Shown: positions 1 to 64,000 of the stretch, piece by piece | Layout: the number at the start of each line of letters is the position of its first letter | Position numbering within the stretch: position 1 is the first letter of the stretch | Source: an uncultured Nitrospiraceae bacterium | GTDB lineage: Bacteria > Nitrospirota > 9FT-COMBO-42-15 > HDB-SIOI813 | Reading direction: 5' to 3' | Assembly: GCA_964611625.1 (NCBI GenBank) | Contig: CAZTAM010000008.1 | Location: 45,387 to 109,386 of the forward strand | DNA length: 64,000 nucleotides | Notes under the pieces: model-generated | Databases searched by the model: none | What the model was told of the DNA's origin: nothing | Seen by the model: the letters and a program-made list of their open reading frames with translations, nothing else | Made by a program: the position numbers and the translations under genes

Positions 1-603
1 ACATGCCATTGCATGTCCCAGGTCATGATTACAGTACCGAAATGCCCGCTCACCGTATTTCCATGATTCCCTCCAGTAGATACTGCTGAACGCCACTAAA
101 AAACCTTCTGTCTTAAAATGTTCTATAATCTCTGACCACAGCGAAGCCTCGAAAGTCGCCCGCCATTCTACGATATGCCGGTATGGATTATAATGATATA
201 CGCCGCCGCAATCATCGGAATCACTAAGGGGCGGCAGGATAAGATGAAACTCTGTCGGATGGAGATTCCCGCTTGATGGATTAATACGCAGGGCCCATGT
301 ATCTCCCGAAATTGACTTCCACGCAGAAAGACCGGCAGAAAGCTCAAGAAAAGCTCCAATGTTTTCAAACGTAAACTCTTTAGGAGGATTTTCCCTTCTG
401 TCATAAATCCCGAAATAATTGATCTCCGGATCCTTAGCTATGAAGGGAAATTCAAGTGCAGGTGCACCCTCATATCTCATGAAAGGTGCGGGCTGGTTTG
501 ACCAGTCAAGATGATCCGGAGATCTTGCATATTTACCCGGGTAGTGCTTGGTACGCTCATGATATTCAAGGATTTTCTGTATTCTGATTTCTCTTTCCAT
601 CAT
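1..603 (-). CDS. SagB/ThcOx-type nitroreductase-family dehydrogenase, N-terminal part only (gene runs off the left edge)
   Basis: Absent from the ORF track because there is no stop in the window. The reverse complement from ATG at 603 reads MMEREIRIQKILEYHERTKHYPGKYARSPDHLDWSNQP...FRYCNHDLGHAMAC, in frame to base 1. The EYHERTKH start and RYCxHDxGH are typical of SagB-type nitroreductase-fold proteins. Confidence 0.65.
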   Translation of the reverse strand, partial: MMEREIRIQKILEYHERTKHYPGKYARSPDHLDWSNQPAPFMRYEGAPALEFPFIAKDPEINYFGIYDRRENPPKEFTFENIGAFLELSAGLSAWKSISGDTWALRINPSSGNLHPTEFHLILPPLSDSDDCGGVYHYNPYRHIVEWRATFEASLWSEIIEHFKTEGFLVAFSSIYWRESWKYGERAFRYCNHDLGHAMAC

Positions 604-705
604 GAATTCCGCCCTTAAAAATCCATTTTATCACATCTGCATACGAGATTGATGGCCACGTCACAAAAAATCATGATCCATTTTCATATCTTTCTTTTCC
701 CTGGC

Positions 706-1953
706 CTATGTCTGCCTCATTTCATATATCGTATCCCTGTATCTCAATAACAGCAATAATCCCGGGATTGCAAAAAGAGCTGTAATTATAAAAAAGTATG
801 CCCACCCTACAGACTCTACCAGATAACCTGATGTAGGGGCAAGAAATATCCTGCCAAGTGCTGAGAGGGAGGACAACAGTGCATACTGTGTAGCACTGTA
901 GCGATGATTGCATAGCGCCATGAGCAGGGCTATAAATGACGCTGTCCCCATCCCTCCGCTGAAATTCTCAAATGCTACTGCAAAAATAAGCATTCCATAG
1001 CTCTTGCCAACTAAGGCAAGTGCCATAAATGAAAAATTAGACAATGCCTGCAATATCCCGAAAATCAGGAGCGACCGGAAAAGCCCAAGCCGCACCATAA
1101 GAGTACCTCCTGCCATAGCACCAAATATGACAGATAGTAATCCCAATCCCTTATTTATTGTACCGACATCAGTTGCAGTGAATCCGATCCCCCTGATGAG
1201 GAAGGGTGTTGTCATTGTACCTGCATAGGCATCACACAGCTTATAAAGCACTATCAGGATCAATATTGCTATAGCGCCTTTTCGGGAAAAAAAGTCTGCA
1301 AGAGGTCCCCCTACTGCCTCCTTAAGTGTCCTGGGAGGGACAATATTATTATCAGGTTCATTCCCGAAAAATGCAGCGGCAATACCTATAATCATCAACC
1401 CTGCCATAAGGAGATATGTATTCCTCCATCCAATCTGGTCAGAAAAAACCAGCGCCAATGCCCCGCCAACCAGCATTGCTATGCGGTAACCGGTAACAAA
1501 CACCGCCGCACCTAATCCACGTTCCTTTTCGCTGAGTATGTCTGTGCGGTATGCATCACTTACGATATCCTGAGATGCAGAGAAAAAGGCGACCATCATG
1601 GCAACAACGCCGAAGTACAACAGCTCTTCCTTTGGTGACCCAAGCCCCATCAGCACTACACCAATAATGATGGCAATCTGGGTCAGGATTATCCATCCCC
1701 TGCGTCTGCCCAACAGTGGTGGAACAAACCTGTCCATGAAAGGAGCCCATAGAAACTTCAATGTATAGGGAAGGCCGACGAGAGAAAAGATACCGATGGA
1801 ACGAATGTCTACACCTGCAACAGCCATCCATGCCTGCAATGTCCCCGATGTCAATACAAGTGGCAGGCCTGAAGAAAACCCCAGAAACAACAAAACAGAG
1901 ATATTACGGCTGGTGAATACATTCAACAGGTCGCTTCGAACAGAACTATGCAA
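706..1953 (-). CDS. ampG: AmpG-family muropeptide MFS permease
   Basis: 415-aa polytopic MFS protein. The N-terminus LLFLGFSSGLPLVLTSGTLQAWM, then FMDRF and RRRGW, match AmpG-family signatures. Confidence 0.8.
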   Translation of the reverse strand: MHSSVRSDLLNVFTSRNISVLLFLGFSSGLPLVLTSGTLQAWMAVAGVDIRSIGIFSLVGLPYTLKFLWAPFMDRFVPPLLGRRRGWIILTQIAIIIGVVLMGLGSPKEELLYFGVVAMMVAFFSASQDIVSDAYRTDILSEKERGLGAAVFVTGYRIAMLVGGALALVFSDQIGWRNTYLLMAGLMIIGIAAAFFGNEPDNNIVPPRTLKEAVGGPLADFFSRKGAIAILILIVLYKLCDAYAGTMTTPFLIRGIGFTATDVGTINKGLGLLSVIFGAMAGGTLMVRLGLFRSLLIFGILQALSNFSFMALALVGKSYGMLIFAVAFENFSGGMGTASFIALLMALCNHRYSATQYALLSSLSALGRIFLAPTSGYLVESVGWAYFFIITALFAIPGLLLLLRYRDTIYEMRQT

Positions 1954-2051
1954 TATAAGTCCTCAGATAATTTATGACAGGATAAAAGGACATATATCAG
2001 TCATGAAACCTTGTGATAAAAAATAATGATGAGGACCATGAATTCCAGATA

Positions 2052-2780
2052 TTATGGTTTCCTTATATCAGAGATATAGTCGCCGGAAAATCTGTAAATA
2101 ATTGAGCCCGTATATTTAGCAGGATAAACCCAATCCTCATATACAACTCTTCCTGAAAACACATAATCTTCATCGTTGTTATAATCTTCGCCGCCGCTAT
2201 AACTTCCATTGCCGCTGTAGACGTAATACTTCCCTTCCCAGCGCTCCTTATTTAAGGGTCTTCCACATTTAGCATAAAGTTCTGATTTAGTCATACCAAT
2301 TTGAATTCTATAGATGCCGCATGCAGCATCACTCAGAGGGATTTTCGGAGATAATTCCTCCGGTTCATCAGTAAAATAAAACCGTTCCGGTGTTTTTTTT
2401 CCCTTGTGTCCTTCTTCAATAGAAATCAATCGGCCTTCTTTAAACGTCAGGATTTTTACAAACCGGTCTGAACCAAGATCGTACAACCACTCATCATAAG
2501 TTGTGATAGTTATAACATCATTTACATAACCCTGCCTGCGTTCCCATGATTTATCAAATAACCCGGGCTCTCCTCTTTTATGATTTCTGTCATATGTAAT
2601 ATGTTTTTTTATTTCTTCATCCCTGCGCGTATTTCTAAAGGTCGGTTCACCGCATAGGCGGATGATCTCAACCTGACGATACCCTCTGTCTATTATATTT
2701 CCATTACAGGTAAAAGATTCTGCACCAATGTTTCCGGCAAGAATAAAAACAACACATATTGAAATAATAATTATTCGCAT
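2052..2780 (-). CDS. Secreted protein with two DUF2845-like halves
   Basis: Signal peptide MRIIIISICVVFILAGNIGAES. Two halves each carry C..(x)..CG(E/R)P ... W(L/V)Y ... F..G.(L/I)..I, which resembles the DUF2845 pattern. Confidence 0.5.
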   Translation of the reverse strand: MRIIIISICVVFILAGNIGAESFTCNGNIIDRGYRQVEIIRLCGEPTFRNTRRDEEIKKHITYDRNHKRGEPGLFDKSWERRQGYVNDVITITTYDEWLYDLGSDRFVKILTFKEGRLISIEEGHKGKKTPERFYFTDEPEELSPKIPLSDAACGIYRIQIGMTKSELYAKCGRPLNKERWEGKYYVYSGNGSYSGGEDYNNDEDYVFSGRVVYEDWVYPAKYTGSIIYRFSGDYISDIRKP

Positions 2781-2965
2781 CTCATGTCCTGTTATTCATG
2801 AATTATAGTCAGCCCCGAATAAGTCGCTGCTCTCATCAGAAATAAAGACAGCTATATTTAAATCATAAACAGGAAAAGATTGCAATTAACTTATTACAAT
2901 GATCAGAAAAGAACATAGGAAAATGACGACGATTGAAACATCCCTTTTAATTTAAGCACCCTTCC

Positions 2966-2995
2966 TTGACAACATATCGTTTAAACTTGTAATCT
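2966..2995 (+). promoter_or_regulatory. Candidate sigma70 promoter for the oxidase cluster (TTGACA-18 nt-TAATCT)
   Basis: Consensus -35 TTGACA at 2966-2971, an 18-nt spacer, then TAATCT at 2990-2995. It sits about 170 nt upstream of the SCO gene. Confidence 0.35.
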
Positions 2996-2998
2996 GTT

Positions 2999-3060
2999 AA
3001 GGTTACTGATTGCCTTTTTAGCAGCAGACAATAATGGCGATCGTACCTTTCAGTAACCTT
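2999..3060 (+). promoter_or_regulatory. Perfect 11-bp inverted repeat (AAGGTTACTGA / TCAGTAACCTT) with a 40-nt loop, at the predicted 5' end of the oxidase leader
   Basis: Arms at 2999-3009 and 3050-3060, read directly from the sequence. Confidence 0.4.
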
Positions 3061-3150
3061 ATAGGAATCTTTATGGCCTGATTAGAAAGATGTTAACTAA
3101 ACAGGGTAGTTAAATATCGCATATATAGAAACTGTATAACCGTATTTAAA

Positions 3151-3954
3151 TTGGTCAGATTAATTACGATGAAAGCATACCGATTGTTAATATCTGTAAC
3201 CCTTCTTACCTTAAGCAATCCTGCCTTCTTTAAAATTAACAGCGAAGCCGCGTATAGTTATTCTGACACGAAACAAATCGGGATAGATGAAAAACTTGGT
3301 GAAAATATCCCTTTAGATATTTCTTTTTTTGAAGAAAATGGCAGCCTTGTAAGAATATCCGAACTTGTAAAAGGGCCGACTGTTATTACTCTTGCCTATT
3401 TCAAATGTACAAACATATGCCCTGCAGTTCTCGAAGCTACAGCAAAGCTGTTAGAGAATACACGCCTCAAACCGCTCGATGACTATTCTGTAATAACTGT
3501 AAGTTTCAATGAGAACGAAACACCTGAGGATGCCGTGAGGGTAAAGGGAAATTACCTCAAGGCGATGGAAAAACCTTTTCCATATGATGGATGGAGATTT
3601 CTAACAGGGAATGCTGCCGAGATAAAGCGCCTGACAGACGCTGCAGGCTTCAGATATATTCGTCAGGGGGATGATTTTCTCCATCCTTCAGCGCTTATTA
3701 TCATATCAGAGGATGGGCATATAGCAAGATATCTATACGGAAAAAGTTTTCTGCCTTTCGACTTTGAAATGGCTATAACCGAGGCGGCTGCCGGTAAAAG
3801 CAGCCCGTCTATAAGGAAAGCAATCCTCTTATGTTTTAGTTATGATCCCGAGGGGAGGAGATACGTCTTCAATACACTGAAGGTAACCGGCATCGCAGCA
3901 TTGGCCGCAGCCGCAGCTATGTTTATCTTTGTGACCAGGGGCAGAAAAACCTGA
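3151..3954 (+). CDS. SCO1/SenC-family copper chaperone (thioredoxin fold)
   Basis: CxxxCP motif (FKCTNICPAVL), a conserved downstream His (FLHPSALI), an N-terminal TM/signal and a C-terminal TM. It lies immediately upstream of coxI. ATG at 3169 (MKAYRLL...) is an alternative start to TTG at 3151. Confidence 0.8.
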   Translation: MVRLITMKAYRLLISVTLLTLSNPAFFKINSEAAYSYSDTKQIGIDEKLGENIPLDISFFEENGSLVRISELVKGPTVITLAYFKCTNICPAVLEATAKLLENTRLKPLDDYSVITVSFNENETPEDAVRVKGNYLKAMEKPFPYDGWRFLTGNAAEIKRLTDAAGFRYIRQGDDFLHPSALIIISEDGHIARYLYGKSFLPFDFEMAITEAAAGKSSPSIRKAILLCFSYDPEGRRYVFNTLKVTGIAALAAAAAMFIFVTRGRKT

Positions 3955-3972
3955 TATCAGGCTGGAGGAATC

Positions 3973-5598
3973 TTGGATATTGAAAGGGGAGATTATTGCG
4001 GATTCTACTCAAATGAGGGACGGTCTCCGGGACTGCTTTCCTGGATATTCTCCTGGATATTCTCAATAGACCATAAACGTATCGGCATCCTCTATCTCAT
4101 CTCTACATTGACTGTCTTCTCAATAGGCGTCGTTCTGGGATTTCTAATAAGGCTTGAACTAATAGCTCCCGGCACGACCATCATGGAAGCACAGACGTAT
4201 AACGCTGTCTTCACCGTCCACGGCGTCATTATGATCTTCTTATTCATCATCCCTGTGACAACGGGTGTATTTGGCAATTTCTTACTCCCTATCCAGATCG
4301 GCGCAAAGGACATGGCTTTTCCCAGGCTTAATCTACTCTCCTGGTGGTTCTATATAGTTGGAGCGCTCCTCGTTTTCACATCTCTTTTTACCGGCGATGG
4401 CCCCCCGGACACCGGCTGGACCTTCTATGTACCTTACAGTATAAAGACGGGAACAAACGTATCACTTGCAGTCTTCGCTGTATTCGTGTTAGGTCTTTCT
4501 TCTATTTTAACAGGGATTAATTTTGTGACAACAGTCCACAGGCTAAGGGCCCCCGGGATGCTTTGGCATAAGCTTCCGCTATTTGTATGGTCGCTGTACG
4601 CAACCGCATGGATACTTATCATAGCTACACCGGTTGTCGGAATGACTTTTCTCCTGATAATTGCAGAGAGGTTTTTGGGGATCGGTATCTTCGATCCATT
4701 AAAGGGAGGTGACCCTATACTCTATCAGCATCTTTTCTGGATATACTCACACCCTGCCGTCTATGTGATGATTCTTCCGGGAATGGGAATCGCAGCAGAG
4801 ATCATACCTGTTTTCTGCAGAAGGGTCATTTTCGGTTACAGGGCCATAGCATATTCGAGCCTGGCTATAGCAATAATGGGTTCGATGGTCTGGGGACACC
4901 ACATGTTTGTAAGCGGTTTCAGCACCACTTCTGCGGTTGTCTTTTCACTGCTCACGTTCCTTGTAGCTATACCAAGCGCAATAAAAGTATTTAACTGGAC
5001 TGCTACTATGTATAAGGGATCTATCATCCTGGAGACCCCTTTTCTTATGACACTTGCTTTTATCTTTCAATTTTCCATTGGAGGGCTTACCGGATTAATG
5101 CTCGGCACCCTTTCTGTAAACGTCCATCTGCATGATACCGCCTTTGTGGTCGGCCATTTCCATTACATTGTCTTCGGAGGTGGCGGGTTCGCATTATTCG
5201 CCGGTCTCCATTACTGGTACCCCAAATTTTTCGGGAAGATGTACAGAAAAAAACCTGCTAATATAGCCGCCGCCTTTCTGTTTGCCGGTTTTAACATCCT
5301 CTATTTCCCCATGCTGATACTGGGTCTTAATGGTATGCCAAGGAGGTATTACGATTATCTTCCCGAATTCCAGCCTTTGCATATGGTCTCTACCTTTGGG
5401 TCGTGGATATTAATATCCGGCCTTATACTTATGTTTGCAAACCTGATCTATGCGCTCAAAAAGGGGGAAACAGCCCCTGCAAATCCATGGAACGGGGCGA
5501 CACTGGAATGGCAGACAGCCTCCCCTCCGCCTGCAGAGAATTTTCATAGCCCTCCTTTATTGGAACGCGGGCCTTACGATTACAGGGGATTAACATGA
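3973..5598 (+). CDS. ctaD: Cytochrome c oxidase subunit I (A-type heme-copper oxidase)
   Basis: DHKRIGILY, FWIYSHPAVYVMILPGMG (CuB His plus cross-link Tyr), WGHHMF and HFHYIV. TTG start with GGAGG 4 nt upstream. Confidence 0.95.
   Translation: MDIERGDYCGFYSNEGRSPGLLSWIFSWIFSIDHKRIGILYLISTLTVFSIGVVLGFLIRLELIAPGTTIMEAQTYNAVFTVHGVIMIFLFIIPVTTGVFGNFLLPIQIGAKDMAFPRLNLLSWWFYIVGALLVFTSLFTGDGPPDTGWTFYVPYSIKTGTNVSLAVFAVFVLGLSSILTGINFVTTVHRLRAPGMLWHKLPLFVWSLYATAWILIIATPVVGMTFLLIIAERFLGIGIFDPLKGGDPILYQHLFWIYSHPAVYVMILPGMGIAAEIIPVFCRRVIFGYRAIAYSSLAIAIMGSMVWGHHMFVSGFSTTSAVVFSLLTFLVAIPSAIKVFNWTATMYKGSIILETPFLMTLAFIFQFSIGGLTGLMLGTLSVNVHLHDTAFVVGHFHYIVFGGGGFALFAGLHYWYPKFFGKMYRKKPANIAAAFLFAGFNILYFPMLILGLNGMPRRYYDYLPEFQPLHMVSTFGSWILISGLILMFANLIYALKKGETAPANPWNGATLEWQTASPPPAENFHSPPLLERGPYDYRGLT
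4039..4062 (+). repeat. Perfect in-frame 12-bp tandem duplication (TCCTGGATATTC x2, giving SWIF-SWIF) in coxI
   Basis: Read directly. Units lie at 4039-4050 and 4051-4062, just before the DHKRIG motif. Confidence 0.9.
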
Positions 5599-6218
5599 CA
5601 GCAGGATCCGGGATGGAAATAGAAGAAGAACACAGGGATCCGATAGGCTCCCGTATGGGTATGTGGCTTTTTCTGTTTACAGAGCTTTTTTTGTTCGTCG
5701 CTCTTTTCATAGCATTCTTTTTCAACCGCAGCCGCTATCCTGAGGCATTTCATGATGCATCAGCAGGGCTTAATACTATGATTGCCATTGCAAACACCCT
5801 CATCTTACTGACGAGCAGCTTTTTTATGGCAACATCCGTATGGGCGATAAGGATGGGGAAGAAGCAACTGACAATAGTGGCCCTTCTGGTAACCATATTC
5901 TTAGGTGCAGTTTTCCTCGTGAACAAATACTTCGAGTGGAGTGTGAAGATAGGCCATGGGATATATCCCGGTTCTAAGGAAATGGAGAAGCTGTTAACTG
6001 GTGAGAACATTTTCTATAACCTTTACTTTATAATGACCGGGCTGCATGGTCTTCATGTGGCTGGAGGAATCGTACTTCTGGCTATTATGGTTATTTTAGT
6101 GGCAAGGGGAAAGATAGTAATGAACGATTATACCGCACTCGAGAACTCAGGGCTCTACTGGCATCTGATAGACATTATATGGATTTATCTCTTTTCATTC
6201 TTTTATCTGGTTGTATAG
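5595..6218 (+). CDS. ctaE: Cytochrome c oxidase subunit III
   Basis: 207-aa protein with 5 TM segments, YWHLIDIIW at the C-terminus, and a 4-nt ATGA overlap with coxI. Confidence 0.85.
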   Translation: MTAGSGMEIEEEHRDPIGSRMGMWLFLFTELFLFVALFIAFFFNRSRYPEAFHDASAGLNTMIAIANTLILLTSSFFMATSVWAIRMGKKQLTIVALLVTIFLGAVFLVNKYFEWSVKIGHGIYPGSKEMEKLLTGENIFYNLYFIMTGLHGLHVAGGIVLLAIMVILVARGKIVMNDYTALENSGLYWHLIDIIWIYLFSFFYLVV

Positions 6219-6519
6219 GAGGACTATGAATAAATCATCAATGAGAACTTTGCATGGTGCCACTATCCGCACATACATTATCGTATGGATCGTGATGATA
6301 GTCCTTACCATTGCAGCAGCAACAAGCGGGACTATGATTTCAGGGGGGTTCTGGGATAAAACACCTGTCTTCATAGCCATTGTCAAGACCTTTCTGATAA
6401 CAACTTATTTTATGAATCTGAAATACGAAAAGGGCTTTATCAGGATTATGATATTCTTTGTGCCTGTAGTGATCCTGATACTGGGTCTTTTTATCTATTC
6501 AGACATGGGATACAGATAG
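6211..6519 (+). CDS. Small membrane subunit, prokaryotic cytochrome oxidase subunit IV-like
   Basis: 102-aa protein with 3 TM segments. It sits between subunits III and II and overlaps coxIII by 8 nt. Confidence 0.6.
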   Translation: MYRRTMNKSSMRTLHGATIRTYIIVWIVMIVLTIAAATSGTMISGGFWDKTPVFIAIVKTFLITTYFMNLKYEKGFIRIMIFFVPVVILILGLFIYSDMGYR

Positions 6520-6522
6520 TAT

Positions 6523-7455
6523 ATGTTCAGGACAGCTTCAAGCATGATTGGAAAAGAAGTCGACGGCACCATTCTTATTCTCCTGGTTGTCTGCATCCTG
6601 ATTCTTGTGTTCATAACCTCTCTTATGGTCTATTTTATTGTCAGGTACCGCAGGATAAGAAATCATAACCCTTCTGACATTCCCGGTAACATACTGCTTG
6701 AAATAGCCTGGACTGTAATTCCAATATTCATAGTCCTGATCCTTTTTTATTATGGCTGGAATGACTACAGAAAAAGATCACTGGTTCCGGTAGACAGCAT
6801 TCAGGTCAGGGTAACGGCAAGGCAGTGGTCCTGGTCTTTTGAATATGAAGGTAATGTGAAGAGTGAAATACTTAAACTGCCAAAAGGGCAGCCTGTAAAG
6901 CTGATACTTGAATCAAATGATGTAATCCACAGCCTGTATATCCCCGCATTCAGGGTGAAAGAGGATGTGGTGCCCGGACTCAGGGACAACTTTCTCTGGT
7001 TTACCCCTGATGAGACCGGCACATATGATCTCTTCTGTACAGAGTACTGCGGACTCGCACACTCAAGGATGCTGACGACTGTAGAGGTGCTGGATGAACC
7101 GGCTTTTAATAAGTGGCATAAAGATATGATTACCGAGGTATCCGCTTCAACTGAAATATCATGGATAGAGCTTGGCCGCCGCTTAAGCTCTGAGAAGGGG
7201 TGCACCGCCTGCCACTCAACCGACGGTACAAAACGCATAGGACCTACCTGGAAGGGTTTATATCTGAAGAAGGAGACCATCATTTCAGACGGAAAGGAAA
7301 CAGAGGTAGTAGTTGATAATGATTACCTGATAAAATCAATGCTCGAACCAAATGCAGATGTTGTGAAAGGTTTTCTACCTATAATGCCATCCCAAAAGGG
7401 CATTCTGACAGAGGAAGAGATAGATGCCCTTGTAGAGTATATAAAGACGTTATGA
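6523..7455 (+). CDS. ctaC: Cytochrome c oxidase subunit II fused to a C-terminal cytochrome c domain (caa3 type)
   Basis: CuA site H...CTEYCGLAHSRM and heme-binding CTACH near the C-terminus. Confidence 0.9.
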   Translation: MFRTASSMIGKEVDGTILILLVVCILILVFITSLMVYFIVRYRRIRNHNPSDIPGNILLEIAWTVIPIFIVLILFYYGWNDYRKRSLVPVDSIQVRVTARQWSWSFEYEGNVKSEILKLPKGQPVKLILESNDVIHSLYIPAFRVKEDVVPGLRDNFLWFTPDETGTYDLFCTEYCGLAHSRMLTTVEVLDEPAFNKWHKDMITEVSASTEISWIELGRRLSSEKGCTACHSTDGTKRIGPTWKGLYLKKETIISDGKETEVVVDNDYLIKSMLEPNADVVKGFLPIMPSQKGILTEEEIDALVEYIKTL

Positions 7456-8174
7456 GGGGTAAGTGGACAGTAGAATTATTAGATAACCTGATGCATAAGT
7501 CCTATGCAATCAAAGACATCGGCGAGCGCATAGATTATCTCTCCAGACAGTTTCTGAATACTCCTTACAAAGAATCTTCTTTAACCGGCAGCATTAATGT
7601 ACCCGAGGTCTACGTCATTAACCTGGAAGGAATGGACTGTATTACCTTCATTGAATACATAGAGGCGATGCGCCTTTCACGCTCATATAATGAATTCACG
7701 GAGAATCTCAGGAAGGTTAGATACAGGAACGGAGAAGTCACTTTTGAGGGCAGGAGGCATTTCTTTACAAACTGGGTCGGATATAGACCCAGGACTGTCG
7801 AAGATTTAACAGCCGTGATCGGAGGGACCAGGACCGTGAAAATAAGAAAGACCTTGAACCTGAATAAAGATGGAACGCAAATAGTCATCGGTATATGCCC
7901 CGAAGAGACGGATGTCGCCTTCATACGCGGCGATGCTATTGATGACAAAGTCATAGAAAAGTTAAAGACCGGAGATTATGCAGGGATTTATTCCAGCAGG
8001 GACGGCCTTGATGTATCTCATACAGGAATAATAATAAAAGATGCGGACAAGACATATCTTCGTCACGCATCATCTCGAAAGGAAATTTATAAAGTTACTG
8101 ATGATGAGTTGACAAACTACTTATCTGGTAAGAATGGCCTTATAATATTGAGACCCATTGAATTAAGCAAGTAA
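7452..8174 (+). CDS. DUF1460-like NlpC/P60-fold amidase (putative anhydromuropeptide N-acetylmuramoyl-L-alanine amidase)
   Basis: Motif GMDCITFIEYIEAM (candidate catalytic Cys) followed by RYRNGEVTFEGRRHFFTNW, as I recall for DUF1460. Its start overlaps the coxII stop (ATGA). Confidence 0.45.
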   Translation: MRGKWTVELLDNLMHKSYAIKDIGERIDYLSRQFLNTPYKESSLTGSINVPEVYVINLEGMDCITFIEYIEAMRLSRSYNEFTENLRKVRYRNGEVTFEGRRHFFTNWVGYRPRTVEDLTAVIGGTRTVKIRKTLNLNKDGTQIVIGICPEETDVAFIRGDAIDDKVIEKLKTGDYAGIYSSRDGLDVSHTGIIIKDADKTYLRHASSRKEIYKVTDDELTNYLSGKNGLIILRPIELSK

Positions 8175-8392
8175 TAACTTTAGTATTAGGGTTTATCAAA
8201 CCAGCGTATCTTAATTGATACATAGTAACTGATAAGATAATTTATTGTATCCTTCAAATAATTGCACATTAAGATCATGATATTTATCAATATTTATAAC
8301 TCATTAATATATCTGATATCTGCTCGAAGTAGTATTAATACATGATCAATCAATTTATCTGGTCTGATTCTTGCTTTTTTATAGTATTAATA

Positions 8393-8421
8393 TTGACAGA
8401 ATCTATCGCCGCCAATATAAT
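8393..8421 (+). promoter_or_regulatory. Consensus sigma70 promoter TTGACA-17 nt-TATAAT
   Basis: TTGACA at 8393-8398 and TATAAT at 8416-8421, about 80 nt upstream of the response-regulator start, within a very AT-rich 330-bp intergenic region. Confidence 0.55.
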
Positions 8422-8502
8422 TTTCTCAAATCAGGAGCTATGCAATTCCAACTGTTAACCCATCCACTTGCCAGCTGACTCAGGATGACAGGAAGATAAA
8501 AG

Positions 8503-9876
8503 ATGACTTTACAGGAAATAATTCTTCTGGTTGATGATGACGATGATATCAGAACTATAATCAAAGACCGCCTTGAGAAACTCGGATACCGGGTTATGAC
8601 TGCTGGAAACGGACAGGAAGCCCTGCGATCCATTGAAAGTCAGGAACCTGACATCGTGATTTTAGATCTCCAGATGCCCAAAATGGACGGAATGGAGGTA
8701 ATACGGCGCCTTCATGATAAACCACATATCCCGATCATTGTACTCACTGCCTTTGGAACGATCGAAAAGGCTGTAGAGGCAATGAAGGCAGGGGCCTTTG
8801 ATTTTGTAACTAAACCCTTTACACCTGACCATCTTGACGTAGTTATAAACAAGGCACTTGACTACAGGGCTCTCCGGAGAAACAACATTTACCTTCAGGG
8901 TGAAATCGATGCGTCATACCAGGGCATAATAGGTGATTCACAGAAAATCAGAGATGCTATGGAGATTGCGAAGAAGGTTGCGGGCACCTCCTCTACTGTC
9001 CTTCTTATGGGTGGGAGCGGAACTGGTAAGGAGGTATTTGCCCGTTTTATCCATCGCAGGAGTGAACGGTCAGGAAAACCCTTTGTAGTAATAAATAGTG
9101 TTACCCTGAGGGATGAGCTTTTTGAAAGTGAGCTTTTCGGACACGAGAAGGGATCTTTTACCGGGGCATATGCAATGAAGCTGGGAAAGCTTGAGATGGC
9201 AGACGGAGGAACAGTATTCTTTGATGAGATTGGTGATTTAAAACCGGAACTTCAGGCTAAACTTCTAAGGGTTCTTCAGGAACGCGAGTTCGAACGTGTG
9301 GGTGGAAACAGACCAATACGTATAGACGTAAGGACTATTGCCGCAACTAATCAAAACCTGTATAAGAAGGTTCAAGAGGGTAAATTCAGGGAGGACCTTT
9401 TTTATCGACTCAATGTCGTAGCTATCCAACTCCCTTGTCTCAGCGAGCGTAAAGAAGATATAGCTTCTCTTGTCAATTTCTTTCTTAATGACTCATGCCG
9501 GGAGATGAAACGTCCTGTTATGAGGGTCTCTCCTGAGGCAATGAACCATCTGATCAGCTATCATTGGCCTGGTAACGTAAGAGAGTTGAAAAATCTGATT
9601 GAGCGGGCTGTTGTTTTGTCTGATGGTGATGGTAAAGATATCACTCCTGCTGATCTGCCGCTCCCGCCACACAATCTGAGGATGGTAGAAACATCCGCAA
9701 TAAAACCATATCACGAATCAGTACTGCACTGCCAAAAAGAGATAATCCGGCGTGCTATGGAGCAAACAGGCGGTAATCAGGCGCGAGCAGCAAACCTCCT
9801 TAATCTGCAGCGCACCTATCTTGCCCGGTTGATCAGGAAGTTAAATATTAGAGATCAAGGGAAGGAGGACATTTGA
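8503..9876 (+). CDS. Sigma54-dependent response regulator (REC + AAA+ sigma54-interaction + Fis-type HTH, NtrC family)
   Basis: REC domain (DDDDD...DLQMPKMDG), Walker A GGSGTGKE, GSFTGA (GAFTGA loop variant), FREDLFYRLN and a C-terminal HTH (NQARAANLLNLQRTYLARLIRK). Confidence 0.9.
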   Translation: MTLQEIILLVDDDDDIRTIIKDRLEKLGYRVMTAGNGQEALRSIESQEPDIVILDLQMPKMDGMEVIRRLHDKPHIPIIVLTAFGTIEKAVEAMKAGAFDFVTKPFTPDHLDVVINKALDYRALRRNNIYLQGEIDASYQGIIGDSQKIRDAMEIAKKVAGTSSTVLLMGGSGTGKEVFARFIHRRSERSGKPFVVINSVTLRDELFESELFGHEKGSFTGAYAMKLGKLEMADGGTVFFDEIGDLKPELQAKLLRVLQEREFERVGGNRPIRIDVRTIAATNQNLYKKVQEGKFREDLFYRLNVVAIQLPCLSERKEDIASLVNFFLNDSCREMKRPVMRVSPEAMNHLISYHWPGNVRELKNLIERAVVLSDGDGKDITPADLPLPPHNLRMVETSAIKPYHESVLHCQKEIIRRAMEQTGGNQARAANLLNLQRTYLARLIRKLNIRDQGKEDI

Positions 9877-10856
9877 TTAATAGAATCGGGACCTTCATGA
9901 TCATTGTTTTTTCTTCCCTTATCAGTGTCATTGCATTTACAGCAGAACATGCTGATGCAAATGAGATTGCCGTTATCATGAGTCAGGAACTCCCGATCTA
10001 TCGCGAAGTCGTGACAGGGGTAAAGAGTGTCTATGACGGACAGCTCAGGGAGTATGATCTCAAAGGTGATTTCGAGGAATCAGGCAGGATAGTTAGAGAG
10101 ATAAACAGGCATCCACCGGAACTTATTATAGCAGTAGGCCTCATTGCAACCATGGTCGCTAAAGACAATTTCAAGCGAACCCCCGTGGTCTACTGCATGG
10201 TCTTAAACCCTGACCGATTCTCCATTTCCGGAAGCAACCTGACCGGCGTTCCACTTACTATCAGCTCTTTCGATGCCATGCGCAGGCTAAGAGACCTCTT
10301 CCCTGAGGCAAAGAAAATAGGCATCCTTTATGATCCTGCCAAAACTATGAAGACTGTTGAGAAGGATATGCAGATAGCTCAATCGTGGGGATTTTCTCTT
10401 ATCACAAAGGAGGTGTCCACAACAAAGGAGCTGCCGGATGCATTCAGGGCAATTCAGCACAATGTCGATCTCCTATGGTTAATTCCTGACAGCACTGTGG
10501 TTACTCCGGAATCCCTTGAGTTTATTTTTCTAAAGGCGTTTGAAAACAGGATCCCTGTTATAGCATTTTCCAGGGAACTACTAAGCAGAGGGGCTGTTAT
10601 AACCTTTTCTCCGGATTACCAGTCAATCGGTGCCGAAGCGGGGCATTTGGCCAGCCAGCTCCTTCAGGGGAAATCTCCATCTAACATGCATGTCAGTTCG
10701 GGTAAAAAGATCCGTACTTCAATTAATCTTATGGTAGCAAAAAAAATGGGTATTGAAATCAATCGGAAGGCAATGTATTCAATGCGGGATCAGATCGAGA
10801 TATTTACTCCGTCTCTGAATACCAGATTAAATTATATAGATTTGGAAAGTCCATGA
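9873..10856 (+). CDS. Periplasmic substrate-binding protein, ABC_sub_bind family (PF04392-like)
   Basis: Signal peptide plus PELIIAVGLIATMVAK...NLTGV...IGILYDP...DLLWLIPDSTVV...IPVIAF. TTG start with AGGAGG 4 nt upstream, and 4-nt overlaps with both neighbouring genes. No ABC permease or ATPase gene is nearby. Confidence 0.75.
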   Translation: MINRIGTFMIIVFSSLISVIAFTAEHADANEIAVIMSQELPIYREVVTGVKSVYDGQLREYDLKGDFEESGRIVREINRHPPELIIAVGLIATMVAKDNFKRTPVVYCMVLNPDRFSISGSNLTGVPLTISSFDAMRRLRDLFPEAKKIGILYDPAKTMKTVEKDMQIAQSWGFSLITKEVSTTKELPDAFRAIQHNVDLLWLIPDSTVVTPESLEFIFLKAFENRIPVIAFSRELLSRGAVITFSPDYQSIGAEAGHLASQLLQGKSPSNMHVSSGKKIRTSINLMVAKKMGIEINRKAMYSMRDQIEIFTPSLNTRLNYIDLESP

Positions 10857-12820
10857 GAAGATATTCAATAAAATTTAAGTTGTCTCTGGTCTTCAGCCTG
10901 ATTGTTGTATTGATATGTGCTGCGCTCAGTTTCTCATTCTTCCACAAGACCAAAACAAGCATGATCGATACTTTTATAAAAAACAGCATTATAATTGCAC
11001 AAACCCTTGCCCACAACTGCAGGTATGGAATTATGACAGAAGACAGCATTATCCTTGAAGAACTGATCAGCGGTGCCATGCAGGCCGAAGAAATCGTATC
11101 TGTCACAATTCTCGATTTTCACGGAAAGGCCCTCGCCCAAAAAGCCAAATTAGATGCCGTCTTGCCCTCCGGGAATAATAATATATTCAGAGATATTAAT
11201 AATGGGGATTTCAGGGGGACTGGTGCCGTTAAAACCGTAATATCACGGTCAGGCGACGATCATTACGTAATTACATATCCTGTAAACTCTTTCAATCCTG
11301 TTGTTAAAAATTTCCCTGTCGAACTATTGGAAGAGTATACATTGGAAAATCAAAACACTAACAATCGGACGAAACTGGGAGACGTTCTGATCGAGATATC
11401 TGCTCATTCATTGTATGAGCAGATCAGGGATATGTGGTTAGTCGCAGCTTTTATTACCATATCAGTAATGGCGGGAGGAATTACACTTATCTGCTACCTG
11501 ACAAAGCGCTATCTCAACCCTCTGGAAACGCTTGCCCGTGTCGCAGACAAGGTGGCCCGAGGAGACCTCACACAGACAGCCCCTCCATCTGGAAAGGATG
11601 AGATAGGTAAACTGACAGACGTATTTAACCATATGACCCTTTCCCTAAGCCTTCGTGAGCAGGATTGTAAAACTTATATTCGTCAGCTTGAAAGGATGAA
11701 TAAGAAACAATCTGATCTTAATCTGACACTGGAAAACAGGGTTATAGAGAGGACGAATAAACTGGAAAATTTAGTCTCGCAGATTCGTAAAGAGAAGATG
11801 AAGACCGAGAGGATACTGCACGAAATAGATGACGGAGTTATAGTTGTGGATCAGGAAGGAAAAACCCTCATGATCAACCCTGCTGCAAGACTTATGTTGC
11901 TGAACGATAATCGGGATGTGTCAGAGGATGTTACGGATGATCACCGCAGCGTTACAGATATTAAGAACATCCTCTTTGATTCTTCTGGTGAATCACACGA
12001 TGAGATCCGCATAGACAATCCGAAATCCGGACAATTCAGGATACTAAAAGTAAAATCATTTCCTCTCAGGGATAATGACGGCGTACTTTCAGGAAAGATT
12101 GCGGTACTGCATGATGTAACAAATTTTAAAGAGATTGATCGACTCAAATCAGAATTTGTCTCTCATGTATCACATGAGCTAAAAACCCCTCTTACATCAA
12201 TTAAAGGGTTTATCGATAATCTTCGCGACAGGATAGCAGGAGACTTGACATTGCGGCAGGAGGACTACCTGGAACGGATGGCAAAAAATGCAGACCGCCT
12301 GATAAGGATGATCAATGAACTGCTTGATATATCCCTCATAGAATCCGGAAGTATAAAACTTAATTATACCCCCTTGCTATTATCAGAACTGATCGAAGAT
12401 GTATCAGACGGGCTTGGTCCTATCGCCGTCCAGAAAAATATTGAAATAAGTCTCATGAAATTAGATGAAGAGAGTCATGTCCGGGTCGACAGGGACAAGA
12501 TTGAACAGGCTGTTACCAATCTTGTGGATAATGCCATATTATATACACAACCTGGCGGTAAAATCATGATTAAACTTGATAAGGGTCAGGGATTTATTAA
12601 GACCAGGATCTCTGATAACGGGGTTGGTATCCCGTTAGAAGAGCAGCCACGGATCTTCGAGAGATTCTATCGTTTTGAAAAAAACTCTATTCTGGAACCG
12701 AGGGGTACAGGATTGGGACTATTCATTGCAAAGAATGTCATCGAGTTGCATGGCGGACAAATTTGGGTAACCAGTGAGGTTGGAAAAGGAAGCGAGTTTA
12801 CATTCACTATTCCAGCATAA
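10853..12820 (+). CDS. Membrane sensor histidine kinase (periplasmic domain, HAMP, coiled coil, PAS, HisKA, HATPase_c)
   Basis: Two TM segments flank a periplasmic region of about 170 aa. H-box SHELKTPLTSI, plus N/G boxes (DNAILYT, DNGVGI, GTGLGL). Confidence 0.9.
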   Translation: MRRYSIKFKLSLVFSLIVVLICAALSFSFFHKTKTSMIDTFIKNSIIIAQTLAHNCRYGIMTEDSIILEELISGAMQAEEIVSVTILDFHGKALAQKAKLDAVLPSGNNNIFRDINNGDFRGTGAVKTVISRSGDDHYVITYPVNSFNPVVKNFPVELLEEYTLENQNTNNRTKLGDVLIEISAHSLYEQIRDMWLVAAFITISVMAGGITLICYLTKRYLNPLETLARVADKVARGDLTQTAPPSGKDEIGKLTDVFNHMTLSLSLREQDCKTYIRQLERMNKKQSDLNLTLENRVIERTNKLENLVSQIRKEKMKTERILHEIDDGVIVVDQEGKTLMINPAARLMLLNDNRDVSEDVTDDHRSVTDIKNILFDSSGESHDEIRIDNPKSGQFRILKVKSFPLRDNDGVLSGKIAVLHDVTNFKEIDRLKSEFVSHVSHELKTPLTSIKGFIDNLRDRIAGDLTLRQEDYLERMAKNADRLIRMINELLDISLIESGSIKLNYTPLLLSELIEDVSDGLGPIAVQKNIEISLMKLDEESHVRVDRDKIEQAVTNLVDNAILYTQPGGKIMIKLDKGQGFIKTRISDNGVGIPLEEQPRIFERFYRFEKNSILEPRGTGLGLFIAKNVIELHGGQIWVTSEVGKGSEFTFTIPA

Positions 12821-13062
12821 GACATTAAAACACCCGTACTATCGACTTTAAGAAGACTTTTTCGAATAGAGTTACATATTACTATACGGCTTTAAATTTG
12901 TATCTAATTTTACACCTCTGTTATCTTTTCAGATAATCAGAGTCGAGATCAGACTTATTACACTCACATAATCTTCTTTTCAGCCCTGGAGTTATAATAG
13001 TTATCCTATTGTTTTATAAGACTTTATTCATCCACTTGTTTTGATTTAATTAAATTGTTTTG

Positions 13063-13078
13063 TGGCATATATTCTGCA
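13063..13078 (+). promoter_or_regulatory. Sigma54 (-24/-12) promoter TGGCATATATTCTGCA
   Basis: GG and GC at the canonical 10-nt spacing (consensus TGGCAC-N5-TTGCA), 65 nt upstream of ATG 13144. A 7-bp stem with tetraloop (13092-13109) follows in the leader. Confidence 0.6.
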
Positions 13079-13143
13079 AATAGAACCAAAACCGTAGTTG
13101 AGACTACGGGTTATAAAATCGATACTTTGGCAGCGAGGTAATA

Positions 13144-14337
13144 ATGACTGACGAGACCATTGATATTTTAGATGCAATGCCGGATGCCCTTACGATTATT
13201 AACATACAAGGCGAAATACTCCACATTAATGCGGCCGCCACCCTACTATGGGGATATTCTAAAGAAGAGGTTATCGGCAAAATGGCAGCAGAATTATTCG
13301 TTGCAGAAATAGACAAACCCGAATTCATTAAGACCTTTAAAAGTCTCCATTCTGACTGTGTCATTAAGTCTATAAGATTTACGGGCAGGCATAAAGATGG
13401 AACTATATTCCCTGTTTTAGTAAGTCTGTCTGTCATTAAAGATGCCAATGGCTTTCCGGTCAAGGTAGTTGCAACAAATAGGAACATAACTAAACCCAAT
13501 ATAGCTGACGAAGAAATTAATAAGTTACATGCCCAGTCGAACCAATCCCGGAGGTTGGAAACAATTGGAAGGCTGGTCTGCGTAATCGCACATGACTTCA
13601 GTAAAATAGTAACCGCGATCAATAACTTCAGTCAGTTAGGCATGAAAGAATTTCAAAAATCTGTTCCGCACGCTTACGACATCTTTTCAAACATAAAAGC
13701 TGTTTCCGGCCGCGCCACAAACCTTACGCGACAACTTCTTACCTTCCAGCATAATAAATCTGAGAAACTTAATATTATTGATATGAATAGCCTGATAAAT
13801 GATCTGAAGCAGATGTTATTCTCAATAATCAATGATGGTGTTGGCATTAAATTGGACATGGAAGCCAATCTCCATAAGATCCTGGGAGACATTGGAAAAA
13901 TGGAACAGGTAATCATGAACCTCGTTATTAATGCAAAAGATGCCATGCCGCAGGGAGGTACAATTGAAATCAAGACTGGAAATGTCGAAATAAACACAGC
14001 TCACAATGAGAAGGTTCCGGATGAAGGACCTGGCAGATATATACAAATAACTGTAAAGGATCATGGTACAGGAATAAAGAAAGATCATCTTAAACATATC
14101 TTTGAGCCTTTTTTTACTACCAAGAATAGTAGAGACAGTGCAGGACTCGGTTTATCTGTCGTCTGTGACATTATAGAAGATCATAAAGGATGGATTAATG
14201 TTCTTAGTGAGGAGGGAATAGGAACAACCTTTGAAATCTTCCTGCCGGCAATTGAAATAGAATTAGACAAAGCGACCGAAGATATGTCCATAACCAGGGG
14301 CATTAATGGCAATTACGAACGAATCCTGATGGTATAG
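13144..14337 (+). CDS. Soluble PAS-domain sensor histidine kinase
   Basis: No TM segment. N-terminal PAS domain, H-box VIAHDFSKIV, and HATPase motifs (NLVINAKDAM, DHGTGI, GLGLS). Confidence 0.85.
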   Translation: MTDETIDILDAMPDALTIINIQGEILHINAAATLLWGYSKEEVIGKMAAELFVAEIDKPEFIKTFKSLHSDCVIKSIRFTGRHKDGTIFPVLVSLSVIKDANGFPVKVVATNRNITKPNIADEEINKLHAQSNQSRRLETIGRLVCVIAHDFSKIVTAINNFSQLGMKEFQKSVPHAYDIFSNIKAVSGRATNLTRQLLTFQHNKSEKLNIIDMNSLINDLKQMLFSIINDGVGIKLDMEANLHKILGDIGKMEQVIMNLVINAKDAMPQGGTIEIKTGNVEINTAHNEKVPDEGPGRYIQITVKDHGTGIKKDHLKHIFEPFFTTKNSRDSAGLGLSVVCDIIEDHKGWINVLSEEGIGTTFEIFLPAIEIELDKATEDMSITRGINGNYERILMV

Positions 14338-14406
14338 GAAGGTTCACTCGTCTGAAGAGCTACCATGATGTTCCTTGCGGATCAGTAGTGTTTCGTCCTC
14401 TATTGG

Positions 14407-15933
14407 TTATAAACTAACAGGCAAGAAACCTTTAATGAGTGTCTCACCTTTCAAACATTTTATTACTGCCTCCTGGCTGAGGACATTGGCCTCATAAGCT
14501 GCAATCTGCACATCTGCATAACTTAAATGGCTGAGTATGTACGGGCTGCCGAAGGATATAACAATGGATGTTTTCGCCTTACTGATAAGTTCACTAATCT
14601 GCTTTATCACCATGTCCTTTATTCCGGCGCTGCCGCGCCAGGCAGCTACCTCGGAGAATATTGCGATCAAAACAATTTCACCCAAAAATAGCCTTTCGTC
14701 CCCCCCCTTAGTGAGGCTGCACACATTTCGGAATTGTGTCGTCCACAATGGCTGCTCACAAAGCCTCTCTTCCCCGGCAATGACTATCTGAATCTTTTCA
14801 TCGTCAGCAACCGGTAATACTCCTTCTTTATTTTTCACAACGGTTACAGACCTCTCTGTGATACGTTTTGAAATGAGTGTGTGGCTATGGGAGTCAATTT
14901 CGGCACGTTTATTTTTTGATAATCGAGACTTCACCCTTGATATCTTATCAACTGCAGAATCTATGGTCTCTTCAGAAATTAGTCCAATCCTGACGGCGTC
15001 TTCCAGTTCCCTTACAGTCAAATCTGCATCTGACGGATGCAGGATTATATCAACTCCTGCATTAAGACATCCTGCTGCAACATTCTCAATTCCACTTAAA
15101 GCAGACATATTTAATGCATCAGTCATTATAAGGCCATTATAACCGAGTTCTTCCCTCAAAATACCCGTTATCAATCTTTTAGATATACTTGCAGGATTAG
15201 CGTCATCAATTGAAGGGATGAGCAGGTGACCAATCATGATACTGCTTACGCCAGACATTATTGCCTCGGCAAAAGGTCTCATATCAAAATTTACCAGCTC
15301 AACATATGACTTATTAATCAAAGGCAAAGAGATATGAGAATCGGTTGAAGTACCTCCATGCCCGGGAAAGTGCTTGGCACAGCTTTTCAGGTTCAGCCCC
15401 TCAAGCAGTCTTATGTACTCTGAGCCAAAATAAGAGACATCTTCAGGATTATCAGAAAATGCCCTGGTGCATATTATTGGATTATCCGGATTATTATTAA
15501 TATCAAGAACAGGTATCAGCGGCATGTTTATACCAGCATCAATAGCCTCAAGTGCGACAACCCTGACACCATCCCTTAGGACTGCCAAATCATCAGGGTC
15601 ATCCCGGTTAATCGCCGCCCTTACCGCCATCTGACAGGGGAATCGTGTATAACCGTCAATCTGCTGACCCACTCCTCTCTCAATATCTGATGCAATGAAT
15701 AACGGCGACTCAGCTAATGCCTGAAGCCTTTCAACAAAAGGTCCCATATCTTCCCTATTGCCGCCAAATATAATGAATCCTCCTATCCCCTTCTGTACAA
15801 GGGTAAAGATGCCCTCCTTATATGCCTGATCATATATTTTCTTACCATCAAGCCTGCTGATAATTAGCTGATATATTTTTTTTTGCAGGATCATAGGAAA
15901 ACCCACCCTCACCAGATCACTCTCTTTACTCAT
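14407..15933 (-). CDS. nagZ: Glycoside hydrolase family 3 beta-N-acetylhexosaminidase (NagZ-like) with an extra C-terminal domain
   Basis: KHFPGHGGTSTDSH and MTDALNM motifs. At 508 aa it is longer than a minimal NagZ. Confidence 0.8.
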   Translation of the reverse strand: MSKESDLVRVGFPMILQKKIYQLIISRLDGKKIYDQAYKEGIFTLVQKGIGGFIIFGGNREDMGPFVERLQALAESPLFIASDIERGVGQQIDGYTRFPCQMAVRAAINRDDPDDLAVLRDGVRVVALEAIDAGINMPLIPVLDINNNPDNPIICTRAFSDNPEDVSYFGSEYIRLLEGLNLKSCAKHFPGHGGTSTDSHISLPLINKSYVELVNFDMRPFAEAIMSGVSSIMIGHLLIPSIDDANPASISKRLITGILREELGYNGLIMTDALNMSALSGIENVAAGCLNAGVDIILHPSDADLTVRELEDAVRIGLISEETIDSAVDKISRVKSRLSKNKRAEIDSHSHTLISKRITERSVTVVKNKEGVLPVADDEKIQIVIAGEERLCEQPLWTTQFRNVCSLTKGGDERLFLGEIVLIAIFSEVAAWRGSAGIKDMVIKQISELISKAKTSIVISFGSPYILSHLSYADVQIAAYEANVLSQEAVIKCLKGETLIKGFLPVSL

Positions 15934-15982
15934 GACTCCGGAATCATGCTATTATATAAGATTTCAAGGAGCTGTGTTAATT

Positions 15983-17188
15983 ATGTTTGATGTTCTAAAA
16001 ATACTGATTATATTTGCTGCTATTTTAATTCTTATCAGCCGTAAGATTAATCTTGGTCTGGCTATGATTATAGGGGCTCTCGGCCTTGCGCTCCTCTACC
16101 GCCTTTCTCTCCCAGCCCTGGGCAAAGTATTGCTGACTACGGCAACAAGTTATACCGGCATCCAGTTAATACTAGCCCTCGGACTGATCATGATAATGGA
16201 GAATATACTTCGAAAGACTGAGACATTCAAGGAGATGATGGGAGCGCTTAAGAATGTCGTAAGTGATGTCAGAATAGTCCTTGCAGCACCGCCGGCAATA
16301 ATAGGGATGGTCCCGTCGGTGGGAGGCGCATATTTTTCTGCACCATTGGTTGAAGAGGCCAGCAGTGCAATGTCAATAACCCCTGAGAGAAAAGGTTTTA
16401 TCAACTACTGGTTCAGGCATATATGGGAATATGTCATGCCAACATATCCGGGGATCATATTAGCCTCTGCCCTGACAGGTTTCCCCCTGGACAAATTGAT
16501 TATCTATCAACTTCCATTCGCTTGCATGGTGATTCTTACGGGAGCATTATTCTGCTTCAGGGGGATAAATCCTGCCAGCAACACGACTCTGATAGTAAGA
16601 AGCAGGGAAAACATACTGAAACTTGTCATTAGCCTTTTGCCAATAGGCGTTGTTATTCTCTTTGTTGGAGTGTTCCGCATAGATATAGCCATTACCATGG
16701 GAATTGTCATCGCAGCCCTGTTCATTTATCACCGGTATACTCTTAAAAAGATCATTTATACATTCAGGGAAAGTATATCCTGGAAGGTCTTTCTGATCAT
16801 AGCAGGTGTTATTTTTTTTAAGGAAATGCTTGACGCGAGCGGCTCAGTAAACGGAATATCGCAGTATTTCAAGAGTACTGGTTTTCCTCTGATGATCCTG
16901 TACTTTATACTTCCGTTCCTGGTAGGTATACTCACAGGCCTTACCATAGCCTTTGTCGGCGCCACATTCCCGCTACTTATCACCTTGAGTGGTGGTGCGC
17001 CTGATATAGGTCATATGGCATTTGCCTTTGCCAGCGGCTTCACAGGAGTAATGTTTTCCCCTGTCCATATGTGTTTTGTGCTCACAGGTGAATACTTCAA
17101 GGCAGACAGGGGTACTATATACAGATATATGATTATTCCAAGCAGTATGGTAATGTTAACAGCGGTAGTGATGTGGATTGCAGGATGA
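15983..17188 (+). CDS. Polytopic integral membrane protein, putative transporter (possibly DUF401-like)
   Basis: About 10-12 hydrophobic segments. AAGGAG lies upstream of ATG 15983 (MFDVLKIL...). The ORF-track start at 15932 would overlap the nagZ start. Confidence 0.55.
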   Translation: MFDVLKILIIFAAILILISRKINLGLAMIIGALGLALLYRLSLPALGKVLLTTATSYTGIQLILALGLIMIMENILRKTETFKEMMGALKNVVSDVRIVLAAPPAIIGMVPSVGGAYFSAPLVEEASSAMSITPERKGFINYWFRHIWEYVMPTYPGIILASALTGFPLDKLIIYQLPFACMVILTGALFCFRGINPASNTTLIVRSRENILKLVISLLPIGVVILFVGVFRIDIAITMGIVIAALFIYHRYTLKKIIYTFRESISWKVFLIIAGVIFFKEMLDASGSVNGISQYFKSTGFPLMILYFILPFLVGILTGLTIAFVGATFPLLITLSGGAPDIGHMAFAFASGFTGVMFSPVHMCFVLTGEYFKADRGTIYRYMIIPSSMVMLTAVVMWIAG

Positions 17189-17206
17189 AAGGGTAGGTAT
17201 ATCTGG

Positions 17207-18517
17207 ATGAAAAAACCAATAGTAGCCATAATAGGCAGGCCTAATGTAGGAAAATCCACTCTGTTTAACCGCATACTGGGAAGACGCGCAGCTATCGTGG
17301 AGGACATACCTGGTGTAACGCGTGACAGGAACTATGCCCCTGCGGCACATTGCGGCAGGGAGTTTATCTTAATAGACACGGGGGGGCTTGAACCTGAGAC
17401 ATCAGACTATATACTCTCGCAGATGAGGACACAGGCAGAAATCGCCGTAGAAGAGTCTGACATCATTATTTTCCTAATGGACGGTAAAGAGGGTCTTACA
17501 CCAGCAGATGCTGAGATAGCAGAAATGCTGAGGAAGGTCAAAAAGCCTGTCTTTTATACAGTTAACAAGATCGACAGCAGGAAGGGGATGTCAAACATTC
17601 CTGAATTCTATGAAATAGGTATCGAAAAACTTTACCCAATATCCGCTGAACATGGCCTCGACGTTGACGAACTTCTTGATGCAGTCTATCCCCTTTTGCC
17701 TGATACAGAAGAAGAAAAAGAGGCAGATGCATATCCCAGGATAGCCATCGTGGGAAGACCAAATGCCGGTAAATCCACTATGATTAACAGGCTCATAGGT
17801 AAAGAGCGTCTAGTAACAAGCCCTGTTCCAGGCACTACACGAGACTCCATAGATACTGTTGTATCTTATTACAAGAAAAAATATATCTTCATAGATACGG
17901 CCGGCATCAGGAGAAAATCAAAAGTTGATACGGGTATTGAATCCTATAGTGTATTGAGGGCATTGAGAAGCATAGACAGATGCGATCTGGCAATACTCCT
18001 GCTTGACACAATGGAAGGAATAGCGGTTCAGGACCTTAAGATAGCCCGCTATATTGAAGATGCCGGCAGAGGGTGCATTATTGCTTTAAATAAATGGGAC
18101 CTTGTTGAGAAGGATGAGAAGACGATGGACAAATACAAAAAGAATATCAGGTCACATTATCCGCACTTATCTCACATCCCCCTTATTTTCATATCCGCCC
18201 TCACTGGTATCAGGGCCGCAAAGATATACCCTGAGATCCATAATGTTATAGAACAATATTCACGGAAGATTACCACAGGAGAACTTAACAGGTTTATTGG
18301 AGAGATATCAGAAAAACTTCCGTCGTCTTCTTACAGGGGGAAGACATTAAAGATTTATTATGCGACACAAACAGGCACTCGCCCCCCAAGGTTCACATTG
18401 TTCGTTAATTATCCTGGTGCAATTGGCACTAATATCAGGAGATTTATTGAAAATTGTATACGCGACAAATGGGGATTTCAAGGTGTCCCATTGCGTATTA
18501 TAGCCCGGAATAAATAG
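17207..18517 (+). CDS. der: Ribosome-biogenesis GTPase Der (EngA)
   Basis: Two G domains (GRPNVGKST..DTGG..NKID and GRPNAGKST..DTAG..NKWD) plus a KH-like C-terminus. Confidence 0.95.
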   Translation: MKKPIVAIIGRPNVGKSTLFNRILGRRAAIVEDIPGVTRDRNYAPAAHCGREFILIDTGGLEPETSDYILSQMRTQAEIAVEESDIIIFLMDGKEGLTPADAEIAEMLRKVKKPVFYTVNKIDSRKGMSNIPEFYEIGIEKLYPISAEHGLDVDELLDAVYPLLPDTEEEKEADAYPRIAIVGRPNAGKSTMINRLIGKERLVTSPVPGTTRDSIDTVVSYYKKKYIFIDTAGIRRKSKVDTGIESYSVLRALRSIDRCDLAILLLDTMEGIAVQDLKIARYIEDAGRGCIIALNKWDLVEKDEKTMDKYKKNIRSHYPHLSHIPLIFISALTGIRAAKIYPEIHNVIEQYSRKITTGELNRFIGEISEKLPSSSYRGKTLKIYYATQTGTRPPRFTLFVNYPGAIGTNIRRFIENCIRDKWGFQGVPLRIIARNK

Positions 18518-18617
18518 CACGCAGGAAAATATCCTTCATGACTTATTTAACCAGATTCACTAAAGTAAACAGTCCGCTTAATTAGAATGGCAAAGGCCTT
18601 GCCGATGGGACAGTTTT

Positions 18618-19298
18618 TTAATTTTCCGAGATTAATGAAATAAATTTGTCAAGTTTCCTTCTTACCTCTGGATCCATTTCTTCAAACATTACACCGAACC
18701 TAATACTATCATCCAATAGACTCACGTGCATGATTGTGCCGTTGACGCCAAGATTCTCTTCCATTCCAGGAAGCTGAATGATCAAATCTATCTTCGAATT
18801 CATTTCAAACGACTTAAACAGCTGTTCTTTATTATTGACTCCGGATGTTTTGACTGCACATCCACACCCATTTTTGCTAATATCCATAATTATCAGCATG
18901 ACTGTATCCGAACCTGTTTTTATCTCTCCGGGTAAAATGCAATTATATCGTGGATTGCTGCGGACATTATACTCTTCGATTTTGTCGGGGTAAGCAAAGA
19001 AAATTAATTTTACTGGGTTGTAGATCATGTTTAGGACTTCAGTCTTAAACCCATAGATATAACCATCGCATAGGTATCTTATGATTACAGGACTATTTTT
19101 GACGGTTTCATCAAGATAGCTGCCTGCAACAGTATTAAGAGAAGTTGCGTCGACTAGTATGTACTTGAAGTCTTCCATTCCTACCACATGGCTTTTAAGA
19201 CGAATTTTCAAGTCTACGATCTCGATCATAAATTCGGTGCCTATCCGCATCTGCAGAGGTAGATAAGGTTTAGATGAATGTATATTAGCTTTTTCCAT
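18618..19298 (-). CDS. PilZ-domain c-di-GMP receptor (YcgR-like N-terminal domain + PilZ)
   Basis: RxxxR (RSNPR) and DxSxxG (DISKNG) motifs at PilZ spacing. It starts 2 nt after the HD-GYP stop. Confidence 0.7.
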   Translation of the reverse strand: MEKANIHSSKPYLPLQMRIGTEFMIEIVDLKIRLKSHVVGMEDFKYILVDATSLNTVAGSYLDETVKNSPVIIRYLCDGYIYGFKTEVLNMIYNPVKLIFFAYPDKIEEYNVRSNPRYNCILPGEIKTGSDTVMLIIMDISKNGCGCAVKTSGVNNKEQLFKSFEMNSKIDLIIQLPGMEENLGVNGTIMHVSLLDDSIRFGVMFEEMDPEVRRKLDKFISLISEN

Positions 19299-19300
19299 AT

Positions 19301-20551
19301 CTATAATGTTACTTGAGACAGAACTTGATTTATGTCCACTTCAAACTCAGCATAGTCTAATGCCTCTTCGATAACATAGGTGTAATTTCCATTTCTATCT
19401 ATTTCATTAGATAAATCGATTACAGCCGGCGATATTTTTTTATTTCCCTGGAATAGAATAAGCACAGTCGGCCTGAGGAGTTTACGGTTATTTCTTGAGA
19501 CTACAACACCGTAATAATTTCTGTTTAACTTAACAAATGTACCGTATGGGTAAATCCCAATGCACTGGATAAATTTTTCTATAAGCATCCTGTCAAACAA
19601 GCTGTCAGCCCACTCATACAGTTTCTTTATAATCAGGTGAGGTTTGACTGCCTTGCGATATATTCTATCACTGGTCATTGCATCATACACATCAGCTATA
19701 CTTGCGATTTGAGCTGCAAGGCTGATTTTCTCCTTAGATAATTTTTGATTATATCCTGTTCCATTAAAACGTTCATGGTGCTGCAGCGCCATTAGTATTG
19801 CCTCATCCGGGATATCCTTATATTGTTCAAGAATCTCTGCACCGAATATTACATGACGTTTCATTATATTGTATTCTTTCTCAGTATATATCCCAGGCTT
19901 GTTTAAAACAGAGACAGGAATCTTAGTCTTTCCGATATCATGCAACAATCCACCCAGAGCAGCAGACTCTAAACATTCCCTGGACAATCCAAGATGACGA
20001 CCAAGAGAGGCAACAATAATACTTACATTGACAGAATGCACAAATGTATATTCATCATGATTTTTCAGGTTCGATAGAGACCATAATGCATCTCTATTTC
20101 TAAATATACTCTCTACAATATCAACTACTTTCTGTCTTATTGCCGGCATCTCTATACTTTTTCCCATTCTGACATCCTCAAATACATGTTTTATAGTTCT
20201 TATTACCTCAGACTTAATTTTTCTGGCTTTAGGCAGCTCCTCTTTCAACTCGACAGGGTCAGAATCCTGAATAGCAGAGTTTGTAGATTTAAATTCCACC
20301 GTCTCTTCTATGTTACATTTTCTATCTTGTTCACCTGCGATAGACTCACTCTTAATATAAGCTTCTTCGTCTGAAAATATGGTCACTTCTTTAATTCCAT
20401 GCTCTATTAGTTTATCAATCTGCTCTTGATTATTTATTTTCTTATTATGAAATAAAAAAGGCGTGTCCCACCAGGAACGGTCAAGTCCATTTACATACAT
20501 TCCAACTCTAAGGTTATGGATTGAAATCTTCCTCACTGGCCTTTTTGTCAT
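19301..20551 (-). CDS. HD-GYP domain protein (c-di-GMP phosphodiesterase family) with an N-terminal DUF3391-like region
   Basis: LHDIGK and HHERFNGTGYNQ. The latter is an HHExxDGxGYP variant with D>N and P>N. Confidence 0.8.
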   Translation of the reverse strand: MTKRPVRKISIHNLRVGMYVNGLDRSWWDTPFLFHNKKINNQEQIDKLIEHGIKEVTIFSDEEAYIKSESIAGEQDRKCNIEETVEFKSTNSAIQDSDPVELKEELPKARKIKSEVIRTIKHVFEDVRMGKSIEMPAIRQKVVDIVESIFRNRDALWSLSNLKNHDEYTFVHSVNVSIIVASLGRHLGLSRECLESAALGGLLHDIGKTKIPVSVLNKPGIYTEKEYNIMKRHVIFGAEILEQYKDIPDEAILMALQHHERFNGTGYNQKLSKEKISLAAQIASIADVYDAMTSDRIYRKAVKPHLIIKKLYEWADSLFDRMLIEKFIQCIGIYPYGTFVKLNRNYYGVVVSRNNRKLLRPTVLILFQGNKKISPAVIDLSNEIDRNGNYTYVIEEALDYAEFEVDINQVLSQVTL

Positions 20552-20962
20552 AACTGATGTTCCTTACTTCTGCTCTTTGTTAAGCCTGTTTATCAAGTGC
20601 ATACCTACTCTCTTTCTTAACCCCGTCTCTATTAACAAGGAGAATAGATTAAAGGCTCTTATTCTGCCTCTTGCTAACCCCTATTAGCCTGCTTTCTGCC
20701 TGATAAGTAGTTATTGTCGGGACATGTTTGGTAAACATTAAATTCAGATTCCTCCTTAACTCATTAACCTTTTCTGCTTATGTCGCTGTACATAGACCGT
20801 TGATACTCCTTTCCTGTCGATGCAACATATTTTCTGAAGCAATAAAAACTATGACATACTTAGGAGTTAACACAGATCCCAATGCAAAATTCGGCAGGCT
20901 CATAGCGAGACGAATAATAAATGTCGCGGTATCAAGTCTATATATCATTTATGCACTTCATA

Positions 20963-20978
20963 TGGCACACAAATTGCG
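20963..20978 (+). promoter_or_regulatory. Sigma54 promoter TGGCACACAAATTGCG
   Basis: Near-perfect TGGCAC-N5-TTGC, about 60 nt upstream of the PEP-CTERM protein start. Confidence 0.65.
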
Positions 20979-21038
20979 AAATATGTACATTATATATAGC
21001 TTTTTTATTGTAATCTTTCTCGCGAAGGGATGTGCTGC

Positions 21039-21824
21039 ATGAAAATGTCAAAATTTATTGATTCACTTATCAGTATTTCGATTGCCATGATACTTATGCT
21101 GGGTGTTGCTGTTAATGCCAGCGCCGTGAGCATCTCTCTTCACCCGGCAAGCTCCGGAGTTACTCTGGTTGATGCGGTCGTAAATGATACAACGAAATCG
21201 ATTGACATCTATGAAACCTGGAACGGGAACGGTTATGGATACCTCATTTTCAGCGACCTCGTTGACTTAATGAACTATACTGTAACAAAACACATTACGA
21301 ACGCAACGGATACCGCATGGACCAGTTTTTCCATTGAATTGCTCGACAGGTATATCGCCGGAGCCGGTTTGGAGGACTCTTTTTTCGATCCCCGGCCATA
21401 TCCAGGCTGGGTCCCTGATAACCCGGATTTAGTCAATTGTTCAGAAACAGCCCCTTGTTACTCAACATCAAATAATCACGATGGTCTTAGTTTTGCTCAG
21501 GCGTCAGCCATACCCAGGTTCTCATCGGTATTTACAGACCTGATTGTGGATGAGATATCTGACGAGCGTGATTTCCTTGACTTCTATAATGCTACAGTCC
21601 TGGCAAACAACGGGTACGTAGAGATCTCCTTTGGCTTAAGAGTGAATTCCCTTAATGGCGAGCAGCAGCCATTTCTGATGTCTCAGCGTCCTAACGAGTT
21701 CGCAACTGCAGTTCCCGAACCAGAGACACTGATCCTGATGGTGGCAGGCATCTTCATGCTGGGTGTAATGAGAGTTCGGGCACGGACTACTGCAAGTGCC
21801 AGGGTGCGTCCACATAAACATTAA
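21039..21824 (+). CDS. PEP-CTERM sorting-domain secreted protein
   Basis: Signal peptide (MKMSKFIDSLISISIAMILMLGVAVNASA). C-terminal VPEPETLILMVAGIFMLGVMRVRAR gives PEP, a TM segment and a basic cluster. The ORF-track start at 21030 is also possible. Confidence 0.75.
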   Translation: MKMSKFIDSLISISIAMILMLGVAVNASAVSISLHPASSGVTLVDAVVNDTTKSIDIYETWNGNGYGYLIFSDLVDLMNYTVTKHITNATDTAWTSFSIELLDRYIAGAGLEDSFFDPRPYPGWVPDNPDLVNCSETAPCYSTSNNHDGLSFAQASAIPRFSSVFTDLIVDEISDERDFLDFYNATVLANNGYVEISFGLRVNSLNGEQQPFLMSQRPNEFATAVPEPETLILMVAGIFMLGVMRVRARTTASARVRPHKH

Positions 21825-22094
21825 GCATTACTGATGTAACATACATTGATTACCAGGAGAAAAGTCAGCTTGCGATTTGAACCTGATGTGTTCTGGATTA
21901 GAATGAAACTATTTTATACAGTGGTGGGTAATTAAGTAACGTGTAGTAATATGTTTATAGCGTGGCAGCAGCCTTTCTTGTTCATCCTTAAGGTAACAAA
22001 CTTTTCGTACATGTTGATTCAGCCATTTTCTGATTAATCATCCCATACACTTTCTCTTGACGATACGACATATATTCTGAAATAATAGAGTGCG

Positions 22095-22814
22095 ATGACA
22101 CGCTTGGGAGTTAACATAGATCACGTTGCCACGCTCAGGCAGGCACGCGGCGGGCGGGAACCTGAACCTATATCTGCAGCAATACTCGTCGAATCTGCGG
22201 GAGCTGACGGGATTGTGGTTCATCTCCGGGAAGACAGGCGCCATATACAGGACAGGGACCTTATATTACTTCGGCAGATCATAACAACATGTCTCAACCT
22301 TGAGATGGCGCCTGCAGCAGAGATCATTGATATCGCCATAAAAGTCAAGCCTGACATAGTCACACTTGTCCCTGAACGGAGGGCTGAACTTACAACAGAG
22401 GGCGGTCTTGATGTGATAAGAAATGTTAATAACCTCAAAAGAGTATTGGCAAAACTCCACAGGAATAACATAGACGTCTCAATCTTCATTGACCCCGATA
22501 CCAGGCAGATCGAAACTGCGCGCAGCATTGGTGCAAAGATAATCGAGATTCATACCGGGCGTTACGCAAATGCCGTTTCACCGGATGACGAAGAAACAGA
22601 ACTTTCAGAAATATTAAATTCTGTCCTCTTTGCAAGAGAAATAGGCCTCAAGGTCTCAGCAGGACATGGACTAAACTACCGGAACGTAAAAGGTGTTGCT
22701 GCAATAAGAGAGATCGCGGAATTAAACATAGGTCACAGCATCATATCAAGGGCAGTCGCGGTTGGACTGGAAAATGCTGTCCGGGAGATGAAGAAACTTA
22801 TAGATACGGCATAG
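22095..22814 (+). CDS. pdxJ: Pyridoxine 5'-phosphate synthase
   Basis: MTRLGVNIDHVATLRQARG... and HLREDRRHI are canonical PdxJ motifs. Confidence 0.95.
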   Translation: MTRLGVNIDHVATLRQARGGREPEPISAAILVESAGADGIVVHLREDRRHIQDRDLILLRQIITTCLNLEMAPAAEIIDIAIKVKPDIVTLVPERRAELTTEGGLDVIRNVNNLKRVLAKLHRNNIDVSIFIDPDTRQIETARSIGAKIIEIHTGRYANAVSPDDEETELSEILNSVLFAREIGLKVSAGHGLNYRNVKGVAAIREIAELNIGHSIISRAVAVGLENAVREMKKLIDTA

Positions 22815-22852
22815 GACGTTTTTGAGCCGGAAAGAAAGGACTGTGTAACTCA

Positions 22853-23368
22853 ATGACACAAAACAAGATAGTCATGCTGCACAACAAGAAAATAGCCCTG
22901 GTCGCCCATGACAACAAGAAACGTGACCTTTTGGAATGGGCCAAGTTCAACCGTGATCTGCTGGCCCACCATGAAGTGTTTGCCACGGGCACAACCGGCG
23001 CAACCCTCGAAAAAGAACTTGGTTTCAAGATTAACCGGCTTCAAAGCGGACCGCTGGGTGGAGATCAACAGATCGGCGCCAAGATCGTCACGAACGAGAT
23101 CGACTTTCTGATCTTCTTCTGGGACCCTCTCGAACCAATGCCGCATGACCCGGATGTCAAGGCATTGCTGCGTATGGCCGTCGTGTGGAATATACCGATT
23201 GCCTGCAACCGGACATCAGCTGATTTCATGATATCGTCTCCTCTTATGGAAGGTGAATACCATCGGCTGGTACCTGAATATGATGAGTATCGCACTCGAA
23301 GGATCGACTGGGGTAAAAAGGGTTCTCCTGTATCAGCAAAAAGCGAGACTGATGGACAAACAGATTGA
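22853..23368 (+). CDS. mgsA: Methylglyoxal synthase
   Basis: IALVAHDNKK, ATGTTG and GPLGGDQQIGA, with about 20 extra C-terminal residues. Confidence 0.9.
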   Translation: MTQNKIVMLHNKKIALVAHDNKKRDLLEWAKFNRDLLAHHEVFATGTTGATLEKELGFKINRLQSGPLGGDQQIGAKIVTNEIDFLIFFWDPLEPMPHDPDVKALLRMAVVWNIPIACNRTSADFMISSPLMEGEYHRLVPEYDEYRTRRIDWGKKGSPVSAKSETDGQTD

Positions 23369-23372
23369 AATA

Positions 23373-25271
23373 TCAGGAGGTTATGTTCAGAGAAACAAAG
23401 AATCTCCTGCCAATTTCATCTCCAAGGGGATGTTCGCGGTGCACATCATCAAATAAATTGGATGCAGACAGGGCCATCTCAAGCCTCTCTTTCCAAAGCC
23501 GATAGCTGATACTCAGATTAACTATTGTATAGGAAACAGTGTCCTTATAAAGTTGTCGTCTGCTGGTTATTGTGGATGAATACGAGACATCAGATACATA
23601 ATGAAATGACAGATCTGTAGAAAGCCCCCTCACAATGCCTATATTTAAACCGCCATTGACCTTATGTCTCGGAACAGATGATCTGTCTGCGGTTCGAACA
23701 TCCGTAGTCATGTCATTAAACTGCTGATAGGAATAATTAATAAAGGTCTTCATCCTTGCAGAAATTAACATATCCGCATGAATTTCACCACCATAGGTTT
23801 CAGTATCGTATCTGTTCTTGTAATCAATATACTCACTTATCAGATCTGACAATTGATTATAGAACAGATTAACCTCTGTCTTTAATCGTCGAAAGGCAAA
23901 CACTGAATAGCCGGCCTCATATGTGACAATTTTTTCATGATCAAGCTCAGTATTGCCTCCATTGATTGAGAATAACTCCATTGGAGTGGGCGCCCTATAT
24001 GCCAGACCGGATGACAGTCTGAAGGTATGATCAAGTGCCGGATGATAAAGAAAGACTAACCTGGGGCTTAAATTCCAATTCGTGAATGTATGGTAATCAT
24101 ATCTTGCCCCAAATATGACCTCGACAGTCTTTACCGGTTTCCATTCATCCTGAAAGTAAAAACCAACCATATACAGGGGCCTGACTTCATCAGGGTTAAG
24201 CAGAGACCCTTTTGAATCATTATATCGGTAATTAATACCGCTGACAGTTTTATGAGATCGCCCAATATTAGAGTAATAGCTCCACTCAAGGTTATACAAA
24301 TCAGAGCTGACTCGAATATCTCTTATCAGGGGCGGCTTGTCGACTGCTGCTTCTGTGTACTTCATCTCAATCTCGTTTCTGTTCCAGTAACCACGCCAGA
24401 CGGTCTGCATACCCTGATAATCGAACTGAACATAATCGTTGTCCAGTTTTGAATCAGCCCATCCATCACCAAAAAAAGGACCATCATAACGGGGAGTATC
24501 ACTAAAACCTCCGGACAGGCTCAATCTCCTGTTATTGGGAAGTCGGTACTGAAGCACGGCATTACCCCTGAAAACCTCAAGTCCAGGTTCCGGGATATTA
24601 ACCAGCAGGGCAGCTTCATCCCGGCCATCAAATGTATCAGACCTGTGATAACCAATTGATAATTTATACTCCATTCCTCCGGCCCGGGAAGAATGAACAA
24701 TACTTCCCATTGACATACTCTCCTCTCCGGCTGTTGCAGATACAGAAACTCCCGGGGTATCTTCCGGTTTCCTTGTTATAATATTCACGACTCCATTAAA
24801 TGCATTTGCGCCCCATATGGATGAGCCTGGCCCCCTTATAACCTCGATTTGTTCAATTTCCTCCAATACTATGGGAAACGCCGTCCAAAACGTGTGATTC
24901 TGAAAATCTTCGTGAACTGATCTGCCATCTATCATGACAAGAAGTTTGTTTGAGTTGAGTTTGTTCTCTCCGCGAATACCAGTGTTAAACTCTGCAACGC
25001 TGGTCTGCATGACTTCTATTCCGGGTACTCTCCGCAGGATTTCGGGTATAGAGGCAGCTCGGGACTCTCTGATATCTTCTGATGTAATTACAGTAATTGT
25101 AGAGGGAGACTGGCTGACAGGCTGAAGGTATTTTGATGCTGAAATAACCATCTCCTCTTCTGCAAAGATGGCAAAGATGTACTCCATCGCATCTCCGGCT
25201 TCTTCAGCAATGACATTAGCCGGTAAGATAAGACTGATTAGAATAATAATATAATATGATTTCCACATCAT
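23373..25271 (-). CDS. TonB-dependent outer-membrane receptor (plug + beta-barrel)
   Basis: Signal peptide, plug motifs (ITVITSEDI..IPEILRRVPGIEV..IRGEN..LLVMIDGRSV), and a barrel rich in alternating aromatic residues. Confidence 0.85.
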   Translation of the reverse strand: MMWKSYYIIILISLILPANVIAEEAGDAMEYIFAIFAEEEMVISASKYLQPVSQSPSTITVITSEDIRESRAASIPEILRRVPGIEVMQTSVAEFNTGIRGENKLNSNKLLVMIDGRSVHEDFQNHTFWTAFPIVLEEIEQIEVIRGPGSSIWGANAFNGVVNIITRKPEDTPGVSVSATAGEESMSMGSIVHSSRAGGMEYKLSIGYHRSDTFDGRDEAALLVNIPEPGLEVFRGNAVLQYRLPNNRRLSLSGGFSDTPRYDGPFFGDGWADSKLDNDYVQFDYQGMQTVWRGYWNRNEIEMKYTEAAVDKPPLIRDIRVSSDLYNLEWSYYSNIGRSHKTVSGINYRYNDSKGSLLNPDEVRPLYMVGFYFQDEWKPVKTVEVIFGARYDYHTFTNWNLSPRLVFLYHPALDHTFRLSSGLAYRAPTPMELFSINGGNTELDHEKIVTYEAGYSVFAFRRLKTEVNLFYNQLSDLISEYIDYKNRYDTETYGGEIHADMLISARMKTFINYSYQQFNDMTTDVRTADRSSVPRHKVNGGLNIGIVRGLSTDLSFHYVSDVSYSSTITSRRQLYKDTVSYTIVNLSISYRLWKERLEMALSASNLFDDVHREHPLGDEIGRRFFVSLNITS

Positions 25272-25345
25272 ACTGAATTTCCTTTCAGCAGATCATATTA
25301 TCAAAGTGTATCCTTACGCAAGCTAATTTTGGCTGATAACCCTGC

Positions 25346-26242
25346 TTATTTATAAAGTATTACTTCAGTATCAATATCTACAGATTCAATATTCAATTTT
25401 AGCCCCAGTTTTTTTGCCATCTTTTGATTAATAATCAATCTGATCTTATTTGCCGGCTGTATAAAAAGTCTCCCGGGACTCTTTCCACCCAGGAAACTAA
25501 GGACAAGATGACCTGCCTGTTCTCCAATGGCAGCATAATCTGGTGAAATGGCCACAAGTGCGCCTTTCTTTAACAGGTCTTCAGAAAATGTGATGACCGG
25601 AATACCTTCTTCTAAAGTGTTCGATAATATATAGTCAATAGAGTCTGGTGTAACAATCGTACTGTCTGGAATTATCCATAACAGATCGCTCTTTTGCAGA
25701 ATGGATCTCATTGCACTCGGCAGCCCCCTTTCCGAACTGACCTTCTGCGGTATCAGGGAAATTCCCAATATCTTCCCGAATTTCTCAGCCTCCTTAATGG
25801 TTTCTCGGCTTTTTAGCGGATCATATGGGACACCCATTATACGTGAATCTGGCAGGAGATTTCTGATTTGAGACAGCGTCTCATTCACAGAGACATTCAG
25901 GACTACACCTGTTATATTATCTCCAGTCAATGAGAAACGTTCCGGCCCAACTACTGCACAGAAGATTATCGGGATCTTCCTGAAATTTTCTTTTGCCACT
26001 GCAGCTGCCAGCAGACCAATGGCAACGATCAGATCTGGTGGCTCTTCCCTGATCTTCCTGATAATATTCTTAGATTCCGTGATACTACCTTGAAGATCAT
26101 AGCGTCTGATTTCTCCTTTGTAGATATTTATGAATCCTTCATAGGCCTGTTCATAAACAGGCAGGTCCTGGCTTGTTATGACACTTATCCCAACGGCAAA
26201 TGACGTGGAGGGGGCCGACAGACGCACGAGACTGATGATCAA
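25346..26242 (-). CDS. Periplasmic substrate-binding protein, ABC_sub_bind family, paralog of 9873-10856
   Basis: Collinear with the first copy (PDLIVAIGLLAAAVAK..NITGV..DLLWIIPDSTIV..IPVITF). By eye roughly 40 percent identical. The true start is probably upstream at CTG 26269 (see findings). Confidence 0.75.
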   Translation of the reverse strand: MIISLVRLSAPSTSFAVGISVITSQDLPVYEQAYEGFINIYKGEIRRYDLQGSITESKNIIRKIREEPPDLIVAIGLLAAAVAKENFRKIPIIFCAVVGPERFSLTGDNITGVVLNVSVNETLSQIRNLLPDSRIMGVPYDPLKSRETIKEAEKFGKILGISLIPQKVSSERGLPSAMRSILQKSDLLWIIPDSTIVTPDSIDYILSNTLEEGIPVITFSEDLLKKGALVAISPDYAAIGEQAGHLVLSFLGGKSPGRLFIQPANKIRLIINQKMAKKLGLKLNIESVDIDTEVILYK

Positions 26243-26302
26243 TATAAAGATATAAAAGGAGGTCTTCAGGATTAATCCTCAAACAATTCGAGGATTAAAT
26301 AT

Positions 26303-26318
26303 TGCAACTCACATGCCT
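26303..26318 (-). promoter_or_regulatory. Sigma54 promoter (minus strand AGGCATGTGAGTTGCA)
   Basis: GG-N10-GC spacing and a TTGCA -12 element, 35-60 nt upstream of the binding-protein start. Confidence 0.55.
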
Positions 26319-26435
26319 CATTTAGTGCATCGATTTTAATGTCTAACTATTTGAATTACAAGGAATTTGATTATGACACTTCATGACAGATGCGTTTAAT
26401 TAGATACTGATGGTTATCAGAACAGATACAGTAAA

Positions 26436-28430
26436 CTAAAACAGGGGATCTATCAGGACCGGGACAGGTGCATCCCTGTGGTTGGTTGTTCCATCCCCAA
26501 GCTGTCCCTTATTATTATATCCCCATGTCCATATTGTACCATCTCGTTTCAATACGACGGAGAAATATCTTCCACTCGTTATGGCAACGACATCATAGAG
26601 GTCAGGGACTTGCGCTGGTGTACTTATTAACGCTTTAGGTTCTCCTGTCCCAAGGAGACCAGAACTATTATTACCGCACATCCAGACAGTGCCATTCCTC
26701 TTGAGTAATATGGTATAACCTTCCCCTCCGTCTACGGCAATCAGATCAGCCACGCCAGTTGTCTTTCCAGGTATCGATTTGTTTATTGATGTACCGTCGC
26801 AGAGTTCACTGGCTTCATTTCTTCCCCATGTCCAGAATGTGCCATCACTCTTTAATGCCATGGAGTGCCAGTAACCTGCTGCTATAGCTGCATCCGGGTC
26901 CGTTAGTTCACTGACCTGCACAGGAACAGGTCCCGGAGAATTGGCATCTCCAGTCGCTGTACCGTTGCCGTGCTGACCATGGCGGTTATGTCCCCACGCC
27001 CAGAGTGTACCATCGCTCTTCAGTGCAAGGATATGTGATCGTTTGGCAGAGATAGCAACGATATCCGTCAGGCCAACAACCTGATCAGGTACAAATCGGT
27101 CATCTGTCGTTCCATCTCCTACGGCTCCATATTCATTTTCTCCCCATGACCAGACCGTACCATCACTCTTCAGGGCAATTCCTGTTGACCAGCCTGTTGC
27201 GATTGCAATAACGTCCGTTAACCCGATGACCTGTCCGGGTACTTCCCTTTTTACATTAGACCCGTCACCAAGCTGACCTTCATTGTTTAACCCCCATGTC
27301 CAGACCGTTCCGTCACTCTTCAGGGCCATGGTCATGGTGCGGTCTGCTGCAACAGCGATGACATCTGTCAGACCGCTCACCTGTACAGGTGCAGTACTGT
27401 TTATCAGAGTCCCATCCCCGAGCTGGCCCCAGGTATTTAACCCCCATGTCCATACTGTGCCGTCATTCTTCAACGCAGCTACGTGCTCTGATCCTGCTGA
27501 AATATATACTCTACCTGTTGTTGCCTCTGTCTCAAGTGATTGAACACTCTCTCCATATCTATTAACTGCAGTAGCAATATAATAATATGTTGTACCGGGG
27601 ATCAAGTCCTTATGAGTGTATGGATTCTTCACATTGGAAATCTTGTTGCCTGATGCCTTGCTGACACCCGGTTTTTTTGACCAATATATGTTATAAGAGG
27701 TAGCCCCCTCTACCGGGGTCCACCTGATTGTTATTTTAGAATTAGTCAGCCTGGGACTTTCCGGGAAGGCCATAACACCTCTGGGTTTACTTGCTACAGG
27801 AATATCGTCTTCAGGTATGCTGCTGTCATCAGACGTGCTGTCTGAAGGTATACTGTCTACAGGTGTGATATCTACAGGTATGCTGTCTGAAGGCATACTG
27901 CTGTCAAAAGGGATGATGTCTTCAGGCATCCCATCTGCAGGTGCCCTGTCTCTGCTCATAATACTGAGTCTGCTAAAATGACTAACCTCAGAGCTGACAA
28001 TATTGTTTTGTGCATCAACAACGGAGGAGGCAATCTGCTCCCACTCAGAATTTACGACAATTGCCAGACAAAGATCCGATTCATCAAGACCTGCAGGAAT
28101 TGCGGAATCTTCATAGGATATAGTAATAGTGACAGGTTTAAGGAAATTAACACCGGCAGGCAGGAATTCATAGGCAGGCCCGATATTGCCCGCTGGTACA
28201 TCAGAAGAAGGTTTTACAGTAATTGCGGTTTCCTCCGCAAGTGCACCGGCCGGAATATTAACGGAGGCCTTACCATCGCTGCTTTGGACTGTTCCGCCAT
28301 CAGGACCTGTAAAAGTAAATCCTTTATTATCTGCGCTTTCTGTACTGCCGCAGCCTGACAAAAGGGCTATAGTGCCCGATAACATCAGAATGAGCAACAC
28401 CTGTACTATATTGTAGGCTTTATTAAACAT
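26436..28430 (-). CDS. Lipoprotein with a ZU5-like domain, acidic D/S/P linker, FN3 domain and an RCC1-repeat beta-propeller
   Basis: Lipobox LLSGC. ZU5-like GGTVQSSDGKASVNIPAGAL...YEFLPAGVNFLKPVTITISY...SHFS. FN3 (ITIRWTPVEGATSYNIYW..YYYIATAVN). About 7 RCC1 repeats (GTVWTWGLNxxGQLGDG). Confidence 0.85.
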   Translation of the reverse strand: MFNKAYNIVQVLLILMLSGTIALLSGCGSTESADNKGFTFTGPDGGTVQSSDGKASVNIPAGALAEETAITVKPSSDVPAGNIGPAYEFLPAGVNFLKPVTITISYEDSAIPAGLDESDLCLAIVVNSEWEQIASSVVDAQNNIVSSEVSHFSRLSIMSRDRAPADGMPEDIIPFDSSMPSDSIPVDITPVDSIPSDSTSDDSSIPEDDIPVASKPRGVMAFPESPRLTNSKITIRWTPVEGATSYNIYWSKKPGVSKASGNKISNVKNPYTHKDLIPGTTYYYIATAVNRYGESVQSLETEATTGRVYISAGSEHVAALKNDGTVWTWGLNTWGQLGDGTLINSTAPVQVSGLTDVIAVAADRTMTMALKSDGTVWTWGLNNEGQLGDGSNVKREVPGQVIGLTDVIAIATGWSTGIALKSDGTVWSWGENEYGAVGDGTTDDRFVPDQVVGLTDIVAISAKRSHILALKSDGTLWAWGHNRHGQHGNGTATGDANSPGPVPVQVSELTDPDAAIAAGYWHSMALKSDGTFWTWGRNEASELCDGTSINKSIPGKTTGVADLIAVDGGEGYTILLKRNGTVWMCGNNSSGLLGTGEPKALISTPAQVPDLYDVVAITSGRYFSVVLKRDGTIWTWGYNNKGQLGDGTTNHRDAPVPVLIDPLF
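27957..28319 (-). other. ZU5-like module of the lipoprotein, ending in S-H-F-S (H151-F152-S153 = 27972-27980)
   Basis: Pattern resemblance to ankyrin/UNC5/PIDD ZU5: GGxL..G..L.IPxGA....P.G..F..PV.i.i......L.l......W......HFS. Confidence 0.45.
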
Positions 28431-28460
28431 TTTATAACTTCGAACTCCTAAAGATTAGTT

Positions 28461-28489
28461 ATATTAATCAATATCAATAATCCAGTCAA
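28461..28489 (-). promoter_or_regulatory. Candidate sigma70 promoter for the RCC1 lipoprotein gene (TTGACT-17 nt-TAATAT on minus strand)
   Basis: -35 at 28484-28489 and -10 at 28461-28466, about 30 nt upstream of ATG 28430. Confidence 0.35.
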
Positions 28490-28497
28490 CATTAATT

Positions 28498-28516
28498 GTG
28501 CATAATTATTATGCAC
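28498..28516. promoter_or_regulatory. Perfect 19-bp palindrome GTGCATAAT-T-ATTATGCAC
   Basis: Read directly. It lies 8 bp upstream of the candidate -35. Confidence 0.4.
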
Positions 28517-28563
28517 ATTCCAGACCAATTCAGGTAAAAATATTGACGATGTGAAAAAACTTA

Positions 28564-30705
28564 TCACCTTCCCATGATTCTTTTTACCTGCAATACACCG
28601 CTCAACTGTTCTATTTTCTGTATAACTTTCTCAAGATGCGATAGGTTTTTTATATCTATGACAAAATTGAGGACAGCCTTCTTATCTTCTGTTGTGGAAA
28701 TATCGGCGTGGCTTATATTTGCCTCTGACGATGTTATCGAGGTTGATACACTTGCAAGCAGGCCTGGACGGTCAATCGTATACACTGAAATACGAACAGG
28801 GTATGATGCAGTTCCTTCAACATCCCATTCTACCGTAATAAGACGATCTTTATCGAAGTCCAGCTCATCCAGATTGGGACAGGTAACAGAATGAATTGAT
28901 AATCCCCTCCCGCGGGTAATGTAGCCTATTATCTTATCTCCCGGCACGGGACTGCAGCACTTAGAGAAATGAAGGAGTATATCATCTATCCCCTTTACCT
29001 TTACACCGCTATCCAATCGTTTTGGCCTTGCAGCATCAGGCCTTTCCTGGACTTCTTCCTTTCCCTCCCTATCAGGATATACCTTTCGTATTACCTGTTT
29101 AACTGACAGTTTGCCATAGCCTATCAGTACGTAAAGGTCGTCAATGTTTTTCGTATTATGTTCCTTTAACAGATCATTTGTCTGCTCTAACTTCGAAAAA
29201 CTGTTAAGACTTGTACCCATTCGATGCAGTTCCTTCTCGAGAAGTTTGTGCCCGATATCGAGACTGCGTTTGTGCTCCTCCATCTTTATAATATGTTTGA
29301 TCTTATTCCTTGCCTTCGGGGTCTTTACAAATTTAAGCCAGTCCTTGCTTGGAACGTGATTGGGATTAGTTATGATCTCGACGGTATCGCCGCTTTTCAG
29401 ATTATACCTGAGAGGTACCATCTTGCCATTCACCTTAGCCCCTACACAGCGATTACCAACCTCAGTATGAATTGCAAATGCCAGGTCTACAGGGGTAGCC
29501 CCGCGTATAAGTTCCTTAACATCACCTTTTGGTGTAAAAACATAGATAACATCAGGGAACAGGTCTACCTTCACAGAGTCCATAAACTGTTTACTGTCTG
29601 ACAAATCCTGCTGCCACTCCATCATCTGTCTCAGCCAGTTGTATATGTGGTGATCTTTGGTATCTATCTGACCGCGCTCCTTATACTTCCAGTGAGCCGC
29701 AATACCTTCTTCAGCCAGTTTATGCATCTCTTCCGTCCTTATCTGGAATTCTACCCGCTGCCCCTTCGGACCTATTACAGTTGTGTGAAGAGACTGATAC
29801 ATATTGAATTTTGGAACTCCGATAAAATCTTTAAATCTCCCTGGAACGGGGATCCACATGGAATGGATCATGCCAAGTATGGCATAACAATTAACCTTAG
29901 TATCAGTTATGATGCGGATACCTGATAGGTCGTAAATCTCCTCAAATGCTATACCCTGATTCTCCATTTTCATATAGATACTGTAAAAGTGCTTGGTACG
30001 CCCATATACAGCTGCATCCAGTCCATAGACTTTAAGATTCCTGTTGACTACTGCAATAACATCTTCTATATATTTATCTCTTTCCGACTTGTTCGACGCC
30101 ACTTTTCTTGAAATCTCTGCATATTCTTCCGGTTTCAGATAGCGGAGCGACAGGTCTTCAAGCTCCACCTTCATCCACCCTATACCAAGACGGTTTGCTA
30201 TAGGTGCATAAATCTCCAGGGTCTCCTGAGCAATCCTCTTCTGTTTGTCCGGTGAAAGTGGATCAAGCGTTCTCATATTGTGAAGGCGATCTGCAAGCTT
30301 GATGAGGATAACCCTTATGTCTTTCCCCATGGACATGACCATCTTCCTGAAATTCTCTGCCTGCTTCTCCTCCCTTGACATGAACTCGACCCTGCTTATC
30401 TTTGTCAGGCCTTCGACAATGCCTGCAATATCGCTGCCGAATTCTGCAGTTATGTCATCAAAGGTAACCAGACTGTCTTCTATAGTGTCATGAAGAAGGC
30501 CTACGGCAATGGACGATGTGTCCATCTTCATCTTTACAATGATATGCGCTACTTCAAACGGGTGTTTAAGGAAAGGATCTCCTGATTTGCGGACTTGCCC
30601 CTCATGGGCCTTTGCAGCGAACGCGTAGGCACGCCTAAGCAATCCTGCGTCTGCCTGGGGATTATACTCGAGTACATGCTGTATCAGTTTTTCGGCATTT
30701 GGCAT
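28564..30705 (-). CDS. rel: Bifunctional (p)ppGpp synthetase/hydrolase (RelA/SpoT homolog: HD, synthetase, TGS, ACT)
   Basis: The HD hydrolase motif (LLHDTIEDS), synthetase core (DLSGIRIIT, YQSLHTTV), TGS (FTPKGDV) and a C-terminal ACT domain are all present. Confidence 0.92.
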   Translation of the reverse strand: MPNAEKLIQHVLEYNPQADAGLLRRAYAFAAKAHEGQVRKSGDPFLKHPFEVAHIIVKMKMDTSSIAVGLLHDTIEDSLVTFDDITAEFGSDIAGIVEGLTKISRVEFMSREEKQAENFRKMVMSMGKDIRVILIKLADRLHNMRTLDPLSPDKQKRIAQETLEIYAPIANRLGIGWMKVELEDLSLRYLKPEEYAEISRKVASNKSERDKYIEDVIAVVNRNLKVYGLDAAVYGRTKHFYSIYMKMENQGIAFEEIYDLSGIRIITDTKVNCYAILGMIHSMWIPVPGRFKDFIGVPKFNMYQSLHTTVIGPKGQRVEFQIRTEEMHKLAEEGIAAHWKYKERGQIDTKDHHIYNWLRQMMEWQQDLSDSKQFMDSVKVDLFPDVIYVFTPKGDVKELIRGATPVDLAFAIHTEVGNRCVGAKVNGKMVPLRYNLKSGDTVEIITNPNHVPSKDWLKFVKTPKARNKIKHIIKMEEHKRSLDIGHKLLEKELHRMGTSLNSFSKLEQTNDLLKEHNTKNIDDLYVLIGYGKLSVKQVIRKVYPDREGKEEVQERPDAARPKRLDSGVKVKGIDDILLHFSKCCSPVPGDKIIGYITRGRGLSIHSVTCPNLDELDFDKDRLITVEWDVEGTASYPVRISVYTIDRPGLLASVSTSITSSEANISHADISTTEDKKAVLNFVIDIKNLSHLEKVIQKIEQLSGVLQVKRIMGR

Positions 30706-32456
30706 TATAACATCTGCTTTTCACTGTCCCTCATATCCTTGAGCTTCAACTGTATCCGGTAAGTTCCCTGCCATAAGTTAAGCTCCGGTGTATAAGCGAC
30801 ATCAATATCTGTGTCACTCTTTATGATATTATTATACGCCGACGCCATATTAAATCCAATACCGTCCAGGAAAGTCCTCCCCCTTCTAAGCTTAACCTTT
30901 AAGTGGTCTTTACCTACTGTCCTCGCTTCAGTAACCCTGAGCCCTCTGGATACAATTACAGGTTCAGGATTAGAAACACCATAGGGAGGCAGCAATGCCA
31001 TCTCTTTTAACAGCGGAAAGTTTATATCTTCAGGGGCAAATTCTGCATCGATTACAAGCCTTGGAGTAAATTCTTCTTTTGTTACCCTCTCTGCAACAAT
31101 TCCTGACAATCTTTCCCGCAGTAACGGTACATTACTTTCCATAATAGTCAATCCCGCAGCATACTTGTGACCTCCAAATTTTTCAAGAAGATCACTGCAT
31201 GCTTCAAGTCCCTCATACAAGTTGAAACCAGGAATACTCCTCGCTGATCCCCTGCCCATGCCATCTTCCTGCAGAGAAATCATGACACAGGGCCGGTAGA
31301 ACTCATCCACAATTTTTGATGCTACAATCCCAACTACACCCTGATGCCAGTCACGTGAAGCCATAACAAAGACATTTTCCTTCACTGCATCCGTCTCTTT
31401 TAATATCCTATCTCTGGCCTCGTTCCTGATATTAGCTTCAACTTTCTGCCTTTCCTGATTGAGGCCATCAAGATATATTGCAATCCCTTTTGCCTCCTCC
31501 CGATTGTCTGTAGTAAGCAGCTTTACTGCATCATCCGCCGTGGAAAGCCGCCCGGATGCATTAATACGCGGGGCAAGCATAAAGCTTACAGTACCGGCAC
31601 TTACATCATTTCCTTTTATACCGGCCACCTCCTTAAGGGCTGCAACACCAGGCCTTTTTTCTGCAGACAGCAACTTCAAACCTTCTTTTACGAAATACCT
31701 GTTCTCCCCTGTAAGAGGAGCAACATCGGCAATAACTCCGAGGGCAACAAGGTCAAGGTAAGAAGAAATGTCGTCTATAGTGTTTATTGAGGAATTCATC
31801 TTGCGGAACTTTGAATCAGAACTCAAAGCCGCAGTCAGGGCCTGTATGAGCTTGAATGCGACTCCAACACCGGGAAGCCCTTTAAATGGATATGTGGAAT
31901 CATGCCTGTTTGGATTAATAAGTGCAAATGCCTCCGGAAGTTCCAGCGGACATTCATGATGATCAGTAACAATAACATCAATTCCAATGTCCATGGCTGA
32001 TTTTATGGGAACTACTGATGCGGTTCCACAATCAGCCGTCAGGATAACATCAATACCATTCGAACGCGCTATATGAACAACATTTTCATTCAGACCATAG
32101 CCATCCCTGATCCTGTCAGGTATATACAGCCTTGCATCAACTCCAAGTTTTCTGAAAAATTCAAGATATAATGCGCTTGCTGTAACCCCGTCCACATCAT
32201 AGTCACCCGATACCAGAATGCGGCCTTTTTGCTTTATGGTCTGCAACAGGCGCCCTACTGACTTCTCCATGTCATTTAACATGAACGGATCTATAAGATT
32301 CTTATATGATACATTAAGAAATTCACCGGCCGAGGTCAGGTCTCTGATACCTCTGTTGATGAGTATCCTTGACACAAGAGAAGATATATTGAGGTCATTA
32401 CTTAATTGGTCTTCAAGGGCAGCGTCCCCCGCTCCTATAATCCAGCGTTTTTTCAC
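30705..32456 (-). CDS. recJ: Single-stranded-DNA-specific exonuclease RecJ
   Basis: DHH-family motifs (SGDYDVDG, VIVTDHHE) and DHHA1 (GGHKYAAG). GTG start. Its stop overlaps the rel start by 1 nt. Confidence 0.9.
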   Translation of the reverse strand: MKKRWIIGAGDAALEDQLSNDLNISSLVSRILINRGIRDLTSAGEFLNVSYKNLIDPFMLNDMEKSVGRLLQTIKQKGRILVSGDYDVDGVTASALYLEFFRKLGVDARLYIPDRIRDGYGLNENVVHIARSNGIDVILTADCGTASVVPIKSAMDIGIDVIVTDHHECPLELPEAFALINPNRHDSTYPFKGLPGVGVAFKLIQALTAALSSDSKFRKMNSSINTIDDISSYLDLVALGVIADVAPLTGENRYFVKEGLKLLSAEKRPGVAALKEVAGIKGNDVSAGTVSFMLAPRINASGRLSTADDAVKLLTTDNREEAKGIAIYLDGLNQERQKVEANIRNEARDRILKETDAVKENVFVMASRDWHQGVVGIVASKIVDEFYRPCVMISLQEDGMGRGSARSIPGFNLYEGLEACSDLLEKFGGHKYAAGLTIMESNVPLLRERLSGIVAERVTKEEFTPRLVIDAEFAPEDINFPLLKEMALLPPYGVSNPEPVIVSRGLRVTEARTVGKDHLKVKLRRGRTFLDGIGFNMASAYNNIIKSDTDIDVAYTPELNLWQGTYRIQLKLKDMRDSEKQML

Positions 32457-32572
32457 TTAAAAATACCCTTTCAAATCCCGCTTATCTTCCTTTATAAAGG
32501 TGGTAACTAATACCATCTTAGAAAAAGGGGTATCAAGGGGATTTTCACTATCCGGTGAAGACGTACTGAGAA

Positions 32573-33490
32573 CTACCTCTTCAGGGCTCCACCCTTTCCT
32601 TTCCATAGGATAAGAAGGGGACTTGCAACGAAGATCGACGAATAGGTGCCTATTAGAACTCCCATTAGAAGGGCGAATGAGAAGTCATGAATTACCTCCC
32701 CTCCAAAGAAAAACAGGGCCACTAAAACCAGGAGTGTAGTCAAAGATACAATAACTGTACGGCCCAGGACATGGTTTATCCCGTTGTTAATAATCATTTC
32801 AATCGGTTCCCTTCGCCTTACGCGGAGATATTCCCTGATTCTGTCAAACACAACCACAGTATCTGTAAGAGAATATCCCGCAAGAGTAAGAAGGGCTGTG
32901 ATAACAAGGAGATTTATCTCTTTATCGAGCAAATAGAATAAACCCACGACAACAATGACATCATGAAAAGTTGCTATAGCAGCAGCAATACCAAACCTGA
33001 ATTCAAACCTCAATGCAATATAGATGATAATACCTATAAAGGACAATATCACTGCAGTAATAGCGTCCTTCTGAAGTTTTTTACCTACAGTAGGACCTAT
33101 CTCCGTTGAACTGTCAACAATAAATGTATTTTCCGGAATTTCCTGTTTAAAGATTGATATGATACGATCTGAAACAGGTTCAGTAGTTGTAACAAGTTTT
33201 TTTAGTCTTATAAGGATCTTATTATCCTCTGGAAATTCCTGGAGTTCAGCATCTTCCAAACCATTTCTCGAAAGGACAGCCCTTGCTGCATCAATCCTTA
33301 AAGGCTTTTCAAATTTTAACTGAACTGCTGTTCCGCCTCCAAAATCGATACCCAGATTGCCATGACCCAGCACGATTTGTAAAATAGCAAAGAACCCAAT
33401 AAGAGTAATTATACCGGAAACAACAAAGGCGTACTTTCTAAATCCCATAAAGTCAATATTCGTATAACCAACAATTTCCGTAAATTTCAT
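32573..33490 (-). CDS. secF: Protein-export membrane protein SecF
   Basis: 305 aa with 6 TM segments. Motifs GIDFGGGT and FHDVIVVVG. Confidence 0.9.
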   Translation of the reverse strand: MKFTEIVGYTNIDFMGFRKYAFVVSGIITLIGFFAILQIVLGHGNLGIDFGGGTAVQLKFEKPLRIDAARAVLSRNGLEDAELQEFPEDNKILIRLKKLVTTTEPVSDRIISIFKQEIPENTFIVDSSTEIGPTVGKKLQKDAITAVILSFIGIIIYIALRFEFRFGIAAAIATFHDVIVVVGLFYLLDKEINLLVITALLTLAGYSLTDTVVVFDRIREYLRVRRREPIEMIINNGINHVLGRTVIVSLTTLLVLVALFFFGGEVIHDFSFALLMGVLIGTYSSIFVASPLLILWKGKGGALKR

Positions 33491-33514
33491 AAAGCCCCCT
33501 TAAACAATTCCTCT

Positions 33515-35116
33515 CTAAATACTCAACCTCTCCAGTCTTTTTCTGCTATTTATAAAATCATAAACAACCTTTGTACCGACTAATGCCGTAAAGAGATTTA
33601 TCAGGATTCCAAGGCTTAGTGTAACGGCAAACCCTTTTATGGGGCCGGTCCCAAACAGGAATAGAATGACGGCTGTGATAAGGGTAGTAACATGTGCATC
33701 CACAATAGTAATAAATGCCTTGTCATAACCGGAATCTATGGCAGACCGTACTGGTTTTCCCAGCCTCAATTCCTCTCTTATACGCTCTAAGATCAGCACG
33801 TTTGAATCCACTCCCATTCCAATCGTAAGAATTATACCTGCTATGCCTGGCAGTGTAAGTGTTGCGTCAAGCACTGCCAGCGCTCCAACAAGTATAACCA
33901 GATTCAAAAGCATCGCAAAATCGGCTATAAGTCCTGATAATTTGTAGTAAAACATCATGAACAGTATAACAAGAATTCCTGCTATAATCGTAGCCTTAAC
34001 CCCCTTCTCTATAGAATCCCTTCCAAGCGATGGTCCTACAGTCAGGTTCTGAATTATTTCAACAGGGGCAGGCAGCGCACCGGCACGTAACACTATAGCA
34101 AGGTCCTGGGCCTCTTCCATGGAAAACTTTCCGCTTATCTGCGCCTTACCTCCACCTATTCTCTCCTGTATGACCGGCGCTGAATAGACGTTGCCATCGA
34201 GAACAATAGCAAGCCTTTTCTTTACGTTCTCTCCTGTTATCCTTTCAAATAACCTTGCACCAATGCTGTTAAAGGTTATGGACACATAAGGTTCATTAAA
34301 CTCAGGGTCAATGTTTACCTGGGCATCTGATATGGCATCTCCTGTCATAAGCGACTTGCTCTTTACCAGATACGGTATAGTCTGCTTTACCTGTTTGGTT
34401 ACAGGATCGTCCTCTTTACCGTAGAGTATCTCATCCCCCTCAGGTACCTGGCCTGAAAGTGCACCTTGTATATCAGCGCCATCATCAACTATCTTAAACT
34501 CCAGCAGGGCTGTTTTCCCTATCAGATCTATTGCACGTTTTGGATCTTTGATTCCGGCAAGCTGAACCAGTATCTCATTTTCCCCCTGACGCTGAATAAG
34601 AGGTTCCCGCACCCCGAACTGGTCAATCCTGTTTCTGATAGTCTCAAGTGCCTGAGCCACTGCAGAATCCTTAATCCTATTTATCTCAGATGAAGCCAGA
34701 AAATAGGTTATCTCTCCCGGTTGATCCTTCTCAACCGAAAAGACCGGGTAGTATTTTTTAATTTCAGTCGTTATATCCTTACTCCTGGTGGTATCCTCGA
34801 ATTTGACCACAAGACTTGATATGGTTTCACCACGGCTGGATGAAACATTATTAATCTCTTTTTGAGAAAGGAGATTAACTATATCATCTGCAGCACGCTG
34901 AACATAATTTTCAACTGCCTTATCACCATTAACATCAAGTACAAGATGTATTCCGCCCTGAAGGTCCAATCCCAGTGTAATAGCCTTTGTTGGAAATACT
35001 TTTTTCCAGAATGCAGGAAAACCGTCAAAAAATGGAAGAGACGGAAGAAAAAACAGTATCGCCAGTGCGGTCGCTGCAGCGAGTAATGCTACCCTCCATT
35101 TAAGTGCCTTCTTCAT
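33515..35116 (-). CDS. secD: Protein-export membrane protein SecD
   Basis: 533 aa. Motifs LGLDLQGG and VGPSLG, plus a C-terminal 6-TM bundle. Confidence 0.9.
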   Translation of the reverse strand: MKKALKWRVALLAAATALAILFFLPSLPFFDGFPAFWKKVFPTKAITLGLDLQGGIHLVLDVNGDKAVENYVQRAADDIVNLLSQKEINNVSSSRGETISSLVVKFEDTTRSKDITTEIKKYYPVFSVEKDQPGEITYFLASSEINRIKDSAVAQALETIRNRIDQFGVREPLIQRQGENEILVQLAGIKDPKRAIDLIGKTALLEFKIVDDGADIQGALSGQVPEGDEILYGKEDDPVTKQVKQTIPYLVKSKSLMTGDAISDAQVNIDPEFNEPYVSITFNSIGARLFERITGENVKKRLAIVLDGNVYSAPVIQERIGGGKAQISGKFSMEEAQDLAIVLRAGALPAPVEIIQNLTVGPSLGRDSIEKGVKATIIAGILVILFMMFYYKLSGLIADFAMLLNLVILVGALAVLDATLTLPGIAGIILTIGMGVDSNVLILERIREELRLGKPVRSAIDSGYDKAFITIVDAHVTTLITAVILFLFGTGPIKGFAVTLSLGILINLFTALVGTKVVYDFINSRKRLERLSI

Positions 35117-35439
35117 GCTTCCTTCTCCTCTGTCCTTAACTCAGAAACAGATCCTTTCATCATCCTGATCTTGACGTTTGGTGCTACCATTAAGACAATC
35201 GCATCTTTGTCCACACTGACAATAGTACCAATTATACCGGATGTTGTGACCACTCTGTCACCGCTTTTCAAACCTGATAGCATGGCCTGATGTTTCTTAC
35301 GCTGCTTTTGCTGAGGCATGATAACAAGAAAATAAAATATCGGGAAGATTAGTATAATCGGCAGAAATGACCAGAGTCCACCGAGAGGTGAGCTTGACGA
35401 CTCCCCGGCTGCAAAGGCCAGTGATAATAACATTAACAT
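35113..35439 (-). CDS. yajC: Preprotein translocase subunit YajC
   Basis: 108 aa with a single TM segment. Motifs PQQKQRKKHQ and GDRVVTTSGIIGTIV. Confidence 0.85.
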   Translation of the reverse strand: MLMLLSLAFAAGESSSSPLGGLWSFLPIILIFPIFYFLVIMPQQKQRKKHQAMLSGLKSGDRVVTTSGIIGTIVSVDKDAIVLMVAPNVKIRMMKGSVSELRTEEKEA

Positions 35440-36548
35440 TGTACTTCCTCCTTTCTGAAGTTATAAAATTCAGATCTTAATTGTGACAGCTTACCCTCAG
35501 TGATAGCGTCTCGTATCTTCTGCATAAATCTCCCGAAATAATGCAGGTTATGGATCGTGTTGAGTCTGAGCCCAAGTATTTCTCCTGATATAAAAAGATG
35601 TCTCAGGTATGCGCGAGAGTATTTTCTGCAGGTATAACAGCTGCAGCCCTCTTCCACCGGAGACTCATCATCCTTGAAAATGGCATTCCTGATTATTATG
35701 TGACCACCTTTTGTATAGAGATACCCCCTTCTGCCGTGCCTTGTCGGCACAACGCAATCAAACATATCAATTCCGCGCGCTACCCCCTCCATTATGTCAT
35801 CAGGGTGCCCTACCCCCATCAGGTATCGTGGCTTATCCCATGGCAGAACCGGAGTTACCTGATCCATCACAGTGTACATCATATCCTTTGGCTCTCCAAC
35901 ACTTACTCCTCCTATTGCATATCCGTCAAAATCAGTTTCTATAAGCTCCGCTGCACAATATTCCCTTAGTTCCCGGTAATAACCACCCTGAACCACCGCA
36001 AAAAGCCCTTTATCAGAACTGTTGCACACTTTTCTTGATCTCTTCGCCCATTTAATTGTCAGGTTTGTTGAGTCTTTTGCATATTCATAGGAAGATGGAT
36101 ATGGAATACACTCGTCAAGACATATTATGATATCTGAACCTATTATCTCCTGAATCTCTATAACACCCTCAGGCGTAAATACATGTTCAGAGCCATCAAG
36201 CGGAGACTGGAATATTACACCATCTTTGGTTATCTTTCTCAGCTTTGCAAGACTAAACACCTGATAACCGCCGCTGTCTGTAAGAATAGGACCATTCCAA
36301 CCCATAAAATTATGCAGGCCGCCGAATTTGCCTATTACATCTGTACCAGGTCTCAGGTAGAGATGAAATGTATTCCCGAGGATTATCTGAGCGCCGCTCT
36401 CCCGCACCTCCTCCGGTGTAATTCCCTTAACTGTCCCAGCTGTACCTACAGGCATGAAGGCTGGTGTGTCAATTATTCCATGGGGGGTTGTAACCCTGCC
36501 ACACCTGGCTGACGTCTCTGCATCTTTGGAAATTATCTCAAACTTCAT
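35433..36548 (-). CDS. tgt: tRNA-guanine transglycosylase (queuine tRNA-ribosyltransferase)
   Basis: TPAFMPVGT, TDSGGYQVFSL and the zinc site CSCYTC..H. Confidence 0.95.
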   Translation of the reverse strand: MKFEIISKDAETSARCGRVTTPHGIIDTPAFMPVGTAGTVKGITPEEVRESGAQIILGNTFHLYLRPGTDVIGKFGGLHNFMGWNGPILTDSGGYQVFSLAKLRKITKDGVIFQSPLDGSEHVFTPEGVIEIQEIIGSDIIICLDECIPYPSSYEYAKDSTNLTIKWAKRSRKVCNSSDKGLFAVVQGGYYRELREYCAAELIETDFDGYAIGGVSVGEPKDMMYTVMDQVTPVLPWDKPRYLMGVGHPDDIMEGVARGIDMFDCVVPTRHGRRGYLYTKGGHIIIRNAIFKDDESPVEEGCSCYTCRKYSRAYLRHLFISGEILGLRLNTIHNLHYFGRFMQKIRDAITEGKLSQLRSEFYNFRKEEVQC

Positions 36549-36567
36549 CCTAAAACCCTTTCACTTT

Positions 36568-38232
36568 CTACATTCGTTCCGGCGAGCTTACCCCGATAAT
36601 AGTTAACCCGCTTTTCAGCACTTGCTTTACACCCTTCAGCAGTATCAGCCTGGCCTCTGTAAGTCTTCTGTCATCAGTGATTACCCGGTGATGAAAATAA
36701 TAATTGTGCAGGGCCGTCGCCAGTTCCTGAATGTAAAAGGTTATCCTGTGCGGTTCAAGGGCCTGAGCGCTTGCTTCTATCAGCTCTGGATATGCGGCAA
36801 TTAGCCTGATCATCCTTATCTCTTCAGGAAGTATTAGCTGAGACAGGTCAGTGTCGCTGATCGACGGTACTGGTATATCCCTCTCTTCCGCCTGCCTGAA
36901 GATGTTCACGATCCTCGCATGTGCATACTGTACGTAATAAACAGGGTTTTCTGAAGACTCCTTTTTTACAAGCTCCAAATCAAAATCGAGATGGCTGTCT
37001 GAACGTCTTGTAAGAAACATAAATCTTGCTGCATCCTTCCCAACCTCATCCATCACTTCCCGGAGAGTAACAAACTCACCCGAACGTGTAGACATAGATA
37101 CAGGCTTACCCTCGCGCAGCAGTGTAACGAACTGAACGAGTATGACCTTCAGTTTATCAGCAGGATATCCAAGGCACTGGACTCCAGCCTTCATGCGCGG
37201 TTCATATCCATGATGATCAGCACCCCATATATCAACTATAAAGTCAAACCCTCTTTCCAGCTTATTCTGATGATAGGCTATATCAGATGCGAAATAAGTC
37301 TTTTGTCCATTCGCCCTCACGACAACCCTGTCTTTATCATCACCAAACTGTGATGTGTTGAGCCACAGGGCGCCTTCCTCCTCGAATATAAAATCCTTCT
37401 CTTTAAGCTGCTTCAGTATGTTTTCAACTTTATCACTCTCATACAGCTTCTTTTCCGAAAACCAGTCATCATAAATGACACCGAAATCCTGCAGATCTTT
37501 TCTGATCCCTTCAAGAATACTATTATGTGCATAATTAACAAAGAATGAAACTGCTTCATTTTCAGGAATTGAGAGATACTTGTCATTTGACTCCGAAATC
37601 GCACTTTGGGCAATATCCCTTATGTAATCACCTTTATATCCGTCATCCATAAATGGAACCTCAGGATCGAACAACTGTTTGTATCTCAGAAAAGCAGAAC
37701 GTCCCAGAGTATCCATCTGCTTCCCTACGTCATTGATGTAATATTCCTTCTGAACATTATAGCCAGCATACTTCAGGAGGTTTGAAAGAGCATCTCCAAA
37801 TGCGGCCCCCCTTCCATGCCCAATGTGAAGAGGACCAGTCGGGTTGGCACTGACAAATTCAACCTGAACAGACTTCCCGCGACCGACATCTGTCAGCCCG
37901 TAGGTTTCTCCTCTATCAATAACATTTTTAAGTGCTGCCAGCCATGTTTCTGATTTTAAAAAAAAGTTTATATAACCTGGCCCTGCAATTTCTACACGAG
38001 CGATCATCCCATCATTGTCATCTATACACTCAACAATTAATTCAGCAATAATACGCGGTGATTTCTTTTCAAGGGACGCCATGCCCATGGCTATGGTTGT
38101 AGCAAAATCGCCCTTTGTCTCATCCTTAGGCACCTCAAGAATAAGATTAGGAACAGATCTGGTCTGAAGCATACCTGACGTAATAGCCCTGTTAACAGCC
38201 TGTTTTAATATCTCAGTAAGTTTTTTTCGCAT
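36568..38232 (-). CDS. argS: Arginine--tRNA ligase
   Basis: HIGH-like motif (PTGPLHIGHGR) and an anticodon-binding C-terminus. I place the start at ATG 38232 (MRKKLTEILK). The 70-codon upstream extension in the ORF track overlaps lnt and looks noncoding. Confidence 0.9.
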   Translation of the reverse strand: MRKKLTEILKQAVNRAITSGMLQTRSVPNLILEVPKDETKGDFATTIAMGMASLEKKSPRIIAELIVECIDDNDGMIARVEIAGPGYINFFLKSETWLAALKNVIDRGETYGLTDVGRGKSVQVEFVSANPTGPLHIGHGRGAAFGDALSNLLKYAGYNVQKEYYINDVGKQMDTLGRSAFLRYKQLFDPEVPFMDDGYKGDYIRDIAQSAISESNDKYLSIPENEAVSFFVNYAHNSILEGIRKDLQDFGVIYDDWFSEKKLYESDKVENILKQLKEKDFIFEEEGALWLNTSQFGDDKDRVVVRANGQKTYFASDIAYHQNKLERGFDFIVDIWGADHHGYEPRMKAGVQCLGYPADKLKVILVQFVTLLREGKPVSMSTRSGEFVTLREVMDEVGKDAARFMFLTRRSDSHLDFDLELVKKESSENPVYYVQYAHARIVNIFRQAEERDIPVPSISDTDLSQLILPEEIRMIRLIAAYPELIEASAQALEPHRITFYIQELATALHNYYFHHRVITDDRRLTEARLILLKGVKQVLKSGLTIIGVSSPERM

Positions 38233-38281
38233 ATGACAAGGATTTACTGTATAATCCAAATTTGTTAGCATACTGTATTTA

Positions 38282-39853
38282 ATGGTAAATTGCAAGGGAA
38301 TGAAGCCTCTTTTATACAATTTCGTACTGACAATAAGCTCAGCCGTTCTGCTTACACTTGCGTTTCCAAAATACGATATCTGGGTCTTCGCATGGGCCGG
38401 CCTCATACCTCTGTTCCTGGTCGTCAGTAGAAATAACCGCAAATGGAGTTTTCTATGGTTTTGGTTTTCCGGGACATTATTCTACTTTTTAACTATAAAC
38501 TGGATAACACAGACCATGAATCAGTTTGGCGGGATGCCATTATGGCTGAGCTTCATTGTGCTTATGCTCCTGTCAATTTATCTCGGTTTATACACAGGAC
38601 TATTCGGGTATCTTTGCAGGATAATTTCAGATAATACATCCATTCCCCTGCCAGTTGCAGCACCTTTTCTGTGGGTATCTCTTGAATACTTAAAGGCACA
38701 CTTATTTACAGGTTTTCCATGGGCATCCCTGGGATACTCGCAATATAAATTCCTGCAAATAATTCAGATAGCAGATATTACAGGAGTCTATGGTGTATCT
38801 TTTTTGGTTGTTGCAGTTAACGCAGGGCTTTTCTGGATCTTTATTTTAAGAACAGAAAAGGGTTCGAGTAACCGCTGGAAGATTATTTCCATATCCTCAG
38901 TTATCTTGCCTTTCCTCCTCGTCATTTCCTATGGATACTATCGACTCAGCATTAGTTACGACTCTATTGACAGAGGTTTAGATATAGCTGTCATCCAGGG
39001 AAATATCCCTCAGCATCTGAAGTGGAGCAGGAGTTTTCAGCGTAAAACTATTGATATTTATAAACGGCTGACTCTTGATGCAGCCGGACACAACCCAGAA
39101 CTGGTGATCTGGCCTGAGACTGCCGCACCATTCTACTTTCAGGAAAACTCCAGGTACCGGGAAGAGACCCTTGATATAGCTGCAGCCGCTCATACCTATC
39201 TGCTCTTTGGAAACCCCTCATATAAACTCACAGATAATGATGAACCTGAGATGTTAAACAGTGCATATCTTATATCACCTGACAGAAATATCCTGGCAAG
39301 GTATGATAAAATACATCTTGTGCCCTTCGGTGAATATGTCCCGTTATCAAAGATTCTTTTTTTTGTTGAGAAGATAGCATCCGGAGCAGGCGACTTTACC
39401 CCGGGAAGGGACTATATTGTGATGAAACTCCATAATAGTAAATTCAGTGTAGTTATATGTTATGAGGTAATCTTTCCTGAACTATTCAGGAATTTCATTC
39501 TAAATGGCGCTGAGTTCATGGTTACCATTACAAATGATGCATGGTTCGGAAAAACATCAGCTCCATATCAGCACTACACGATGGCCGTCTTCAGATCAGT
39601 TGAGAACAGGGTCTATTTAGCCAGGTCTGCCAATACAGGCATATCAGGCTTTATAAGCCCAAAAGGAGAGATCCTGCAGGCAAGCCATATTTTTGAAGAA
39701 ACCCTGCTGATTCAGAAAATCTTTCCGTCTAATATTAAGACATTTTATACTAAACATGGCGACCTTTTTGCCTGCGCGGCCATTTTTACAACATTCCTGA
39801 TACTTATTGGATCCGCCGCCAGATGGCCCGGGAGAGGGGCAAGTGATGTTTAA
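38282..39853 (+). CDS. lnt: Apolipoprotein N-acyltransferase
   Basis: N-terminal polytopic region plus a CN-hydrolase domain (WPE..., KxHLVPFGEYVP, ICYE). ATG 38300 is an alternative start. Confidence 0.85.
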   Translation: MVNCKGMKPLLYNFVLTISSAVLLTLAFPKYDIWVFAWAGLIPLFLVVSRNNRKWSFLWFWFSGTLFYFLTINWITQTMNQFGGMPLWLSFIVLMLLSIYLGLYTGLFGYLCRIISDNTSIPLPVAAPFLWVSLEYLKAHLFTGFPWASLGYSQYKFLQIIQIADITGVYGVSFLVVAVNAGLFWIFILRTEKGSSNRWKIISISSVILPFLLVISYGYYRLSISYDSIDRGLDIAVIQGNIPQHLKWSRSFQRKTIDIYKRLTLDAAGHNPELVIWPETAAPFYFQENSRYREETLDIAAAAHTYLLFGNPSYKLTDNDEPEMLNSAYLISPDRNILARYDKIHLVPFGEYVPLSKILFFVEKIASGAGDFTPGRDYIVMKLHNSKFSVVICYEVIFPELFRNFILNGAEFMVTITNDAWFGKTSAPYQHYTMAVFRSVENRVYLARSANTGISGFISPKGEILQASHIFEETLLIQKIFPSNIKTFYTKHGDLFACAAIFTTFLILIGSAARWPGRGASDV

Positions 39854-41729
39854 GCATATAAGAACCAAATTTGTAATCATCCTGCTCATCATCGGCCTTC
39901 TTCCTCTACTGATAGGAACAATCATTTATCTTACCACCTCCAAGCATGAGAGAATAGCAGAAAAACAACATGGATTATCTCAGGAGCTGTCACATGTTTC
40001 TTTTGCTATTGAATCTATATTTCTGAAGGCACAGACTAACCTCCTGCTTGCTGCAGAAAACCCCGCCTTTTTCCGCTATTTCACTGAGCGTCAGCGACAG
40101 GCTGACTGGGAATATGAGCAGGTAAAAACACTTCGTCAATTGCAGCTGCTATTTCCGGAAGCAATAAGTGTCACGGCATTCATAGACGTATCCGGCAAGG
40201 AGATTACTAAGGTAGCAGTTAAACAGATCGTTTCACATGAGAATCTGTCATCAATATTGGATAATCCCTTTTTTGTCCCAGGTCTCTCCCAGCCTCCAGG
40301 CGGCGTATATCAGGGGGAACCTTTTCTTAACCAGGAAACTAAACACTGGGTAATTCCTTTTGTAGCGCCTGTACATGACCAGGGAAAGATTATGGGGATC
40401 ATTTATTTTGACCTTAACCTTGAATACTTCAGTGAAAAACTTAAGTGGAATCTGTCACACGGTAACCATGCATTCCTTCTTGAGAGGAGCGGAAAAATCC
40501 TGGCACAGACTATAATTGCTATAGGAGAAACTGCGGGGCTTCCAAATATTTCATATCTGGATCAGTCACCGTTATTTCACAAGATCCTGGGAAATATCAT
40601 AATGGGCGATAACGGTTCTGAGAGATTTACAACTACAAAAGGGCGCGATTATTTAGTCGCATATCAGGCCATACCATCAAGCCTGTGGAGTGTTATGGTT
40701 CTGACTCCATATCATGAAAGTTTTCAGGATATTATGCCGCTTGACCAGTTTTTGTTTATATTTGTAGTAACGTTTGTCCTTATCATAATATTTACATTCT
40801 ATTTGGGAAAGAGATTCTCTGATCCGGTAAAAGATGTGGTGACCGGAACACAGATCATTGCCAGCGGTGATTTCACCCACCGGATCAAGACTAACCTGCA
40901 TGATGAACTTGGAGAGCTTGCAAGATCATTTAATCAGATGGCGGATTACCTCCAGAAAACGTATCAGGACCTTAAATCAACCAGCGCGCAGCTGACACAG
41001 TCTGCAAAACTTGCTGCCGTTGGAGAACTTGCTGCTGGTGTTGCTCATGAACTTAATCAGCCTCTAATGGTTATCAGAGGAAACGCACAGGAGTTACTTG
41101 ATGAAAACTCCTTATCCGAGAAAATAAAGAAGGACCTCAAGATAATTGAAAAACAGACGGGCCGGATGATGAGGATTATAGACCATCTCAGGGCATTTGC
41201 GAGGCAATCTACTGGTACGTTTGAGCCGGTGAATTTAAATGAGGCAATAAATGATTCCTTTACTTTAATTACCCAGCAGCTCAAGAATAACAACATAGAA
41301 ATAATTAAAGAACTTGATGAATCAATTCCCAAGATTTGGGGAGACCAGAACAAGCTAGAGCAGGTATTTCTGAACCTGATGACCAATGCAAAGGATGCTA
41401 TGGAGGAAATGGGACAGGGCATATTAACTGTTAAAACTCAGCCCATATTTGATGAGATTTCAAATGAAAAAGGAAAGGTCACTGGGGTGCTGGTATTATT
41501 CCACGATACCGGTGTTGGTATCGAAAGCGATATTATGGATAAGGTATTTGATCCCTTTTTTACCACTAAGGAAGTTGGAAAGGGAACCGGGCTTGGTCTT
41601 TCAATAAGCTACTCTATATTAAATGACCATGGCGGGAGTATTACTGCTGAGAGTAAAAAAGGAGGCGGGACAACCTTCAGGCTTGTCTTTCCGAATGAAA
41701 GACGAAGGTTACCCAGAAAGAAACAGTGA
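39846..41729 (+). CDS. Sensor histidine kinase (Cache-like periplasmic domain, HAMP, HisKA, HATPase_c)
   Basis: Two TM segments flank a domain of about 270 aa. HAMP domain, H-box AAGVAHELNQPL, and GTGLGLS. I place the start at ATG 39846, overlapping the lnt stop by 8 nt. Confidence 0.85.
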   Translation: MFKHIRTKFVIILLIIGLLPLLIGTIIYLTTSKHERIAEKQHGLSQELSHVSFAIESIFLKAQTNLLLAAENPAFFRYFTERQRQADWEYEQVKTLRQLQLLFPEAISVTAFIDVSGKEITKVAVKQIVSHENLSSILDNPFFVPGLSQPPGGVYQGEPFLNQETKHWVIPFVAPVHDQGKIMGIIYFDLNLEYFSEKLKWNLSHGNHAFLLERSGKILAQTIIAIGETAGLPNISYLDQSPLFHKILGNIIMGDNGSERFTTTKGRDYLVAYQAIPSSLWSVMVLTPYHESFQDIMPLDQFLFIFVVTFVLIIIFTFYLGKRFSDPVKDVVTGTQIIASGDFTHRIKTNLHDELGELARSFNQMADYLQKTYQDLKSTSAQLTQSAKLAAVGELAAGVAHELNQPLMVIRGNAQELLDENSLSEKIKKDLKIIEKQTGRMMRIIDHLRAFARQSTGTFEPVNLNEAINDSFTLITQQLKNNNIEIIKELDESIPKIWGDQNKLEQVFLNLMTNAKDAMEEMGQGILTVKTQPIFDEISNEKGKVTGVLVLFHDTGVGIESDIMDKVFDPFFTTKEVGKGTGLGLSISYSILNDHGGSITAESKKGGGTTFRLVFPNERRRLPRKKQ

Positions 41730-41753
41730 TCGTGAATATGCACCTGTTATATG

Positions 41754-41775
41754 TTATTGTACACTCTTATTGTAC
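41754..41775 (+). promoter_or_regulatory. Direct repeat TTATTGTAC-N4-TTATTGTAC overlapping a candidate -35 (TTGTAC-17 nt-TAAGTT)
   Basis: Read directly, in the 85-nt gap between the kinase and the REC-only regulator. Confidence 0.3.
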
Positions 41776-41814
41776 TTGAAAAATAAATATGCTAAGTTAA
41801 TCACGGGAGGTAAT

Positions 41815-44812
<2,998 letters not shown>

Positions 44813-44857
44813 TTAATACCTCCCTATGTTAAGAATATTTAGATTAAATGCTCAAAT

Positions 44858-44887
44858 TTTATACCATATCTGAGCAGGATATAGCAA
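44858..44887 (-). promoter_or_regulatory. Candidate metK promoter (TTGCTA-18 nt-TATAAA on minus strand)
   Basis: Read directly. It leaves a leader of only about 45 nt. Confidence 0.3.
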
Positions 44888-44922
44888 GAAAAAACAGAAA
44901 AATTAAAAACAAACAGTGTTAC

Positions 44923-44951
44923 TTGACATCGTCAAACCCTGGAGATATCAT
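44923..44951 (+). promoter_or_regulatory. Candidate sigma70 promoter TTGACA-17 nt-TATCAT, divergent from metK
   Basis: Consensus -35 at 44923-44928 and -10 at 44946-44951. It points at a structured region with no plus-strand ORF. Confidence 0.4.
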
Positions 44952-44957
44952 AAATCT

Positions 44958-45137
44958 ATAAATACGGCTGGCTAAGATCCTTGATAATACCCCGATTCTT
45001 ATTGGGGAGAATAGGACTCGCGTAATAAAGCGAGCGTTTCAATTTGTAATAAATTGATCCTTATAAATGAGAGGATCTTAGCCCTTAATAGAGGCCTCAG
45101 ACCTTACTTCTTTAAAGAGGGTCTGAGGCTTTTTATT
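44958..45137 (+). ncRNA. Candidate orphan small RNA (about 180 nt), family not recognised
   Basis: The promoter above is followed by an 11-bp closing stem (GGCTAAGATCC 44970-44980 / GGATCTTAGCC 45073-45083). The stem encloses two hairpins (CCCC..GGGG and CTCGC..GCGAG), and an intrinsic terminator follows. Confidence 0.3.
45094..45137 (+). terminator. Rho-independent terminator hairpin (GCCTCAGACC...GGTCTGAGGC + TTTTTATT)
   Basis: 10-bp perfect GC-rich stem with the U-tract on the plus strand. An A-tract precedes it, so it may also act weakly for the minus-strand C25 gene that ends at 45156. Confidence 0.6.
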
Positions 45138-45155
45138 ACACTTAAACTGATTTCA

Positions 45156-47369
45156 TTATTTTAACTTCGTAGCCGGGTCTCCGAAGAAGATGAAGGTCTG
45201 GACGACGTCCTCCATGATCGCCCCTCTTGTATATGACTCCGCCTTGGCCTTGGATACCGCCTCTCCTAATGTAATATCCTCACTGAAAATAATATCGTAC
45301 AATTCCCGCGCAAGCGGGTCATGGTCCGAGAGATACCCCCATGGGCTTGCCCCGAAGAACGCTACAGCACCTTTATTCCGGGCAAGCAGAAGCGCTTCCG
45401 CTATTGAGGTAAAGGGTTTCTCATCTGCAAGAACGAAATAGCCGTTAAGACAGTTCAAGGCAACAACAAATGGATAGCTCGTATTTTTAAGACCCGCTAC
45501 ATCCCCGGATGAAAATATATTATTTGCCCAGTCAGACACGGCACCATGTCCTGTGTAATTTACTATCAGGGGATTTGAATCAATTGCAGATATGATTGCC
45601 GGTTTAAATCCTGATTGAAGCTCCCTTTGATACACTTTGTTCGGAATATAACCAGGAGTCTTTATTATGTCTGCAATGGAATCTGACAATCCATCAAATC
45701 TGGGGTCATCGTCATCTGCAATCAGTACAACATCCCTTGATTTGATAAGAGATCTTTCATGTGACATAATCTTGGAAACCACCGTTGAAACATCATCAGG
45801 AAACTTTGCGGGGATCCTTCCGATATTCATATCAGGCAGGATATTGTCATCGACATCCACAAACCAATTATCACTCGGCACTTCTCCAATTCCCGGATAA
45901 TTATAGAGGTATGCAGGTACATAACTCTTAATAGCATTATTTTCTCCATTCCCGCTTAAATCCTTATAGTCAACCGTAGCATCACCTACCAGCAGTACAA
46001 AAACGGGCCTGGTTGCCCATTGATCATAGGCATATTTAAGAAACGCTTTGATGGCATGCGGGGTCTCTACACCACTGCCAAATTCATCATATATATCACT
46101 AACCTTAACTGTAAGCATGGTGTATCCCTGCTGAGCCCTGAAATCTGCAAGGGGTTTGATCGCATCAGCGAAGTCTTCGTGCGTAATAATGATGTAGTCT
46201 GCAGGATTTGAAGTTATATCAGAACGTGTATATTGCTCAATAACGGGCATCGCCTTCTGGTCTGACGCAATTGCAATAAACACTCTTTTATTATCATAAG
46301 GACCAGAAAATGATACCTCATAATCTCCTTCTGACAGCTTCTTCGGTTCAGGTATGAGAATCTTCTGAACATTTTTCTGATCTGTTATTTCATAGACAGA
46401 TACATCATTTGAAGAAAAGTTTGAGACGTTAACAGATTTATTTCCGGTAAACTCCAGGACATTATGTTCAGCCTTATATTCATGGTTATATACAACCTCG
46501 AACCAGTCGAGATAAAACAGTCCGCCTCCGGCACTCTCAATTGTTAAATTATTAGGGCCATTATTAAAGACCGTCGCAGGTATTCCTGAGATTTCTATGT
46601 CATACGGATCCTGGCTATCCCACACCTGATTCCAAACAGGAGAATTATTAACATAAACCTTAATATAGTGGTCAAAACTAATAGACTGGAGACGTATTTT
46701 TATGGAAACCGGCACTGTCTTGTCAATATATCTTGCACTAAACGGATAGGATATCTTATCATTAGGGAAGATCCTATCCCCCCAGAACCAGTGTTCTCTT
46801 TCTTTAATGCCGGAGGATAATTTTAGTTCAGGATAGTTCTTCTGGACATACATGGTATCCTCTTCCATATGTAATCGCCGGGTAAATGATAAAACAGAAG
46901 AGGCTGGTTGTCCGGAGTATGGAGTTACTCTTGCCATACTTTTACCGGTCTTTTCCCCTATGGATAACCAGTAAACGTTGGTCTCTGTGAACCTGAACCG
47001 GGTGTCGCTGCGGCCTATCGCCATACCATAAAACTCTATGAAGTCTCCACGGTCAAAAATACTGTTACTGTTGCTGTCAACAAAATCAAGCGGGATATCA
47101 ATGCCCTGATTTGATAGGCTTATTGTAGAAGGTGCAAAAGATACGGATGAACAGTCTTTGTACAGATCTGAAAAAGAAAATCTATAAATACCATCTTTAC
47201 TGACCTTAATCTTTGCAATCTTACCGGTTCTGGCGCAAGGAAGGGTTACCTTGCTGCCTCCCTTATTACCGCTATTATTATCTCCCCCGGAAGTCGCACT
47301 TCCTCCTCCACCAGAACCACAACCAGCAAGGAAGGATACAATGATGAGTAGAAAAAGATATTTTTTCAT
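45156..47369 (-). CDS. Lipoprotein cysteine peptidase, family C25 (gingipain/PorU-like caspase fold)
   Basis: Lipobox FLAGC followed by a Gly/Ser linker. C25-like core ADYIIITHEDF...VLLVGDA...RIPA...NYTGHGA (His608, 45546-45548) ...VVALNCLNGYF (Cys640, 45450-45452). Confidence 0.75.
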   Translation of the reverse strand: MKKYLFLLIIVSFLAGCGSGGGGSATSGGDNNSGNKGGSKVTLPCARTGKIAKIKVSKDGIYRFSFSDLYKDCSSVSFAPSTISLSNQGIDIPLDFVDSNSNSIFDRGDFIEFYGMAIGRSDTRFRFTETNVYWLSIGEKTGKSMARVTPYSGQPASSVLSFTRRLHMEEDTMYVQKNYPELKLSSGIKEREHWFWGDRIFPNDKISYPFSARYIDKTVPVSIKIRLQSISFDHYIKVYVNNSPVWNQVWDSQDPYDIEISGIPATVFNNGPNNLTIESAGGGLFYLDWFEVVYNHEYKAEHNVLEFTGNKSVNVSNFSSNDVSVYEITDQKNVQKILIPEPKKLSEGDYEVSFSGPYDNKRVFIAIASDQKAMPVIEQYTRSDITSNPADYIIITHEDFADAIKPLADFRAQQGYTMLTVKVSDIYDEFGSGVETPHAIKAFLKYAYDQWATRPVFVLLVGDATVDYKDLSGNGENNAIKSYVPAYLYNYPGIGEVPSDNWFVDVDDNILPDMNIGRIPAKFPDDVSTVVSKIMSHERSLIKSRDVVLIADDDDPRFDGLSDSIADIIKTPGYIPNKVYQRELQSGFKPAIISAIDSNPLIVNYTGHGAVSDWANNIFSSGDVAGLKNTSYPFVVALNCLNGYFVLADEKPFTSIAEALLLARNKGAVAFFGASPWGYLSDHDPLARELYDIIFSEDITLGEAVSKAKAESYTRGAIMEDVVQTFIFFGDPATKLK

Positions 47370-47409
47370 TATTTACTTAAGATTAACTGCATTTTACGTG
47401 CCTGTATAA

Positions 47410-50400
47410 TTATCGTTTACCCGGGGACAGCCTATTTTCAGGACGACTTGATTTGCCAGGTACCTGTATTTTCTGTTTTTCAGTTGATATTTCAACAGGT
47501 TCTGATTCTTTAACAGACCCGTCATTTGACACTGCCTCAATCCTGTATTTATAGACTCTGTTATTTCGTACACCTGCATCTCTGAATGTGTAAAGAAGAC
47601 CCCTTTCTCCGGCCTGTGATGAGAAATATGGTATCGGTATAGTGTTAACTATTTCTCCCTTTTTATCTTTATTATCCCATCTCTGAACATTAAATCTGCT
47701 TATCTTTCCGACTGACACCCATGTGAGAACAGCCTTTCCATCTTCATCAATCGTTACCTCAAACGGCTCAGTCACTTTGTCCCCGTCTTTAACCTGTCTG
47801 ACACCCAATTCATTGCCATTGTCATCTTCTATCTTGATTTCAAACTCACCGGGAGAAGGATATTCTTCTTTTACAGGCTCTGCTGACACCTTACCTTTAG
47901 CTGCATAGGTACTTTCTGACCCACGATCGGTCAACTCATAGCCTGTAACTTCTTTACCCACTTCATCTGTGATGATATTTCCCTCGTTAATTGCGTCTTC
48001 AGCTGGAGAACTAACTTGTTGATCTGCCTCATTAATAGCCATGGAAGGGCTGACAATTAGAGGGACATCTCCTGCTTCAGCCGATGATGGCAGAGCTGTT
48101 GAATCTGTAACCTGATTTGAAGGAGTTGCAGAAGCAATCATATGGGTACTTATACTGCCATTAATGTCTACATTTTCCAGTTTATAGTAATAAGTAACTC
48201 CATTTTCCACATCCGTGTCCTCAAAGTTGTAAGTTTTACCAGAGGTCGGAGAACCCTTGGACCTTATAAGCCAGCTGTTAATCCTGGTAAATGGTCCAGA
48301 CATGGTTGGCCCTCTCAAGATATTAAATCCCATACTGTCAACTTCCGCAGCTGTTGACCATGTCAGCAGTATCTTGTCTGCAATGCCGACTGCTTTGAAG
48401 GATGTAAGTGTAACAAGAGTGGCTTCTTCTACTGCTGCAGAAAATTCTGAGAAGCTGTATACATCTCCGCATACGAAGTTGTTATTTACATCAAGTACCA
48501 CTGTGCGGTCCCTGAAGATGCCGCCCTCAACATGCAGCCACCTTAAGCCTCTCTCTCCGCCGTAACCAACACCAAAGTATCTCTGATCCGCATATGTAAA
48601 ACACATCCTGACTTTTCCGGTATATGTCGCAGTTGTCCATATATCGAAGTATGCAGGCGGTGAGCCATGAAGGAAGCCGGATGGGAGAGTTGAACCGGTC
48701 TGGGAATTTGTAACATATGTGTCACCTGTAGCCGTAACCTGATCAAAGGTTATAGTCACGTTTACATCCGGTTTCACTACAACATTTAACCCGACTGGTG
48801 TGTAGGTGTTTGTTACGACAGGACCGCTCAGGTTTCCGGATTGGGGCAATAATGCCGACTCAAGCCCGTCCGAAGCATCAAAGTAATAATTATGTGTTCC
48901 GTCAGTCAGTGTATTACTGTAAATATATTGCTCACCATTCGCATAGTTTCCATCCCTTAATGATGCTGCTGCTGAAGCGTCCACTGCCATTGAATTACAT
49001 GTACCGTCCAGGCACAATCTGATAGATGAAGGCGCCTGATTGTCCAGGTCGGTGTAGACTGTTTTGAATCTGAATATAACATTTGTATTTCCATTATCAG
49101 GATCCACACCATCAGTAACATATCCGGCCTCTGCAGAGAATGACAGAGTCGGCTTATAGTTGACACGCGGACCGTTAAGGCTCCCGGATAAAGGTGTTTT
49201 TGTGTATGCCAGTCCATCCATGGTCTCGAAATAATAAACATGATTACCAGGGTTAAGGGTATTAATTGCGAAGGTATACTGCTCGCCGTTGCTGTATATG
49301 CCGTCTCTTAGTGTAGAATTCACGGCCGACGTATCAAGGCTCATTGCCGTGCAGGGGGTTAAATCAATGCATACCCTGACATACGTCGGCGGATTATTGT
49401 TGATATCGCGATACACAATCTTGTACCTGTAGGTAGCACTGCTGATTCCAATATTGGGTTCAACGCCATCTCCGCTGCCGTAACCCGTTTCAGTAGGATA
49501 ATTGAGTTCCGGCGGTACATTCGTCATTGATATGGATGCCTGGCCCGTAGCGCTTCCCTGAACAGAGTTGGCGGTAACTGTCGCACTTCCTGCAGTAGTG
49601 GCAGAACGCATAACAAATGTAATTATTCCTCCGCTTACAGAAACCTGAATACCAGGTGTAACTGCGTCAGCGTCTGATGTTGTAATAGTCCCCATACTGG
49701 TAGAAACGGTGATCAGAGTTCCATTGGAGACAGTATTATTGTATACATCCCTGATGACACCGCTTGTAATGGTGCTTTGAGAGAGACCATCTGCCGGAAT
49801 GGACGCCGGGACAGGGGTCAGGGAGATCGTCCCATAAGGTTCACCTGAGACAAAATCAATCTGTGTGCTTCCACTGGCACTCCCCTGTACTGAGAAGGCT
49901 GTTATAACTGCACTGCCTGAAACTGTTACTGATCTTACAACGAAACTTATAACTCCATTAACAGTTGCCACCTGAACACCGGCGTATACTCCACTTGCAT
50001 CAGCAGTCGTGATAGTCCCTCTGTCAGTTGCTACTGTTATTAGCGTCCCATCGAGCACTGTATTGCCATTGGCATCAGTTATTATGCCGCTGGTTACAGT
50101 ACTTAATGATAGACCATCGGCTACTATACTTGCCGGACTTGGTGTAAGTACTACTGCGCCGGAAGGATTGCCGGGGAGTAAGGTAATCTGAGATGTACCA
50201 GCAGCAGTACCGGACACAGACTGGCCGGTTATGACGGCCGTGCCGGCGACTGTACCGCTCTGGACTATAAAACTTATAACGCCGTTAACCGTCGGTACCT
50301 GAATACCCGCATAAGCGCCGCTGGCATCCGTAGTAGTAATAGTGCCGAGGTCGGTCGCGACTGTTATCAATGTCCCGTCCTGCACTGTATTACCATATGC

Positions 50401-53400
50401 ATCGACAATCACACCGCTTGTTACAATACTTGTTGTCAGCCCGTCCGCGACCATGCTGGCAGGTAACGGTGTAAGAGAAATCGTGCCTGCAGGCAAGCCG
50501 GGAAGGAATGTTATCTGGGTGCTGCCGGCTGCACTCCCCTGGACTGACAGGGCAGAAATATTTGATGTACCGGCAACGGTGCTGGATTGAACTATAAAAC
50601 TTATTACACCATTGAGTGCAGAAACCTGTATCCCTGCAATGGCGCCACTCGCATCTGCTGTTGTAATACTGCCATTGCTGGCACTCACTGTAATAAGTGT
50701 ACCATCTGCTACACTGTTACCATGAACGTCCGTGATTATTCCGCTGGTTACAGTGCTTGTTGCTATACCGTTGGCAGCTATGCCTGCCGGAACCGGGGAA
50801 AGAGAAATAGTTCCTGAAGGGACATCTGACAGTATAGTCTCCTGCTGACCTGCAGGAAGAAGTAACGCTGCGGCATCAGCTATATTTATAGTTGGAGTTC
50901 CGATGGCAGTATCTTTGAAGAAGAATGTCCCTATGCCATTGACCATATTAACCGGAATTGCAGTCAGACTAAACGTCCCGCCGCTGTTTGTATCCAGATA
51001 AAGTGATGCTGAATTGCTGGTTATATTTACGGTACCTGAATAGCCGGTATCAGTGACTCCAAAATCATCCTTTGCCTCAACCTGTACTGCTCCTGATACA
51101 TAACCGGCAACTACATTCTGGGGAGAAGTAGTAATCTGAAGATTAGTTGCGCTTGTAGCACCGGTAGCAAACTCAGAGAAGCTGGTAACTATACCACATA
51201 CTGTGTTGGTTGCTGTATTCACTGAGGTCGTTCTGTCTACAAGGACACCACCTTCATTATGCAGTATCTTAACAAGACCCTCTCTTGACGCATAGGTTGC
51301 CTCATTGTAGGTAATACATACTGTTACATTTCCGCTGAATGCCGAGGTAGTGCCAATGTTAAAATAGACAGGGCTGACATAACCTGCCGGCAGCGGAGTA
51401 CCTGAACCGACTTGCACAGATGAAGTGATACCAATGGTAATGACCATATCAAAGGTTAAAGATGTATTGCCGGACGGGCTGACAGTGATATTTGATCCTG
51501 TCTGAGTATTATAGAAATTGATACCTGCGGTCTGAACCACTGTAACAGTACCATTAACAGTGGCTGATATTATTGCATCTCCTGTTGCCAGAGATGCCAC
51601 TGTCCCGATAATCTGTCCATTCGCATTAGTCACGCCCACAGGCTGAGAAATAATATCACTAATACCCCGGCTTGAAGTCAGCGATACGGTTGCCCCGCTT
51701 ACCAGGTTCATATTGGAATCTCTGACCGTTATCGTCACAGTAGAGGCGCTTATACCGTCTGAATAAACGGGACTTGATGCTGTAATTGTGCTGTTCGCCG
51801 CGGAAGGCGTTCCTGCAAGAAATACAATCTGAGTAGTACCAGCCGCATTCCCAAGTACAGACTGGGCTGTTACATCAGCAGTTCCGGATGTTACCGCCGA
51901 CTGTACGGTAAAGTTTACAACACCGCTGGCTGTTACAACCTGGATTCCTGCATCTGCTCCGCTTGCATCAGAATTGGTAATAGTTCCGAAGTTAGTAGAT
52001 ACAGTTACGAGAGTGCCGTCAGATACAGCGTTACCATACGCATCTGCGATCACCCCGCTTGTTATAATACTTGTAGAGATGCCGTTTGCTATAATACTCC
52101 CCGGGACCGGCGTAAGTGAAATAGTACCTGCAGCAGGGCCTGGCTGTAATACAATATTGCTGTTTCCTGTTATTACAGACAACACAGTCCCTGTTGGAGA
52201 CTCAACACTGAGGTTTGCTGTACCACTCACGGTGCCTGTAAGTGTCCTCGTAATCACGCCGGAAACTGTAGTCCCGCTGCCTGTAATCGTGCCAAGTGAT
52301 GATACTACCCTGACTGTTGTACCGTCCGGTACGAGGTTTCCGCTGGAATCCCTTATCGTTACTGTCAGGACTGAAGAATCTGTACTGTTTGCAATAATGG
52401 TCGTCTTAGATGCAGAAATATTAGCATCCGACGGTACGCCAGGATTAAATACTATCGTTAAATTACCTGTAACATTCGACAATGTTGTACCAGCGGGAGC
52501 CTGAACTCCGAGCACTCCGGTTCCGCTCACTGTACTTGTGAGTGTACGCGTTACTACCCCGTTGACTGTTGTCCCGGTTCCGGTTACTGTGCCAACAGTC
52601 GTTGTTACTGCAACGGTTGTCCCATTGGCTACAAGGTTGTTATTTGCGTCAAATACAGTAATCGTCAATATACTGCTGTCCAGGCCATTTGCCACGACTG
52701 CTGTCTTTGATGCCGAGATTACCGCCTTGGCCGGAACTCCAGGCAGCAATGAAATACCTGTATCTCCTGTAACAGCTGCAAGCGTTGTCCCGGATGGCGA
52801 CTCAACACCCAGCACCGCAGTCCCTGCTGTCAACCCGCTCAGATAACGCGTGACAACACCATTAACAGTGTTGCCGCTTCCGGTAACAGTCCCGAGTGAG
52901 GTTGTCAGCGTAACTGATGTCCCATTAGTTATAAGATTTCCCTGAGCATCACGAACTGTAATTGTCAACACCGTCTGGTCAACACCGTCAGCTACGACTG
53001 ATGTCTTGGAGGCAGCTATGCTGGCCTGTGAAGGAACATCAGCCATAAATGACAGATTGGTATTGCCTGTAAGATTAGTAAGTGTTGTTCCAGTCGGAGA
53101 TTCAACACCAAGTGTGGCTGTACCACTCGTCGTACTTGTAATAGTCCTTGATACAACACCATTGACTGTGGTTGTCGTGCCGGTCACGGTTCCATTGGTT
53201 GCAGCCACTGTTACCGTAGTTCCATCCTCCACAAGATTGTCATAGGAATCATATACTGTAACAGTCAGCACTGAACTGTCTGTGCCATTTGAAATTATTG
53301 TCGTCTTGGATGCTGCTATATTAGCCTTTGAAGGTGTTGCTGCAGATACAGTAATCGAGAAGGCCCTGCTGGCAGTAATATTGTAGGCATCAGCAATCTG

Positions 53401-56400
53401 TACAGTAAAATTGCTCGTACCGCGGATAGCAGGTGTACCGGATATGACGCCGCTGCTGCTGTTTAGCATAAGACCTGCCGGCAGGCTGCCTGACGTCAAG
53501 CTCCAGACAACCGGTACAGTTGCTCCTGTAAAGCTGAGTGCCTGACTATACGACACTCCGGCAATTCCGCTGTTAAGGGAAGCTGTTGTAATGGCCGGGA
53601 CATCATTAACCTGAATACTTAGCGCCTTTGTTGCTGCAGCCCCATTCGCGTCAATGGCCTGCAGAGTAAAGCCCGCAGTCTCCACTGCTGAAGGGGTACC
53701 GGAAATCTCGGCTGTAGCACTATTTAGCGTCACGCCTGCAGGAAGAACTCCAGCCGCTATACTCCAGGTCAGCGGAGGTTTTCCACCTGATGCCGCTGGA
53801 GTTTGACTATAAGGCGCTGTCCTGGTCCCTGCAGGAAGAGATGAAGTAATAATAGCCAGGGAGGAATATACGTTTATACTAAGAGACCGGCTTGCTATGG
53901 CTCCATTGGCATCAACAACCTGTAATGTGAAGTTGGAAGTGCCGGCTGCAGTTGCAGTACCTGAAATTACTCCCGTGCTGCCGTTTAATGACAGACCGGC
54001 CGGCAGGCTGCCTATTATTACTGACCATGCATACGGCAACTTGCCTCCTGCCACTGTTAGAGTCTGATTATAGGCAAAGTTCACAGTTCCATCGGCCAGA
54101 CTGGCTGTTGTCACAGAAATGGACGGATAGACAACTATCGTTAGAGGTTTGGTGTCTGTAGCCCCGTTAGCATCCTGTACCTGTGCTGTAAAATTATAAG
54201 TATTTTCAGTTGTTGGTGTACCGCTGATCAGACCAGTTGATGTATTAAGAGCAAGCCCCGGAGGCAGACTGCCGGCAGACAGACTCCATACATATGGAGA
54301 CTTTCCACCTGTGGCAATCAATGACTGATTATATGCAGCACTGACCGTAGAATCATTTACAGAAGTCGTAGTCAGTGATAATGCTGTGTAAACAGTAATG
54401 GAAAGGCTCCTGGTGGCAGTAGCTCCATTATCATCTGTAACCTGAACAGTAAAGTTTGATGTCCCTGCTGAAGCCGGAGTACCTCCTATAACGCCGGTTC
54501 CACCTGTCAGAGACAGTCCGGTTGGCAGAGTGCCGGATAAGATACTCCATGAGTACGGGGTTTTTCCTCCACCTGCTGTAAGAGTCTGACTGTAAGACCA
54601 GTTGACCGTCCCATCAGAGAGTGATGCTGTACTGACACTCAAACCTGAGAATACAGCAATGGACAATGCCCTGGTACTGACAGCACCGTTAGCATCTGTA
54701 GCCTGTATAGTGAAATTGCTTGTACCGGCTGTTGTTGTGGTACCGCTGATTTCTCCTGTGGATGCGTTAAGGCTGAGACCAGCAGGAAGCACGCCTGCCG
54801 TTAAAGCCCATGTCAACGGGGTTTTACCTCCGCTTGCAGCGACTGTCTGACTGTAAGCCAGATTTACTGTACCGTCTGACAGTGCTGATGTGGTAATAGC
54901 AAGCACAGGATATACCGTGATCGTAAGTGCCTGATCCGCTGTAGCCCCGTTTGAATCAGTAACGCGAATAGTGAAATTAGCTGTACCAGCTGAAGTTGGT
55001 GTACCGGTTATAGAGCCGGACGAATTGTTAAGACTTACTCCGGCAGGCAGAGTTCCTGCCTGAACAGTCCAGGTGTACGGGGTCTTGCCGCCAATAACTG
55101 AAACACTCTGAGTATATATAAGGTTAACCGTACCATCTGTTAATGATGCTGTTGTAACTGAGAGGGCAGGGAATACAATTATTGACAATGCCCTGGATGC
55201 CGCAGCGCCGTTGGCATCTGTTGCCCTTACTGTAAAGTTTGAGGTGCCTCCCGCTGTCGGCGTACCGCTTATCTCTCCGGTAGCACTGTTAAGACTGAGC
55301 CCTGCCGGCAGTGTACCTACTGTTACAGCCCATGTAACAGGCGACTTGCCTCCGCTGCTTGCAAGCGTCTGACTGTAGGCAAGACTAACCGTACCATCGG
55401 ATAATGCCGTAGTTGTCACTGACAGCGCAGGATATATCGTTATGGATAATGCGCTCTCCACGTACGCACCATTAGCGTCTGTAGCCCGTAACGTAATATT
55501 CTCCGTGCCGGATGCCGTCGGCGTACCACTTATTGCTCCTGTCCCGCTGTTAAGACTTAGCCCTGCCGGCAGCACGCCCACAGTGATTGACCAGGCAACA
55601 GGCAGCCTTCCCCCGGTAGATGTCAGCGTCTGGCTGTAGGCAAGGTTCACCGTACCATCGGAAAGCGATGCAGTCGTAATCACAGGATATGCATTAACTG
55701 TTATAGACAGCGCCTTCGTCGCTGTAGCGCTGTTGTCATCCGTTACCTGTACCGTAATATTTGATACACCGGCTGTCGTCGGCGTCCCGCTTATTTCACC
55801 AGTAGCACCGTTAAGCGTAACCCCTGCAGGCAGGCTCCCCACTGTTACAGCCCACGTATACGGCGTCTTGCCGCCGGCAGCTGTCAGCGTCTGGCTGTAG
55901 GCAGTTGACTCCGTCGCCTGCGGCAGTGATGCCGTAGTCACTGCAAGCCCGGAGAAAATAGTAATAGTTAACGCCTGGCTTGATATTGCCCCATTCGCAT
56001 CCGTCGCACGTACCGTAAAGTTCGATGTACCGCCTGTAGTGGGCGTCCCGCTTATCACACCGGTCCCACTGGTTAATGTCACACCTAAAGGAAGGCTCCC
56101 GGCAACAACCGACCAGGTAACAGGCGCCTTACCGCCTGTGGATGTAAGCGTCTGACTGTATGCAAGACTCACAGTACCATCAGACAACGCCGTCGTCGTC
56201 ACTGAAAGCGCCGCATATACCGTAACAGACAGCGCACTCTCTGAGTATGCGCCATTCGCATCCGTCACACGCGCAGTAAAGTTCGATGTGCCGGCTGCAG
56301 TAGGCGTCCCGCTTATGACCCCGGTGGCTGTGTTAAGATTCAGACCGGCAGGAAGACTGCCCGTAGATATAGACCAGCTATATGGCGTCTTGCCGCCTGT

Positions 56401-59400
56401 TGCTGACAGCGACTGGTTATATGAAAGATTAACTGTACCATCTGACAGAGACGATGTCGTAAGCAAGAGTGCACTGTATATCTGGATAGAGAGCGCCTTT
56501 GTGGCCGATGCACCATTAGCATCCGTAACCTGTACTGTAAAGTTGCTTGTCCCGGCTGTCGTCGGTGTACCGCTGATTGCTCCTGTGGATGCATTAAGGG
56601 TAAGCCCGGCGGGAAGTGTGCCAACTGTTACAGCCCATGTATAGGGCGTCTTGCCGCCGGAGGCTAAAAGCGTCTGGCTATATGAAGAACTGGCTGTACC
56701 ATCTGACAGCGCCGCTGTACTTACACTGACTGATCCGTATATAGTAATTGATAATGCCTTGTCCTTTATAAAACCATTAACATCCGTAACACGCACCGTT
56801 ATGTTGCTCGTACCGGCTGTGGTAGGCAAACCGCTTATCTCTCCGGTACCACCATTAAGGCTGAGGCCGGATGGAAGCACACCTACCACCACAGACCAGC
56901 CAAGAGGGGATTTACCACCGGTCGCAGCAAGCGTCTGGCTGTAGGCAAGATCAATTGTACCGTCTGACAGAGCTGTCGTCGTTATGGTCAGAGTATCGTA
57001 TACCGTAACAGACAGCGCCTGACTTGCTGTCGCTCCATTCGCATCCTGTACCTGCACCGTAAAGTTGCTCACCCCGGCAGCAGCAGGCGTACCGCTGACT
57101 ACACCGGATGAGCTGTTAAGACTTGTGCCGGATGGAAGCCCCCCTGCTGTCACACTCCAGCTATATGGCGTCTTGCCGCCGCTTGCCGACAAAACCTGAC
57201 TGTAGGAGGAACCAGCCATACCGTCAGGCAGTGATGTGGTGTTAATAGAAATTGCTGAGTATATGATGATTGACAGCGCCTTCGTCGCCACTGCCCCATT
57301 CGCATCCATTACCTGTACTGTAAAGTTTGATGTGCCGGCTGTATCAGGAGTCCCGCTGATTGCACCACTGCCGCTGTTTAAACTTAACCCTGACGGCAGT
57401 GTGCCTGCTATGACCGACCACACATATGGCGTCTTGCCGCCGCTTGCCGTCAGACCCTGGCTGTAGGCAAGGCTTACCGTGCCGTCTGTAAGTGATGTGG
57501 TAGTAACTGATACCACTGTATATACGATTATAGACAGCGCCTGGCTCGATACTGCCCCGTTCGCATCTGTCACCCTGACGGTAAAGTTACTCGTACCGGA
57601 TACAGAAGGTGTCCCTGAGATAACTCCGGTAACACCGTTTAACACCAGGCCGGTCGGAAGGCTGCCAGCTGTAACAGCCCATGTATATGGCGTCTTGCCG
57701 CCTGCTGCCGAAAGCGCCTGGCTGTACGCTGCATTCACTGTACCGTCAGCAAGCACAGCCGTAGAAACACTCACTGCACTGTAGACCGTAATGCTCAACG
57801 CCTTCGTCTGCGTAGAAAGATTGTTGTCAGTTACCTGAACCGTAAAGTTGCTCGTACCGGCTGTAGCAGGAGTACCACTGATTGCCCCGGTAGAACTGTT
57901 TATGCTGAGACCAGGAGGCAGGCTGCCAACCGTAACAGCCCATGTATACGGCGGCTGACCACCGGACGCCGACAACATCTGGCTGTAGGCGGCAGTAACT
58001 GTACCATCTGAAAGCGCTGCCGTTGTAATCGTCAGTCCTGAGTAAATCGTCACAGACAGCGCCTGGCTTGCTGTACGAGCGCCACTGTCACTCACCTGCA
58101 CTGTAAAGTTCCAGGTACCAGTGCCAGAAGGCGTTCCGCTTATCTCACCGGTAGAACCATTCAGACTCAGTCCCGTCGGAAGGGTGCCGGAGATCACACT
58201 CCATGTATATGGCGTCTTACCGCCGGCGGCGGCCAGCGTCTGGCTGTACGAAAGACTGATAGTACCGGCTGAAAGAGCAGAGGTCGTTACACTAAGAGGA
58301 TTATATATATCTATCGCCAATGCCTGATCAGACGTCGCTCCATTCGAATCCGTCACACGCACCGTAAAGTTGCTCGTACCGGACACTGAAGGCGTGCCGC
58401 TTATAACACCCGTACCACTATTAAGACTCAAACCGGTTGGAAGAGTTCCGGCAGGAAGACTCCAGCTATATGGCGTCTTGCCGCCTGCTGCTACAAGTGT
58501 CTGGCTGTAGGATACACCTACCGTGCCGTCAGACAATGCGGCAGTCGTCACTGACACAGCTCCGTAGATTACTATGGCAAGGGCCTTAGTCGCTGTCGCA
58601 CCATTAGCATCCTGTGCCTGTACCGTAAAATTAGATGTACCCGAGGCAGAAGCTGTACCGCTTATCGCTCCACTGCCGCTGTTTAAACTCAATCCTGCAG
58701 GCAACGACCCCACTGTCACTGACCACGCAACAGGACTCTTGCCGCCAGATGATACAAGTGTCTGATTGTACGCTAAACCAACAGTGCCATCAGATAATGA
58801 CGACGTAGTTACTGTCAATGCACTGTAAACCGTTATAGACAGAGCCTGGCTCGCCGTTGCACTGTTAGCATCTGTAACCTGTACTGTAAAATTATATGTG
58901 CCGGCAGCTGAAGGAACGCCGCTGATTACTCCTGTCGTACTGTTAAGGCTCAGTCCAGCTGGTACAGATCCGGTTATAACGCTCCATGAATATGGGATGT
59001 TGCCCCCCGCTGCAGCAATGGGTGATGAGTATCCTGCATTAACAGTTCCATCAGGCAGCGATGCCGTTGTCACAGAAAGACCGCCGTATACCTGAATAGA
59101 AAGCCCCCTCGTTGCAACCCCGCCATATACATCCTGTACCTGCACTGTAAACGTAGCAAGTCCGGAAAGCGTTGGTGCTCCGGATATAGCCCCCGTAGCG
59201 CCATTGAGTGTCAGACCTGCCGGCAGGCTTCCGGCTGTCACAGACCATATATAAGGCGTCTTGCCGCCAGCAGCAGCAAGTGACGCCGCATAAGCACCGC
59301 TTACCGTACCATCAGGCAGGGCTGCTGTCGTGATGGCAACCGCTGAATAAATGGTAATTGACAGGCTCTTATTGTTTGTAAATCCATTGTTATCAGTTAC

Positions 59401-62400
59401 CCGTGCTGTAAAACCATAGTTTCCCGAAGCAGAAGGTATGCCGCTGATCTCACCTGTTGCGCTGTTTAAACTAAGACCTGATGGCAGGCTCCCTGAGGCA
59501 AGGCTCCATACATATGGGGTCTTCCCTCCTGCAGCCGCCAAGGTCTGTAAATAAGATGCGCTTACCGTTCCCTCAGCAAGTGACGCGGTCGTTACAGATA
59601 GTGTGTCATATATTGTTATCGAAAGCACTCTGGCGGCAGTCGCACTATTGGCATCCTGCACCTGCACTGTAAAGTTACTGGTACCTGCAGTGGTTGGCGT
59701 ACCTGAGAGTGCCCCTGTAGCAGCATTTAGTGTCAGACCGGCTGGAAGTACCCCAACTGATACACTCCATGTATAAGGCGTCTTGCCTCCGGAGGCTGTC
59801 AGCGTCTGGTTGTAGGAAGACCCTATGTTACCATCCAGAAGGGAAGAGGTAGTAACGCTAAGGCCGCTATATATTATTATTGACAATGCCCTGGATGCCG
59901 CAGCGCCGTTGGCATCTGTTGCCCTTACTGTAAAGTTTGAGGTGCCTCCCGCTGTCGGCGTACCGCTTATCTCTCCGGTAGCACTGTTAAGACTGAGCCC
60001 TGCCGGCAGTGTACCTACTGTTACAGCCCATGTAACAGGCGACTTGCCTCCGCTGCTTGCAAGCGTCTGACTGTAGGCAAGACTAACCGTACCATCGGAT
60101 AATGCCGTAGTTGTCACTGACAGCGCAGGATATATCGTTATGGATAATGCGCTCTCCACGTACGCACCATTAGCGTCTGTAGCCCGTAACGTAATATTCT
60201 CCGTGCCGGATGCCGTCGGCGTACCACTTATTGCTCCTGTCCCGCTGTTAAGACTTAGCCCTGCCGGCAGCACGCCCACAGTGATTGACCAGGCAACAGG
60301 CAGCCTTCCCCCGGTAGATGTCAGCGTCTGGCTGTAGGCAAGGTTCACCGTACCATCGGAAAGCGATGCAGTCGTAATCACAGGATATGCATTAACTGTT
60401 ATAGACAGCGCCTTCGTCGCTGTAGCGCTGTTGTCATCCGTTACCTGTACCGTAATATTTGATACACCGGCTGTCGTCGGCGTCCCGCTTATTTCACCAG
60501 TAGCACCGTTAAGCGTAACCCCTGCAGGCAGGCTCCCCACTGTTACAGCCCACGTATACGGCGTCTTGCCGCCGGCAGCTGTCAGCGTCTGGCTGTAGGC
60601 AGTTGACTCCGTCGCCTGCGGCAGTGATGCCGTAGTCACTGCAAGCCCGGAGAAAATAGTAATAGTTAACGCCTGGCTTGATATTGCCCCATTCGCATCC
60701 GTCGCACGTACCGTAAAGTTCGATGTACCGCCTGTAGTGGGCGTCCCGCTTATCACACCGGTCCCACTGGTTAATGTCACACCTAAAGGAAGGCTCCCGG
60801 CAACAACCGACCAGGTAACAGGCGCCTTACCGCCTGTGGATGTAAGCGTCTGACTGTATGCAAGACTCACAGTACCATCAGACAACGCCGTCGTCGTCAC
60901 TGAAAGCGCCGCATATACCGTAACAGACAGCGCACTCTCTGAGTATGCGCCATTCGCATCCGTCACACGCGCAGTAAAGTTCGATGTGCCGGCTGCAGTA
61001 GGCGTCCCGCTTATGACCCCGGTGGCTGTGTTAAGATTCAGACCGGCAGGAAGACTGCCCGTAGATATAGACCAGCTATATGGCGTCTTGCCGCCTGTTG
61101 CTGACAGCGACTGGTTATATGAAAGATTAACTGTACCATCTGACAGAGACGATGTCGTAAGCAAGAGTGCACTGTATATCTGGATAGAGAGCGCCTTTGT
61201 GGCCGATGCACCATTAGCATCCGTAACCTGTACTGTAAAGTTGCTTGTCCCGGCTGTCGTCGGTGTACCGCTGATTGCTCCTGTGGATGCATTAAGGGTA
61301 AGCCCGGCGGGAAGTGTGCCAACTGTTACAGCCCATGTATAGGGCGTCTTGCCGCCGGAGGCTAAAAGCGTCTGGCTATATGAAGAACTGGCTGTACCAT
61401 CTGACAGCGCCGCTGTACTTACACTGACTGATCCGTATATAGTAATTGATAATGCCTTGTCCTTTATAAAACCATTAACATCCGTAACACGCACCGTTAT
61501 GTTGCTCGTACCGGCTGTGGTAGGCAAACCGCTTATCTCTCCGGTACCACCATTAAGGCTGAGGCCGGATGGAAGCACACCTACCACCACAGACCAGCCA
61601 AGAGGGGATTTACCACCGGTCGCAGCAAGCGTCTGGCTGTAGGCAAGATCAATTGTACCGTCTGACAGAGCTGTCGTCGTTATGGTCAGAGTATCGTATA
61701 CCGTAACAGACAGCGCCTGACTTGCTGTCGCTCCATTCGCATCCTGTACCTGCACCGTAAAGTTGCTCACCCCGGCAGCAGCAGGCGTACCGCTGACTAC
61801 ACCGGATGAGCTGTTAAGACTTGTGCCGGATGGAAGCCCCCCTGCTGTCACACTCCAGCTATATGGCGTCTTGCCGCCGCTTGCCGACAAAACCTGACTG
61901 TAGGAGGAACCAGCCATACCGTCAGGCAGTGATGTGGTGTTAATAGAAATTGCTGAGTATATGATGATTGACAGCGCCTTCGTCGCCACTGCCCCATTCG
62001 CATCCATTACCTGTACTGTAAAGTTTGATGTGCCGGCTGTATCAGGAGTCCCGCTGATTGCACCACTGCCGCTGTTTAAACTTAACCCTGACGGCAGTGT
62101 GCCTGCTATGACCGACCACACATATGGCGTCTTGCCGCCGCTTGCCGTCAGACCCTGGCTGTAGGCAAGGCTTACCGTGCCGTCTGTAAGTGATGTGGTA
62201 GTAACTGATACCACTGTATATACGATTATAGACAGCGCCTGGCTCGATACTGCCCCGTTCGCATCTGTCACCCTGACGGTAAAGTTACTCGTACCGGATA
62301 CAGAAGGTGTCCCTGAGATAACTCCGGTAACACCGTTTAACACCAGGCCGGTCGGAAGGCTGCCAGCTGTAACAGCCCATGTATATGGCGTCTTGCCGCC

Positions 62401-64000
62401 TGCTGCCGAAAGCGCCTGGCTGTACGCTGCATTCACTGTACCGTCAGCAAGCACAGCCGTAGAAACACTCACTGCACTGTAGACCGTAATGCTCAACGCC
62501 TTCGTCTGCGTAGAAAGATTGTTGTCAGTTACCTGAACCGTAAAGTTGCTCGTACCGGCTGTAGCAGGAGTACCACTGATTGCCCCGGTAGAACTGTTTA
62601 TGCTGAGACCAGGAGGCAGGCTGCCAACCGTAACAGCCCATGTATACGGCGGCTGACCACCGGACGCCGACAACATCTGGCTGTAGGCGGCAGTAACTGT
62701 ACCATCTGAAAGCGCTGCCGTTGTAATCGTCAGTCCTGAGTAAATCGTCACAGACAGCGCCTGGCTTGCTGTACGAGCGCCACTGTCACTCACCTGCACT
62801 GTAAAGTTCCAGGTACCAGTGCCAGAAGGCGTTCCGCTTATCTCACCGGTAGAACCATTCAGACTCAGTCCCGTCGGAAGGGTGCCGGAGATCACACTCC
62901 ATGTATATGGCGTCTTACCGCCGGCGGCGGCCAGCGTCTGGCTGTACGAAAGACTGATAGTACCGGCTGAAAGAGCAGAGGTCGTTACACTAAGAGGATT
63001 ATATATATCTATCGCCAATGCCTGATCAGACGTCGCTCCATTCGAATCCGTCACACGCACCGTAAAGTTGCTCGTACCGGACACTGAAGGCGTGCCGCTT
63101 ATAACACCCGTACCACTATTAAGACTCAAACCGGTTGGAAGAGTTCCGGCAGGAAGACTCCAGCTATATGGCGTCTTGCCGCCTGCTGCTACAAGTGTCT
63201 GGCTGTAGGATACACCTACCGTGCCGTCAGACAATGCGGCAGTCGTCACTGACACAGCTCCGTAGATTACTATGGCAAGGGCCTTAGTCGCTGTCGCACC
63301 ATTAGCATCCTGTGCCTGTACCGTAAAATTAGATGTACCCGAGGCAGAAGCTGTACCGCTTATCGCTCCACTGCCGCTGTTTAAACTCAATCCTGCAGGC
63401 AACGACCCCACTGTCACTGACCACGCAACAGGACTCTTGCCGCCAGATGATACAAGTGTCTGATTGTACGCTAAACCAACAGTGCCATCAGATAATGACG
63501 ACGTAGTTACTGTCAATGCACTGTAAATCGTTATAGACAGAGCCTTTGTTGCTATTGCGCCATTGGAATCCTGCGCCTGAACCGTGAAATTAGATGTGCC
63601 GGATGCAGCAGGGGTACCACTGACTGCTCCGGTTGCGCTGTTTAGACTCAGACCAGATGGGATAGAGCCGGATATTATACTCCATAAATACGGCGTCTTA
63701 CCACCAGAAGCAGCCAGCGTCTGGCTGTATCCGGCATTGGCAGTTCCATCTGCAAGACTGTCCGTTGCTACACTAATAGCACTGTAAATGGTAATTGAAA
63801 GATTCTTCGTGTTCGTTACAAGATTATTGTCTGTCACCTGAACGGTGACAGGATAACTCCCTGCGGTTGTTGGTGTCCCGCTGATCGTTCCTGTAGAGGA
63901 ATTGAGTGATAACCCGGCCGGTAGTGTGCCCAGGGTAATACTCCAGGCATAGGGTGTTGAGCCTCCTGTAGCCGATAGTGTCGTATTGTATGCCAGGTTC
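47410..64000 (-). CDS. Giant multi-domain surface protein/adhesin, 5' end outside the window (more than 5,530 codons visible)
   Basis: A single open frame runs from the right edge to TAA at 47410-47412. The ATG at 63837 used by the ORF track is internal, because the same frame stays open to base 64000 and still encodes He_PIG repeat sequence. Domain order is He_PIG x about 41, Big_1-like arrays, ZU5-like modules, two Cys-containing modules and two FN3-like modules. Confidence 0.9.
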   Translation of the reverse strand, partial: NLAYNTTLSATGGSTPYAWSITLGTLPAGLSLNSSTGTISGTPTTAGSYPVTVQVTDNNLVTNTKNLSITIYSAISVATDSLADGTANAGYSQTLAASGGKTPYLWSIISGSIPSGLSLNSATGAVSGTPAASGTSNFTVQAQDSNGAIATKALSITIYSALTVTTSSLSDGTVGLAYNQTLVSSGGKSPVAWSVTVGSLPAGLSLNSGSGAISGTASASGTSNFTVQAQDANGATATKALAIVIYGAVSVTTAALSDGTVGVSYSQTLVAAGGKTPYSWSLPAGTLPTGLSLNSGTGVISGTPSVSGTSNFTVRVTDSNGATSDQALAIDIYNPLSVTTSALSAGTISLSYSQTLAAAGGKTPYTWSVISGTLPTGLSLNGSTGEISGTPSGTGTWNFTVQVSDSGARTASQALSVTIYSGLTITTAALSDGTVTAAYSQMLSASGGQPPYTWAVTVGSLPPGLSINSSTGAISGTPATAGTSNFTVQVTDNNLSTQTKALSITVYSAVSVSTAVLADGTVNAAYSQALSAAGGKTPYTWAVTAGSLPTGLVLNGVTGVISGTPSVSGTSNFTVRVTDANGAVSSQALSIIVYTVVSVTTTSLTDGTVSLAYSQGLTASGGKTPYVWSVIAGTLPSGLSLNSGSGAISGTPDTAGTSNFTVQVMDANGAVATKALSIIIYSAISINTTSLPDGMAGSSYSQVLSASGGKTPYSWSVTAGGLPSGTSLNSSSGVVSGTPAAAGVSNFTVQVQDANGATASQALSVTVYDTLTITTTALSDGTIDLAYSQTLAATGGKSPLGWSVVVGVLPSGLSLNGGTGEISGLPTTAGTSNITVRVTDVNGFIKDKALSITIYGSVSVSTAALSDGTASSSYSQTLLASGGKTPYTWAVTVGTLPAGLTLNASTGAISGTPTTAGTSNFTVQVTDANGASATKALSIQIYSALLLTTSSLSDGTVNLSYNQSLSATGGKTPYSWSISTGSLPAGLNLNTATGVISGTPTAAGTSNFTARVTDANGAYSESALSVTVYAALSVTTTALSDGTVSLAYSQTLTSTGGKAPVTWSVVAGSLPLGVTLTSGTGVISGTPTTGGTSNFTVRATDANGAISSQALTITIFSGLAVTTASLPQATESTAYSQTLTAAGGKTPYTWAVTVGSLPAGVTLNGATGEISGTPTTAGVSNITVQVTDDNSATATKALSITVNAYPVITTASLSDGTVNLAYSQTLTSTGGRLPVAWSITVGVLPAGLSLNSGTGAISGTPTASGTENITLRATDANGAYVESALSITIYPALSVTTTALSDGTVSLAYSQTLASSGGKSPVTWAVTVGTLPAGLSLNSATGEISGTPTAGGTSNFTVRATDANGAAASRALSIIIYSGLSVTTSSLLDGNIGSSYNQTLTASGGKTPYTWSVSVGVLPAGLTLNAATGALSGTPTTAGTSNFTVQVQDANSATAARVLSITIYDTLSVTTASLAEGTVSASYLQTLAAAGGKTPYVWSLASGSLPSGLSLNSATGEISGIPSASGNYGFTARVTDNNGFTNNKSLSITIYSAVAITTAALPDGTVSGAYAASLAAAGGKTPYIWSVTAGSLPAGLTLNGATGAISGAPTLSGLATFTVQVQDVYGGVATRGLSIQVYGGLSVTTASLPDGTVNAGYSSPIAAAGGNIPYSWSVITGSVPAGLSLNSTTGVISGVPSAAGTYNFTVQVTDANSATASQALSITVYSALTVTTSSLSDGTVGLAYNQTLVSSGGKSPVAWSVTVGSLPAGLSLNSGSGAISGTASASGTSNFTVQAQDANGATATKALAIVIYGAVSVTTAALSDGTVGVSYSQTLVAAGGKTPYSWSLPAGTLPTGLSLNSGTGVISGTPSVSGTSNFTVRVTDSNGATSDQALAIDIYNPLSVTTSALSAGTISLSYSQTLAAAGGKTPYTWSVISGTLPTGLSLNGSTGEISGTPSGTGTWNFTVQVSDSGARTASQALSVTIYSGLTITTAALSDGTVTAAYSQMLSASGGQPPYTWAVTVGSLPPGLSINSSTGAISGTPATAGTSNFTVQVTDNNLSTQTKALSITVYSAVSVSTAVLADGTVNAAYSQALSAAGGKTPYTWAVTAGSLPTGLVLNGVTGVISGTPSVSGTSNFTVRVTDANGAVSSQALSIIVYTVVSVTTTSLTDGTVSLAYSQGLTASGGKTPYVWSVIAGTLPSGLSLNSGSGAISGTPDTAGTSNFTVQVMDANGAVATKALSIIIYSAISINTTSLPDGMAGSSYSQVLSASGGKTPYSWSVTAGGLPSGTSLNSSSGVVSGTPAAAGVSNFTVQVQDANGATASQALSVTVYDTLTITTTALSDGTIDLAYSQTLAATGGKSPLGWSVVVGVLPSGLSLNGGTGEISGLPTTAGTSNITVRVTDVNGFIKDKALSITIYGSVSVSTAALSDGTASSSYSQTLLASGGKTPYTWAVTVGTLPAGLTLNASTGAISGTPTTAGTSNFTVQVTDANGASATKALSIQIYSALLLTTSSLSDGTVNLSYNQSLSATGGKTPYSWSISTGSLPAGLNLNTATGVISGTPTAAGTSNFTARVTDANGAYSESALSVTVYAALSVTTTALSDGTVSLAYSQTLTSTGGKAPVTWSVVAGSLPLGVTLTSGTGVISGTPTTGGTSNFTVRATDANGAISSQALTITIFSGLAVTTASLPQATESTAYSQTLTAAGGKTPYTWAVTVGSLPAGVTLNGATGEISGTPTTAGVSNITVQVTDDNSATATKALSITVNAYPVITTASLSDGTVNLAYSQTLTSTGGRLPVAWSITVGVLPAGLSLNSGTGAISGTPTASGTENITLRATDANGAYVESALSITIYPALSVTTTALSDGTVSLAYSQTLASSGGKSPVTWAVTVGTLPAGLSLNSATGEISGTPTAGGTSNFTVRATDANGAAASRALSIIVFPALSVTTASLTDGTVNLIYTQSVSVIGGKTPYTWTVQAGTLPAGVSLNNSSGSITGTPTSAGTANFTIRVTDSNGATADQALTITVYPVLAITTSALSDGTVNLAYSQTVAASGGKTPLTWALTAGVLPAGLSLNASTGEISGTTTTAGTSNFTIQATDANGAVSTRALSIAVFSGLSVSTASLSDGTVNWSYSQTLTAGGGKTPYSWSILSGTLPTGLSLTGGTGVIGGTPASAGTSNFTVQVTDDNGATATRSLSITVYTALSLTTTSVNDSTVSAAYNQSLIATGGKSPYVWSLSAGSLPPGLALNTSTGLISGTPTTENTYNFTAQVQDANGATDTKPLTIVVYPSISVTTASLADGTVNFAYNQTLTVAGGKLPYAWSVIIGSLPAGLSLNGSTGVISGTATAAGTSNFTLQVVDANGAIASRSLSINVYSSLAIITSSLPAGTRTAPYSQTPAASGGKPPLTWSIAAGVLPAGVTLNSATAEISGTPSAVETAGFTLQAIDANGAAATKALSIQVNDVPAITTASLNSGIAGVSYSQALSFTGATVPVVWSLTSGSLPAGLMLNSSSGVISGTPAIRGTSNFTVQIADAYNITASRAFSITVSAATPSKANIAASKTTIISNGTDSSVLTVTVYDSYDNLVEDGTTVTVAATNGTVTGTTTTVNGVVSRTITSTTSGTATLGVESPTGTTLTNLTGNTNLSFMADVPSQASIAASKTSVVADGVDQTVLTITVRDAQGNLITNGTSVTLTTSLGTVTGSGNTVNGVVTRYLSGLTAGTAVLGVESPSGTTLAAVTGDTGISLLPGVPAKAVISASKTAVVANGLDSSILTITVFDANNNLVANGTTVAVTTTVGTVTGTGTTVNGVVTRTLTSTVSGTGVLGVQAPAGTTLSNVTGNLTIVFNPGVPSDANISASKTTIIANSTDSSVLTVTIRDSSGNLVPDGTTVRVVSSLGTITGSGTTVSGVITRTLTGTVSGTANLSVESPTGTVLSVITGNSNIVLQPGPAAGTISLTPVPGSIIANGISTSIITSGVIADAYGNAVSDGTLVTVSTNFGTITNSDASGADAGIQVVTASGVVNFTVQSAVTSGTADVTAQSVLGNAAGTTQIVFLAGTPSAANSTITASSPVYSDGISASTVTITVRDSNMNLVSGATVSLTSSRGISDIISQPVGVTNANGQIIGTVASLATGDAIISATVNGTVTVVQTAGINFYNTQTGSNITVSPSGNTSLTFDMVITIGITSSVQVGSGTPLPAGYVSPVYFNIGTTSAFSGNVTVCITYNEATYASREGLVKILHNEGGVLVDRTTSVNTATNTVCGIVTSFSEFATGATSATNLQITTSPQNVVAGYVSGAVQVEAKDDFGVTDTGYSGTVNITSNSASLYLDTNSGGTFSLTAIPVNMVNGIGTFFFKDTAIGTPTINIADAAALLLPAGQQETILSDVPSGTISLSPVPAGIAANGIATSTVTSGIITDVHGNSVADGTLITVSASNGSITTADASGAIAGIQVSALNGVISFIVQSSTVAGTSNISALSVQGSAAGSTQITFLPGLPAGTISLTPLPASMVADGLTTSIVTSGVIVDAYGNTVQDGTLITVATDLGTITTTDASGAYAGIQVPTVNGVISFIVQSGTVAGTAVITGQSVSGTAAGTSQITLLPGNPSGAVVLTPSPASIVADGLSLSTVTSGIITDANGNTVLDGTLITVATDRGTITTADASGVYAGVQVATVNGVISFVVRSVTVSGSAVITAFSVQGSASGSTQIDFVSGEPYGTISLTPVPASIPADGLSQSTITSGVIRDVYNNTVSNGTLITVSTSMGTITTSDADAVTPGIQVSVSGGIITFVMRSATTAGSATVTANSVQGSATGQASISMTNVPPELNYPTETGYGSGDGVEPNIGISSATYRYKIVYRDINNNPPTYVRVCIDLTPCTAMSLDTSAVNSTLRDGIYSNGEQYTFAINTLNPGNHVYYFETMDGLAYTKTPLSGSLNGPRVNYKPTLSFSAEAGYVTDGVDPDNGNTNVIFRFKTVYTDLDNQAPSSIRLCLDGTCNSMAVDASAAASLRDGNYANGEQYIYSNTLTDGTHNYYFDASDGLESALLPQSGNLSGPVVTNTYTPVGLNVVVKPDVNVTITFDQVTATGDTYVTNSQTGSTLPSGFLHGSPPAYFDIWTTATYTGKVRMCFTYADQRYFGVGYGGERGLRWLHVEGGIFRDRTVVLDVNNNFVCGDVYSFSEFSAAVEEATLVTLTSFKAVGIADKILLTWSTAAEVDSMGFNILRGPTMSGPFTRINSWLIRSKGSPTSGKTYNFEDTDVENGVTYYYKLENVDINGSISTHMIASATPSNQVTDSTALPSSAEAGDVPLIVSPSMAINEADQQVSSPAEDAINEGNIITDEVGKEVTGYELTDRGSESTYAAKGKVSAEPVKEEYPSPGEFEIKIEDDNGNELGVRQVKDGDKVTEPFEVTIDEDGKAVLTWVSVGKISRFNVQRWDNKDKKGEIVNTIPIPYFSSQAGERGLLYTFRDAGVRNNRVYKYRIEAVSNDGSVKESEPVEISTEKQKIQVPGKSSRPENRLSPGKR
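48430..48810 (-). other. ZU5-like beta-sandwich module 2 of the giant protein, ending VYSFSEF (S-F-S = 48448-48456)
   Basis: Paralog of module 1 (see that entry). Confidence 0.4.
48815..49515 (-). repeat. Two copies of an unrecognised module of about 113 aa with paired Cys residues
   Basis: Y(R/F)(Y/F)K.VY.D.(N/D)N..P..(V/I)R.C.D...C..M..D.S....LRDG.Y.NGEQY.......G.H.YYF...DGL.....P.SG.L.GP.V. Confidence 0.6.
49517..50825 (-). repeat. Four tandem 109-aa (327-bp) Ig-like repeats
   Basis: GTISL(S/T)P.PA...ADG...S.VTSG.I.D..GN.V.DGTLITV....G.ITT.DASG...G.QV...NGVISF.V.S.TV.G...I...SV.G.A.G..QI. Diverged at nucleotide level. Confidence 0.75.
51165..51510 (-). other. ZU5-like beta-sandwich module 1 of the giant protein, ending VTSFSEF (S-F-S = 51175-51183)
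   Basis: Shares the pattern LP.G(Y/F)......YF.I.TT..(F/Y).G.V..C..Y.......E.L..LH.EGG...DRT......N.VCG.V.SFSEF with module 2. Confidence 0.4.
51510..53340 (-). repeat. Block of about 6 Big_1-like (invasin/intimin-type) Ig domains, about 97-109 aa each
   Basis: Repeats of I.ASKT.(V/I).A(N/D)G.D.S.LT(V/I)TV.D..GNLV.(D/N)GT.V.....G(T/S).TG.G.TV.GV.TR.L....G. Confidence 0.7.
55178..58847 (-). repeat. Copy A of a 3.65-kb (14-domain) apparently exact intragenic repeat
   Basis: Offset of 4698 bp to copy B. The left boundary was read base by base. One mismatch at 58830, after which identity continues to 58847. Confidence 0.85.
59876..63545 (-). repeat. Copy B of the 3.65-kb intragenic repeat
   Basis: The main-frame translation is identical over about 1,217 aa. 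Seven antisense ORF pairs are identical at a +4698 offset. Several 60-nt lines were checked base by base. Confidence 0.85.

What the first reader, a model, noticed from the sequence alone, without database searches (positions are those of the whole stretch)
45156..64000. Giant He_PIG/Big_1 surface protein followed directly by a C25 (gingipain/PorU-fold) lipoprotein peptidase: candidate dedicated processing or anchoring module
- Seen in sequence:
  - A gene of more than 5,530 codons ends at 47410.
  - A 737-aa gene starts 40 bp downstream on the same strand, with no terminator between them.
  - The downstream product has a lipobox (FLAGC) and a C25-like His/Cys dyad (TGHG at 45546-45548, LNCLNG at 45450-45452).
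  - The giant protein's C-terminus shows no LPXTG, PEP-CTERM, T9SS-CTD or RTX-like signature that I can recognise. It ends in two FN3-like modules and a short basic tail.
- Established knowledge:
  - Family C25 contains the gingipains and PorU.
  - PorU is the T9SS C-terminal signal peptidase/sortase that removes a C-terminal domain and attaches cargo to the cell surface.
  - LapG/LapA shows that a dedicated periplasmic Cys protease can control retention of a giant adhesin.
- Inference: the C25 lipoprotein matures, anchors or releases the giant protein. As far as I know this pairing has not been described outside Bacteroidota-type T9SS.
Basis: partly seen in the sequence, partly recalled or inferred. 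Interest (0 to 1): 0.75.

Follow-up and report, generated by a model that had tools for sequence, protein, structure and literature searches.

The report
PorU-like peptidase paired with tagged giant protein
A membrane-tethered cysteine peptidase built like the type IX secretion "sortase" PorU sits 40 bases after a giant surface protein, and across at least ten phyla this kind of peptidase keeps company with a small, uncatalogued domain that the giant carries at its C-terminus, which points to an undescribed protein-processing or sorting system.

Summary
**Observation: confirmed.**
- A >5,529-codon He_PIG/Big_1 gene ends at 47410.
- A 737-aa lipoprotein gene (45156-47369, minus strand) starts 40 nt later, with no terminator-like site between them.
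- The lipoprotein has a full Peptidase_C25 domain (E 1.6e-82).
- His608 and Cys640 align to the RgpB catalytic dyad.
- Its whole architecture and predicted fold match PorU best. It lacks PorU's C-terminal third and scores below the PorU cut-off.

- Giant-to-C25 adjacency is confined to one Nitrospirota clade. There the whole neighbourhood is conserved, so adjacency alone is weak evidence.
- The giant's two C-terminal "FN3-like modules" belong to a large family ("GFN" domain) that matched no Pfam or NCBIfam model. In most proteins it is the extreme C-terminal domain.
- 46 of 79 C25 loci from many phyla carry a GFN domain within 10 kb.
- 64 of 65 of those domains lie on the peptidase's strand.
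- 20 are fused to the peptidase, 17 of them in the cargo-then-C25 order.
- Other loci add a radical-SAM/SPASM, HprK-like and signal-peptidase-like cassette.

**Best reading (about 0.5):** the lipoprotein is a dedicated PorU-like processing or anchoring enzyme for GFN-tagged proteins, including the giant.

**Limits:** cleavage is not shown, and most GFN genes are not next to a C25 gene.

The parts
47410..64000 (-). Giant surface-protein gene, 3' part. It has 5,529 codons in the window and the N-terminus lies beyond the window edge. The stop codon is at 47410-47412.
   Evidence: - Open frame to 63999.
- He_PIG x41 stretches, Big_1, Invasin_D3.
54348..64000 (-). Array of at least 31 tandem 261-nt (87-aa) He_PIG repeats. 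It contains a higher-order 4,698-nt (18-unit) duplication.
   Evidence: the repeat finder family D1; copies at 55131 and 59829 are 93% identical.
48121..48408 (-). GFN module 1 (ORF residues 5198-5293). FN3-type fold, with the motifs W.T..E.D..GFNILR and YYYKLENVD.
   Evidence: - HMM hit E 4e-33.
- pLDDT > 90.
- FN3 fold matches.
- Homologs in 16,959 protein clusters at E <= 1e-10.
47851..48117 (-). Acidic low-complexity linker between the two GFN modules.
   Evidence: - pLDDT < 50.
- Variable in length and sequence among relatives.
47473..47850 (-). GFN module 2, including a conserved N-terminal beta-hairpin (EYPSPxDFxIKIEDDxGNExxVRQ).
   Evidence: - Invariant columns in alignment A1.
- HMM hit E 3e-08.
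- pLDDT > 90.
- Pfam fn3 at 6.7e-05, below cut-off.
47413..47472 (-). Short basic K/P/R-rich C-terminal tail (EKQKIQVPGKSSRPENRLSPGKR). It has no hydrophobic anchor.
   Evidence: - Translation.
- Tail length runs from 4 to 25 aa among relatives.
47370..47409 (-). 40-nt intergenic spacer.
   Evidence: - Sequence.
- No terminator-like or strong promoter-like site on the minus strand in the gap.
45156..47369 (-). PorU-like C25 lipoprotein gene (737 aa).
   Evidence: - PF01364 at 1.6e-82.
- PorU HMM at 266.8 bits over profile positions 3-732 of 1095.
- AF2 model pLDDT 86.
- Best PDB fold match is PorU 6za2, E 3.9e-31.
47232..47369 (-). Lipoprotein signal peptide (lipobox LAGC, Cys17 at 47319-47321) followed by a Gly/Ser-rich flexible tether (residues 18-46).
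   Evidence: - Translation.
- Cys17 is present in >= 90% of 12 relatives.
- pLDDT < 50 for residues 1-39.
46197..47231 (-). N-terminal all-beta region (residues 47-391), homologous to the N-terminal part of PorU.
   Evidence: - NCBIfam PorU and PorU2 alignments start at residues 47-52.
- Beta-strand model.
- About 800 columns aligned to 6za2.
45162..46196 (-). C25 catalytic domain (residues 392-736), with His608 (45546-45548) and Cys640 (45450-45452).

Best explanation
**Proposal.** The 737-aa protein is an envelope-tethered, catalytically competent PorU-type C25 endopeptidase, possibly a transpeptidase. Its clients are proteins carrying the FN3-like 'GFN' C-terminal module.

**Steps, marked shown or inferred**
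1. The giant He_PIG protein encoded 40 nt upstream is its cis-encoded client (inferred from comparative genomics).
2. The giant is exported by Sec. This is inferred from complete relatives with the same C-terminal cassette, because the window's own N-terminus is missing.
3. The peptidase is lipidated at Cys17 and held on a roughly 30-residue flexible tether (read from the sequence and the model; not tested).
4. It recognises the C-terminal cassette (GFN-1, linker, GFN-2, basic tail) and cuts next to a GFN module (inferred by analogy).
5. By analogy with PorU and the T9SS CTD, the cut either trims the protein or joins the new C-terminus to an envelope acceptor. That would give an otherwise anchorless giant its attachment, or a controlled release (inferred).

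**Shown here:** the enzyme family, the intact dyad, the PorU-like architecture, and the cross-phylum genomic coupling of C25 with GFN, including gene fusions.

**Not shown here:** recognition, cleavage, the cleavage site and the fate of the product.
For: **Enzyme identity**
- Full C25 domain with the dyad aligned to RgpB His211/Cys244 and invariant in 62 homologs.
- The PorU HMM covers residues 47-736.
- The best structural match is PorU 6za2 at E 3.9e-31, ahead of gingipains at about 2e-20.

**Clade synteny**
- The giant's C-terminus is followed directly by the C25 lipoprotein in L001-L006, L009-L011, L014 and L096-L103. C25 identity in these loci runs from 48% to about 80%.

**Cross-phylum coupling**
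- In 79 GTDB loci chosen only by C25 homology, 46 carry a GFN domain within 10 kb.
- 64 of 65 domain hits are on the C25 strand.
- 34 lie in upstream genes, mostly within 1.4 kb, against 10 downstream.
- 17 are fused directly N-terminal to the PorU-like module, which is the window's gene order as a single polypeptide. 3 are fused directly C-terminal.
- Blind clustering of neighbours ranks GFN proteins first: 31 loci, 42 ORFs, all co-oriented.
- Background rate: 16,959 of 1.84e9 protein clusters at E <= 1e-10. That predicts far fewer than one hit in the roughly 1.15 Mb of flanks.

**GFN behaves as a C-terminal tag**
- It is the last domain, with a tail of <= 15 aa, in 95 of 106 metagenome ORFs.
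- Several such proteins can sit on one contig, with lengths of 110-2,379 aa.
- The consensus end is HGPVSATP-[R/K]-[WL][IL]YG[IL]GK.
- The two-module cassette ends proteins of 443-5,476 aa that have Sec signal peptides.

**Context argues for maturation rather than scavenging**
- C25 homologs are also co-oriented with PqqD-radical SAM/SPASM (22 loci), signal-peptidase-I-like (18 loci) and HprK-related (13 + 12 loci) genes.

**Specificity lead**
- The residue aligned to the RgpB S1 Asp163 is Asp563, and it is D/E in 49 of 62 relatives.
- The tails carry basic residues. In other lineages an R/K sits at the domain/tail junction in 58 of 72 unique tails.
Against: - No experiment or model shows binding or cleavage.
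- Within the clade the entire neighbourhood (metK, ahcY, RR/HK, lnt, argS, tgt, yajC) is conserved, so adjacency there may be inherited.
- One relative, L007, has small ORFs instead of the giant in the 2 kb available upstream.
- The reverse association is weak.
  - Cassette-bearing giant P0273 has no adjacent C25.
  - Of three other GFN proteins on long contigs, only one has a C25 within 10 kb, and that one is on the opposite strand.
  - Only 1 of 72 non-clade metagenome GFN loci has a C25, although most of those contigs are short.
- Genome-level co-occurrence was not testable.
- In Anaerolineae the C25-adjacent GFN proteins carry the domain at the N-terminus of a Thr/Pro-rich stalk ending in a TM helix. 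That does not fit a simple C-terminal signal.
- The window clade's tails lack the conserved motif seen elsewhere.
- 33 of 79 C25 loci show no GFN domain; some of these have short flanks.
- The S1 alignment lies in a gap-rich region of about 23% identity.
Confidence: 0.5

Rival explanations
1. **General surface or nutritional protease.** The lipoprotein is a gingipain-like endopeptidase that digests environmental protein. It sits next to the giant only because the gene order is inherited in this clade.
For: - C25 'gingipain-like' genes are the most abundant exported peptidase genes in sediment metagenomes and have been read as scavenging endopeptidases (PMC6752024).
- The whole neighbourhood is syntenic in the clade.
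- Most GFN proteins are not next to a C25 gene.
Against: - It does not explain 64 of 65 co-oriented GFN domains, the 20 fusions, or GFN being the top neighbour family across phyla.
- It does not explain the recurrent radical SAM/SPASM-PqqD, HprK-like and signal-peptidase-like partners.
- The whole-length resemblance is to PorU rather than to a gingipain. No Propeptide_C25 domain was found.
Confidence: 0.2
2. **Docking rather than processing.** The lipid-anchored C25 protein, through its N-terminal beta-domains, or a membrane-anchored GFN stalk protein, holds GFN-tagged proteins at the envelope non-covalently. Proteolysis serves only for regulated shedding, in the manner of LapG.
For: - The giant has no anchor of its own.
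- The only lipid-anchored product of the gene pair is the peptidase.
- Anaerolineae encode SP-GFN-stalk-TM proteins beside C25.
- GFN's nearest solved single-domain relatives are Fn3 modules of cellulosomal proteins.
Against: - The invariant His/Cys dyad argues for catalysis as the selected function.
- No interaction evidence exists.
- No c-di-GMP-type regulator is linked to the pair.
Confidence: 0.12
3. **Peptide-maturation protease.** The C25 family is primarily the protease of a RiPP-like peptide-maturation pathway (radical SAM/SPASM-PqqD, HprK-like). GFN proteins are co-located surface proteins and not its substrates. The window keeps only a remnant of that pathway.
For: About 28 loci have cassette genes within 5 kb of C25, co-oriented with it.
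Against: - None of the cassette genes is present in the 64-kb window or in the clade loci.
- 19 loci have GFN as the only recurrent neighbour.
- At least 12 loci have both GFN and cassette genes, so the two are not alternatives.
- No small precursor peptide gene was identified.
Confidence: 0.08

Closest known systems
[quoted passage not shown]
   Same: - Family C25 catalytic domain with a His/Cys dyad.
- The same N-terminal beta-domain region. The PorU HMM aligns over profile positions 3-732, and 6za2 is the best fold match.
- Genomic coupling to proteins that share a C-terminal beta-sandwich domain.
- Some family members carry that same C-terminal domain themselves (L032, L050, L053), just as PorU keeps its own CTD (PMC11285876).
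   Different: - It scores 266.8 bits against a cut-off of 420.
- It lacks the last roughly 360 PorU profile positions, including PorU's T9SS CTD.
- It is a lipoprotein.
- The giant matched no T9SS sorting-domain model in NCBIfam, and its C-terminal module matched FN3 structures, with no T9SS CTD structure among the top 50 fold matches.
- The family occurs in Nitrospirota, Chloroflexota, Acidobacteriota, Desulfobacterota, Poribacteria and other phyla.
- No T9SS genes were seen in the window ORFs that were scanned.
Gingipains RgpB and Kgp (family C25)
   Same: Catalytic domain fold and dyad. The residue aligned with the S1 Asp163 of RgpB is also Asp.
   Different: - No Propeptide_C25 domain, no haemagglutinin/adhesin domains and no T9SS CTD.
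- The N-terminal half is PorU-like.
- About 22% identity over the catalytic domain only.
LapG/LapA adhesin-release system
   Same: The concept only: a dedicated envelope cysteine protease encoded near a giant repeat adhesin and controlling its retention.
   Different: - From my own knowledge, LapG belongs to a different peptidase family, cuts an N-terminal retention module, and LapA is a T1SS/RTX substrate.
- None of these features is seen here. No RTX or T1SS signature was found in the C-terminal 999 aa.
Sorting enzyme plus C-terminal tag systems defined by comparative genomics (sortase/LPXTG, exosortase/PEP-CTERM, archaeosortase/PGF-CTERM)
   Same: - Many diverse secreted proteins share one C-terminal tag.
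- One processing enzyme is often encoded beside one of its clients.
- One tagged protein carries a 'choice-of-anchor Q' domain.
   Different: - The tag is a folded roughly 95-aa FN3-type domain with a 0-25-aa tail. It is not a motif + TM helix + basic cluster.
- The enzyme is a clan CD C25 peptidase.
- No NCBIfam or Pfam model matched the tag.

Membership tests
Peptidase family C25 (Pfam PF01364) | Profile match above the gathering score over the whole domain | tested here: met
   278.2 bits against a cut-off of 23, covering profile positions 1-374 of 374 and residues 392-736.
Peptidase family C25 (Pfam PF01364) | Catalytic His and Cys at the positions of RgpB His211 and Cys244 | tested here: met
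   - NYTGHG His608 and ALNCLNG Cys640 align to 1cvr.
- Both are invariant in 62 sequences.
Peptidase family C25 (Pfam PF01364) | Caspase-like alpha/beta catalytic fold | tested here: met
   The AF2 model (pLDDT 86) matches RgpB and Kgp structures at E about 2e-20, with TM about 0.65 on the target.
PorU, T9SS sortase (NCBIfam NF033707) | Score at or above the curated cut-off (420 bits) | tested here: not met
   266.8 bits. The related PorU2 model scores 206.9 against a cut-off of 450.
PorU, T9SS sortase (NCBIfam NF033707) | PorU-type N-terminal domains preceding the C25 domain | tested here: met
   - HMM positions 3-732 align to residues 47-736.
- 6za2 is the top fold match over about 800 columns.
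PorU, T9SS sortase (NCBIfam NF033707) | Its own C-terminal T9SS CTD, needed for export to the cell surface | tested here: not met
   - The protein ends with the C25 domain, and profile positions 733-1095 are absent.
- It carries an N-terminal lipobox instead.
PorU, T9SS sortase (NCBIfam NF033707) | Cargo carrying a T9SS type A or type B CTD | tested here: not met
   - No NCBIfam hit in the giant's last 999 aa.
- No Por_Secre_tail or CHU_C hit, even at E <= 10 on the modules.
PorU, T9SS sortase (NCBIfam NF033707) | T9SS machinery (PorV, Sov/SprA, PorK-N) in the genome | tested here: inconclusive
   - None among 26 window ORFs outside the finding that were scanned with Pfam.
- Six ORFs between 15932 and 23368 were not scanned.
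- The rest of the genome was not available.
Gingipain (RgpA/RgpB/Kgp type) | N-terminal Propeptide_C25 prodomain and a T9SS CTD | tested here: not met
   Only PF01364 was found in the protein. More distant homologs do carry PF08126.
LapG/LapA-type adhesin release | LapG-family protease, with a T1SS/RTX giant adhesin carrying an N-terminal retention module | tested here: not met
   - The protease is C25.
- No RTX or T1SS signature was found in the C-terminal 999 aa.
- The giant's N-terminus is outside the window.
- Complete cassette-bearing relatives have Sec signal peptides.
Known C-terminal sorting signals (LPXTG, PEP-CTERM, GlyGly-CTERM, PGF-CTERM, MYXO-CTERM and others) | Match to an NCBIfam/TIGRFAM sorting-domain model; a motif followed by a TM helix and a basic cluster | tested here: not met
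   - No model matched.
- The tail is hydrophilic, with no TM segment.
He_PIG / Big_1 repeat surface proteins | Tandem He_PIG (PF05345) and Big_1/Invasin_D3 Ig-like domains | tested here: met
   He_PIG scores 512.9 and 1217.8 bits, Invasin_D3 128.3 bits and Big_1 89.3 bits.
Radical SAM/SPASM-PqqD + HprK-related + signal-peptidase-like cassette seen beside C25 homologs | Those genes lie within a few kb of the C25 gene | tested here: not met
   BLAST of the cassette families against all ORFs of the window and of the clade loci found nothing.

The most novel reading that the evidence does not exclude
The GFN module and this PorU-like C25 subfamily together define a previously unrecognised, multi-phylum system that sorts or matures proteins through a C-terminal domain.
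- It would be a non-T9SS counterpart of CTD/PorU.
- The peptidase would remove or exchange the segment after the conserved ...HGPxSATP-[R/K] junction.
- Some lineages would add an accessory radical SAM/SPASM, HprK-like kinase and signal-peptidase-like cassette.
- The window would show its minimal two-gene form, attached to a giant adhesin.
Probability: 0.3. Interest if true: 0.85.

Novelty: new variant of a known kind. Interest (0 to 1): 0.7.

Why it matters
- C25 peptidases outside Bacteroidota are very abundant in environmental metagenomes and are routinely read as protein-scavenging enzymes (PMC6752024).
- If a large subfamily is instead a PorU-like processing enzyme for proteins with a shared C-terminal domain, many "hypothetical" surface proteins gain a common logic. 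The profile used here hit about 60,000 protein clusters at E <= 0.001, though that count includes generic FN3 arrays.
- That would cover how they are matured, anchored or released, in phyla with no known T9SS: Nitrospirota, Chloroflexota, Acidobacteriota, Desulfobacterota, Poribacteria.
- It would also suggest how anchorless giant adhesins are held on the cell.
- It would show what PorU's ancestors did before the T9SS existed.
- The hypothesis is directly testable with one recombinant enzyme and one 335-aa substrate.

Tried and rejected
**Ideas tested and dropped**
1. *T9SS membership.* The PorU HMM scores below its cut-off, the protein has no CTD, and the giant has no CTD. Rejected as an ortholog; kept as the closest analog.
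2. *The FN3-like module as a T9SS-type CTD.*
   - Pfam and NCBIfam give no hit.
   - Fold search returns FN3 domains and no T9SS CTD structure among the top 50 matches.
   - Some proteins have GFN followed by a genuine T9SS CTD (L065, TIGR04183 at 31.8 bits). The two are therefore distinct.
3. *Giant adjacency as a general rule.* Outside the Nitrospirota clade, giants next to C25 are rare. Rejected in favour of the GFN-domain association.
4. *A 'CFI-box'-type sorting model for the GCFI tails.* No NCBIfam hit. Left as an observation.

**Tests that gave weak or no answers**
5. *Reciprocal tests.*
   - Of P0169, P0225, P0161 and P0273 on long contigs, only one has a C25 nearby.
   - In the metagenome scan, 1 of 72 non-clade loci has a C25.
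   - The association is therefore reported as asymmetric.
6. *Literature searches.* Searches for PorU/C25 outside Bacteroidota, for Peptidase_C25 and for the tail motifs found no description of this pairing.

It was redone with A7.
9. *A search for 'ScmC'.* It returned only unrelated acronyms.
Full report
**1. What is in the window**

On the minus strand a single frame is open from the window edge (63999) to a TAA stop at 47410-47412, giving 5,529 codons. The N-terminus lies outside the window. The ORF listing shows the ORF only from an internal GTG.

Pfam finds 41 He_PIG stretches, Big_1 and Invasin_D3 domains, and a weak C-terminal fn3. The He_PIG part is an array of at least 31 tandem 261-nt units with an 18-unit (4,698-nt) higher-order duplication.

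Exactly 40 nt downstream a 737-aa ORF begins, at 45156-47369. No terminator-like site lies in the gap. Downstream come metK and ahcY, then a divergent response regulator and histidine kinase.

**2. The peptidase**

- PF01364 matches end to end (E 1.6e-82).
- His608 and Cys640 align to RgpB His211 and Cys244. Both are invariant in 62 homologs.
- The resemblance goes beyond the catalytic domain. The NCBIfam PorU model aligns profile positions 3-732 of 1095 to residues 47-736. The score is 266.8 bits against a cut-off of 420.
- A confident AF2 model (pLDDT 86, pTM 0.85) matches PorU 6za2 best (E 3.9e-31 over about 800 columns). RgpB and Kgp follow and cover only the catalytic half.
- What is missing is PorU's C-terminal third, including its own T9SS CTD. 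Instead there is a lipoprotein signal peptide and a disordered Gly/Ser tether.

It is therefore a PorU-like paralog and not a PorU ortholog.

**3. Relatives and synteny**

- About 50 full-length relatives (42-82% identity) come from 'Nitrospirae bacterium' MAGs and metagenomes.
- In these the order giant, C25, metK, (ahcY), RR/HK, lnt, argS, tgt, yajC is conserved. One complete giant is 7,652 aa.
- Because everything around the pair is conserved too, adjacency inside this clade is weak evidence on its own.
- In L007 the 2 kb available upstream of the C25 gene hold small ORFs instead.
- Lipoproteins of the same architecture occur widely in Anaerolineae and other phyla. A pattern scan of one genome per species returned more than 571 loci.

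**4. The giant's C-terminus is a recognisable cassette**

The last roughly 335 aa are conserved among the clade's giants. The order is an FN3-like module, a variable acidic linker, a conserved hairpin motif, a second FN3-like module, and a 4-25-aa K/P-rich tail.

AF2 models both modules at pLDDT > 90 with a disordered linker. Fold search returns FN3 domains. The best single-domain hits are Fn3 modules of Clostridium thermocellum proteins. No T9SS CTD structure appears among the top 50 matches.

Neither Pfam nor NCBIfam has a model that hits the module.

Searches with the cassette show that the module, which I call GFN after its GFNILR motif, is very widespread. The profile hits 60,608 protein clusters at E <= 0.001 and 16,959 at E <= 1e-10. 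The looser count includes generic FN3 arrays.

The whole two-module cassette ends proteins of 443-5,476 aa that begin with Sec signal peptides.

**5. GFN behaves like a C-terminal tag**

- In 80 metagenome loci found with a GFN alignment, 95 of 106 GFN ORFs end within 15 residues of the domain.
- Up to three such genes sit on one contig, and the N-terminal parts are unrelated to each other.
- The ends are stereotyped: HGPVSATP-[R/K]-[WL][IL]YG[IL]GK. A basic residue sits at the junction in 58 of 72 unique tails. Variants include ...RIYLPLVLK and RVIHNLR.
- Elsewhere GFN is followed by a T9SS type A CTD, by 'GCFI' tails, by a TM helix plus basic residues, or by dockerin-like repeats.
- One tagged protein carries a 'choice-of-anchor Q' domain.

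**6. Coupling of C25 and GFN**

I built a GFN HMM from hits that were independent of C25 and scanned 79 loci that had been chosen only by C25 homology. These loci cover Anaerolineae, Acidobacteriota, Desulfobacterota, Nitrospirota, Nitrospinota, Poribacteria, KSB1, Planctomycetota and Verrucomicrobiota, among others.

| Measure | Result |
|---|---|
| Loci with a GFN domain within 10 kb | 46 of 79 |
| Domain hits on the C25 strand | 64 of 65 |
| In upstream genes (mostly within 1.4 kb) | 34 |
| In downstream genes | 10 |
| Fused directly N-terminal to the PorU-like module | 17 |
| Fused directly C-terminal | 3 |

The N-terminal fusions reproduce the window's gene order in a single polypeptide, often as tandem paralogs.

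The domain's global frequency predicts far fewer than one hit in the roughly 1.15 Mb of flanks. Blind clustering of all ORFs within 5 kb puts GFN proteins first: 31 loci and 42 ORFs, all co-oriented.

In Anaerolineae the partners are small proteins whose only globular part is GFN: signal peptide, GFN, Thr/Pro-rich stalk, TM helix.

**7. Further partners in other lineages**

The same clustering reveals four more co-oriented families:
- a PqqD-fused radical SAM/SPASM enzyme (22 loci);
- a signal-peptidase-I-like S24/S26 protein (18 loci);
- two HprK-related-kinase-like families (13 and 12 loci).

This is the make-up of a peptide or protein maturation cassette. It argues that the family is a processing enzyme and not a scavenging one. 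None of these genes is in the window or in the clade loci, which hold the minimal cargo + peptidase form.

**8. Limits**

- The reverse association is weak.
  - Cassette-bearing giant P0273 has no adjacent C25.
  - Of three other GFN proteins on long contigs, one has a C25 4.3 kb away on the other strand and two have none.
  - Outside the clade only 1 of 72 metagenome GFN loci has a C25, although most contigs are short.
- This asymmetry fits one enzyme serving many dispersed clients, as with sortases or PorU. It equally allows GFN to be a general surface-protein module that the C25 family merely favours.
- Genome-level co-occurrence, binding and cleavage could not be tested.
- The window clade's tails lack the conserved motif of other lineages.
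- The window giant's own N-terminus, and hence its secretion route, is unseen.
- No T9SS or T1SS genes appear among the window ORFs that were scanned. Six ORFs between 15932 and 23368 were not scanned.

**9. Mechanism proposed**

1. The giant is exported by Sec.
2. The peptidase is lipid-anchored on a flexible tether.
3. It recognises the GFN cassette and cuts beside a GFN module.
4. The result is trimming, covalent anchoring by transpeptidation as PorU does (PMC11285876), or release.

A lead on specificity: the residue aligned to the RgpB S1 Asp163 is Asp563, and it is D/E in 49 of 62 relatives. The regions after GFN are rich in Lys and Arg. This rests on a low-identity alignment and is only a lead.

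**10. Verdict**

The link runs through an uncatalogued C-terminal FN3-type domain and not through 'He_PIG giants'.
- The enzyme is PorU-like but is not a T9SS component.
- The searches of the held library found no description of the pairing.
- I rate it a new variant of a known kind, with moderate-to-high interest.

Noticed in passing
L024, L026, L032, L036, L044-L047, L050, L058, L074, L075, L085, L089 (within 5 kb of the C25 match): C25 homologs in Desulfobacterota, Anaerolineae, Acidobacteriota and other lineages are co-oriented with four gene families:
- a PqqD-fused radical SAM/SPASM enzyme;
- a signal-peptidase-I-like S24/S26 protein;
- two HprK-related-kinase-like families (ScmC / HprK_rel_A/B-like).

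This looks like a peptide or protein maturation cassette. It is absent from the window.
   Followed up: partly
L104-L175 (metagenome loci); for example L153:3401-4789 and L146:8402-9739: - Dozens of unrelated secreted proteins end in the same way: a PT-rich linker, the GFN domain, then HGPVSATP-[R/K]-[WL][IL]YG[IL]GK-COOH.
- Variants of the tail include ...RIYLPLVLK and RVIHNLR.
- Up to three such genes sit on one contig.
- No Pfam or NCBIfam model covers the domain or the tail.
   Followed up: partly
L035, L048, L078 and L053 (C-termini); P0052: A Ser/Gly-rich stretch followed by a 'GCFI' motif (GGCFIKILGR, STCFISTLK, GGCFIGALQSLF, GCFIATVGE... then a TM helix, GCFIATAAYGS...) occurs after GFN or at the end of C25 homologs. 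It may be another C-terminal sorting motif. No NCBIfam hit was found.
   Followed up: partly
window 54348-64000 (-): The He_PIG region consists of at least 31 tandem 261-nt units. An 18-unit (4,698-nt) block is duplicated at about 93% identity (55131 against 59829). This kind of structure breaks assemblies, and most relatives' giants are cut at contig ends.
   Followed up: partly
window 48000-64000 compared with 1-48000: G+C is 46-54% across the giant gene and 39-46% in most of the rest of the window. The difference probably reflects the Gly/Thr/Ala/Ser-rich repeats and not foreign origin. This was not tested.
   Followed up: no
window 26436-28430 (-): A 664-aa protein with RCC1 repeats (WD40_RLD at 282.7 bits) and an fn3 domain lies between relA/spoT and an ABC substrate-binding protein + TonB-dependent receptor pair. 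RCC1-repeat proteins are uncommon in bacteria.
   Followed up: no
L012:4383-6189: An IS200-type Y1 transposase gene appears to split a cassette-bearing giant. A 1,356-aa partial ORF lies upstream, and the 277-aa GFN-GFN C-terminal piece (P0136) lies downstream.
   Followed up: no
L007:1-2010: In a relative whose C25 is 47% identical, the 2 kb upstream of the C25 gene hold small ORFs (one with a weak DUF6036 hit) instead of the giant's C-terminus. The downstream synteny is kept. The contig ends there, so loss of the giant is not established.
   Followed up: no
L054, L070, L077, L091: Blastocatellia carry two or three tandem paralogs of 1,300-2,600-aa proteins with the same layout: a variable N-terminal region, then GFN, then the PorU-like C25 module ending ...TWILFGDPTTRLR.
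   Followed up: partly
L094:1292-4045 (-): A UDP-glucose/GDP-mannose dehydrogenase gene carries an intein (Intein_splicing and LAGLIDADG hits). It lies in the contig that also holds a small GFN-TM protein, an ScmC-like gene, an ECF sigma factor and a C25 gene.
   Followed up: no
window 47410-63837 as listed by the ORF listing: the ORF listing reports the giant as a 5,475-aa ORF starting at GTG 63837, although the frame is open to the window edge. The start is an artefact of the listing rule and not a real start codon.
   Followed up: yes

What the first reader, a model, noticed from the sequence alone, without database searches (positions are those of the whole stretch)
55178..63545. Apparently base-perfect 3.65-kb (14-domain) block present twice inside the giant gene, separated by 4 diverged domains
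- Seen in sequence:
  - 55178-58829 matches 59876-63527 at a constant offset of 4698 bp, which is 18 x 261 bp or exactly 18 He_PIG domains.
  - There is a single mismatch (58830 C versus 63528 T), followed by 17 more identical bases.
  - Both boundaries sit in the conserved inter-domain linker (..SITIYS / ..LSII..).
  - The main-frame proteins are identical over about 1,217 aa.
  - Seven antisense ORF pairs are identical, and spot-checked 60-nt lines are identical.
  - All other He_PIG units in the array are clearly diverged at nucleotide level.
- Inference:
  - The arrangement is A-spacer-A, not a simple tandem A-A or AS-AS.
  - That fits recent gene conversion or concerted evolution between distant blocks, which could drive adhesin variation.
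  - It also fits an assembly artefact in a repeat-rich gene.
Basis: seen in the sequence. Interest (0 to 1): 0.7.

Follow-up and report, generated by a model that had tools for sequence, protein, structure and literature searches.

The report
Recent 14-domain block duplication in adhesin gene
A giant surface-protein gene of an uncultured groundwater Nitrospirota bacterium holds two base-perfect copies of a 3.65-kb, 14-domain block separated by four unrelated domains; this is a very recent rearrangement of a familiar kind, and its true copy number cannot be confirmed without reads.

Summary
Window 55178-58829 equals 59876-63527 with 0 mismatches in 3,652 bp at an offset of 4,698 bp (18 x 261). 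All other 261-bp He_PIG units are 49-70% identical, with synonymous sites almost saturated.

The gene lies on the minus strand. It ends at 47410 and runs off the window at 64000, so at least 5,530 codons are visible.

The layout is X-A-S-A-Y. It is not a tandem duplication, and there is no older 18-unit periodicity.

Two independent k=31 Logan assemblies (SRR14787579 and SRR14787580) both end exactly 30 nt, which is k-1, inside the A1|Y border. The reads therefore branch at that border, and the repeat boundary is not an invention of the MAG assembler. The true structure could still be X-(A-S)n-A-Y with n of 1 or more.

A closely related strain differs at 8 of 5,752 bp. The duplication is therefore younger than that split (P(0 differences) about 0.006).

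A junction-phase argument disfavours a simple in-register insertion, and also a tandem duplication followed by precise deletion. Block replacement (conversion-like) or a duplication followed by a larger deletion both fit.

The consequence is inferred: a 3.65-kb direct repeat is a substrate for in-frame loss or gain of 18 domains.

This is a known kind of event in repeat-rich adhesin genes, so interest is modest.

The parts
47410..64000 (-). 3' part of a giant surface-protein gene. At least 5,530 codons are visible and the 5' end lies beyond the window. Order from the N-terminal side: at least 41 He_PIG Ig-like units of 87 aa, about 11 Invasin_D3/Big_1 domains, then a region of about 700 aa with no family match.
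   Evidence: One search lists the ORF. One search shows the frame is open to base 64000. One search gives the Pfam matches: He_PIG 2.3e-74, Invasin_D3 1.1e-65 and Big_1 3.4e-35. Searches find no family for the last 696 aa apart from a weak fn3 match.
59876..63527 (-). Copy A2, the 5'-proximal copy in the gene. It is a 3,652-bp block of 14 He_PIG units less 2 nt.
   Evidence: One search shows it is identical to 55178-58829. One search shows units 2-14 equal units 20-32.
58830..59875 (-). Spacer S, 1,046 bp, four He_PIG units (15-18 and part of 19). It is unique in the window. Its first 18 nt next to A1 (58830-58847) match X with one mismatch.
   Evidence: The S units are 54-64% identical to all other units.
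55178..58829 (-). Copy A1, the 3'-proximal copy in the gene, 3,652 bp.
   Evidence: Logan contigs L001 and L015 end at 55207, which is 30 nt inside this copy.
63528..64000 (-). Flank X, upstream of A2 in the gene. It consists of diverged He_PIG units.
   Evidence: One search shows 188 of 473 positions differ from the corresponding part of S. One search gives the translation.
53398..55177 (-). Flank Y, the last seven He_PIG units (33-39), diverged. There is weak positional orthology with the last five units of the nzgw272 orthologue.
   Evidence: One search gives the matrix. One search shows L002 unit 1 best matches window unit 36 (71% aa) and L002 unit 4 best matches unit 39.
45156..47369 (-). 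PorU-like peptidase C25 gene 40 bp downstream of the giant gene. The synteny is conserved in a related Nitrospirota MAG.
   Evidence: Peptidase_C25 1.6e-82. NF033707 T9SS_sortase at 267 bits, below the cut-off of 420. L002 carries the giant gene followed by C25.

Best explanation
This is most likely a real and very recent intragenic segmental duplication. It lies in the He_PIG stalk array of a giant cell-surface, adhesin-like protein gene in an uncultured groundwater Nitrospirota bacterium.

A 14-domain block (A, 3,652 bp) is present at least twice in direct orientation, 18 domains apart. Four unique domains (S) lie between the copies, giving the layout X-A-S-A-Y.

The array itself is old, with synonymous sites nearly saturated between units. 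The second copy of A arose after the split from a 99.86%-identical sister strain.

Both breakpoints lie in the conserved inter-domain linker, in register, so the reading frame and the domain boundaries are preserved.

The event was not a single tandem duplication. On junction phase, it was also not a clean in-register insertion into one linker. It was either a replacement of a pre-existing stretch of units by a copy of A (gap repair or conversion primed in the conserved linkers), or a larger duplication followed by a deletion.

The following steps are inferred, not shown. The two 3.65-kb direct repeats now form a strong RecA substrate. Unequal exchange between them would remove or add exactly 18 domains (4,698 bp, 1,566 aa) in frame. 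The population probably contains length variants X-(A-S)n-A-Y, and the assembled n = 1 is only the minimal path.
For: - Searches show exact identity over 3,652 bp against a 49-70% background.
- One search shows the longest background exact run is 27 nt, and gives the junction sequences and codon phases. 58831 (G) and 55177 (T) are exactly 14 x 261 nt apart. Both would have to be the same ancestral base under an insertion, or under a duplication followed by precise deletion. The same applies to 63529 (G) and 59875 (A).
- One search shows third-codon-position identity between diverged units is 37% against 26% expected at random, so the array is old. It also gives an expected 5.1 differences at the divergence of the sister strain, with P(0) = 0.006.
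- One search shows L014 differs at 8 of 5,752 bp.
- Searches show Logan contigs from two runs (SRR14787579, 13,008 bp; SRR14787580, 39,176 bp) that are 100% identical to the window. Both stop at 55207, which is 30 nt inside A1.
- (PMC12424806) states that Logan contigs are k=31 Minia3 contigs in which every 31-mer is unique. A stop k-1 nt inside the repeat is therefore what a genuine branch at 55177|55178 produces.
- Searches show the ORF is intact through all four junctions and the surrounding genes are ordinary chromosomal housekeeping genes.
- Searches give the taxonomy and the conserved synteny of the giant gene with C25 in the nzgw272 MAG.
Against: - No reads, coverage or long-read data could be examined. 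Linkage of both A copies on one molecule, and the copy number, are therefore untested.
- The A-S-A topology is exactly the 'short loop' that a SPAdes-type assembler unrolls once. This point rests on my own knowledge of that assembler.
- The Logan break proves only a branch at the A1|Y border. It does not show that the other branch is S.
- No orthologue or sister-strain assembly covers this part of the array, so the ancestral state is unknown.
- The junction-phase argument rests on a single nucleotide per model. One later substitution or an imprecise join would void it.
- Units are only about 60% identical, so any homology-driven mechanism has little to work with, at most 17-27 nt.
Confidence: 0.65

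Rival explanations
1. Assembly artefact in the strict sense. A occurs once per genome, and the contig path X-A-S-A-Y is a chimera of two strains or two paralogous giant genes (for example X-A-S... and ...S-A-Y), or a mis-unrolled loop.
For: - The gene is extremely repeat-rich.
- The source is an NCBI MAG contig of 111,082 bp whose assembly method is unknown.
- Short-read graphs cannot span 3.65 kb.
- At least one closely related strain exists in other samples.
- The exact sequence is absent from GTDB representative genomes and from JGI metagenomes, so there is no independent full-length assembly.
Against: - A chimera needs both an A-end-to-S-start junction and an S-end-to-A-start junction in real reads. 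The flanks share at most 17 nt, so k-mer coincidence cannot create these edges.
- The simplest genome that contains both junctions is A-S-A itself.
- Two separate runs branch at exactly the predicted base.
- All four junctions are in frame and in domain register.
Confidence: 0.15
2. The repeat is real but the copy number is under-called. The true locus would be a higher-order tandem array X-(A-S)n-A-Y with n of 2 or more and a period of 18 domains (4,698 bp), collapsed by the assembler to the minimal single traversal.
For: - The graph topology X to A, A to S, S to A, A to Y is identical for every n of 1 or more.
- Logan contigs cannot tell these apart, because each 31-mer is stored only once.
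- Once 3.65-kb direct repeats exist, they are expected to amplify further. This is established behaviour of direct repeats under RecA and rests on my own knowledge.
Against: Nothing speaks directly against it. It needs additional events, and there is no coverage information to suggest more than two copies of A.
Confidence: 0.15
3. Ongoing concerted evolution. On this view, frequent gene conversion homogenises distant parts of the array as a standing mechanism of adhesin variation.
For: - The two A blocks are identical.
- The junction phase is compatible with block replacement.
Against: - Apart from A, no pair among the 40 full units analysed exceeds 70% nucleotide identity, and synonymous sites are near saturation. 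Homogenisation is therefore not a general property of this array.
- The orthologue in nzgw272 retains weak one-to-one positional similarity for its last units, which suggests long-term stability.
Confidence: 0.05

Closest known systems
Periscope Proteins (Whelan et al. 2021, PMC8201768): variable-length bacterial surface stalks such as SasG, Aap, Rib, Sgo_0707 and CdrA
   Same: - The stalk is a tandem array of Ig-like domains in a very large surface protein.
- Stretches identical at the DNA level provide the substrate for intragenic recombination that changes stalk length in frame.
   Different: - In Periscope Proteins the adjacent single-domain repeats are themselves near-identical. Here adjacent units are only 55-70% identical in nucleotides (46-69% in amino acids).
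- The identical element here is a 14-domain block repeated 18 domains away.
- No between-strain length variation has been observed.
- The N-terminal functional domain and the anchor are not visible in the window.
Fibrillar or giant adhesins built of He_PIG, Big_1 and Invasin_D3 Ig-like domains (for example the classes surveyed in PMC9210967)
   Same: The domain types and the architecture match: a long monotonous stalk of Ig-like domains followed by a different C-terminal module.
   Different: - The organism is an uncultured Nitrospirota.
- The C-terminal region of about 700 aa has no family match.
- No adhesive domain has been identified.
- The gene sits next to a PorU-like C25 peptidase.
Segmental (block) duplications inside eukaryotic repeat genes, such as the near-identical 8-exon triplicate region of nebulin, the titin super-repeats, and higher-order repeats in satellites (from my own knowledge)
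   Same: - A multi-unit block is copied as a whole inside an array of older, diverged units.
- This creates a higher-order period and a hotspot for copy-number change.
   Different: - Those cases are usually strictly tandem. Here a unique four-unit spacer separates the copies, and no second S is present.
- This is a bacterial gene with no introns.
Gene conversion between dispersed bacterial repeats, such as tufA/tufB, rRNA operons and pilS to pilE (from my own knowledge)
   Same: A non-reciprocal copy of one tract over another could give A-S-A without changing the array length. The junction-phase data allow this.
   Different: - Known cases use donors and recipients that are already highly similar. 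Here the presumed recipient would have been only about 60% identical.
- Neither the donor-recipient polarity nor the ancestral state is known.

Membership tests
He_PIG (PF05345) tandem Ig-like domain array | Repeated matches to the He_PIG profile above the gathering score | tested here: met
   One search gives 246 bits against a cut-off of 24, with 6 stretches in a 522-aa sample. Searches show a regular period of 87 aa (261 nt) over 40 full units, plus a partial unit upstream at the window edge.
Simple tandem duplication | The two copies abut, so the offset equals the repeat length | tested here: not met
   One search gives an offset of 4,698 bp against a repeat of 3,652 bp. The 1,046-bp spacer is unique, and X and Y are only 54-62% identical to S.
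Older 18-unit higher-order periodicity (AS-AS ancestry) | Units 18 apart outside block A are more similar than background | tested here: not met
   In one search, unit pairs 0/18, 15/33, 16/34, 17/35 and 18/36 are 62, 62, 54, 55 and 57% identical. This lies within the background range of 49-70%.
Periscope Protein class | Adjacent tandem repeats are highly identical at the DNA level | tested here: not met
   Searches show adjacent units are 55-70% identical in nucleotides and 46-69% in amino acids.
Periscope Protein class | Repeat number varies between strains | not testable with these tools
   No other assembly reaches this part of the array. L014 covers only 44961-50712, L002 ends 5 units into the array, and L096 has only 943 bp upstream.
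Periscope Protein class | A cell-surface protein with a distal functional domain and a cell-wall or membrane anchor | tested here: inconclusive
   The N-terminus lies outside the window. The C-terminal 696 aa have no Pfam or NCBIfam family apart from a weak fn3 match.
Gene conversion (block replacement) | A recipient tract is replaced by the donor without a change in unit number, and the flanks of the new copy derive from two different ancestral linkers | tested here: inconclusive
   The phase analysis shows the flanks of either copy cannot be the two halves of one linker (G vs T for A1, G vs A for A2). This fits replacement, but also fits a duplication followed by a larger deletion. The ancestral state is not available.
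Assembly artefact (false repeat) | There is no branch in the read graph at the repeat borders, and coverage is single-copy | tested here: not met
   The first feature was tested. Two independent k=31 assemblies stop exactly k-1 = 30 nt inside the A1 border, so a branch exists. Coverage and long-read linkage could not be tested with these tools.
T9SS cargo plus PorU sortase pair | PorU scores above the NCBIfam cut-off and the cargo has a T9SS C-terminal sorting domain | tested here: not met
   One search gives NF033707 at 267 bits against a cut-off of 420. No C-terminal sorting domain model hits the last 696 aa.

The most novel reading that the evidence does not exclude
The block duplication could be the visible state of a length-switching system in an environmental bacterium. 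On this reading, an otherwise ancient and diverged Ig-domain stalk has acquired a 3.65-kb direct repeat. This repeat would let the population toggle the adhesin stalk by exactly 18 domains (about 1,566 aa) per recombination step, giving X-(A-S)n-A-Y with n = 0, 1, 2 and so on. Identical domains would never be adjacent, so the misfolding penalty of classical Periscope arrays would be avoided. That would be a 'higher-order' Periscope mechanism.
Probability: 0.2. Interest if true: 0.45.

Novelty: new member of a known kind. Interest (0 to 1): 0.25.

Why it matters
If real, this is a clean and datable example of how giant bacterial stalk proteins grow or are remodelled. The change happens by whole multi-domain blocks rather than single units, inside an array whose units are otherwise ancient.

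It also creates a large in-frame recombination substrate that should cause stalk-length heterogeneity in the population.

On the practical side, it marks a locus in this MAG where the assembled copy number should not be trusted. It also shows that the break points of independent k-mer assemblies can be used to check repeat borders when reads are not at hand.

Tried and rejected
- Tandem Repeats Finder on 47000-64000 returned nothing, because the period is too diverged and the block is longer than 500 nt. The repeat finder reported only the 261-nt family and hid the long block. The exact comparison had to be scripted.
- An exact DNA search for an A-border 49-mer in GTDB representative genomes and for an X-flank 59-mer in JGI metagenomes gave no hits. 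No independent full assembly of this strain exists in those collections.
- A protein search with S plus flanking units returned only generic He_PIG proteins of at most 59% identity and under 915 aa. Neither the gene's own product nor the Logan fragments appear in that index.
- Exact look-ups of the partial products predicted for the A-unitig and the S-unitig failed. The others are not in the collection. This seems to reflect the absence of cut or long products from the collection, so it is uninformative.
- A search for orthologues with the non-repetitive C-terminus was run in genomes and metagenomes. The best relatives (nzgw272 at 57% aa, Ga0209322 at 70% aa) sit on contigs that stop at or before the He_PIG array, so the block structure could not be compared.
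- A literature search for the SRA run numbers found nothing.
- I considered a mobile element, an inverted-repeat switch or a phage origin and rejected them. There are no inverted repeats, the neighbours are housekeeping genes, and the ORF is intact.
- I considered chance or conservation as the source of the identity and rejected it.

Full report
**Observation**

A direct string comparison shows that window 55178-58829 and 59876-63527 are identical over 3,652 bp with no mismatch. The offset is constant at 4,698 bp, which is 18 x 261. To the right there is one mismatch (58830 C vs 63528 T), then 17 identical bases, and from 58848 the flanks are about 60% identical. To the left, identity stops abruptly at 55177.

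The gene is on the minus strand. Its stop codon is at 47410-47412, and the frame is still open at base 64000. The 'GTG start at 63837' from the ORF list is not a real start, and at least 5,530 codons are visible.

**Background**

I cut the array into 261-nt units in the gene frame. Every pair of units is 49-70% identical in nucleotides, except units 2-14 against 20-32 (100%) and the hybrid border pair 1/19 (93%).

Between diverged units, amino-acid identity averages 59%. Identity at codon positions 1 and 2 is 70%. Identity at position 3 is only 37%, where 26% is expected from composition alone. The array is therefore old and held together by purifying selection on the fold.

The longest in-register exact run between any two diverged units is 27 nt, with a median of 10. 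A 3,652-nt run cannot be conservation or chance.

Units 18 apart outside the block (0/18, 15/33, 16/34, 17/35, 18/36) are 54-62% identical, which is background. There is no older 18-unit periodicity. In gene orientation the layout is truly X-A2-S-A1-Y, not AS-AS.

**What the gene is**

Pfam finds He_PIG over the 87-aa units, then Invasin_D3/Big_1 domains. It finds nothing, apart from a weak fn3 match, in the last 696 aa.

Forty base pairs downstream lies a Peptidase_C25 gene. It resembles the T9SS sortase PorU but scores below the NCBIfam cut-off. It is followed by metK and ahcY.

The rest of the examined neighbourhood is housekeeping: ArgRS, Tgt, SecDF, RecJ, RelA/SpoT, Lnt and a two-component pair.

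The nearest relatives of MetK are groundwater Nitrospirae MAGs (93% to NC_groundwater_1965, 90% to nzgw273). A syntenic orthologue of the giant gene plus C25 exists in Nitrospirae MAG nzgw272, at 57-64% amino-acid identity. Its contig ends only five He_PIG units into the array. Those five units show weak one-to-one similarity to the window's last five units.

The window is therefore chromosomal DNA of an uncultured Nitrospirota. The gene is a giant, adhesin-like surface protein with an Ig-domain stalk. The surface role is inferred from domain content only.

**Is the repeat real?**

The exact product of the neighbouring C25 gene occurs in NCBI, on a contig of 111,082 bp that is presumably the source MAG. 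It also occurs in two Logan assemblies.

The Logan contigs from SRR14787579 (13,008 bp) and SRR14787580 (39,176 bp) are 100% identical to the window. Both end at window position 55207, which is 30 nt inside copy A1.

Logan contigs are Minia3 contigs of a k=31 de Bruijn graph, in which every 31-mer occurs once per accession (PMC12424806). A contig that stops k-1 nt inside the repeat is what a real branch at 55177|55178 produces. If the reads held only the Y|A junction, the contig would have run on into A.

The border of the repeat is therefore present in the reads of two runs, independently of whatever assembler made the MAG.

S and X share only 17 nt next to A, and S and Y share almost nothing. 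The S-to-A and A-to-S edges therefore cannot arise from k-mer coincidence, and some molecule must carry them. The simplest such molecule is A-S-A.

Three things remain untested:
- whether the second branch seen by Logan is S;
- whether both A copies are on one molecule;
- how many (A-S) cycles there are, since every X-(A-S)n-A-Y with n of 1 or more gives the same graph.

No collection available here holds another assembly of this region.

**Age**

A sister strain (Logan SRR24682841, L014) differs from the window at 8 of 5,752 bp. At that divergence, 5.1 differences would be expected between two 3,652-bp copies, and none is seen (Poisson P = 0.006). The duplication, or its last homogenisation, is therefore younger than that strain split.

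**Mechanism**

Both borders lie in the conserved linker. Identity starts at the second base of the V/I codon in ALSIT[V/I]YS. It ends at the second base of the preceding codon, 14 units further on. The identical tract is therefore 14 x 261 - 2 nt.

This allows a test. Suppose a copy of A had simply been inserted in register into one ancestral linker, or (A+S) had been tandemly duplicated and the second S then precisely deleted. The bases just outside the new copy on its two sides would then be the same ancestral positions.

For A1, the relevant bases are 58831 and 55177, exactly 3,654 nt apart. On the gene strand they are G and T. For A2, they are 63529 and 59875, which are G and A.

Both simple models therefore need an extra substitution in a region where 3,652 bp have accumulated none.

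Two models remain. In both, the flanks come from different ancestral linkers:
- replacement of a pre-existing run of units by a copy of A (gap repair or conversion primed in the short conserved linker stretches);
- a duplication followed by a deletion that also removed further units.

It is compatible with the data but not shown. With only about 60% identity between units, it would have had to rely on very short homologies.

Ongoing concerted evolution is not supported, because nothing else in the array is homogenised.

**Consequence (inferred)**

Two 3.65-kb direct repeats spaced 1,046 bp apart are a strong substrate for RecA-dependent unequal exchange. Each event would delete or add exactly 4,698 bp, which is 18 domains or 1,566 aa, in frame. 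The population is likely to be heterogeneous in stalk length.

This resembles the length variation of Periscope Proteins (PMC8201768). The defining feature of that class, near-identical adjacent repeats, is not met here. Identical domains are 18 units apart, and between-strain length variation could not be examined.

**Verdict**

It is best described as a very recent block duplication or replacement within an old Ig-domain stalk array. The copy number is uncertain.

Events of this kind are well known in repeat-rich surface-protein genes. The A-S-A layout and the junction-phase result are neat details rather than a new principle. Interest is modest at 0.25.

Noticed in passing
window 45156-47369 (-): A Peptidase_C25 gene lies 40 bp downstream of the giant gene. 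It aligns over almost its whole length to the T9SS sortase PorU model (267 bits, below the cut-off of 420) and to PorU2 (207 bits, cut-off 450). The giant gene plus C25 pairing is conserved in Nitrospirae MAG nzgw272 (L002). The giant protein's last 696 aa have no recognised T9SS C-terminal sorting domain. This may be a dedicated processing or attachment protease for the giant protein.
   Followed up: partly
window 47410-49500 (-): The C-terminal region of about 700 aa matches no Pfam or NCBIfam family, apart from a weak fn3 match. It contains an internally duplicated module of about 95 aa (NYPTETGYG.../...HVYYFETMDG and its second copy). One search also shows a further module repeated about 2 kb upstream at 38% identity. 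The first 230 residues have relatives (40-60% aa) in Deltaproteobacteria, Binatia, CPR (Taylorbacteria, Kerfeldbacteria, Saccharibacteria) and archaeal MAGs.
   Followed up: partly
window 48000-64000: G+C rises from 39-46% in the rest of the window to 50-54% in the He_PIG array. This probably reflects the Gly/Ala/Thr/Ser-rich domain composition rather than foreign origin.
   Followed up: no
window 50353-50357: Three of the eight differences between the window and the sister strain (Logan SRR24682841, L014) cluster within 5 nt inside the Invasin_D3/Big_1 region. This may be a small multi-nucleotide substitution or a micro-conversion.
   Followed up: no
L002 (JAHFEQ010000020.1, Nitrospirae nzgw272), locus 1-1400: The orthologous giant gene in this SPAdes MAG is cut by the contig end only five He_PIG units into the array. 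This suggests that the orthologue's array also defeats short-read assembly.
   Followed up: partly
window 26436-28430 (-): A 664-aa protein has an fn3 domain followed by an RCC1-like beta-propeller (RCC1 2e-70). It sits among housekeeping genes.
   Followed up: no
window 42200: The Logan contig from SRR14787579 (L001) ends at 42200, in the overlap of two candidate ORFs, the response-regulator ORF on the plus strand (41623-42378) and ahcY on the minus strand (42375-43646). The contig from SRR14787580 runs on through this position. This may be a local strain variant or a coverage gap in one run.
   Followed up: no
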